Positions 1-26,158 of a stretch of 26,158 nt of DNA are shown here, piece after piece; the stretch's first letter is position 1; the number at the start of each line of letters is the position of its first letter. Source of the stretch: a virus (taxonomy: Duplodnaviria; Caudoviricetes); IMG/VR virus record IMGVR_UViG_3300012933_000129, positions 1-26,158 of that record; one strand, given 5' to 3'. The notes below the pieces were generated by a model, which had not been told where the DNA came from, did no database searches, and worked only from the letters and a program-made list of their open reading frames with translations. The translations under genes were made by a program, and so were the position numbers.

Positions 1-55
1 ATCTAATGAGCCTGATATGTCTTCGGCCACAGCACTCCCAGCAATAGTGTTGCCA
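1..55. repeat. Terminal direct repeat (copy 1), circular assembly overlap
   Basis: atctaatgag...gtgttgcca at 1-55 is identical to 26104-26158. 55 nt is a common assembler k-mer size, and an ORF reads through the junction. Confidence 0.95.
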
Positions 56-1323
56 CTGTATAAAAATAGATTCCTATCACTTTTACTATTTGGCCAGGAA
101 TACATCCCTGATACTTTATAACCACTTGAACTAACATCAAAGCTTTCAAGGTCATATCCGCCACCTGATGGATTTGTTGGAGCTCCTGTTTGTGTTACAG
201 TTCCGCTTGGCCAGGTAACACCAACAATTCTATTAGGGTATGGTGAATAAGGATATGAGTAATAAAATGTATCACCTAAGCTCAATACTCGCAATGAAAC
301 ATTTTCTAATGTGTAATCTATATTAACACTATTAGTATAGTTAATTTTATAACGGTAATTAGTTACAGGGAAATAACTTGTTGGAGTTGGTGTTGTAGTT
401 TGATAATCATAGGCAATCAACCCGTATCCAAAACTCCAGCCATCACGGCCGTCAACTACAAAGGTCGTATTACTAACCCATCTCGCTCCGCCAGCAACAT
501 CAGATCCGTTACCATCAGGATATTGGTTTGCTGGGTATATATTATTGTTGACCCAAAACCCCGTGCTACCAACAGCATATATTTTACTAACACCCTGCCA
601 TACTTCTAAATGTGCTTCTTCTGTTCCGCTAGTACTATCACTAGGGCCTTGGGAGATGGCAGCTCCCAAGCCTCTACCGCAGGCTATTAAGAGTTTTGTA
701 TTGTCAGGACTCCAGTCTATGGTTCCTTTAACCTTCAGATGATCTCCGCCCGGGGATAATTGAGATGGTCCAAATTGTTGAGATAAAGAAACACTTGATC
801 CACTAACATTATAAACAGTTGCGTAGTAATTATTACTAGCTGAACTATCATGCAATACTGCTAACTTGCTTCCATTAGAGTTAAAATCAACATCGATGAT
901 AGATGTTGTAGTTAGTGTAGGCACTGTTAATTCGTTATTAGGGCTTGTATCACTAATAGTAACTGTAGCACTAGTTGCTCTTAAAGTTCCGCTTTGACTG
1001 CCTGTTCTTATAACGGCATTAAATGATTCAGTACCTTCAGTTGACACATCGTTTGATATGGTTACTGTAAAGTTAGCAGTGTTATTATTAATAGTCACAG
1101 TACCGCCAGCAGTTACTGGATTAGCAGGACTGCTAAAGTCAGCATCACTAATAGATCCAGTTACTCCTACTAACTTCCAATAGACTACAGTACCATTAGC
1201 AATGCCAGTGGTTGTTACAGTAAAAACAACACTAGTACCTTCGTTTCTAGTGGTAAAGTTAGGTGCTATTGCGTATTGGTGCAGGTAAACAATCCTACTC
1301 CATGGATCTAATTTATATGTCAT
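1..1323 (-). CDS. N-terminal 441 codons of a 523-aa putative receptor-binding protein (Calx-beta/Ig-like domain plus beta-propeller) spanning the circular junction; missing from the ORF track
   Basis: ATG at 1323, no stop down to base 1: MTYKLDPWSRIVYLHQYAIAPNFTTRNEGTSVVFTVTTTG...FTVTISNDVSTEGTESF (Calx-beta-like), then DVDFNSNGSKLAV and IDWSPDNTKLLIA (WD40-like blades). Continues in frame at 26103. Confidence 0.85.
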   Translation of the reverse strand, partial: MTYKLDPWSRIVYLHQYAIAPNFTTRNEGTSVVFTVTTTGIANGTVVYWKLVGVTGSISDADFSSPANPVTAGGTVTINNNTANFTVTISNDVSTEGTESFNAVIRTGSQSGTLRATSATVTISDTSPNNELTVPTLTTTSIIDVDFNSNGSKLAVLHDSSASNNYYATVYNVSGSSVSLSQQFGPSQLSPGGDHLKVKGTIDWSPDNTKLLIACGRGLGAAISQGPSDSTSGTEEAHLEVWQGVSKIYAVGSTGFWVNNNIYPANQYPDGNGSDVAGGARWVSNTTFVVDGRDGWSFGYGLIAYDYQTTTPTPTSYFPVTNYRYKINYTNSVNIDYTLENVSLRVLSLGDTFYYSYPYSPYPNRIVGVTWPSGTVTQTGAPTNPSGGGYDLESFDVSSSGYKVSGMYSWPNSKSDRNLFLYSGNTIAGSAVAEDISGSLD

Positions 1324-1336
1324 AATCTTTTAATCT

Positions 1337-3535
1337 TTAAGGCCAAGTAATATTCATTTGAACTTTATAACCGTTAGGTCTTTCAAATGTAATACTGGTA
1401 AATCTTTCAACACCAACACCATCAATCTCTTCAATGACTGTGGTACTATCAGCAACTACGGTATCCCATACTTCATCAGGCCCAGTTGTACCAGCGGCTG
1501 TCCAGTATCTATCTCCAGTTTGTCCGCCTGTGGCTGTACTAGCTTCAGTCTTTAAATCAACACCTGTTTCATCTTTGAACAAATCAAAGATTTTATCAAA
1601 CAAGCCACCAGCAGTAGTATCACCTGCAAATAATTTATCTAGATTGTTTAACAGTGTTAATAAACCTAGGCTCATTAGTTGTCCGCCAATGCTTACTGGA
1701 TTATCGCTAATTGTGTCAGCAACAACAATTGGCACATATTCAATTAGGCCAGTTGGGCTTGAATAAGGGCCAGAGGTAATGCCGTTTACGCCACGGACTT
1801 TAACAAAGAAATCACTTTGTGCTAGCTGTGTGTAAGTGTAGCTAACAGTGTCATCTTCAGTTAGGTTAGAACCATCAGTATTCTTGTAAGTGCCGATCAG
1901 GATATAAGTTCTAGCTGAATCATTGCTTACACCTACATCAAAGGTAATCCAGTATTCAACTGCTTCAACGATACCGCTAGGTACTTGTGCATCAATAACA
2001 ATCTTTGGTACATTGCTTTGTTCTGTTTTAGTTACAACAGGAGTATTAGGTGTGCCAATGCTACCAATGCCTAGGATGCCACCGTCGGATACAACTTCGT
2101 ATTCAGTGATATCATAAGTGTAAACGCTAGCATCGTACTCTAAGGCTGTGAAGTCAAGTAAAATCTCACCTAGATCGCCTTCACTTTGTGTAACAGTAAT
2201 AATGCGAAATAGTTTACTGCTAAAGCCGTAAGGACTACTAGTAACACTGATAATGTCACCTGCGCCCAACATGATATAGCTGTAGTCAGCTTGGAATGAT
2301 ATGATCTTGTCAACACGGGCTTGCTTCAACGCTTGCAAACCAATCTTGGCTGCAACTACCTGTTTGTTAGTAAATGGTAAACTTAGTTGTAGGCTAGTTT
2401 CTGGTTCATTAGCATACAGGTCACCTGATGGAATGCTAATCTTAACAAAGTCAGTCTTATCTTGGATATCAGTGTTAGCGTACTTGACATCAGCAATGTT
2501 GTTTAACTGTGTTAGGCTAGTACCACTGATACTGATGTCACCAATAATGTTGCTGTCAGTGAAGTTAGCTACTGCTGTACCTGCTTTGTTGATGACCACT
2601 TTCCACAAGCCTGTGTGGATATCATAAGTTAACCAACTGCTAGCTGCTTCTGCCAGTGCTTGCATATTGGTTAGGACATCAGTCTTAACATCAACTAGGC
2701 CGTTAATATGGATTGGACTTGTAGATGTTTGACTTGATAAGTTAGTATAACTAAAGCCTGTGTTGGCAAAAGTGTTCAATGCCAACAAGCTAGTGCCATC
2801 AACTTCTTCTGCTGGAATGCCTGCACCATAAACTGTGTTAGTCATGTAGTCAGCTAGTACATCTCCTGGCAGTACCATATTAGTCTTAGCATGGAATACA
2901 CAATCTGGCAATCCACTTACGCCTCTGTCTTTATTGTAGGTAATCTCTACAATAGCGTACATTAGGTCTTCCATAGAATGCGTTAATGAACTCCAACCAG
3001 GCATTGTGGTGAATGGGCTTGGTGTTGTTCCGCTTGAACCAACGGGCTGTACACCTGTTTGGTCGCAGTAGAAGTAAACCTTAACTAGGTCACGGAAACT
3101 AATATCTTGGTTGCCTGAACTATCTAGGGTGTAGTCAACAGTGTATCCGTCAGCTTTGAACACTACTCGGTTGTTGTTAAGGTAAACGCCTTGGAATGTA
3201 TAGCTTGTTGGGTTGCTATCGGATAGCTTAAGGCCAGTAAGTTCTGCCAATGTTAGGCAGTAAGTCATCTTCTTGTAGTCGCTGCTCAGTTGTGCATCAG
3301 TGATATAACCACCAAAGTATGCTTCACCGTATAGTACAGGGATTTCATTTTCAGTGCTAGGATTTAATTGTAATCTAACACCTTTGTCGACAATTTCATT
3401 ACCGCCAGCAGTAGTTGGATCAGTAGTCTTGTTTAATAACTTAGATGCGTATCCAAGTAATGCAGTCTTGGCCAGTGAACTAGTAACACTACTTCCCTTG
3501 AACCAGCTCCATGCTGTGCTGAAAAAATCACCCAT
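1337..3535 (-). CDS. Tail tip / central baseplate hub protein (lambda J-like) with FN3-like C-terminal region, 732 aa
   Basis: IPVLYGEAYFGG motif, ADYMTNTVYGAG, LGAGDIISVT...FRIITV, FN3-like FFVKVRGVNG. Position after tape measure and Dit. Confidence 0.8.
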   Translation of the reverse strand: MGDFFSTAWSWFKGSSVTSSLAKTALLGYASKLLNKTTDPTTAGGNEIVDKGVRLQLNPSTENEIPVLYGEAYFGGYITDAQLSSDYKKMTYCLTLAELTGLKLSDSNPTSYTFQGVYLNNNRVVFKADGYTVDYTLDSSGNQDISFRDLVKVYFYCDQTGVQPVGSSGTTPSPFTTMPGWSSLTHSMEDLMYAIVEITYNKDRGVSGLPDCVFHAKTNMVLPGDVLADYMTNTVYGAGIPAEEVDGTSLLALNTFANTGFSYTNLSSQTSTSPIHINGLVDVKTDVLTNMQALAEAASSWLTYDIHTGLWKVVINKAGTAVANFTDSNIIGDISISGTSLTQLNNIADVKYANTDIQDKTDFVKISIPSGDLYANEPETSLQLSLPFTNKQVVAAKIGLQALKQARVDKIISFQADYSYIMLGAGDIISVTSSPYGFSSKLFRIITVTQSEGDLGEILLDFTALEYDASVYTYDITEYEVVSDGGILGIGSIGTPNTPVVTKTEQSNVPKIVIDAQVPSGIVEAVEYWITFDVGVSNDSARTYILIGTYKNTDGSNLTEDDTVSYTYTQLAQSDFFVKVRGVNGITSGPYSSPTGLIEYVPIVVADTISDNPVSIGGQLMSLGLLTLLNNLDKLFAGDTTAGGLFDKIFDLFKDETGVDLKTEASTATGGQTGDRYWTAAGTTGPDEVWDTVVADSTTVIEEIDGVGVERFTSITFERPNGYKVQMNITWP

Positions 3536-4098
3536 TATGGTGCTCCAAAGTTAAAATTGCTGTTGGCCAGCGCCTGTACCCTTGCCATGTCTTGAACACC
3601 GGGGAAATCAGTTTGGTTAGTTCTTCTTCCGCTAACCTTATTACTTAATAGTTCAACTGGGCTGTTGCAAGTCAATGTGATAGTTGATACTGCTAGGTTA
3701 TCATTAACCTCAACACTGTCAGTGATTGCATAGTTAGTAACAATGCCTTTAAAGTGTAGTTGGGTGTTACCTCCACCTAGACTCAGTGCTTGGTGCGTAA
3801 CTGCATCAAAATACGCTCTGTAGATCCAGATTGAACTGCCTTTGATTTCTTGTGCAAGGATGTCAGCAATGCTGTTAGTTGGGATGCCACTAAGGCTTAC
3901 AGTTAATTCGCCTGCGCTAGGTTTTAGTTCGCTTGGAATGCTACTAACACTTAGCATGTTGCCTATGTTAGTATAGGTGTTACTATTAAATGATAGTGGT
4001 GTGTGGTAATCGCTGATATAAGCCGTAGAGAAGTTAGGCACTTCCCACTTAAGGAATACCGCTGACTCTAGGCTTGCGTAAGATCTTAAATCAATCAT
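3535..4098 (-). CDS. Minor tail / baseplate hub protein, 187 aa (start moved to MIDLRSY)
   Basis: ATG at 4098 forms an ATGA overlap with the upstream stop. Beta-rich sequence ELTVSLSGI...IWIYRAYFD...HFKGIV; synteny. Confidence 0.7.
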   Translation of the reverse strand: MIDLRSYASLESAVFLKWEVPNFSTAYISDYHTPLSFNSNTYTNIGNMLSVSSIPSELKPSAGELTVSLSGIPTNSIADILAQEIKGSSIWIYRAYFDAVTHQALSLGGGNTQLHFKGIVTNYAITDSVEVNDNLAVSTITLTCNSPVELLSNKVSGRRTNQTDFPGVQDMARVQALANSNFNFGAP

Positions 4099-4712
4099 AC
4101 CATCTTCTCGTAAAATACAAATGGTCCGGACCAACTAACTTGATCACGGGCAAACAATGTGAAAGTTGGAAAGTCAACACATTGAACAGTCCAGCTACAG
4201 TTAGCACCAACACGCAGAGCTACACCAGTGGCTGTGTTATCAATTACCGGTCTGTTTAGGACAACTGCGTTTGAGTTGTAAGCAACATCAGCTGCTACAG
4301 TGTAAACACGCCCACTAGATCCTAGTTGGATAAAATCACCTGCTTTGAACTTAAATCCTGAGCTGGTTGTTGGACTAGTTGTAAGTGTAATGGTATTGCT
4401 GCCTGTGGTAATAGTGGCAACAAAGCCTGTTGAGTTCACACTGTTACCTTGATATTGGTACAACCAGCTTTGTCCACTAGTGCTTAGGCTGATAGTACCT
4501 GCTGTTACACGACCCAATGCTTCTGCTTTGCTAATATTGCCACGAACATCAGTCCATGGCATACCATCAGGTAGTTTAACACTGAACTTCCACACACCAG
4601 CGCCACGGCTAGTTGCTCGGACTGTGTTGTTGCGGGTAACTGTTTGCCCTACAATTTCTTGACGCTCGATTGAAATCGCTTCGGCGTTATCTATAATCCA
4701 TTGAAATGACAT
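4095..4712 (-). CDS. Distal tail (Dit)-like protein, 205 aa
   Basis: Directly follows tape measure; WKFSVKLP and FKAGDFIQLG motifs typical of this position. Confidence 0.65.
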   Translation of the reverse strand: MSFQWIIDNAEAISIERQEIVGQTVTRNNTVRATSRGAGVWKFSVKLPDGMPWTDVRGNISKAEALGRVTAGTISLSTSGQSWLYQYQGNSVNSTGFVATITTGSNTITLTTSPTTSSGFKFKAGDFIQLGSSGRVYTVAADVAYNSNAVVLNRPVIDNTATGVALRVGANCSWTVQCVDFPTFTLFARDQVSWSGPFVFYEKMV

Positions 4713-6991
4713 TATCTGCCTCCAGGTATTGTTCTGCGGCCTTGTTCTGCCACTGCATGTAAGAATGTTGGATCCTTAGCTAGCATTTGTTTAAAGCTCA
4801 ATGCATCTACTGCACTGATGTTGTATGTTACATTACCGCCACCGCCTAGTCCACTATTAGGAACCATTTGGCCGTTGCTTGATGGGATAAACAATTCAGG
4901 ACCACGCTCGCCTACAATGTAAGGACGATTCATAGCCGCTGGGCCACCTTCAGCAAGAATACCCGGAATCAATGCGCCGCCAAATAACCCACCTGATTTG
5001 CCAGTACCTGCACCGCCTATTGAGCCAACACCACTGAATGTTTTAGCCATCAATTGTTGGATCTGGCTACGCAACAAGGCATCGATCATAGTTTGTAAGA
5101 AGTCTTTCCATCCTAACTTACCAGTCTTAAACAACTTCATTAGCATGTCTTCCATACCTTGGCTCATTGTTTGGAAGATCTTTTGAGCTTGGCCAGCGGC
5201 GTTGGTTGCATTGTCTACATAATCGCGGAATGATTTATCCCAACCTGAGGAGAATGTTCTTGATTGATCGGCAATCTGTTGGTTAGCATCAGCGATACTC
5301 TTAGCACCAATAGCAATACCTTTGTAAGTCTTGTCTAAAGAGTTAGTCATCTTATCAGCAGTATCTTGGGTAATGCTACCCATCTCTACTGAATACGCAA
5401 TGTTATCACGGATTGATTGGCCAATTTCATCGTAACTCATCTTTAGCAAATCAACATTATCAGTTGCTTCACTAATTACTGCGATTGCTCGGCTCTTTTC
5501 ATCCTTGCTTAGTTCACCTAGGTTACCACTAAGTTCGCCGCGGATCTTTTGCACTTGGTACAATTTTGATTCTAAGTCGATTCTTTCTTTGTAACTGGCA
5601 TTGTCAAGCATTTGCTTTGCTTGAACATCAAAGATCTTCTGCTCAGCATCGGCCATATTTTGGAATAAAGAAGTAAAGTTTCTTACAACTCTACTGTAGT
5701 CGTCAGTGAGTTTGATCTTTTCTTCAACAGCTCGCTTTTGAGCCTCAGCGCCTTGCTTGATAGCTTCCTGCTCTTTTTTGTAAGCATCTAGTGTTCTAGA
5801 TCTAGCATCTTTATCTAGTGCTTCAAACTTTTGCTTCAGTTGGTACAATGCATCCTGTGCTTCTTGTTCAACTTTAGCTCTTTCTTCTGCAACTTTCTTT
5901 TGTGATTCGGATAAGCCTAATGATTTGTATTCTAAGTCATACTTTTCTAAAGACTTTTTCCAGTTTCTATCTAGTGAATCTTGGATCTGTGTTAACGCAT
6001 CGAGTTCTTTCTTCAATGCTTGGTTAAGGCCTTCCTGATTACGAACACCCTCAGCAGTGGCATCATTGTTAGACTTTTGTTGCTCTTCAGTGTCCTTCAT
6101 CAATCCTAAGTAGCTGACTACACTAGGTCCGATGGCTAATAATGCTGTGGCAACAGCAATGAATGGATTCTTGGCAGCAACAACTGTAAGTGTTCTAACT
6201 AAACTAATCAGTGAAGCCATACCTGCAAGCACAGCTGGTGCAGCAACTGCTGCGACACCTAAGGCTAATAATCTAAAACTAATAGCGGCAACTTCAGTGT
6301 TAATACTAATCTTAGATAGCAACCAAAAGACAGGTTGGAATGCTTCAGCGAAAGCCAACTTGAGTGTACCTAAGATTGAAACCATGTTATCCCACGCAGC
6401 ACCGGCAGTCTCAATGCTGTTAGCATATGGTGCCATCTCTTCAGTAAGTTTCTTTTGGTCAGCAGCAAACTTTTCAATGTTAACACCTACTAAGCTCTTG
6501 CCAAATACTTGCATCGCAATAGCATTGCGTTCAATAGGATCTTTAATCTTAACTAGACCGTCAAGTAATTGATCCTTAAGTGCAGTATTAGACTTATTGC
6601 CAAGGTCAGATAAGCTAACACCCAAGCGGTTAAATGTTGATAATGCCTTAAGGTTGCCGCCGTTGGCTTCCTCAATGTTTTGACTCATAGTCTGGAACAT
6701 CTTACCAACATTCTCAGCCTTGCCGCCGCTACCCTCTAGAGCCTTACTCAAACCTAGTACTTGTTCAATTGCAACTTGGTTAGCATCGGCAATGTCGCTA
6801 ATGTCATCAGCAAATGCTGCCACGGCTGCTCCTGCACCAACTAACGCCAATCCTAGACCCTTGGCTTGATCCGACATCTTGCCAAAGTTATCGCTAAACT
6901 TCTTGCTAATATCTTCTAATTTCTTACCAAGCTTCTCTAACTCTCGTATGGCGGGGCTTGTGTCAGCATTAATTATTAAATTGTCTGCCAT
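4712..6991 (-). CDS. Tail tape measure protein, 759 aa
   Basis: Long helical Ala/Lys/Glu-rich protein with a hydrophobic middle and a C-terminal AEGGP...YIVGERGPELFIP motif. Confidence 0.92.
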   Translation of the reverse strand: MADNLIINADTSPAIRELEKLGKKLEDISKKFSDNFGKMSDQAKGLGLALVGAGAAVAAFADDISDIADANQVAIEQVLGLSKALEGSGGKAENVGKMFQTMSQNIEEANGGNLKALSTFNRLGVSLSDLGNKSNTALKDQLLDGLVKIKDPIERNAIAMQVFGKSLVGVNIEKFAADQKKLTEEMAPYANSIETAGAAWDNMVSILGTLKLAFAEAFQPVFWLLSKISINTEVAAISFRLLALGVAAVAAPAVLAGMASLISLVRTLTVVAAKNPFIAVATALLAIGPSVVSYLGLMKDTEEQQKSNNDATAEGVRNQEGLNQALKKELDALTQIQDSLDRNWKKSLEKYDLEYKSLGLSESQKKVAEERAKVEQEAQDALYQLKQKFEALDKDARSRTLDAYKKEQEAIKQGAEAQKRAVEEKIKLTDDYSRVVRNFTSLFQNMADAEQKIFDVQAKQMLDNASYKERIDLESKLYQVQKIRGELSGNLGELSKDEKSRAIAVISEATDNVDLLKMSYDEIGQSIRDNIAYSVEMGSITQDTADKMTNSLDKTYKGIAIGAKSIADANQQIADQSRTFSSGWDKSFRDYVDNATNAAGQAQKIFQTMSQGMEDMLMKLFKTGKLGWKDFLQTMIDALLRSQIQQLMAKTFSGVGSIGGAGTGKSGGLFGGALIPGILAEGGPAAMNRPYIVGERGPELFIPSSNGQMVPNSGLGGGGNVTYNISAVDALSFKQMLAKDPTFLHAVAEQGRRTIPGGR

Positions 6992-6993
6992 TT

Positions 6994-7290
6994 TTATTTT
7001 CCTGTAATTTGTTTAAGGCGCTTCTTCAAGTACTCTTCAGTTGGCTTGATCATACCTCGAGGCGCTTGCTTACTCCATCCTTGGTCTAAGCGTTTAGCAT
7101 AAGGATAGTTTGCCTGGATTGTTTTCCCAGACAATGAAGTATTTCTTCGTGCATTACCAGAGTCAATTGGAGTAATGGCAACAAAGTGCTTATAAACATC
7201 TTGGGGAAGTGCTGCGAGTTGTGCTTGGACTTTTTTAATCTTATCTAAGCTAGTTTTGACGCTGCCTGTAACCTGGAATTGGATACTCAT
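6994..7290 (-). CDS. HK97 gp10-like tail completion protein, 98 aa
   Basis: TPIDSGNARRN and YAKRLDQGWSKQAPRG match the PVDTG...YA..LE.G pattern. Confidence 0.75.
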   Translation of the reverse strand: MSIQFQVTGSVKTSLDKIKKVQAQLAALPQDVYKHFVAITPIDSGNARRNTSLSGKTIQANYPYAKRLDQGWSKQAPRGMIKPTEEYLKKRLKQITGK

Positions 7291-7562
7291 TTATTACTCT
7301 CCTTGACACGATTAATCATGCCTTGCATTTGTTCTACTGATAAGCTAGGGTTAATACTTGCCGAGCCTGAGTTGGCTTGTGATAGATCCTGTTGATGTTT
7401 TACCCATTTGGTACTAACATCAAGCACATATAGATCTAAAGTATTACCCCTAACTAATGCTTCACTAGGTAAGCATTTGTATTTTTCAGCAAGGTTATGC
7501 AGTGTCAACACAAGCATAATATCTGGATCATCCCAATCCACTTCCCCGCCAATTACTTTCCC
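7287..7562 (-). CDS. Tail assembly chaperone frameshift extension (lambda gpT-like)
   Basis: The -1 frame from GGGAAAG (7556-7562) reads GGG AAA GTA ATT GGC GGG GAA GTG GAT TGG..., which is the track ORF 7287..7541. Confidence 0.8.
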   Translation of the reverse strand, partial: GKVIGGEVDWDDPDIMLVLTLHNLAEKYKCLPSEALVRGNTLDLYVLDVSTKWVKHQQDLSQANSGSASINPSLSVEQMQGMINRVKESNK

Positions 7563-7849
7563 AGCGTTTCTACTACTTTTCCAACAACCTTCAACAAGAT
7601 ATTACTTGGAAGCATTTGTTCTTTAGTGATAATTTGCTTACCATTATCATCTAAGATTAGTGTGCGGACAACATCAAACATTGCTGTTGGTTCTCCACCG
7701 CTAACACTTGCTAACTTCATAAAGATGTCAAGGGGTTGTCTATCCCATGTGCAGAATTCAAGCGGTTCCCCGAACTCTTTGATAACCTCTGCGTCATCAA
7801 GTGTTAATTTAATTAGTTGTGGCTTTGCGGCCAGTTGTGATAGTTTCAT
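7553..7849 (-). CDS. Tail assembly chaperone (lambda gpG-like), 98 aa
   Basis: Lies between tail tube and tape measure; ends CTG GGA AAG TAA. Confidence 0.85.
   Translation of the reverse strand: MKLSQLAAKPQLIKLTLDDAEVIKEFGEPLEFCTWDRQPLDIFMKLASVSGGEPTAMFDVVRTLILDDNGKQIITKEQMLPSNILLKVVGKVVETLGK
7556..7562 (-). promoter_or_regulatory. -1 programmed ribosomal frameshift slippery site GGGAAAG
   Basis: Same heptamer as lambda G/T, immediately before the stop codon, with an open -1 frame. Confidence 0.85.
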
Positions 7850-7861
7850 CTGTAGATCCTT

Positions 7862-8026
7862 TTATCTGTTAATCAATTTGTTTATTACTACTAATAAGAA
7901 GCTGAGTCTATTTGTAGCTTTGTCTAGATCTTGGCGAGCGCATTTAATCTCGTTAGAAGCCTTTGCGACTTCTGCCAACAAGCTCTCGTGAAGCTCTTTA
8001 TCTGTCTTTTTATCTAAAATATCCAT
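7862..8026 (-). CDS. Small coiled-coil protein, 54 aa (not in track)
   Basis: MDILDKKTDKELHESLLAEVAKASNEIKCARQDLDKATNRLSFLLVVINKLINR*; AGGA RBS; fills the gap downstream of a TAAATA site. Confidence 0.8.
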   Translation of the reverse strand: MDILDKKTDKELHESLLAEVAKASNEIKCARQDLDKATNRLSFLLVVINKLINR

Positions 8027-8044
8027 CAATCAATCCTATGCTAA

Positions 8045-8050
8045 TATTTA
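8045..8050 (-). promoter_or_regulatory. T4-late-type promoter core (cTAAATAttag)
   Basis: Directly downstream of a terminator and upstream of an RBS; shares TAAATATTAG with the site at 11101-11110. Confidence 0.7.
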
Positions 8051-8061
8051 GCTATGCTCGT

Positions 8062-8088
8062 AAAAATAGGGTCCGTTAAGACCCTATT
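8062..8088 (-). terminator. Intrinsic terminator after the tail tube gene
   Basis: AATAGGGTC-TTAACG-GACCCTATT followed by a T-run. Confidence 0.85.
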
Positions 8089-8108
8089 CCGTGTTTCTAA
8101 ACTAGCTA

Positions 8109-8594
8109 TTAAGCAGTTGTAGCAACAGTGTAGTCACCAGTTACAGTGATAGTGATCGGGCTAACCCAAACTGGACTATCTGCTGATACTGTTGGTGCTA
8201 GACCAGTGATGTAACCTTCACCGCTAATAGTTTTAGTATTAACGCCGCCGTCTGTATCACCCATAACAAGTTCAAATGCAACTTTGGTCTTGTTCTTGCT
8301 CAAGCCTAAAACACCTTGGCTAGCCGCAGTAGTTGTAGGTGAAGCACCTGGGAAGAAGCTAGTTGGGTCAACAACCAAGTTCATAGCCAAGCTATTAGTT
8401 GAAGTTGTTGCAATTTGCTTCTTACCTGTAGAGTCTAATTGACTCCATGTAAAAACATCATTACTGTTGTTGATAGTAATGTTTTGTAACGCTGGGATCA
8501 CCAAGCCTGTTGCGTCTGCAACTTTGCTTGTGTGGTACAGTGTTAGTGTTACCTGTGCGCCTGATACGCCAGGACTTGGATTGATATAAGCCAT
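8109..8594 (-). CDS. Major tail (tube) protein, 161 aa
   Basis: Thr-rich beta protein ending ISGEGYITGLAPTV...ITITVTGD; strong AGGAGA RBS; followed by a terminator. Confidence 0.85.
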   Translation of the reverse strand: MAYINPSPGVSGAQVTLTLYHTSKVADATGLVIPALQNITINNSNDVFTWSQLDSTGKKQIATTSTNSLAMNLVVDPTSFFPGASPTTTAASQGVLGLSKNKTKVAFELVMGDTDGGVNTKTISGEGYITGLAPTVSADSPVWVSPITITVTGDYTVATTA

Positions 8595-8616
8595 GTTTGT
8601 TTATCTCCTAAGATGG

Positions 8617-9009
8617 TTATGTTAGTTTCGTGAATCTGAATTCAAACTCAGTTAGCATTAGGTCATTCTCAAAGCTAGTTGAGCTAGTAACTTCTCTGCG
8701 GTGGTATTTCACCTCAGTTGGTACTTGCTTACCTGCTCTAATACTAGTGACCAATGCGCTGTAGTCTGATGGCAACTGTTTAGCGTCTGTTGTAAAGTAA
8801 AGTCTGACTGAATGCACCTCTGAGTCAATGTTGTAATCGCCGAATAATTGTATAAATGGTTCACTAGAAATTTGTTCTAGGTCTGCATAGATACGCTTTG
8901 GATTCTTCGTGTACATCACTGTGCCCGAATTACTAAATGGTAACTCATCAGAGACATTGTAGTTCTTCAACTTCAAGCCTTTGAGGTAATCTAGTAATTC
9001 AGTTCTCAT
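8617..9009 (-). CDS. Putative tail terminator / head-tail joining protein, 130 aa
   Basis: Size, position before tail tube, and a C-terminal EFEFRF strand. Confidence 0.6.
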   Translation of the reverse strand: MRTELLDYLKGLKLKNYNVSDELPFSNSGTVMYTKNPKRIYADLEQISSEPFIQLFGDYNIDSEVHSVRLYFTTDAKQLPSDYSALVTSIRAGKQVPTEVKYHRREVTSSTSFENDLMLTEFEFRFTKLT

Positions 9010-9515
9010 CGTACTCTCTTTAAGTTATAGTATCCTGGGTCTTTCTCTGCACTAGTAATTGTACCAGTGTTATCAAAGTCATACCAGTCACCTGCGGAAA
9101 TAAGTTCAGCAAATAGGGCATCAGCTTTACCTGTATAATACCCCATCTTCTGACGCTCTGCATTGTCTTCAGTACCGAAGTCTGCAACTTTAGGTAAAAT
9201 AAATTCACCTAGAGCTTGGTAAACACACAAATCTGTGAAGTCACTAAGTCTTGCAATAATTCGTTCTGGATCCAATGCTGGAATATCCGCTGTAGTTTGA
9301 TAAGTGGTCGAAGTACTACGCTTTACATAGTAATCTTGCCACCAAGCACTAGAGCGCAACTTTGTAAGTATACGCTCTGTTGCTCTTATCAATAAAGGTT
9401 CAACTACATCTTCAGACAGGCTTTCATTGGTCTCAAACAATCGTGAATCACGGTCCACGACATCTTGATACTCCGCAAAACTTATTACAGTTGTTCCGTC
9501 ATTTATGAAAGCCAT
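9006..9515 (-). CDS. Putative head-tail adaptor, 169 aa
   Basis: Follows capsid; SFAEYQDV...LLIRATERI pattern resembles adaptor proteins. Confidence 0.65.
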   Translation of the reverse strand: MAFINDGTTVISFAEYQDVVDRDSRLFETNESLSEDVVEPLLIRATERILTKLRSSAWWQDYYVKRSTSTTYQTTADIPALDPERIIARLSDFTDLCVYQALGEFILPKVADFGTEDNAERQKMGYYTGKADALFAELISAGDWYDFDNTGTITSAEKDPGYYNLKRVR

Positions 9516-9528
9516 GTTCTACTCCAGA

Positions 9529-10368
9529 TTAGGCTACTAAGTCGATGTTCATGATCACGCCATGACCAGCTTGTAGAACAGCAGCACCAGCAACACCAGT
9601 CAATACTACATCAGTAGCACGAGCAGCAGCTTGGCGTTGTTCTTCTAGGCTGATAGTACCTCGCATTGCGTGGCCTAAAGCTGATGGAGCAAATACAGCA
9701 CAAGTAGCAACACCTGTTGAATCGTTGTATGGAACCAATGCTGATTCGATAACTGTACAACCAGCGATTTGAGCAACGAAGTACTCACGCAAGATGCTGT
9801 CAGCTAATGAACCGCTTGATGTGTAAGCAGCAGCAGCAGTCAAAGCTTTCTTCAATTGGTTAGCAGCAGTTGGGTGAACAACAGCAAAGAAAGGACCAGT
9901 AACCTTGTTTGCACGGATAGCAGCAACGCGGTCCATGATGTCGGTGATTTCGAAGTCAGCTAAAGCGATAGCAGTAGCAGAACCACCTAAGCTAGAGAAC
10001 TTAGCGAACAATTGCTTGTCAATGCTTTCAGCAATAGCACGGCCTGATTGGTCACCCAATTGAGCCATAACATTACCGTATGCGCTGTCACGCAACATGT
10101 CTGTAACGCGGTGATAAACAACATGCTCTGTCAATGTGATAGAAGCTGAAGTTGTGTTGGTATCTGCAGCAGAAGCAGCAGACTCATCACTGATTTCTGA
10201 TGCAGCGATTGAAGACCAAACTGGAACTTGCAATACTTTACCAGCGTTAACTGGAGCATCAAATACAGTAGAGATCTGACGACCTACTGAGTTTTCGTAA
10301 GCACCGTATTGAGCGGCAGTTACTAGGTTAGCGAACAATTCGCTGTTAACTGAAGTTGTGTTAGACAT
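9529..10368 (-). CDS. Major capsid protein (HK97 fold), 279 aa
   Basis: GKVLQVPVW, GRAIAESIDKQLF, AVVHPT, QIAGCTVIES; strong AGGAGA RBS; follows scaffold. Confidence 0.9.
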   Translation of the reverse strand: MSNTTSVNSELFANLVTAAQYGAYENSVGRQISTVFDAPVNAGKVLQVPVWSSIAASEISDESAASAADTNTTSASITLTEHVVYHRVTDMLRDSAYGNVMAQLGDQSGRAIAESIDKQLFAKFSSLGGSATAIALADFEITDIMDRVAAIRANKVTGPFFAVVHPTAANQLKKALTAAAAYTSSGSLADSILREYFVAQIAGCTVIESALVPYNDSTGVATCAVFAPSALGHAMRGTISLEEQRQAAARATDVVLTGVAGAAVLQAGHGVIMNIDLVA

Positions 10369-10393
10369 TTATAAATCTCCTTAGATATTGTCT

Positions 10394-11074
10394 TTAAATT
10401 TTGCCTTTAGCGCGAGCCTCGGCGTAAAGTTTCCTGTGATCCGGATTCTTCATATCCAATTTAGAGATATCAATGCCGTTACTGACATTGTTCGCATGGC
10501 TGCTCTTAGTGTTTGTAGTACTCGGAGTAGCTTGGACAAAATGCGGATTCGAATCAAGGAATTCGCGCACTAAATCATTTACCCCTAATGCTTCACCTGC
10601 GTCGTTATATCTAACGCTGCCAGTAGCATCAACTACTTCTACTTCACCTTCACCATTAAGTCTTACATTTTGGGATAACAATGCTTTTACTTGTTCAGCG
10701 TTGACTGCACGGTATTGTGCTGCTGCTGATAGTAAAGGTGTGTTAACCTTGTATTCTTTAATGACGCTATCTCGTTTCTGGATTTCAGCATCCTTCTTAG
10801 CAGCTAATTCCTGTAGGGTTTTCTCAAATTCACCACGCTTGATTTGTCCTTCTACCTGACGCTTTTCAGCTTCAGCTTTTAGGTTGCGTAATTCTTCTGG
10901 ATCGCCTAGTTCTTCATAAGGTTTCAATAACTTTTTTTGCAATGAACCCTTCATACGGGCCATCATGTTATCTACTTCTTCTTGAGTGTAGGTTTTAGTT
11001 GCTTGTGCCTGATTTCCATCTTCTAGAGCTGCCGCATCAGTTGCGTTATCTGTTACCAATGTATTGTCTGACAT
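10394..11074 (-). CDS. Capsid scaffolding protein, 226 aa
   Basis: KTYTQEEVD motif, charged coiled coil, directly upstream of capsid; AGGAGG RBS. Confidence 0.85.
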   Translation of the reverse strand: MSDNTLVTDNATDAAALEDGNQAQATKTYTQEEVDNMMARMKGSLQKKLLKPYEELGDPEELRNLKAEAEKRQVEGQIKRGEFEKTLQELAAKKDAEIQKRDSVIKEYKVNTPLLSAAAQYRAVNAEQVKALLSQNVRLNGEGEVEVVDATGSVRYNDAGEALGVNDLVREFLDSNPHFVQATPSTTNTKSSHANNVSNGIDISKLDMKNPDHRKLYAEARAKGKI

Positions 11075-11104
11075 TGTGCATCGCCTCCTATGAGTATTAA
11101 CTAA

Positions 11105-11112
11105 TATTTATA
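11105..11112 (-). promoter_or_regulatory. Perfect T4 late promoter consensus TATAAATA upstream of the scaffold-capsid operon
   Basis: + strand tatttata in a 47-bp intergenic gap. Confidence 0.8.
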
Positions 11113-11121
11113 CAGAACAGG

Positions 11122-11361
11122 TTAAAACTTCATAATAATGGTTATAATAGCTCCGATTAAACTAGCTACTATAGTTCCCGTTGCTCCTATTATGACTTTA
11201 GCCATTGAGTTCTTTGATTCTTCTATTACTTTGCTTAGTTCGCTAACCTTCTCTTCGATGATAGTCAGCCTAGAGTCTAGTTGTGCATAGCGCATGGCAC
11301 ATAAGTCCACATGTGCTTCTAAGCTAGTTTTCTCTAATTCAGTTGTTGGTAGTTGTGTCAT
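11122..11361 (-). CDS. Coiled-coil protein with C-terminal transmembrane helix, holin/XhlA-like, 79 aa (start moved to MTQLPTT)
   Basis: SLEAHVDLCAMRY, a coiled coil, then VIIGATGTIVASLIGAIITIIMKF. The track's N-terminal extension overlaps hairpins and another micro-ORF. Confidence 0.6.
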   Translation of the reverse strand: MTQLPTTELEKTSLEAHVDLCAMRYAQLDSRLTIIEEKVSELSKVIEESKNSMAKVIIGATGTIVASLIGAIITIIMKF

Positions 11362-11367
11362 ATTGTG

Positions 11368-11400
11368 AGGGAGAGGGCCCTGCCCCCAATCCCTCTCCCT
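11368..11400 (-). promoter_or_regulatory. 10-bp GC-rich hairpin 6 nt upstream of the holin-like start
   Basis: AGGGAGAGGG / CCCTCTCCCT perfect inverted repeat (11368-11377, 11391-11400). Confidence 0.65.
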
Positions 11401-11422
11401 TAAAGTGCCGAGTCGCTCCCGG

Positions 11423-11494
11423 TTAATGTTGTCCGTATGGATTGACGGGCTTATCATATCCGTCATCCTCTGGGTATACTGGATATGTGTCCAT
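11423..11494 (-). CDS. Acidic Pro/Tyr-rich micro-ORF, 23 aa
   Basis: MDTYPVYPEDDGYDKPVNPYGQH*; TAATG overlap with the previous micro-ORF. Confidence 0.6.
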   Translation of the reverse strand: MDTYPVYPEDDGYDKPVNPYGQH

Positions 11495-11562
11495 TATCTC
11501 TTTGGTGGTTTCTTTCTGTTCTTGGCAGTTCTACTGCCTCTTGTTGGGTACGGTCTGTTCAT
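11494..11562 (-). CDS. Basic micro-ORF, 22 aa
   Basis: MNRPYPTRGSRTAKNRKKPPKR*; starts 1 nt after the portal stop with an AAGGTGG RBS. Confidence 0.65.
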   Translation of the reverse strand: MNRPYPTRGSRTAKNRKKPPKR

Positions 11563-11563
11563 A

Positions 11564-13042
11564 TTATCCACCTTTATGCATGTAACCTAATGCAGCGTAG
11601 TCTAAATGCTCTTGCTCAGTACGGGCAATGTATTCAGTACCTGTAGCTGGATCAATCATAACATGTGCTTCGAATGGTACCACAGCAGGCATCATAGCAG
11701 GAGCCATCTCTGGCATAATGATATCAGCATCTTCGCCTAGTAGTTCTACTAGTTCGTGGTCAATAACAGCTAGTACACGAGGATCAGTAGCAGCAGACTT
11801 GGCCTTGACCAATTGATCTACTTCAGCTTGTGTATCACGCATGTTAAAGCTGCCAGGATAGTCAATTGAACCTTCCCATGCATAGCCCATGTAAGCGCAC
11901 CAAATCTTCCAAATCTGTTCTTCTGCAAGTTCGATGTTGTCTGCTTTTTCTGATAGTCTAGCGTTTAACAATTGGAATTCTGTTTCCATTGCAACACCAC
12001 TTAGTGTGCGTGACTCTGTTGCACGGACAGCACCAGTATTAGCCATCTTGTCGATACTGTCAATAGTATGCTTGATGCTTAGGTAAATGCTGTCAACACT
12101 AGCGCCACCATATTCAAGCAAGTATGGTTTTAAGCCTGGGTCCAAGTTTTCTGGCATATGGATCAAACTACCGGCTCCAATGCCTGCTGCTGTCTCAGGA
12201 GTCTTGACAAGTGATGGATGTGAATCAAGTCTTATAGACTGTTCTACTTCGCTAGTTGCATTATAGATAAACTTCTGTGCGTCAGCGATGTCAGCAATAT
12301 CACTAACACCAATGCCGCGGACTGTACTGCGTCCGTTGTAACAAATAACAGCAGGGATCATACCCAAGCCGTTGATTTCAATAATATCTTCGTTGACTGT
12401 GTTATCAGCGATATTGACCACAGTAGTGCGTACAGTTTCTTGTGTCCATTCTTTTACAGTGCGGACATCACCGTTAACATCTTCTAAGTACTTGAAGTAA
12501 GTTAATTCAAAGCGTCCACTTGGCATGCGGCTCCACTGCCAGTCAAGTACTACCATAGGTGTTAACAAGCTAACATATGGACGAACACCCATAGCAACTT
12601 CATCAGCACGGGTAATAGCACCAACATCTGGCTTGGCAATAATGACCCAAGCATGTCCAAATACTGAGCTCCATGTGGCAACATCCTTCATGAATGCATC
12701 TAATGAGCGCCCATCAAAGTCTGCATCCTTCAAGTATTCTTTAAGTTCTGGCATTAATTCAATAGCACCAAACTCACGCTTAGGTTGGTTACGGAATAAG
12801 AAGCTGTTGTATACTGAAATAACACTTTGGCAGTGGTTATCAAGTGGGGTGCTCTTCAAACGCGAGTTATACTCTCCATCAGTCTCTAGCTGATAGCGTG
12901 TCAAATGCCCTGCTTGTCTGTATTCTTCACCGCCTAGATATGACTCTAGTAAGTATTTCCATTGTGTAATATAACTATTATAAATTTTGTTGCCGGAAAT
13001 GACTGCGGCAATCTCTTGAGTTAATGTTTGTGTAACATTCAT
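11564..13042 (-). CDS. Portal protein (SPP1 gp6-like), 492 aa
   Basis: Follows TerL; DADFDG, GLGMIPAV, GIGVSDIADIAD, SGVAMETEFQLLNARL. Confidence 0.9.
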   Translation of the reverse strand: MNVTQTLTQEIAAVISGNKIYNSYITQWKYLLESYLGGEEYRQAGHLTRYQLETDGEYNSRLKSTPLDNHCQSVISVYNSFLFRNQPKREFGAIELMPELKEYLKDADFDGRSLDAFMKDVATWSSVFGHAWVIIAKPDVGAITRADEVAMGVRPYVSLLTPMVVLDWQWSRMPSGRFELTYFKYLEDVNGDVRTVKEWTQETVRTTVVNIADNTVNEDIIEINGLGMIPAVICYNGRSTVRGIGVSDIADIADAQKFIYNATSEVEQSIRLDSHPSLVKTPETAAGIGAGSLIHMPENLDPGLKPYLLEYGGASVDSIYLSIKHTIDSIDKMANTGAVRATESRTLSGVAMETEFQLLNARLSEKADNIELAEEQIWKIWCAYMGYAWEGSIDYPGSFNMRDTQAEVDQLVKAKSAATDPRVLAVIDHELVELLGEDADIIMPEMAPAMMPAVVPFEAHVMIDPATGTEYIARTEQEHLDYAALGYMHKGG

Positions 13043-13057
13043 TTTTAATTTCCTTGG

Positions 13058-14293
13058 TTAAGCTAGGGCATGTCCCCAACGCTGTGGTACTAGTAATGCA
13101 GGATCAACATCGCGTTTAACTGGGAACATGTAGTCAACCATGTAACCTAGTGCGTCCATCATGTGATCGTAACCACTTTCTTTGTCCGGTTGGGTAGTCC
13201 CTTCCTTGTAAGTTTGACGCTCTAATCCTTCTATCGTGTATTTACACTTGGGATGAATATTCAAGTGTCTAATGCCAGTTGCTGAACATAGTCTAGCATT
13301 GACGGCGTTAATTCTATCTCTAACTGGAGTATGGCTGTTAGGAACTTTGACTACAAACCCCGCGTTCTGGAGAATGAGCAAGTCAGTAGTGCCGCCAGCT
13401 GAGGTTTTTCTTTGTCTTGAGGCTGGGTCTGGGAATGCCCAGATGCGACTTTTTGGGTATCGGCTCTTAATTTCATCCACTGCTTCTTGGGTGTTAGAAG
13501 AAAACATTCGGATCTCATCAATGACATTTAAACTATCTCCTTGGCGTACTGCAATTACAACGGACATAGGGTCAATGTTAAAATCCCATCCTGTGTATAT
13601 TACTGATAAATCAATTGCTTCTGGAGGCTTAGTGTTCTCTACTCTATCAAATGAGTAATAGATCCTGCCTGCGTATGTCTCGAATGTTGCTAAGAATTCT
13701 TGTCTAAACTGTCTTTCGTCTAGGTCTTTTCTAGCGGCTTCTATTTCTTCTGCTTTAACATTGCCACCGTCAATAGTGGTAAATTGGAATGACTTCCAGC
13801 TATCACTTTCTAATGCCATTTGGTACAGGTCATACGCCCAGTTGGCAATGCCTTTAGGAGTACCAATAAACAAAGCCTTGCCTTGTTTGTCAGCTAGGGT
13901 AGGACGCAGTACTTCAAAGAACGCTTCAGGGCGTATGTCAGCAAACTCATCCATGATCAAGTAATCAAGTCCAACACCACGCAGGCTGTCTTCATTGTCT
14001 GCACCTTTAAGTGAGATTGTTGAGTTGTTCTTTAGTGTGATGCTAAGTTCGGATTCGTTAGCTTTCTTAATCCAGCGTAGGTCTTGCAAGCGTTGCTTTA
14101 GCTTGCGCCATACAATCATCTTAGCTTGTTTGTAAGTAGGAGCAATGTACCAAACTTCTTGGTTAGGTATGCGAGCGTGATAGCATAGTTCTCTAATAGC
14201 CAAGAATGTTTTACCAAAGCGTCGTCCAGCAATAACCACCTTAAATCGGTGGTCATCTTCTACAATAGTAGTCTGTGGAGCTGTCAGCTTCAT
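13058..14293 (-). CDS. terL: Terminase large subunit, 411 aa (start moved to MKLTAPQ)
   Basis: Walker A AGRRFGKT, Walker B YLIMDE, GTP coupling motif, RNase H-like GWDFN...DHMMDALGY; ATGA overlap with the TerS stop. Confidence 0.96.
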   Translation of the reverse strand: MKLTAPQTTIVEDDHRFKVVIAGRRFGKTFLAIRELCYHARIPNQEVWYIAPTYKQAKMIVWRKLKQRLQDLRWIKKANESELSITLKNNSTISLKGADNEDSLRGVGLDYLIMDEFADIRPEAFFEVLRPTLADKQGKALFIGTPKGIANWAYDLYQMALESDSWKSFQFTTIDGGNVKAEEIEAARKDLDERQFRQEFLATFETYAGRIYYSFDRVENTKPPEAIDLSVIYTGWDFNIDPMSVVIAVRQGDSLNVIDEIRMFSSNTQEAVDEIKSRYPKSRIWAFPDPASRQRKTSAGGTTDLLILQNAGFVVKVPNSHTPVRDRINAVNARLCSATGIRHLNIHPKCKYTIEGLERQTYKEGTTQPDKESGYDHMMDALGYMVDYMFPVKRDVDPALLVPQRWGHALA

Positions 14294-14715
14294 TCTACTG
14301 ATTCCCAAGGTAGTGGAGTATTAGCTTGGCTTTCAGTTGGAGCATCACTTTGTCCTAGTATGTTCTTACCTAACCAAATCAACATAACAGCATTGCCTGA
14401 TAAGGCTAGGCTTAGTTGTGCTCTGCGTAATGACTGCTTCAGTGATTCGCGGCCTTTTGTTATTTGATCCGCAAAGTTGTAGCGTAGAGTATCCTGCTTA
14501 ATGCCAAACCAGTCAGCAATTTCACTGTCCTTGCATCCTAAGGCAGCTAGCTTTTCTACTTCAACTGGATCAATAACCTTTTTATCACGGCCTACAGGGA
14601 TACCTTGGTATTCAGCTGTAACTAGCTCTTTAGGCTTAGGGCCTGTTTTACCCGGGGCATGTAGTACACCTTGTGCTTCTACTGTGGTGGGGTTACTGTT
14701 GGTGTTTTCTTCCAT
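14290..14715 (-). CDS. terS: Terminase small subunit with HTH, 141 aa (start moved to MEENTN)
   Basis: VEKLAALGCKDSEIADWFGI HTH and GNAVMLIWLGKNILGQSD; directly upstream of TerL. Confidence 0.85.
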   Translation of the reverse strand: MEENTNSNPTTVEAQGVLHAPGKTGPKPKELVTAEYQGIPVGRDKKVIDPVEVEKLAALGCKDSEIADWFGIKQDTLRYNFADQITKGRESLKQSLRRAQLSLALSGNAVMLIWLGKNILGQSDAPTESQANTPLPWESVE

Positions 14716-14719
14716 ACAG

Positions 14720-14725
14720 TATTTA
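14720..14725 (-). promoter_or_regulatory. Late-type promoter aaTAAATA-ctgt-ATG (probable leaderless terS mRNA)
   Basis: 4 nt from the ATG, no SD, just downstream of a terminator. Confidence 0.7.
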
Positions 14726-14731
14726 TTAATA

Positions 14732-14761
14732 GCCAAAGAAAAGCCCCTGATAAAAGGGGCT
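14732..14761 (-). terminator. Intrinsic terminator
   Basis: AGCCCCT-TTTATC-AGGGGCT followed by TTTCTTTGGC. Confidence 0.85.
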
Positions 14762-14809
14762 AATCTAGTAATCGGAGAAATTACATGCCGGACCTACTAA
14801 AATCCTGCT
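14735..14809 (-). ncRNA. Candidate ~70-nt small RNA with an anti-RBS loop
   Basis: Bounded by TAAATA (14813-14818) and the terminator; imperfect stem 14766-14775/14788-14799 around CATGTAATTTCTCC. Confidence 0.4.
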
Positions 14810-14815
14810 GAGTAT

Positions 14816-15034
14816 TTACCTGGGTTTGTCTGGATTCACTATAAATTGATGTACTAGCTTCTGCAGGTTAAGCAAGTGCTGCTGTGTCTTCTGTTGGCTA
14901 ATCAATGCTTCTGTGAATTCTTTCTGTGTTCTTTCGTAGTCTTTAGCTAGTCTGTTGTGAGCTTGTTCAAGCCGATGCAAGCGTTCATTCATACTGATTA
15001 GTGCATCATAAGGGTCAAAATCATTATTCATCAT
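14816..15034 (-). CDS. Hypothetical coiled-coil protein, 72 aa
   Basis: Track ORF with FDPYD motif, heptad pattern and a GGAG RBS. Confidence 0.75.
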   Translation of the reverse strand: MMNNDFDPYDALISMNERLHRLEQAHNRLAKDYERTQKEFTEALISQQKTQQHLLNLQKLVHQFIVNPDKPR

Positions 15035-15446
15035 ATTCCATTAGATCCGAAAAGTTATTAGGGTTAGCATCAAATGTTTGTACTAGTTCAAACTCATAAG
15101 CAGTACCTTGGAACAGTTTGTTCCAGCGTTCAATTGGTGCTAGGGCAAAATCTTTGGGTAATCCACCTTTCTTCTTGCCGTTAGCTTCATTAACTATGTC
15201 TGTGATAATGTCAGTGGCTGTTCTATTAGTGCCTGTGCTAGTTTTAAAGCCTTTAAGTGGTACACGCACAAAATCAAGCCATTCTTGATCTGTTTCTACT
15301 GCATCAGCTATTTCAGTGACTGCTTGCCTAATGAACTTGACTAGTTCTTTGCGTTGTTCTAGTGTTTGCTTAACATAGGTCGTTGCATAAGGACGATCAT
15401 CCCTAGGCAACATCTTGTCTAACTTTTGGTATCTAATGGTTTTCAT
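15024..15446 (-). CDS. Hypothetical protein, 140 aa
   Basis: Track ORF; TAATG-coupled to the upstream gene. Confidence 0.75.
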   Translation of the reverse strand: MKTIRYQKLDKMLPRDDRPYATTYVKQTLEQRKELVKFIRQAVTEIADAVETDQEWLDFVRVPLKGFKTSTGTNRTATDIITDIVNEANGKKKGGLPKDFALAPIERWNKLFQGTAYEFELVQTFDANPNNFSDLMEYDE

Positions 15447-15664
15447 TACTGCGCCCTCGTTGTAGTCAGTGGACGCCCTGTAGTATAGTCACGGGTTACA
15501 TAGCGTTTACCTGAACCGCCTCCGCACCAGCTAGGCTGTTTAAAGTCTTTGACTCGATAATAGTTTTGGCATGGATCATTGCTGTCGTACATGTTAGCTA
15601 GGAATGCAGGGGGCGTTGCACATCCAGTTAAAAGTACTGCCAGTACTAGAGTAAGGGTTTTCAT
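15446..15664 (-). CDS. Small lipoprotein, 72 aa
   Basis: MKTLTLVLAVLLTG-C lipobox signal peptide plus two more cysteines. Confidence 0.8.
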   Translation of the reverse strand: MKTLTLVLAVLLTGCATPPAFLANMYDSNDPCQNYYRVKDFKQPSWCGGGSGKRYVTRDYTTGRPLTTTRAQ

Positions 15665-16107
15665 TTACGCACCTTTACTGGATTAATTGGTTTAAGTGGG
15701 CGTCCTGTCTTTGGGCCGCGGTAACTAGGGTTACTTCTGTTGGCCTGTTGTCTTTGTAGGTGTTCAAGTCTAGTTACAATAGTCACATTACCCAAAGTCC
15801 AAGCACCATCATAATCATCACGAGTCATGCACATGTTATCTGGTTGGCGACCGCGGTTCTTCCACTCATCTTTCCACAGTTCATAAAACTGTTCAAATGT
15901 TAGATCCCAGCCTTCATTTCTAAATCTAGCTTGTGCTGATGCTCTTTGCCAAGGCATGTACATTGAGTGCTTGTATTCATCAGGACCGCACATCCATACA
16001 TGTGGTCTTGGGCCCCGTCCGCCATTAGTCGGGGCTTTCACTGGTTTATTTGGGTTAGGCTTTCTACCAGCTTTCTTAGCAGGTGTGCCGTCTTTCTTTA
16101 ATCTCAT
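15661..16107 (-). CDS. HNH-like (beta-beta-alpha) nuclease-fold / DNA-binding protein with basic AT-hook-like N-terminus, 148 aa
   Basis: KKDGTPAKKAGRKP; AQARFRNEGWDLTFEQF...MTRDDYDGAWTLGNV resembles phage HNH-related proteins. Confidence 0.55.
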   Translation of the reverse strand: MRLKKDGTPAKKAGRKPNPNKPVKAPTNGGRGPRPHVWMCGPDEYKHSMYMPWQRASAQARFRNEGWDLTFEQFYELWKDEWKNRGRQPDNMCMTRDDYDGAWTLGNVTIVTRLEHLQRQQANRSNPSYRGPKTGRPLKPINPVKVRK

Positions 16108-16128
16108 ATCTATTAATCTCCTACATTA

Positions 16129-16136
16129 TATTTATA
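16129..16136 (-). promoter_or_regulatory. Perfect T4 late promoter consensus TATAAATA
   Basis: TATAAATA-TAATGT-AGGAG-N9-ATG, immediately after a terminator. Confidence 0.8.
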
Positions 16137-16143
16137 CAAGGGC

Positions 16144-16168
16144 AATAAAAAGAGCCGATAAAGGCTCT
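16144..16168 (-). terminator. Intrinsic terminator
   Basis: AGAGCC-TTTATC-GGCTCT followed by TTTTATT; same loop as the 14742-14761 hairpin. Confidence 0.85.
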
Positions 16169-16176
16169 AATCTGCA

Positions 16177-16386
16177 TCATTTGATGGGCCATTCTAAGTG
16201 GAATACTTCTACTCTATTACCTTTGAGTAATTCCATGGTCTGCTGATGCTGTGCTTGTTCTAGGCTTTTACAAAATCCAGTACCGAACTCACTGCTGGCC
16301 AAGGCTTGAAAATTAAATGTGCCACTAGTGCCTTGCTGTATCAAGATCCAAAGATCTATATGTCCTGATCGTTCAACGGGTTTCAT
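16177..16386 (-). CDS. Hypothetical protein, 69 aa
   Basis: Track ORF co-oriented in the cluster and ending just before a terminator. Confidence 0.7.
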   Translation of the reverse strand: MKPVERSGHIDLWILIQQGTSGTFNFQALASSEFGTGFCKSLEQAQHQQTMELLKGNRVEVFHLEWPIK

Positions 16387-16573
16387 TTAGTCTACTTTTA
16401 TAGTAATCCGGAATTGTTTGCGTAACCAACTTATGTAAGCTGGGCTGGGGTTTGTTCTTGTTCTTTGCCTGTTGATCCAAGAGCGGATCTGCTGGGGTGT
16501 AGGGCCATTCTCCTTGTTTGGAGCTCCACTCTTCCCATTCTTTACTGTACTCATCGTATTCTGCCTTGGTCAT
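16373..16573 (-). CDS. Hypothetical protein, 66 aa (acidic/Trp-rich N-terminus)
   Basis: Track ORF with an AAGG RBS. Confidence 0.65.
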   Translation of the reverse strand: MTKAEYDEYSKEWEEWSSKQGEWPYTPADPLLDQQAKNKNKPQPSLHKLVTQTIPDYYKSRLNETR

Positions 16574-16642
16574 ATTAGCCTTAGTAAGTATAGGCAGGAT
16601 CCGGAGAATCTCCTGTTATGTTAATTCTGCTGCCTATACTTA

Positions 16643-16671
16643 ATAATACGCTCTTATGTATTTACAGTCAA
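16643..16671 (-). promoter_or_regulatory. Sigma70-like promoter TTGACT-N17-TATTAT with a TAAATA site (16659-16664) inside the spacer
   Basis: -35 at 16666-16671 and -10 at 16643-16648, both 5/6 matches to consensus, 17-nt spacer. Confidence 0.65.
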
Positions 16672-16672
16672 C

Positions 16673-17032
16673 TCACTTGGCTCGATTTCTTCGGGCTTTT
16701 GCTCGTTTTTTGGCTCTTTCGGCTCGTTCTTCTGGTGTTCTATGAGTTGGATGCAGTACGGGTTTATGAGTTTGGACATAGGTTTCAAAGTTAGCCAATA
16801 TGTTAGTAAGTCTATTGGGTGTAATCTTATTCCTAGCTTGGTTGTTTTCTAGTGCGCCAATGTAAGCATTGCAACCTCTATGTAGGACACTGCGAATGTA
16901 TCCTGACTTGTGGTGATGATCTAGTACTGCTTCTCCGTCTGCAATGGGTTCTCTGCATAAGGCACATAAACCCTGCTGTTCGTCTAGGTACTGCTTGCGT
17001 AGGGGTGCGATGTCTTTGGGTTTAGCTCGCAT
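16673..17032 (-). CDS. Recombination endonuclease VII family protein, 119 aa
   Basis: QQGLCALC...VLDHHHKSGYIRSVLHRGCNAYIG matches the CxxC...DHDH...RGLLCxxCN pattern of the T4 gp49 family. Confidence 0.88.
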   Translation of the reverse strand: MRAKPKDIAPLRKQYLDEQQGLCALCREPIADGEAVLDHHHKSGYIRSVLHRGCNAYIGALENNQARNKITPNRLTNILANFETYVQTHKPVLHPTHRTPEERAERAKKRAKARRNRAK

Positions 17033-17219
17033 TTGAACATCTGGTTAGTATGGCATGCAGATAGTCTTTCTGCTTTTCAGTGATAGGTTTGCCAGTTCTG
17101 TGCTGTAAGCATACGCTGGCTACAAATCCTATGGCGCTGGCATCTGTTTTCCAATTTTGTAAGCTACTGGTAGTTAACCAACGATTGGCATTGGCAAATA
17201 GCTCATCATCTGTGATCAT
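17022..17219 (-). CDS. Hypothetical protein, 65 aa
   Basis: Track ORF; FVAS...ITEKQKDYL; ATGA-coupled to the upstream ORF. Confidence 0.7.
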   Translation of the reverse strand: MITDDELFANANRWLTTSSLQNWKTDASAIGFVASVCLQHRTGKPITEKQKDYLHAILTRCSNAS

Positions 17220-17395
17220 TCGAATATATCTCCGTGCATGATTGCCAAGCGGGTATGAGTCTTTGATCCTTTCAAAATAAAGAAGCAGAAGTAATCTTCA
17301 CGCCATTCGCAATCTGGTGCAGTATGTAGCCATTCAACAAGATCACGATTCAGTAATCTCATCATGTCTATTCGTATGTATTCCAGTTTGATCAT
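17216..17395 (-). CDS. Hypothetical protein, up to 59 aa (not in track; start uncertain)
   Basis: MIKLEYIRIDMMRLLNRDLVEWLHTAPDCEWREDYFCFFILKGSKTHTRLAIMHGDIFE*; its stop overlaps the next ATG. Confidence 0.6.
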   Translation of the reverse strand: MIKLEYIRIDMMRLLNRDLVEWLHTAPDCEWREDYFCFFILKGSKTHTRLAIMHGDIFE

Positions 17396-17519
17396 TGTAT
17401 TCTGCTTGTGCTAGTTCTTCAAGGAAACCCTTAAAGATATTTACTACATCTTCTCTAGGTATCTTTTTACCTATGTCATGTTGTATATGTTGTTTTATTT
17501 GTTTGAGTGTGTTTTGCAT
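17343..17519 (-). CDS. Hypothetical protein, 58 aa (not in track)
   Basis: MQNTLKQIKQHIQHDIGKKIPREDVVNIFKGFLEELAQAEYNDQ...; weak RBS. Confidence 0.5.
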   Translation of the reverse strand: MQNTLKQIKQHIQHDIGKKIPREDVVNIFKGFLEELAQAEYNDQTGIHTNRHDEITES

Positions 17520-17520
17520 A

Positions 17521-17640
17521 TTAGTTCTATCTTGATGTTGAAGTAAACTTCAACTAAACTTCGTTAACACTCAGTTTAATTTCTTTCTTCTTTAATTGCT
17601 ATCTATTTGAAGTAATTACTAAGAACTAATTTAATTAAGA
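17521..17640. other. AT-rich palindrome cluster, candidate replication origin
   Basis: GTTGAAGT-AA-ACTTCAAC (17537-17554), TAAACT/AGTTTA (17555-17578), AGTAATTACT (17611-17620), outer TTAGTTCT/AGAACTAA (17521-17528/17622-17629). Confidence 0.35.
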
Positions 17641-18110
17641 GACATACACATGACCCTGAAGCAGACACGGCACCCTGTTAAGTGGATGCCGTAAAAAATG
17701 ACCCCTCGCTAGGATCAGCAGTTGGAACTTGTGTAGCCACAAGGTTTGTTTTATGTACATAGTGCTCTTGTTATGGGCTCTGTTCCTTACCCGACCAACA
17801 ACGATTTTTAAGAAGTAGCTTCTGGTGCCTATCTACTTCATCACAAGATTGTTACATTACTGTATCACTATGATTAACAACTATTCCGATTACGCAAATG
17901 TTACTCACAGTGGTGAGTCATTTAAAGCATCCTTGTTGCGACAAGGGTAGTGCGTAAAAGTTCAACTACAACTATTGAATTTGGCTGCCGTCACACATCA
18001 GAACGGATTCACCAACGGTATTATATTCGGCCCGTCAACCTTGTGTTGTATGATTTATTATTATTAGATTTGCCTAAGTGAGCCATGATTGTCTTGTGTG
18101 CCTATTACAT
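17641..18110 (-). ncRNA. Candidate large structured ncRNA (~470 nt), family not identified
   Basis: No ORF of 60 aa or more; about 12 adjacent stems, several needing G-U pairs only on the minus strand; TAAATA at 18114-18119 upstream. Confidence 0.6.
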
Positions 18111-18113
18111 TAG

Positions 18114-18119
18114 TATTTA
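18114..18119 (-). promoter_or_regulatory. Late-type promoter core cTAAATAc heading the non-coding region
   Basis: Followed by CTA-ATG-TAA (no peptide); downstream of the 18167-18198 terminator. Confidence 0.65.
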
Positions 18120-18158
18120 GTTTAACACAAAAAAACCCCTAGGAAAAGCGGTATTTTC

Positions 18159-18198
18159 GCCAAAGAAAAAGCCCAGGAACATGACTAACTGGGCTTTT
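18159..18198 (-). terminator. Intrinsic terminator, possibly bidirectional
   Basis: AAAAGCCCAG-N12-CTGGGCTTTT followed by TCTTTGGC. Confidence 0.85.
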
Positions 18199-18339
18199 AA
18201 AGGATAACGAAATTGTTAGAGAGGATTTGTTGTAATAAGCATCTTAGTAATGGCGTTAACTAGGACTTGTGAGTTAGCTGACGCTAACCCGATTCAGCGT
18301 AACTGAACCGCATTCGAGGAGAATACACCTCTCTAACGC
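18162..18339 (-). ncRNA. Candidate ~180-nt multi-hairpin small RNA
   Basis: TAAATA at 18343-18348; 10-bp closing stem GTTAGAGAGG/CCTCTCTAAC enclosing hairpins at 18291-18309, 18271-18290 and 18243-18264; terminator downstream; first ATG gives only Met-Arg-stop. Confidence 0.6.
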
Positions 18340-18345
18340 ATTTAT

Positions 18346-18861
18346 TTATTTCTTTTCCTCGTATTCAGGATTTAAACTGATATTGCCAGCGGAGTCACTT
18401 ATCCATTTGCGTTCGCGGTCAGGTCTGTATTCTTTGATTACAACATGTCCATTAGTTCGCTTTTCGACTTCACGCTCACCTTTGAAATACCGCATGTAAG
18501 CTGATTGGATCTCGTGCCCACCTTTAATGAAACTTTCTCCATCTGGACTTACAAAGCATCCACACGCAATACAACGAGTACGCCAGTGCGTAACAGGAGT
18601 AAAGCAAAGGCGTTTTTCAATTACTTGATTGGCTACAATATCGCCGCAGCCTAACTCACAAGCACGATGCACTGGCTTGATTTTGACAACTTTGAACCCT
18701 AATGTTGGATTGGCATCTTTGTTGATGTGAATCCATTCGTCACCTACTTTAACATCGTTTTGGTGCGAGTCATCTAGCCGCATGGTTGGGCTAGTAACAG
18801 GCTTGAGTTCTTTTATCTCAGCTACTTGTTGTATTAAATTGATTAAGGTTTGTTTGTCCAT
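18346..18861 (-). CDS. Hypothetical Zn-binding protein, 171 aa
   Basis: CELGC...HWRTRCIAC; preceded by TAAATA-TGAT-ATG. Confidence 0.75.
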   Translation of the reverse strand: MDKQTLINLIQQVAEIKELKPVTSPTMRLDDSHQNDVKVGDEWIHINKDANPTLGFKVVKIKPVHRACELGCGDIVANQVIEKRLCFTPVTHWRTRCIACGCFVSPDGESFIKGGHEIQSAYMRYFKGEREVEKRTNGHVVIKEYRPDRERKWISDSAGNISLNPEYEEKK

Positions 18862-18865
18862 ATCA

Positions 18866-18871
18866 TATTTA
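18866..18871 (-). promoter_or_regulatory. Late-type promoter TAAATA-tgat-ATG (probable leaderless mRNA)
   Basis: Same 4-nt spacing to the ATG as at terS. Confidence 0.65.
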
Positions 18872-18904
18872 AGATACAGACAAACTCCTTAGTATTAATA
18901 TTGG

Positions 18905-19231
18905 TTAAGCAGAACGATTTTCTATTTTGACTCTAAAGCTTCTAGCGTCAATTAGTCCATCAGTTGTGGTTACTTTGACTGTGACCACATAGCTCTTGCC
19001 TATTTGACCTTCTTTAAGTTCAATGTAGGTTTTGTTGCCGCCAGTGATACCACTGCTGACCTTGACTAATGGATCAGGATCATTGACTCGAGCTGTGACT
19101 GTGTAAACAGCTGATGCAATAGTGTCGTTAGCCACTAACCAATCTGACCAATCAAAGGTGTAGAATAGTTGTGCTTGTGGATCTTTGGTAATCCATAGTG
19201 TTTGGTTAATTTGTTCAAATCCGTTTGACAT
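18905..19231 (-). CDS. Small Ig-like virion / fibre-adaptor protein, 108 aa
   Basis: KDPQAQLFYTFDWSDWL...G.IGKSYVVTVKVTTTDG...RSF, a pattern seen in phage structural modules. Confidence 0.65.
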   Translation of the reverse strand: MSNGFEQINQTLWITKDPQAQLFYTFDWSDWLVANDTIASAVYTVTARVNDPDPLVKVSSGITGGNKTYIELKEGQIGKSYVVTVKVTTTDGLIDARSFRVKIENRSA

Positions 19232-19236
19232 AATTA

Positions 19237-22200
19237 TTATCCTTTTATTTTATAAGTTGGGGTTGATTCAATTGAAATTGAGTTTGAATCAGCATTGAAT
19301 GACCAAGATCTATCCTCGTACTCAATTGTGTACAAGTTTGACTCAGCTCTTATTGACCAAAGATTAGTGTCTCTTGGAACAACATAGGTTTCGCTAGCAT
19401 CAAAGTTGATTACTTTCGCATCGGATAATACAAATCCTTGGCACAGCAAACTAGCAACTGCGCTAATCTGTTTGCCTGCGTTTGTATTTAAACTAGCTAG
19501 TACTGTGATGTTGGCTGCGGTGGCTTTGACAATATTGCCAGTGACCTGCATACTGGCAGCAGCCATCTCAAGCGCAATAACATCACGGACTGCTCCGGTG
19601 TTGGCAGTTAAAGTGAATGCACTTGATAAGCTAGCACTAGAACTGTTGACCACTAGTGCATTGCAACTCAAGTTGGCAGTTACTGCAAGATTAGCTTGAC
19701 CAATAATACCAGCATCAGCTGATGTAGTCATTGAACTTGCACTGACCAATACCGCTGATGTTGGACGGTTAACACTTGATCCACTAGTTAGTGTTGCGCT
19801 AGTTTCTAAAGTTGCTGAATTGCTGGCTAATGTTTTTACATTAGCTGTTAGGCTAGCTACTAGTGTTAGATCGACTAAAGTATTACCAATCTTGTTGATA
19901 GCAGTTAATTCACTGGCAACGCTGGCAAATGCTGATGCTAACTGTTTGATTCGCAATGCGCTAACGGCAACTGTAGATGTTGTAACTAAGCTGGCTGTGA
20001 GTGTTCTTGAAACAGTTGCGCTAACTTGTTGATTTACAACACAATTAACTGCTGAACTAGAGCCACGGAGTCTATTTGCATTTGCAACAGTATTGAATGT
20101 TGCTGTCATGCCAACTGAACCACTTGGCAAACTCACTGCATTAACAGTCATTGCAGTATCTGCACTAACTGAACTAATGATAGGTCCGATGTTCTTGGTT
20201 ACTGTACAAGCAATTGAACTTGATACAGTTAGGTCAGCACTGGCAATTTTACCTGATTCTGCCGCGGCTGTTAATGAGCTGCTAACTGTTAGGTCAGCAA
20301 CTTCAGGGCGGATACGACCAAATGCACTTACTAAGAAACCGTTAGACTCTAATGCTATCTCAACAGTTCGAGTAGTATTAGCTGATGCAACTAATTCAGT
20401 CAATGCACTGGCTGCTGTGGCAAAGTCAGTGAACTTGGTTACTGTACAAGCAAGCTGGCTATTAGATACTAACGAACTAGATGCATTTTGAATCTTAGTA
20501 GTAATTTCAACTAACGATGAATCAACAGACAAGCTAGCGGCTGCTGATTTAACATTGGTTACTGTACTAGTTAATTGAGCACTTGCTGACAAATTAGCAG
20601 CAGCGCCTCTGAACTTGGTTGTTAGGATTACTGCTGTTGCAGTACTATTAATGGCAGCACTGGCAGATTGAGTAACTGCAGAACTTGAAATGTATTCATT
20701 AGTAAACGCAGCAGAGCCAGTAGTAATAGTGAATGAAGAAGTAGAAGCTGTTAAGCCTAATGTTGCTCTTGTGACACTAGAAGCATTTAGTGTTACAGGT
20801 GATACTGTACTGATAGTGTAATCAGATGCAGCATAACTGAATGCGCTATAATCTCCATAACCACTGCCGTTAACAGGCAACGAATAAATTTCGTCTATTG
20901 AGTTGACCTTGATTGAATCACTAGTAACAACAATGTTCCAAACTTGTGAAGAGCTGCTTACTATTTTGTTTTGATAAACTAAGTTACCTTGACTTGTAAA
21001 CTTAACAATATATGATGCAGAATCATCATCTCCAATACAATAAATGAAGCCACTTGGACTGATAGACACGCTATTACGAGCAGAACTATTTTGACCTGAG
21101 ATGGCAATGTCTCGGATCCATTGTACTGTTCCGCTTGAATTTAATTTAACTAATCGACTGTCTTGATTTGGATATGTACCACTTGTACCAATGATATAAA
21201 TGTTACCAGCAGAGTCTGTAGTAATACCTGCTGAGCTATCAATAGCAAGCATGTTACTAGTAGAATATTGCCAAGTAATGTTACCATTGCTGTCTAACTT
21301 GGCTAATAAGTTACGACCAATGGTATAGATATTGCCACTGCCGTCAACTGTTACATCGTAGTTATTATAGACACCGCTTGCAGTGCCGTATCCGTAACCC
21401 CACTGTAGTACACCAGAACTGTTATATTTTACCAGTGCAGCTCTGTTGAATGTTGTAGCAGTCTGTCCAGTAACATAAAAGTTACTAGATGAGTCAGTTG
21501 TAGCAGTACCACTTAGTGATACCGGTGTTGATGATGATTGAGTCTTCTGCCACTGGATTGCTCCAGAGCTGTTGAACTTATAAACATTTGAACCAGCACT
21601 ACCATAAATGTTACCACTTGAATCTAATGCAATTGCACTGTTGGTCAAACTGTTGGCAATCTTAGTCTGTAGTACTGGTAGACCGTATTGGTCTAGTTTA
21701 ATAACATTACCAGAACTTGCCAATAGCACAGTATTACCGCTAGAGTCAACTGCTAGGTCATAGATAGTATCAGATGGTGATTGAACAGCTGACCAGTACT
21801 TGGTAATTCTATCAACAGTTGCGCTAACAGTTGAAGTTAATGTTAAACCAGCTGATCCTTGGTAACCAACTAATGCACTTGAAACTAATTGTGAACTTGA
21901 CTCAATGCTAGCAGCCATTGGCTTATTAGCTTCGGCTGTTACACTAACTGTTGATACACTGTCAAGTACGGCAAAGCTATTACGGAATATGTCAACAGTT
22001 AGGCTTGGGCTAAACAATGCGTTTTGTTCGGATGCAAAACTGCGGGTTCTACTTGCATCAGCTGATAGATCAAAGTTTGACTCAATGGCAACACTGATTT
22101 CTCTAGTAACATCAATTGAACTAATATCTAAACTGGTACTAGTAGGCATGCTACTATCAGTGTCACGGATTCTATCATTAATTGCACTTTGGCTAAAACT

Positions 22201-22740
22201 TGCACTGATAGTTGCATCAAGTGCTCGAGTTAATACACCGCTTGCTGAAACTGTTGAAGATGCAGTCCAAGCACCGCTGGCTTCAATGATTGATCCACCG
22301 TCAATGCGTACAGCATCACACGCCAATGAAAAAGCCGCATCTACAGCGGCTTCAGTGATTCTAACTCGTAGGTTATCTACGCTGAAAGTAACTTCACCGT
22401 CAAGGTTAGATCCAAAGTCAGTAAACTTAGATCCAGTAGTTACTTGCGTGAAGGCACTGGTAACACTAATGTTATTGTCACGGATTCTATCAACAGCAGC
22501 AGCAAGTGCTGCGTCAGTCATGGCAAATAAGTCAGCACCTTCAATATGACTGATAGTTGCAGTCAATGTGGCAAAGCCTGGCAAATCACCTGATCCAAAT
22601 ACAGCAACGCCGCCAGCAATGACACTAGCATCACAACTAATTGAACTAGTGCTAGTTACCTGTGATTCAGCATCAGCTGTATAGACAAAGTAACTGTCGT
22701 CTATGTAGCCCGTTTCATAGTAATATAAATCTTGTGTCAT
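19237..22740 (-). CDS. Large fibre/adhesin, 1167 aa: Ala/Ser/Thr ~20-aa repeats flanking a central beta-propeller
   Basis: Central repeated (V/L/T)DSSGNIY...KxNSSGxxQW blades; flanking periodic repeats such as SAAASLSVDSSLVEITTKIQ. Confidence 0.75.
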   Translation of the reverse strand: MTQDLYYYETGYIDDSYFVYTADAESQVTSTSSISCDASVIAGGVAVFGSGDLPGFATLTATISHIEGADLFAMTDAALAAAVDRIRDNNISVTSAFTQVTTGSKFTDFGSNLDGEVTFSVDNLRVRITEAAVDAAFSLACDAVRIDGGSIIEASGAWTASSTVSASGVLTRALDATISASFSQSAINDRIRDTDSSMPTSTSLDISSIDVTREISVAIESNFDLSADASRTRSFASEQNALFSPSLTVDIFRNSFAVLDSVSTVSVTAEANKPMAASIESSSQLVSSALVGYQGSAGLTLTSTVSATVDRITKYWSAVQSPSDTIYDLAVDSSGNTVLLASSGNVIKLDQYGLPVLQTKIANSLTNSAIALDSSGNIYGSAGSNVYKFNSSGAIQWQKTQSSSTPVSLSGTATTDSSSNFYVTGQTATTFNRAALVKYNSSGVLQWGYGYGTASGVYNNYDVTVDGSGNIYTIGRNLLAKLDSNGNITWQYSTSNMLAIDSSAGITTDSAGNIYIIGTSGTYPNQDSRLVKLNSSGTVQWIRDIAISGQNSSARNSVSISPSGFIYCIGDDDSASYIVKFTSQGNLVYQNKIVSSSSQVWNIVVTSDSIKVNSIDEIYSLPVNGSGYGDYSAFSYAASDYTISTVSPVTLNASSVTRATLGLTASTSSFTITTGSAAFTNEYISSSAVTQSASAAINSTATAVILTTKFRGAAANLSASAQLTSTVTNVKSAAASLSVDSSLVEITTKIQNASSSLVSNSQLACTVTKFTDFATAASALTELVASANTTRTVEIALESNGFLVSAFGRIRPEVADLTVSSSLTAAAESGKIASADLTVSSSIACTVTKNIGPIISSVSADTAMTVNAVSLPSGSVGMTATFNTVANANRLRGSSSAVNCVVNQQVSATVSRTLTASLVTTSTVAVSALRIKQLASAFASVASELTAINKIGNTLVDLTLVASLTANVKTLASNSATLETSATLTSGSSVNRPTSAVLVSASSMTTSADAGIIGQANLAVTANLSCNALVVNSSSASLSSAFTLTANTGAVRDVIALEMAAASMQVTGNIVKATAANITVLASLNTNAGKQISAVASLLCQGFVLSDAKVINFDASETYVVPRDTNLWSIRAESNLYTIEYEDRSWSFNADSNSISIESTPTYKIKG

Positions 22741-22749
22741 TGCGTGTCC

Positions 22750-23487
22750 TTATGCTGTATCATCAGTTTGTGTAGTTGACTCACAGTGGAATAATCCTAA
22801 TGTAGTTGCATCATTGACAAATGCAGCCGTTGGTACTGTTAAACTTGAAGTTCCTGTGTATCGTGTGCCGTAAGTTACACGGAATTCATCAAATCTAACA
22901 GAGTTGTTGTTACTACCGTTAATACCTTTACCTACATAAAAAGCAGGCTGGTTTGTTGAAGTTGAATAAACCACATTATTAACTCTTAGTGTGCCACCCT
23001 GCCAAATACTCAGCCTACCTGAACTATTAACTTGAAGTGCAAAATGCTGCCAAGTTGCAGTTGGTATAGTCAAGTTCACTAGAGTACTAGCACTACCATC
23101 ATATAATTTCCAAGTGCCTTGGCTAGTATTCCATGACAGTGATAAATCACCGCCACCTGCTGTAGCTAGACTTGAGAATATGTCAGAATTTGTAGCCCAG
23201 ACGCATTGGTTACTATTTGATGGTGTAAAACTGATATACATCCAAAATTCAATGCACATTGGAGTCGTACTTTGCCAATAGGTAGCACCTGCGGATGTAT
23301 TACCAAATGCCAAGCGGTGATAGTTATTACTAGTTGCTACTGTGGCAATAGCATTGCCAAATTTACCAGCACTAGCACTTCCGCCTGTACCTGAGTAGTT
23401 AGTAGTCCAAGTACTATTAGTCACACGCACACCTGACGGTGCTGCCGCAGCCTTGGCTAATGTATTAAGTCTTGCTACTCCAAACAT
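22750..23487 (-). CDS. LamG/concanavalin A-like lectin domain protein, 245 aa
   Basis: CIEFWMY, TWQHFAL, FDEFRVT, PTAAFVNDATTLGLFH. Confidence 0.85.
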   Translation of the reverse strand: MFGVARLNTLAKAAAAPSGVRVTNSTWTTNYSGTGGSASAGKFGNAIATVATSNNYHRLAFGNTSAGATYWQSTTPMCIEFWMYISFTPSNSNQCVWATNSDIFSSLATAGGGDLSLSWNTSQGTWKLYDGSASTLVNLTIPTATWQHFALQVNSSGRLSIWQGGTLRVNNVVYSTSTNQPAFYVGKGINGSNNNSVRFDEFRVTYGTRYTGTSSLTVPTAAFVNDATTLGLFHCESTTQTDDTA

Positions 23488-25052
23488 TATGCGAATCCTT
23501 TTGCTAGACTTGCGTAGTAAGTTGTACCAATGTAACTGACAGTTAAGATGTCAATAGAGTTAGCCGCAGTTGATAATGTTTTTAATCCACCAGCAAACTT
23601 CATTGTTGATGTTAGTGTTCTTGAACCAGTTGCGTCTTGTGTAATAATTAAGGTAATACTTTGTCCACTCACTGGGCTGGCAAATGCTGAAAATGTCAGA
23701 TTACCTGTTAATGTAATAGTTCTAATAGATCCGTCAGCGGCATTAGGTGTAATGGTTGCTACATAACTTAATGCGGAAACAGTTTCACGGATGTCTTTTA
23801 AAGTAGCAGTAGTACTTACAACTAATGCAGTAGTAGTTAGTACGCCAGTATTTGGAACAAAACTTAATCTTCCTGAAGTTACATTCAATGCATTACCAGT
23901 GCCACTACTATTAGTAACAAAAGTTGGATACCAAGTGCCTGTTGAACTTGTATTATCTGTTATGCTAACACCAACGGCATTAGTTGCTGATCCACTAAAA
24001 CTTGTAGCAGTTAATGTACCAGTTGATGGATTATATGTAAATCCAGTATCAGTTCTAGGTGATAAGTTGCCAGTTGCCGCATTGACGAATGTTGGATAGT
24101 TAGTGGCGTTAGTAGTGTTATCTGCTGTTAAAGTAACTGTACTAGCACTTGAAGCATTACCAGTTAACGAACCTACAAAAGTTGTAGATGTTAAAACTCC
24201 AGTTGATGGGTTATATGTAAGGCCAGAATCAGTCTTTGGTGAAACATCACCGACTGTGGTTTCTGCAAACAACATGTATCTAGTAGCGTTAGTAGTGCTA
24301 TCACCTGTTAATGATACTGTTGATGCTACTGATGCTTCTCCTACTGAAAGGACGCTAGGACTAACATCAACCCAGTTAGTGCCGTTGTATTGTAGAACTT
24401 CACCAATAGTGGCGCCTGTAATGGCTACATCACTTAGACCATCTAAGTTAGTAGCACCGCCACTGACTGTGGTCCAAGTCATTGCTGAACTACCATTAGT
24501 AGTCAATACTTGTCCGTTAGTACCCATGCCAGTTGGGAAGTCAAGAGCACCAAGAGTGATTTTACCACTTGCTGGAGTTAGTTGAATATTACCAGTGCCG
24601 TTAGGAACGATGGCAATGTTACCATTAGATGCTGACACAATTGAATGTCCATTAACATCTAAGTCGCCACCTAGTTGTGGAGTTGTATCATCAACAATAT
24701 CACCACCACCAGCGGCTGGAGTTTCCCAACTTAGAACACCAGTACCACCTGCTGTTGTTAATACTTGTCCTGCTGAGCCTGGACCTGCTGGCCAATCAGT
24801 TGCGCCAAGTGTGATCTTGCCTGATGCTGGAGTTAATTGAATATTACCAGTGCCATTAGGAACAATAGCAATATTGCCGTTGCTAGTTGATACAATACTG
24901 TGTCCGTTGACATCTAGGTCACCGCCTAGTTGTGGAGTTGTATCTTCAACGATATCTTCAATCTTATCGTTGTTTAGGTTATTGATGTTGGCATCACCTT
25001 CGGTCCAGGTTAATGCTGAGCCTTTGGTTGCTCTTGTGTAAATTGTTGACAT
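23487..25052 (-). CDS. Tail fibre protein with internal repeats, 521 aa
   Basis: RATKGSALTWTEGDAN N-terminus; two copies of DTTPQLGGDLDVNG; GQVLTT; three YNPSTG-type repeats; C-terminal TLIITQDATGSRTL...IDILT. Confidence 0.85.
   Translation of the reverse strand: MSTIYTRATKGSALTWTEGDANINNLNNDKIEDIVEDTTPQLGGDLDVNGHSIVSTSNGNIAIVPNGTGNIQLTPASGKITLGATDWPAGPGSAGQVLTTAGGTGVLSWETPAAGGGDIVDDTTPQLGGDLDVNGHSIVSASNGNIAIVPNGTGNIQLTPASGKITLGALDFPTGMGTNGQVLTTNGSSAMTWTTVSGGATNLDGLSDVAITGATIGEVLQYNGTNWVDVSPSVLSVGEASVASTVSLTGDSTTNATRYMLFAETTVGDVSPKTDSGLTYNPSTGVLTSTTFVGSLTGNASSASTVTLTADNTTNATNYPTFVNAATGNLSPRTDTGFTYNPSTGTLTATSFSGSATNAVGVSITDNTSSTGTWYPTFVTNSSGTGNALNVTSGRLSFVPNTGVLTTTALVVSTTATLKDIRETVSALSYVATITPNAADGSIRTITLTGNLTFSAFASPVSGQSITLIITQDATGSRTLTSTMKFAGGLKTLSTAANSIDILTVSYIGTTYYASLAKGFA
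24546..24956 (-). repeat. Intragenic duplication (~52-aa core, 255-nt offset)
   Basis: DIV(E/D)DTTPQLGGDLDVNGHSIVS(T/A)SNGNIAIVPNGTGNIQLTPASGKITLGA at about 24801-24956 and 24546-24701. Confidence 0.9.
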
Positions 25053-25110
25053 GTGACTTGCTCCACTTATATTTGTTTTCTACAACATACTAGGAGTCTA
25101 AGTCTAGAAT

Positions 25111-25147
25111 GCTGGGTTTACTCAGCCTGAAAGGGGGCGAACCCCCT
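25111..25147 (-). terminator. Hairpin pair / probable attenuating terminator
   Basis: AGGGGG-TTCG-CCCCCT followed by TT (25132-25147), then GCTGAG-TAAA-CCCAGC (25111-25126); short U-tract. Confidence 0.6.
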
Positions 25148-25165
25148 AACAAGATTAGCTTAAAA

Positions 25166-25585
25166 TTAAGCTAGGCTGACTGTCAAGTTACCTGATGTTA
25201 CTTGGAAAGTATCACCGGTATCGATTGTCTTAGATGTAGTTACTGCACCCCAGAACAATACATTGCCTGAACCAGCTGTACCACCGTCCATTACTGCCAC
25301 ATGAGTAATAGTACCCCATGATGCTGTAGCTGCGTCGAAAGTTACAGTGCCGTTAGTTGCACTTGTACCACCTGAAGCTGCTGCAAAAGTTACTGCCTTG
25401 CGAGCATAAGCTGTACCTGATGTTGATGTTTCATCAGTTAAAGTTCCTGCTTCTAGGTTAGCTGCTGCGTTGCCTGAGGTGTTATTGAACAAAGCCAAAT
25501 AACGAGTTGTTGGGGCTGTATAGCCTGTCGCTGTTAGAACATGGTCAAGAACCTTGTTCTCTAAATAATTACTTGCTGCTGACAT
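25166..25585 (-). CDS. Virion structural protein (fibre/decoration-associated), 139 aa
   Basis: SNYLENKVLDH...YLALF...YARKAVTF...WGTITHVAVMD...GNVLFWG, a familiar phage structural pattern; AAGGAGA RBS. Confidence 0.75.
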   Translation of the reverse strand: MSAASNYLENKVLDHVLTATGYTAPTTRYLALFNNTSGNAAANLEAGTLTDETSTSGTAYARKAVTFAAASGGTSATNGTVTFDAATASWGTITHVAVMDGGTAGSGNVLFWGAVTTSKTIDTGDTFQVTSGNLTVSLA

Positions 25586-25637
25586 AAATGTCTCCTTATA
25601 TAAGTTGTCTCTTGGACTTGCTTGCGAATCGCACTAT

Positions 25638-25643
25638 TATTTA
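25638..25643 (-). promoter_or_regulatory. Late-type promoter core cTAAATAa heading the fibre operon
   Basis: Intergenic, 52 nt upstream of the ATG at 25585. Confidence 0.65.
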
Positions 25644-25705
25644 GCGCAATCCCTAAAAATCATTAAAAATCTCTCAAAAAAGATAATTACTTAAAGGATA
25701 GAAAC

Positions 25706-25858
25706 ATGCCAGAACAATTAAATTTAAATTTTGAAGAAATCAAAAGAATAATAACCAATGCTAAAGAAAACAAACTAACTGAAGAAGACCTACAGTACCT
25801 TGATAAGTTAGGTAATCTTATTGCCTATGTTGAACACCTTAAAATACAAAAAGGTTAA
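25706..25858 (+). CDS. Only credible plus-strand gene, 50-aa helical protein (not in track)
   Basis: AAAGGATAGAAAC-ATG; MPEQLNLNFEEIKRIITNAKENKLTEEDLQYLDKLGNLIAYVEHLKIQKG*; its stop shares TTAA with the convergent gene. Confidence 0.7.
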   Translation: MPEQLNLNFEEIKRIITNAKENKLTEEDLQYLDKLGNLIAYVEHLKIQKG

Positions 25859-26158
25859 ACTGTAAACAGTTTTAATTTGCCGCCTGTTCCCACAACAGCT
25901 AGAACACTGCCTTGGGGATTGAACTTCATAAACTTTACTTGGAAGCCAGCAGTAAAGCTAGGACCAAATGCTTTACTAAAAGTTAAAGTAGTTCCACTTC
26001 TAGAGTATATTTGGATAATCTTTTCTCTGCTTTGTAAACCGTGAGCAACAGCAATCTTAGTTCCATCAGTGCTAATAGCTACTACAGTAGGGCTGAAGGT
26101 ATCATCTAATGAGCCTGATATGTCTTCGGCCACAGCACTCCCAGCAATAGTGTTGCCA
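25855..26158 (-). CDS. C-terminal part of the same junction-spanning protein
   Basis: ...AEDISGSLDDTFSPTVVAISTDGTKIAVA...MKFNPQGSVLAVV* is in frame with 1..1323 after collapsing the 55-bp overlap and has further propeller blades. Confidence 0.85.
   Translation of the reverse strand, partial: GNTIAGSAVAEDISGSLDDTFSPTVVAISTDGTKIAVAHGLQSREKIIQIYSRSGTTLTFSKAFGPSFTAGFQVKFMKFNPQGSVLAVVGTGGKLKLFTV
26104..26158. repeat. Terminal direct repeat (copy 2)
   Basis: Exact copy of 1-55. Confidence 0.95.

Follow-up and report, generated by a model that had tools for sequence, protein, structure and literature searches.

How does a tailed phage multiply if its genome carries virion genes but no recognisable enzymes for replication, transcription or lysis? 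The question is raised by IMGVR_UViG_3300012933_000129, a closed siphophage-like genome of 26.1 kb that was analysed over its full length (the window, 26,158 nt). A sequence-only reading had proposed a satellite that builds its own particle and borrows late transcription, replication and lysis from a large co-infecting phage. This proposal, which remains a prediction, is supported by a motif and a cis element shared with jumbo phages and by searches of the small genomes that detected no gp55-like sequence.

Genome closure and virion genes

The genome closes as a circle, as had been claimed: a 55-bp direct repeat joins the ends, the record is classed as having direct terminal repeats with a completeness of 100%, and a 523-aa ORF spans the junction. 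A repeat of 55 bp is also of a size typical of assembly overlaps, which would fit one mis-circularised piece of a larger phage genome. However, such an artefact has next to no probability and is largely refuted by the ORF that continues through the junction, by seven relatives that are closed at 28.0–30.7 kb with differing closure points, and by the absence of the family-specific proteins from contigs >33 kb. The full head, tail and packaging set of the sequence-only reading was recovered by profile matches to TerS, TerL, portal, scaffold, major capsid, neck, tape measure, Dit, hub and fibre/adaptor genes, but the tail tube, tail terminator and chaperones could be placed by position only.

26104..26158, no strand: 55-bp direct repeat of bases 1–55 (circular closure)
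1..1323, minus strand: 5' part of the 523-aa tail-tip/fibre-like ORF, the rest at 25855–26103 across the circle junction (weak phrog_1922, E 0.0015)
1337..3535, minus strand: central tail/baseplate hub, 732 aa (PF13550, E 1e-4, slightly below the cut-off)
3535..4098, minus strand: baseplate hub/tail protein (phrog_2048, E 1.2e-17; 21 of 21 genomes)
4095..4712, minus strand: distal tail protein, Dit (phrog_1302, E 5e-7)
4712..6991, minus strand: tape measure protein, 759 aa (PF09718, E 7.9e-19; phrog_24)
6994..7290, minus strand: neck/tail completion protein (phrog_169, E 2.7e-8)
7287..7849, minus strand: two small conserved ORFs, likely tail assembly chaperones by position only (each in 15 of 21 genomes)
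7862..8050, minus strand: terminator-like hairpin followed by TAAATA (8045–8050), which stands ahead of the distal tail genes and a conserved 54-aa ORF
8109..9515, minus strand: likely tail tube (161 aa), tail terminator (130 aa) and head-tail adaptor (169 aa), by position and conserved order
9529..10368, minus strand: major capsid protein, HK97-type, 279 aa (PF25209, PF05065, phrog_267)
10394..11110, minus strand: scaffold gene (phrog_2303) with TAAATA (11105–11110) 30 nt upstream
11564..13042, minus strand: portal (phrog_145, E 4.5e-56)
13058..14293, minus strand: large terminase, TerL (PF03237, E 2e-20; phrog_2)
14290..14725, minus strand: small terminase, TerS (phrog_309), ATG 4 nt after TAAATA (14720–14725)
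18905..19231, minus strand: fibre-tail adaptor, gp77-like (PF23148, E 1.2e-19)
19237..25052, minus strand: three fibre/adhesin-like genes of 1167, 245 and 521 aa (PF06739, phrog_677)
25166..25643, minus strand: gp80-like fibre protein (PF23140, E 1.4e-34) preceded by TAAATA (25638–25643)

The two putative chaperone ORFs matched no profile (Pfam, PHROG, profile–profile comparison). The putative tail tube (8109–8594) had no match among profiles, PDB sequences or phage records, and its profile–profile match to the tube family of a relative was weak (E 0.027).

The major capsid protein has 1,259 homologues, one scan recovered 111 TerL loci of the family, and near-complete relatives measure 26.8–30.8 kb (terminal repeats in 7 out of 20). 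The best 30 TerL matches among 2,163 records all belong to phages of Proteobacteria. The shared core virion genes and the genome size link the window to the proposed 'Nanhuiviridae', represented by DSL-LC06 (OR003941; 29.8 kb vs. 26.1 kb for the window), to which 14 window proteins including TerL, portal, scaffold and capsid are 21–61% identical. DSL-LC06 has TAAATA ahead of the scaffold and other operons, has no annotated replication genes, and was presented, together with 50 uncultured genomes, as an orphan cluster of freshwater phages (PMC10611076); the words "satellite" and "helper" do not occur in the available text of that article.

Non-structural genes and the TAAATA motif

In agreement with the sequence-only reading, none of the 41 ORFs matched a polymerase, primase, helicase, initiator, integrase, repressor, sigma factor, RNA polymerase or endolysin family (Pfam and PHROG, for 22 ORFs also NCBIfam), and the largest unassigned non-structural ORF encodes 171 aa. 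Among 94 representatives of the accessory proteins of 20 relatives, no replication, transcription or lysis enzyme was found; neither these nor the window ORFs matched a partition, repressor or initiator family or, in Pfam and PHROG, an integrase. A 345-aa PolA-fold protein is, however, encoded by 3 of the 21 genomes. A gp55 profile built from 38 jumbo phage sequences detected nothing gp55-like in six frames of 22 small genomes (best E 0.61), nor did a profile–profile comparison with 12 small-protein families.

11122..11466, minus strand: XhlA-like coiled-coil/membrane protein, holin-like candidate (phrog_1193, E 8.7e-5; 9 of 21 genomes)
15024..15446, minus strand: conserved protein, 140 aa (pLDDT 88.7)
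15446..15664, minus strand: small lipoprotein (signal peptide and lipobox)
15661..16134, minus strand: HNH-like ORF, 148 aa (phrog_16521), after TAAATA (16129–16134; motif at 10 of 15 sites)
16673..17032, minus strand: endonuclease VII (PF02945, E 2.5e-11)
18346..18871, minus strand: four-cysteine (zinc-finger-like) protein, 171 aa, ATG 4 nt after TAAATA (18866–18871)

The endonuclease VII, the HNH-like ORF, the XhlA-like membrane protein, the lipoprotein and the 430-nt non-coding element described below had been overlooked earlier. A relative of the HNH-like ORF matches HNH phrog_3118, and the nearest cultured matches of the endonuclease VII are ~40–47-kb Variovorax and Pseudomonas phages (autographivirus-size), not T4-like phages. 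The 140-aa protein has 112 homologues that are confined to genomes like that of the window (longest contig 31,451 bp), and its predicted structure has no clear PDB match. Cysteines C68, C72, C97 and C100 of the 171-aa protein are invariant in 63 homologues, and its fold search gave no clear match either. No own primase/Rep module matched a profile in the window, and either of these two proteins may be a self-encoded activator or initiator.

The claim that TAAATA heads nearly every transcription unit has to be qualified, the signal being one of strand and placement. Raw counts are not enriched, because the window contains 14 copies of TAAATA vs. 26.6 expected and two of the full TATAAATA vs. 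1.85 expected from shuffles. However, 13 out of 14 TAAATA copies have the same orientation as the genes (binomial p 0.0018), eight fall within 2,000 intergenic bases where 1.76 are expected (3 of 5,000 shuffles), and 8 of the 12 gaps of at least 25 nt hold one. Across 21 genomes the positions are orthologous with no conserved -35, and the motif is found 221 times on the gene strand vs. 80 times on the opposite strand. It precedes the scaffold gene at 19/19 orthologous sites, the 54-aa post-tube ORF at 14/14, the gp80-like gene at 16/18 and TerS at 14/18, whereas portal, TerL and hub have it in 0/21. The TerS–TAAATA spacing is 3–5 nt in 14 of 18 genomes, and the TerS transcript is likely leaderless. 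The window also contains several patterns that resemble sigma70 promoters, and one of these overlaps the TAAATA at 16659. The helper-free control HTVC026P (TerL 53% identical) showed no strand bias (36/45 TAAATA copies) and encodes a DnaD protein, an HTH regulator and an M15 peptidase.

T4-type late promoters are defined by an unconserved -35 and a TATA-like box that precedes the start by about one turn (PMC2988020), and the logo and ATG spacing of the motif fit this definition at the level of sequence. The T4 octamer TATAAATA, previously taken as the promoter, has to be replaced by (A)TAAATA, the consensus of the CBB/GAP32 jumbo group; in CBB, ATAAATA precedes structural genes (PMC5259590). 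A role for gp33 and the gp45 clamp, also part of the sequence-only reading, is not established here because homologues were undetected in CBB according to the same source (PMC5259590).

A 430-nt element in common with jumbo phages

17554..17619, minus strand: AT-rich tract and conserved short motif, directly downstream of the element
17620..18045, minus strand: structured non-coding element of ~430 nt, common to T4-like jumbo phages
18114..18119, minus strand: TAAATA, 77 nt upstream of the conserved start of the element

The secondary structure of the element is supported by covariation (93% of cells paired, two-sided changes in 15 of 24 pairs, 0 of 500 shuffles as high), and no Rfam family reaches its gathering score (best Polynucleobacter-1, 16.9 bits vs. 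37, E 0.48). Jumbo markers of the T4-like type (gp55, gp47, gp46 or EndoII-like; PA5oct/Atu_ph07 kin) adjoin 68 of 80 flanked viral loci and small-phage genes adjoin nine. In the element tree the small-phage copies are dispersed among the jumbo copies, requiring five label changes; a single small-phage clade was rejected (p-AU 5.7e-8). Such sharing is evidence of contact within a common host rather than of dependence. Only 5 of the 21 family genomes carry the element. A second structured element is present in 3 of the 21 and in DSL-LC06, and has small-phage neighbours in 20 of 22 loci and a jumbo marker beside none of them. L069, which has another element type, matches the AT-rich tract with its motif at 95% identity over 44 nt. 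Among 185,579 species genomes, the 430-nt element was found only on three contigs that look like binned jumbo pieces.

In the jumbo phages G023, G024 and G027, TAAATA is among the top upstream hexamers with the same flanking bias and an ATG peak at +4/+5. G023, in which TAAATA heads the portal and capsid operons, encodes a gp23-type capsid, late sigma factor, DNA polymerase, clamp loader and endolysin. Small phages and jumbos have nearly no proteins in common (four weak matches). The cultured phages PA5oct, Atu_ph07, Phosso and CBB/GAP32 share the gp55-gp47-gp46 gene order of the element-bearing jumbos, and gp46 of cultured T4-like jumbos is 45–48% identical to that of G024. The element was not found in the 10-kb gp46 regions of PA5oct, Phosso and Atu_ph07, and its carriers are uncultured aquatic relatives.

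Dependence on a helper and its alternatives

A jumbo parasite is likely because enzymes for copying, transcription and lysis were not recognised in the genome and because motif and element are common to T4-like jumbos. The window is thus probably a complete 26-kb tailed phage that multiplies only in co-infection with a T4-like jumbo of the PA5oct/Atu_ph07/CBB group. TAAATA would be a -10-only late promoter with a start 4–5 nt downstream that is read by the late sigma factor of the helper, and nearly all genes would therefore be silent until the helper reaches its late phase. The particle would be self-built, replication and lysis proteins would be borrowed, and the helper endolysin would open the cell. 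The element would be a copied helper cis signal with a TAAATA site of its own for transcription, and it is a candidate for a replication origin or primer RNA taken over from the helper. A priming/origin module is its most probable function, with the chances about evenly balanced, because relatives have a different structured element or a PolA-fold primase-like gene in its place.

An autonomous minimal phage that is replicated by host enzymes, redirects host RNA polymerase to TAAATA with a small protein and gained the element by recombination in a chance co-infection is very unlikely. The nearest cultured TerL relatives are indeed helper-free ~32-kb pelagiphages, some relatives carry the PolA-fold gene, and the conserved 140-aa and 171-aa proteins lack a known fold and have only distant look-alikes in uncultured phages or none. 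But these two proteins are not universal (10/21 and 12/21 genomes) as the motif is, TAAATA also precedes the 171-aa gene in 8 of 12 genomes, which leaves no early gene, the six-frame and profile–profile searches found no likeness to gp55, no endolysin was found in any genome of the family examined, and the motif would need to have converged on the jumbo consensus.

A helper is kept, but widened to any gp55-encoding T4-like phage of the host, if the element is a selfish or accessory RNA (e.g., the partner of an EndoII-like nuclease) with no replication role. This is rather unlikely: late promoters of the TAAATA type are a general trait of T4-related phages (PMC2988020, PMC5259590), the element directly follows an EndoII-like ORF in most jumbos and it is swapped or absent among close relatives, but in G023 ~170 kb separate element and nuclease gene, the small phages have the element but not the nuclease, every genome searched (small phages and jumbos) has a single copy of it and its slot alternates with the PolA-fold gene. 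Equal dependence with a dormant phase, in which the genome persists as a host episome and acts as an inducible anti-jumbo defence like proviral Mavirus, is improbable. No integrase was found, yet entry into cells without a helper must be common, the two nucleases could cut helper DNA, and a late-only promoter set would serve as an infection sensor (Mavirus model, PMC6723459); against this, partition, repressor and initiator families were not found and the 140-aa family has zero copies in the 185,579 species genomes.

The proposed dependence of a complete tailed phage on a jumbo was compared with known satellites. The elements PLE, PICI, cf-PICI and P4 integrate, mostly have their own Rep or primase and rely on the helper for capsids or tails; the window was rejected as a member on the basis of its closed genome, the integrase not being found, the 140-aa family not occurring in the species genomes and its own tape measure, Dit, hub, neck and fibres. 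As proposed for the window, they are small elements switched on by a helper phage, and PLE needs the replication machinery of lytic ICP1 (in part, PMC12822802). Own-capsid, replicase-free satellites are already known: in Streptomyces, the satellites MiniFlayer and MulchRoom, whose helpers are large virulent phages of the BE cluster, have their own terminases, portal, scaffold and capsid and no primase or obvious replicase (as in the window, although 3 of the 21 genomes have the PolA-fold gene), and MiniFlayer lacks an integrase, which MulchRoom has (PMC10690885). They are smaller (14.8–17.4 kb vs. 26.1 kb), MiniFlayer docks on the helper neck with short fibres, and MulchRoom has helper-like long tails (PMC10690885). 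Unlike both, the window has its own tape measure, Dit, hub and fibres as well as putative helper-type late promoters and a cis element common to the candidate helper lineage, and its putative helpers are ~360-kb T4-like myoviruses.

The proposed relation to jumbo phages resembles that of virophages such as Sputnik, Guarani and Mavirus to giant viruses (PMC6723459). Virophages have double-jelly-roll virions, infect eukaryotic hosts and have no homology to the window, so that the analogy is functional only. It is possible, and tentatively suggested, that the widespread freshwater family of fully tailed 26–31-kb phages is their bacterial counterpart, with no structural theft, switched on only by the late sigma factor of a jumbo and replicating from a swappable cassette that repeatedly copied the 430-nt origin/primer of jumbos; on this reading the element would also reveal the replication origin of the jumbo phages.

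According to a 2026 review, it is unclear whether satellites become commoner as helper genomes grow, and few examples exist (PMC13359090). If the dependence is true, an abundant satellite family (1,259 capsid homologues, 111 TerL loci) targets ~360-kb T4-like phages, and it escapes satellite finders by its resemblance to an ordinary complete siphophage. Hyperparasites could then hide among metagenomic "phages without replication genes", and the helper could be identified from promoters and shared cis elements. The 430-nt element also offers a testable candidate, either for a new structured RNA or for an origin, in uncultured jumbo phages.

Gene content of the window and its relatives

The window record, 26,158 bases long, has a terminal repeat of 55 bp, is complete by record classification and carries a 523-aa ORF that continues over the circle junction, in agreement with the circular closure claimed by the sequence-only reading. 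The minus strand carries every long ORF; the sole plausible plus-strand gene (25706-25858, 50 aa) has no family match. Profile matches were obtained for TerS, TerL, portal, scaffold, HK97-type capsid, neck, tape measure, Dit, hub and gp77-like and gp80-like fibre parts. Most of the full head, tail and packaging set proposed earlier is thereby backed by profiles, and the putative tube, terminator and chaperones are assigned by gene order alone (attempts to confirm the tube gave no firm support for tail-tube identity). The non-structural block (14.8-18.9 kb) contains about ten ORFs of 58-171 aa, in line with the 171-aa ceiling reported for unassigned non-structural proteins, including an endonuclease VII, an HNH-like protein, a lipoprotein and ORFs without a family. 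None of 41 window ORFs searched with profiles matched replication, transcription, integration or cell-wall-hydrolase families, which upholds the claimed lack of recognisable enzymes of these kinds, and no tRNA or tmRNA was found. A scan for endonuclease VII over viral contigs returned one weak locus, and at most 14% of the window sequence words were present in any sequencing run.

The fold-search check for sigma, Rep or lysin folds suggested earlier was run on models of two conserved proteins, and no family was recognised, a negative result that may still hide a remote fold:

15024..15446, minus strand: 140-aa protein
18346..18871, minus strand: 171-aa four-cysteine, zinc-finger-like protein

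The 140-aa model had no Foldseek PDB match at E<=0.001, a best Z of 5.1 in VIA (a generic helical bundle, no family) and matches to uncharacterised proteins of uncultured phages alone in the viral structure library. The 171-aa model reached a best Z of 3.5 and <0.9 in the Atlas, with no family.

Scanning for TerL gave 111 matching stretches (80 loci among the matches listed). The 22 longest TerL records were looked up (16 at least 90% complete, seven with terminal repeats) and 20 were used, giving 21 genomes with the window. A total of 94 out of 119 accessory cluster representatives were scanned with profiles, and none matched a polymerase, primase, helicase, integrase, sigma factor or endolysin; the matches comprised homing nucleases (some with I-TevI-type DNA-binding domains), a glycosyltransferase, a ferritin, methyltransferases and tail parts. 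A PolA-fold protein in 3/21 genomes blurs this picture. A gp55 profile built from 38 jumbo phage sequences gave no convincing match across the six reading frames of 22 small genomes (best E 0.61) and matched none of 12 small-protein profiles. The nearest cultured TerL match, the helper-free pelagiphage HTVC026P, encodes a DnaD protein, an HTH regulator and an M15 peptidase, and its TAAATA copies show no strand bias (split 36/45).

Several accessory genes were observed among the relatives. A beta-1,4-glycosyltransferase (phrog_13126; L096:9571-10623, opposite strand; 5/21 genomes) may act on surface receptors or on DNA as a modifying enzyme, and a ferritin/Dps-like gene (L096:2758-3258, minus) lies between portal and scaffold in 7/21 genomes. 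Relative G019 carries two genes with I-TevI-type DNA-binding domains, part of T4-style homing nucleases (L124:4707-6707), and the tail operon of the subgroup G001, G003, G004, G005 and G010 has two tail-tube genes in tandem and includes a gene for a GNAT acetyltransferase (L105:3133 region). TerL of G011 appears split into two ORFs of 208 and 211 aa (L106:765-2026) by a frameshift or assembly error.

TAAATA in the small-phage family

The hexamer TAAATA, said in the sequence-only reading to head nearly every transcription unit, is not enriched by raw count in the window (14 observed, 26.6 expected), nor is TATAAATA (2 observed, 1.85 expected), but its strand and position stand out. It occurs on the gene strand in 13/14 copies (p 0.0018), eight copies lie within 2,000 intergenic bases where 1.76 are expected (reached in 3/5,000 shuffles), and its intergenic count is the highest among 15 permutations of its letters. 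Across the 21 genomes the motif precedes the scaffold gene (19/19), a small post-tube ORF (14/14), the gp80-like gene (16/18) and TerS (14/18, with the ATG 3-5 nt behind the motif in every case), and is absent upstream of portal, TerL and hub (0/21 each). In G006, G007 and G018 the zinc-finger-like gene has the opposite orientation and diverges from the gp80-like gene, and TAAATA still lies 4-6 nt before the ATG of the inverted gene.

No conserved -35 was found at the family sites. The T4 late promoter has a TATA-like box one turn before the start, lacks a -35 and is read by gp55 (PMC2988020), and the family arrangement fits this plan. An archaeal TATA box was ruled out because only 3-5 nt separate the motif from the TerS ATG and because AGGAG sites of the bacterial type are over-represented. 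A host sigma70 -10 box, which follows the pattern TANNNT, was also ruled out, as the hexamer misfits this pattern and a -35 is not conserved.

A structured element in a swappable slot

The follow-up added a feature absent from the sequence-only reading:

17620..18045, minus strand: structured non-coding element of about 430 nt

The element sits 77 nt behind a TAAATA in an 826-bp gap (17520-18345), in a stretch conserved with the relative G012. An Rfam search of window and element gave no family, and a hidden ORF was rejected as loop lengths differ by single bases. In a 35-row alignment, 93% of the cells in four helices are paired (slid controls, 34-49%) and 15/24 pairs show two-sided changes (reached by 0/500 shuffles), although the helices were picked from the alignment used for scoring, which biases the result in their favour. 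G-U variants point to the sense strand.

A pattern built from the 5' end of the element matched at least 120 viral loci (about 460 estimated). Among the matches listed, 68 of the 80 flanked loci adjoin gp55, gp47, gp46 or EndoII-like genes, nine adjoin small-phage genes and three adjoin neither (one being the 217-kb G023). This jumbo majority is not built in, since the pattern came from small-phage copies. The element profile detects one copy each in the jumbo records G023, G024 and G027 and is present in 5/21 small genomes. A tree of 53 copies (two divergent rows excluded) requires five changes between small-phage and jumbo labels and rejects the 13 small-phage copies as one group (p-AU 5.7e-8), with bootstrap not fully settled and the window's copy in a region of long branches. 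The pattern matched ten times in 185,579 species genomes; three of these matches are full elements, located at a contig end or on contigs that carry jumbo genes, so the element is not a host chromosomal RNA. All three contigs (L301, L307, L309) belong to Flavobacteriales bins, probably through low-GC binning of jumbo contigs, or they may hint at a host. Against cultured phages, element DNA gave no match or a 45-nt hairpin alone. One jumbo element contains a 45-nt AT-rich palindrome (L175:4180-4230) with matches in intergenic regions of Caulobacter giant phages and of N4-like roseophages.

In syntenic relatives the flanks are the same and the contents of this slot differ: it holds the other jumbo element type in L069 and an ORF in G015; a contig of run X1 links window 18095 to 17617 with undetermined letters between. 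Two further occupants recur:

L282:4001 (minus); G008, G014, G018; L274 (737-1082): second element, a conserved hairpin-rich non-coding stretch of about 350 nt behind TAAATA
L119:7676-8710 (minus); G013, G017; partial in G011: 345-aa PolA-fold protein

The second element occupies the slot in G008, G014, G018 and the published relative DSL-LC06, and was found at 22 viral loci, mostly of the small-phage family, with a jumbo marker near none. The PolA-fold gene occupies the slot in G011, G013 and G017. Its predicted structure is similar to those of PolA-family and D5-helicase-fused proteins (TM ~0.6, below the naming bar) and it carries PolA-like motifs, making it a candidate stand-alone primase-polymerase, which we take to be TVpol-like. 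Because the slot is filled by a primase-like gene in some genomes and in others by a structured element that has its own promoter and is followed by an AT-rich tract, it is best read as a putative replication-initiation (origin) module, a reading whose chances we judge to be about even; it may resemble transcript-primed origins such as T4 R-loop origins and ColE1 RNA II. Long hairpin-bearing non-coding stretches with AT-rich ends also lie at the gp46 locus of G023 (36300-37190, minus), PA5oct (L277 7867-8531) and Phosso (L276 7410-8425); they do not match the element profile and are possibly further element types.

Jumbo phages as candidate helpers

The large element-bearing records are pieces, 22-66% complete, of ~360-kb genomes, and by gp46 (45-48% identity) they are kin of Phosso, PA5oct and Atu_ph07. 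TAAATA is one of the top-ranked upstream hexamers in G023, G024 and G027 (33/96, 15/29 and 28/70 regions, respectively), A occupies -1 at 53% of sites in small phages and jumbos alike, and ATG peaks at +4/+5 behind the jumbo motif. In G023, TAAATA stands before the operons for portal and capsid and not before gp43, clamp loader or thyA; matches among the 75 scanned G023 proteins include a gp23-type capsid, portal, late sigma, DNA polymerase, clamp loader and endolysin. In the cultured relative CBB, structural genes are preceded by ATAAATA and a gp55-like sigma is encoded, with gp33 and gp45 homologues reported as undetected (PMC5259590).

Codon-usage correlation does not separate helper candidates (0.49-0.79) from relatives (0.65-0.91), and GC skew in the jumbos tracks the orientation of the genes and pointed to no origin. 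RNA libraries X10, X11 and X13 of one study contain near-relative contigs over the head-tail operon together with jumbo-family capsid-operon contigs, which carry no transcription, strand or start information. This co-occurrence is not discriminating, because library X23 also contains jumbo-family capsid-operon contigs but no window words.

Overall, the window phage quite probably depends on a jumbo-type helper. Its particle would enter a host, probably a proteobacterium given the AGGAG sites, an endonuclease VII nearest to those of Variovorax and Pseudomonas phages and the Pseudomonadota host predicted for DSL-LC06 (PMC10611076), and its genes would stay silent until a jumbo phage makes late sigma, whereupon the TAAATA promoters would fire. 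A foreign template for the helper sigma is plausible, since basal gp55 transcription is active on supercoiled plasmid DNA (PMC2988020). The slot cassette would recruit replication proteins of the helper, the phage's own terminase would fill its own heads, and helper lysis would free both phages.

DSL-LC06 has been placed in a proposed family, in an article whose accessible text mentions neither satellite nor helper (PMC10611076), and no description of the element, or of a satellite that is fully tailed and has late promoters of the T4 type, was found in a literature search that covered subscription journals thinly. MiniFlayer and MulchRoom are described as satellites with their own capsids and without a replicase (PMC10690885), and virophages combine their own virion with the late promoter of the helper (PMC6723459); the window phage would be a variant of such helper-dependent satellite viruses.

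Follow-up and report, generated by a model that had tools for sequence, protein, structure and literature searches.

A conserved, pseudoknotted RNA-type element of small tailed phages and jumbo phages as a candidate RNA-primed replication origin

The window, i.e. the whole stretch of DNA analysed here, is the complete circular genome of a 26,158-bp tailed phage with a 55-bp terminal repeat (CheckV 100%). PHROG and Pfam scans of its 35 ORFs, many of the small ones being without a family, named terminases, portal, scaffold, capsid, tail genes and an endonuclease VII, and detected no polymerase, primase, helicase, integrase or sigma factor. A 50-aa ORF between tail genes (25706-25858), which has no family match, is the sole clearly plus-strand small ORF. 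No ORF of at least 50 aa is found between 17519 and 18346, and the minus strand of this gap carries a conserved element from 18052 to 17645 (Table 1).

The consensus of the T4 late promoter is TATAAATA, which the [CA]TAAATA sites of the window appear to us to resemble. All seven such sites on the minus strand lie just upstream of gene or RNA starts, and the plus strand has one site. Plain TATAAATA matches are no more frequent than by chance (36, with 44.5 expected); the evidence for promoters is positional. All 13 of 13 small phages with the RNA have a TAAATA-like motif ahead of the element, at a distance of 47-230 nt, and a sigma-70 scan found no promoter for the element.

A reading of the sequence alone had proposed here a large, ornate non-coding RNA of about 470 nt, free of ORFs, tiled with stems and placed under a late promoter. 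The general proposal is supported by the covariation given below and by the CTAAATA at 18120-18114. Its extent needs correction, as a 21-aa ORF runs into the 5' end of the structure and the conserved core starts at ~18052, not at 18110. This small ORF is not conserved as a protein, and the ORFs upstream of homologous loci vary: they encode a GIY-YIG protein of 141-153 aa (most jumbo loci), proteins of 85-102 aa or peptides of 21-59 aa, or are absent. Nine of the ten stems proposed fold as described on the isolated minus strand, and the one at 17849-17880 folds differently. Stem 17961-17979 is unfolded on the plus strand and stem 17699-17717 collapses there, which together with many G-U/G-C/A-U exchanges on one strand favours a minus-strand RNA, as had been argued. 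The shuffle test of folding energy was borderline for the minus-strand 470-mer (z -1.68, with 5 of 100 shuffles as good), and the plus strand gave z +0.95. Folding energy alone is weak; we judge the element to be real on homolog covariation.

The 80 best of 111 terminase relatives were taken in the search for syntenic homologs, and L065 carries a syntenic non-coding homolog of the element (nhmmer E 1e-18). A pattern built from the shared 5' end matches an estimated 680 IMG/VR stretches, a few of them by chance, and at least 120 were listed; we estimate that the element family has several hundred IMG/VR matches. Among the matches listed, 59 stretches are full-length. The alignment A2 ('type A') consists of 43 of the 44 non-redundant full-length sequences, with L093 left out for an internal deletion, plus L050 and L065. 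RNAalifold predicted 48 pairs on it, 25 of them with double-sided changes. The cells are paired in 270 of 270 cases for PK1 (15 double changes), 216 of 225 for helix h (79) and 225 of 225 for helix k (4), and the helices j, m and PK2 have no covariation support because they are nearly invariant.

The window matches type A weakly (E 4e-4). A window-specific pattern found 32 loci, and the alignment A3 holds 19 distinct loci and the window (20 sequences); six loci in which the CACTACC domain is missing were left out, as were two near-duplicates. In A3, 82.6% of the cells are paired against 72.7% when shuffled (0 of 500), with slid controls at 27-47%, so that the check by homolog covariation is passed. 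P4 is paired in 100% and P6 in 99.3% of the cells; PK1, P5 and an inner helix stand at 57-65% due to register shifts. An HMM built with the window left out finds the window at E 3.8e-45, the first 28 nt being pattern-selected, and members of both types that were not used in training score 30-144 bits with a covariance model of A3. Many IMG/VR contigs (L082-L161) end 30-200 nt from the 5' end of the element, which suggests assembly breaks at a sequence common to several genomes. No RNA sequencing run containing the sequence was listed, and four DNA sequencing runs gave short related pieces only; neither has a bearing on expression.

Based on these alignments, the element is a large, pseudoknotted and conserved RNA-type structure, partly catalogued already. 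Its central domain was compared by hand in the five closest full-length members, i.e. the window, G011, G013, G027 and the 97-kb copy of G006. Compensatory changes were found in P2, P4-P7, h1, h2, i, k and o, and PK1 is supported in four of the five. Helices equivalent to those of the central domain covary in type A. In place of the local stems once drawn at 17849-17880 and 17768-17801, long-range helices conserved in these homologs give the better description. The hairpin at 17728-17743 does fold, but of the five members the window alone has it, as an insertion, and the hairpin followed by U6 is present but does not mark the end of the conserved element. A hairpin with a U run inside the element (17717-17692 with U6 in the window, U7 in G027) could be an attenuator before the second copy of the direct repeat described below. 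A perfect 9-bp complement between 18045-18037 and 17746-17738 (5'-3') was set aside, as it is expected by chance.

Table 1. Features at the locus, with window coordinates and the basis or place of each
Feature	Position	Strand	Basis or place
Separate small structured unit	18349-18165	-	ATAAATA promoter, closing stem ~18337-18216, GCCAT loop, terminator 18195-18170
Putative gp55-type late promoter CTAAATA	18120-18114	-	position and likeness to the T4 consensus
Upstream ORF, 21 aa, ATGGC start	18086-18021	-	runs into 5' end of structure
5' domain	18052-17866	-	A3 alignment, leave-window-out HMM, RF01718 alignment
Pseudoknot PK1	18050-18045:17972-17967	-	5' domain
P2	18037-18032:18018-18013	-	5' domain
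P4	18006-18003:17991-17988	-	5' domain
P5	17979-17975:17965-17961	-	5' domain
P6	17957-17951:17896-17890	-	5' domain
P7	17946-17941:17936-17931	-	5' domain
Central domain	17872-17721	-	hand comparison, five closest full-length members
Long-range helix h1	17872-17866:17764-17758	-	central domain
Long-range helix h2	17848-17843:17771-17766	-	central domain
Hairpin i	17839-17833:17818-17812	-	central domain
Long-range helix k	17799-17795:17725-17721	-	central domain
Small stem l	about 17792-17775	-	central domain
3' domain	17717-17645	-	hairpin plus U6, helix o, direct repeat
Hairpin plus U6	17717-17699	-	3' domain
Helix o	17692-17684:17675-17667	-	3' domain
AT-rich spacer	17644-17574	-	candidate unwinding region; like tract in homologs
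TGAGTGTTAACGA motif	17573-17561	-	conserved, downstream of element
Mini-hairpin	17554-17537	-	part of DNA-level hairpin cluster

The Rfam and ARAGORN scans of the whole window gave no match at the element, and the kinship to GOLLD or ROOL that had been considered is not borne out: the Rfam covariance search matched neither, and ARAGORN showed no tRNA-rich context. A relation to Polynucleobacter-1 (RF01718) is suggested by alignment, as 18040-17890 aligns to all 141 positions of this model, helix for helix, including CACUAYCC...GGAYG. The window reaches 16.9 bits (E 0.32 in an 801-nt stretch) against a gathering cut-off of 37, and a whole-genome search of the window gave no RF01718 match. The homolog L226 scores 29.6 bits (E 0.014), and the third copy in G006 is a true RF01718 member at 59.6 bits, with the TGAGTG..ACGA tail downstream. 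By this alignment, the 5' third of the element is a distant relative of Polynucleobacter-1 and, by score, not a member. Only about a third of the element is represented in the Polynucleobacter-1 model; its 5' pseudoknot, its central and 3' domains and its direct repeat have no counterpart there. The motif was catalogued by Weinberg 2010 (PMC2864571), in the accessible text of which no function or phage role is given. In the literature searched, mostly papers free of subscription, we found no description of the full RNA or of its link to satellites or small phages, and the accessible text on DSL-LC06, a related metagenome-assembled phage, mentions no such RNA (PMC10611076).

The element family is found in gp55-type jumbo phages of ~370 kb and in tailed phages of 26-31 kb, so the suggestion that large gp55 phages carry homologs proved right. 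Type A occurs once in each of five jumbo fragments, typically in the order late sigma, gp47, gp46, GIY-YIG ORF, element. Related elements stand at three sites of the complete 372-kb jumbo genome G006 (97.3, 240.5 and 322.6 kb). The first is the closest full-length jumbo copy and directly follows a gene that we take, by its motifs, to be RNase HI-like; among the loci searched by tblastn, RNase H adjoins the element at this one only. Judged by gp46, the cultured phages most closely related are Phosso, PA5oct and Atu_ph07 (48-45%). PA5oct (L214:9200-10400, ~75.9-77.0 kb) and Phosso (L216:9410-10425) have structured gaps of ~1 kb with hairpin tails in the gp46-gp26 slot, followed in Phosso by an annotated RNase HI. 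The family HMMs and our model R1 gave no significant match in the syntenic gaps of PA5oct, Atu_ph07 and Phosso, nor at the loci of a second RNA type (type B, see below), L059 or the gap of G025. Kinship is compatible with these misses, since R1 fails even on the true RF01718 copy of G006. The four ncRNAs reported for PA5oct (PMC7318152, Table 1) lie outside the syntenic gap. Four of five GTDB matches score with the covariance model; they are on MAG contigs and possibly are pieces of phages. Searches by blastn gave nothing meaningful for the window region and a type-A member against GenBank phages, and one chance match for L065 against PLSDB plasmids.

A hint at the function comes from what replaces the element in related small genomes. 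We took 18 of the 20 longest terminase-selected contigs, leaving out two that are less than 80% complete and keeping three at 81-90%. An RNA element is present in seven of the 18; it is of type A in G021, G024 and G030, of the subtype of the window in G027 and of type B in G023, G029 and G032. Ten of the 11 RNA-negative genomes have a protein in the slot instead, a beta-barrel protein in six and a polymerase-like one in four, and none of the seven RNA-positive genomes has either (Fisher p 2.5e-4, kinship ignored). With six RNA-positive genomes found by other routes included, neither protein was found in any of 13 (best stray match E 0.03). The remaining genome, G025, has a structured gap with no match to the RNA or to a slot protein. 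The module lies 184-520 nt behind the same 171-aa-family gene in ten genomes, whatever its kind. In the terminase tree (20 of 24 genomes), different modules occur in very close relatives, e.g. type-A RNA in G021, the barrel in G022 and type-B RNA in G032 within one 100/99 clade, or RNA in G030 and the polymerase in its close relative G031. The slot did not stand out when the small genomes were first scanned for hairpin density.

The polymerase-like slot ORF is found in G028, G031, truncated in G026 and weakly in G017 (E 0.004). The model of the 344-aa protein (pLDDT 92.5) folds as a family-A palm without exonuclease (Foldseek E 7e-6, probability 1.0), with invariant D148 and H309-D310 and a TM of about 0.6 to viral proteins fused to a D5 helicase. 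On this predicted structure it is a minimal, primase-like family-A polymerase; such polymerases were predicted as primases in PMC2579912 and are described as primases in PMC10061031. The beta-barrel proteins (231-293 aa; L001:1887-2630, G016, G018, G019, G020 and G022) form one family by leave-one-out HMMs (E 1e-23 to 1e-4). They have a disordered N-terminus whose DNA holds hairpins similar to those behind the RNAs. The searches of PDB, Atlas and family databases gave no assignment (best VIA Z 6.7), and the family is a candidate new replication initiator.

The type-B RNA (GGGGTTAAAACASGACCC..., ~300 nt) is unrelated in sequence, has the same layout of promoter, RNA and hairpins, and has no Rfam match. 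It gave 21 IMG/VR matches, all on contigs shorter than 35 kb, and is found at L332-L352, L032, L048, L071 and DSL-LC06 (L217:744-1041). The gaps of G025 (L315, before a 154-aa ORF) and L059 (3061-4025), which are promoter-led and structured, with hairpin tails and no model match, are possibly more RNA types for the same slot.

A small structured unit of ~150-180 nt, which has a TAAATA promoter and a terminator to itself, is found ahead of the slot whichever module the slot holds (the window, L001, L065, G013, G016, G019, G028 and G029). In most copies a hairpin loop presents GCCAT, which is complementary to an AUGGC start, and the unit is a possible antisense RNA against start codons of a helper phage or of the phage itself. 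In one clade it is replaced by a structured element of ~110 nt (L332:1106-996, minus strand) with 56.1 bits to Rfam Atu_At1 (cut-off 60, E 1e-6), which also lies upstream in L032, L039, L048, L050 and G022.

Near its 3' end the element has a 7-nt direct repeat, the two copies of which are identical in all 45 type-A sequences. The repeat of the window is GGGTCAT, at 17704-17698 and 17656-17650 on the minus strand, 48 nt apart; across the five closest members the copies lie 45-53 nt from each other, and every member has a repeat sequence of its own. In type A, the 15 non-consensus cases (5 types) are all identical in both copies, although ten of the 15 are of one type and possibly reflect one event, and overall 315 matches are seen against 275 +/- 4.7 when shuffled. 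Further variants occur in the subtype of the window. No 7/7 internal partner exists in 32 of the 45 type-A sequences, and no type-A column is complementary to the seventh base of the repeat (best 82%). Such covarying direct copies would fit better with pairing to the complementary DNA strand than with recognition by a protein, and RNA-template pairing by rG:dC is described as needed in ColE1 (PMC4412123). In the subtype of the window, the first copy has an internal partner at 17717-17712, so the repeat may also be an intramolecular switch or attenuator. Downstream of the element, the motif TGA[GA][TC]G..RCGA is found at 46 of 72 homologous loci against 3 of 72 upstream control windows, and C-GN(N)A-G hairpins at 48 of 72 against 1 of 72. 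Around the motif and mini-hairpin of the window, 44 of 45 bases are shared with L065 at 95% (42 of 44 identical), and the DNA-type hairpin tail is kept even behind the unrelated type-B RNA.

The RNA element swaps with a primase-like enzyme in the same slot, and hence it likely starts DNA replication. A replication primer RNA had been the fallback of the sequence-only reading; considering the swap, the direct repeat and the downstream motif and hairpins, it now appears to be the better supported one. We consider it fairly probable that the element is a ColE1-like, RNA-primed origin acting in cis and used by a helper-dependent small phage. The late sigma factor of the helper would transcribe from 18120, and the nascent RNA would fold so that the first repeat copy is free. 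This copy would pair with the template strand opposite the second copy and nucleate a persistent R-loop, and the RNA 3' end would prime the leading strand near 17645, with or without trimming by RNase H. The displaced strand and the AT-rich tract would then expose the mini-hairpins, on which the helicase and primase of the helper could be loaded. Against this reading, an origin is not usually timed by a late promoter, and six of the ten slot proteins are barrels to which no function could be assigned. GC and AT skew were uninformative as a test for an origin and lend no support: the GC skew at four-fold sites keeps its sign across the element in both G001 and G008, and in G006 gene class confounds the pattern.

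The late-type promoter, the lack of a GC-skew signal, the ornate fold with GNRA caps in some members and the up to three related copies in one jumbo genome would all agree with a late RNA acting in trans. GOLLD, ROOL and OLE are thought to act in this way as scaffold, decoy or regulator, and an RNA taken from a jumbo phage might mimic or titrate a helper factor. But this would leave unexplained why a polymerase-like gene can take the place of the element, why even type-B RNA keeps the DNA-type hairpin tail and why a direct repeat lacking an internal partner covaries, and we regard a trans-acting role as unlikely. A structured single-stranded DNA origin (ssi/SSO type), with a promoter that serves just to open the duplex and a fold that acts as DNA, would fit all the comparative evidence for an origin equally well, and the hairpin tail is DNA-like. 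However, the G-U/G-C/A-U exchanges on one strand, the short long-range pseudoknots, the A-rich junctions and the GNRA loops are hallmarks of RNA, and a promoter or operon always precedes the element in the same orientation, which make this possibility distinctly unlikely.

In most jumbo loci the GIY-YIG ORF ends inside the 5' pseudoknot strand, and the element occurs in several contexts, as could be expected if it were the RNA that works with the adjacent GIY-YIG or endonuclease VII nuclease, or a selfish mobile ribozyme or intron. We hold this to be very unlikely, since the upstream ORF is missing at some loci and gives way to unrelated proteins or short peptides at others, a GIY-YIG gene is absent from the window, and no interrupted gene, variable guide segment or Rfam intron match was found. 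A group I/II intron or an RNA-guided nuclease was rejected for want of an interrupted gene and of an obligate cognate protein. In the DRT2 ncRNA, direct repeats are used for template jumping, and the repeats here flank a hairpin and often begin with ACA, but a template for a reverse transcriptase is highly improbable, as RVT_1 matched in none of five genomes (three complete; 3 of 14 controls matched) and neither the window nor several of the variants have the ACA.

The RNA-primed origin reading involves a helper. The late-sigma family phrog_12791 was found in none of five small genomes (the window and four related ones), and is present in three of five jumbo records tested and in G001. The window has late-type promoters, and neither a late sigma factor nor a replisome of its own was detected among its ORFs, many small ones of which have no family. 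The late-type promoters along with the undetected late sigma and replication genes lead us to infer helper dependence, and judged by gene content, the phage of the window is probably a satellite depending on a co-infecting jumbo helper. We speculate, more tentatively, that the virion-encoding phages of 26-31 kb might be an abundant aquatic class of obligate satellites of the ~370-kb gp55-type jumbo phages, hijacking the jumbo replisome through a captured copy of the jumbo phage's ribozyme-sized origin RNA, interchangeable with a primase-like gene. The endonuclease VII gene of the window (17032-16673, minus strand) lies downstream of the element, and relatives carry endonuclease VII or GIY-YIG genes near the slot; the enzyme might serve to resolve DNA branches for packaging, or be directed against the helper.

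Few of the large ornate RNAs of bacteria and phages have a known job, and the gene-swap series in genomes of 26-31 kb points to one, the starting of replication. If this is true, it would give a function to Polynucleobacter-1 and its larger family and indicate how gp55-type jumbo phages of ~370 kb start their replication, with candidate origins for a large group of them, and it would suggest an overlooked class of satellites with their own virions. A fragment of 600 bp with a two-site compensatory prediction would make a compact test system.

Among known systems, the element resembles GOLLD, ROOL, ARRPOF and PAGEV in being large, pseudoknotted and borne by phages or plasmids, and ARRPOF and PAGEV are described as lying in replication regions (PMC5737381). 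It differs in having no Rfam match to any of them and in its context. Like the T4 origins oriF and oriG, it combines a promoter with a downstream unwinding element, here a candidate one, in a gp55-type phage, with several per genome, but we know of no conserved RNA fold at the T4 origins. A primosome site lies downstream of the ColE1 origin. In T4, oriF and oriG are described as using middle promoters, and ColE1 RNA II shares with the element a promoter, an obligatory fold of several hundred nt, a predicted RNA-template pairing and loading signals on the displaced strand (PMC4412123). The promoter and the conserved structured transcript region of a ColE1-type origin are both present here at the sequence level. 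The element differs from ColE1 in having no sequence similarity to plasmids, no Rfam match to plasmid origins, a repeat that is not a G tract, a phage late-type promoter and no antisense RNA I identified. With the phage satellites, as which we take the Vibrio PLE with ICP1 and MiniFlayer, the window shares a small genome apparently without genes for replication and late transcription and signals in common with a large lytic phage, but it has no integrase and encodes its own capsid, portal, terminase and tail.
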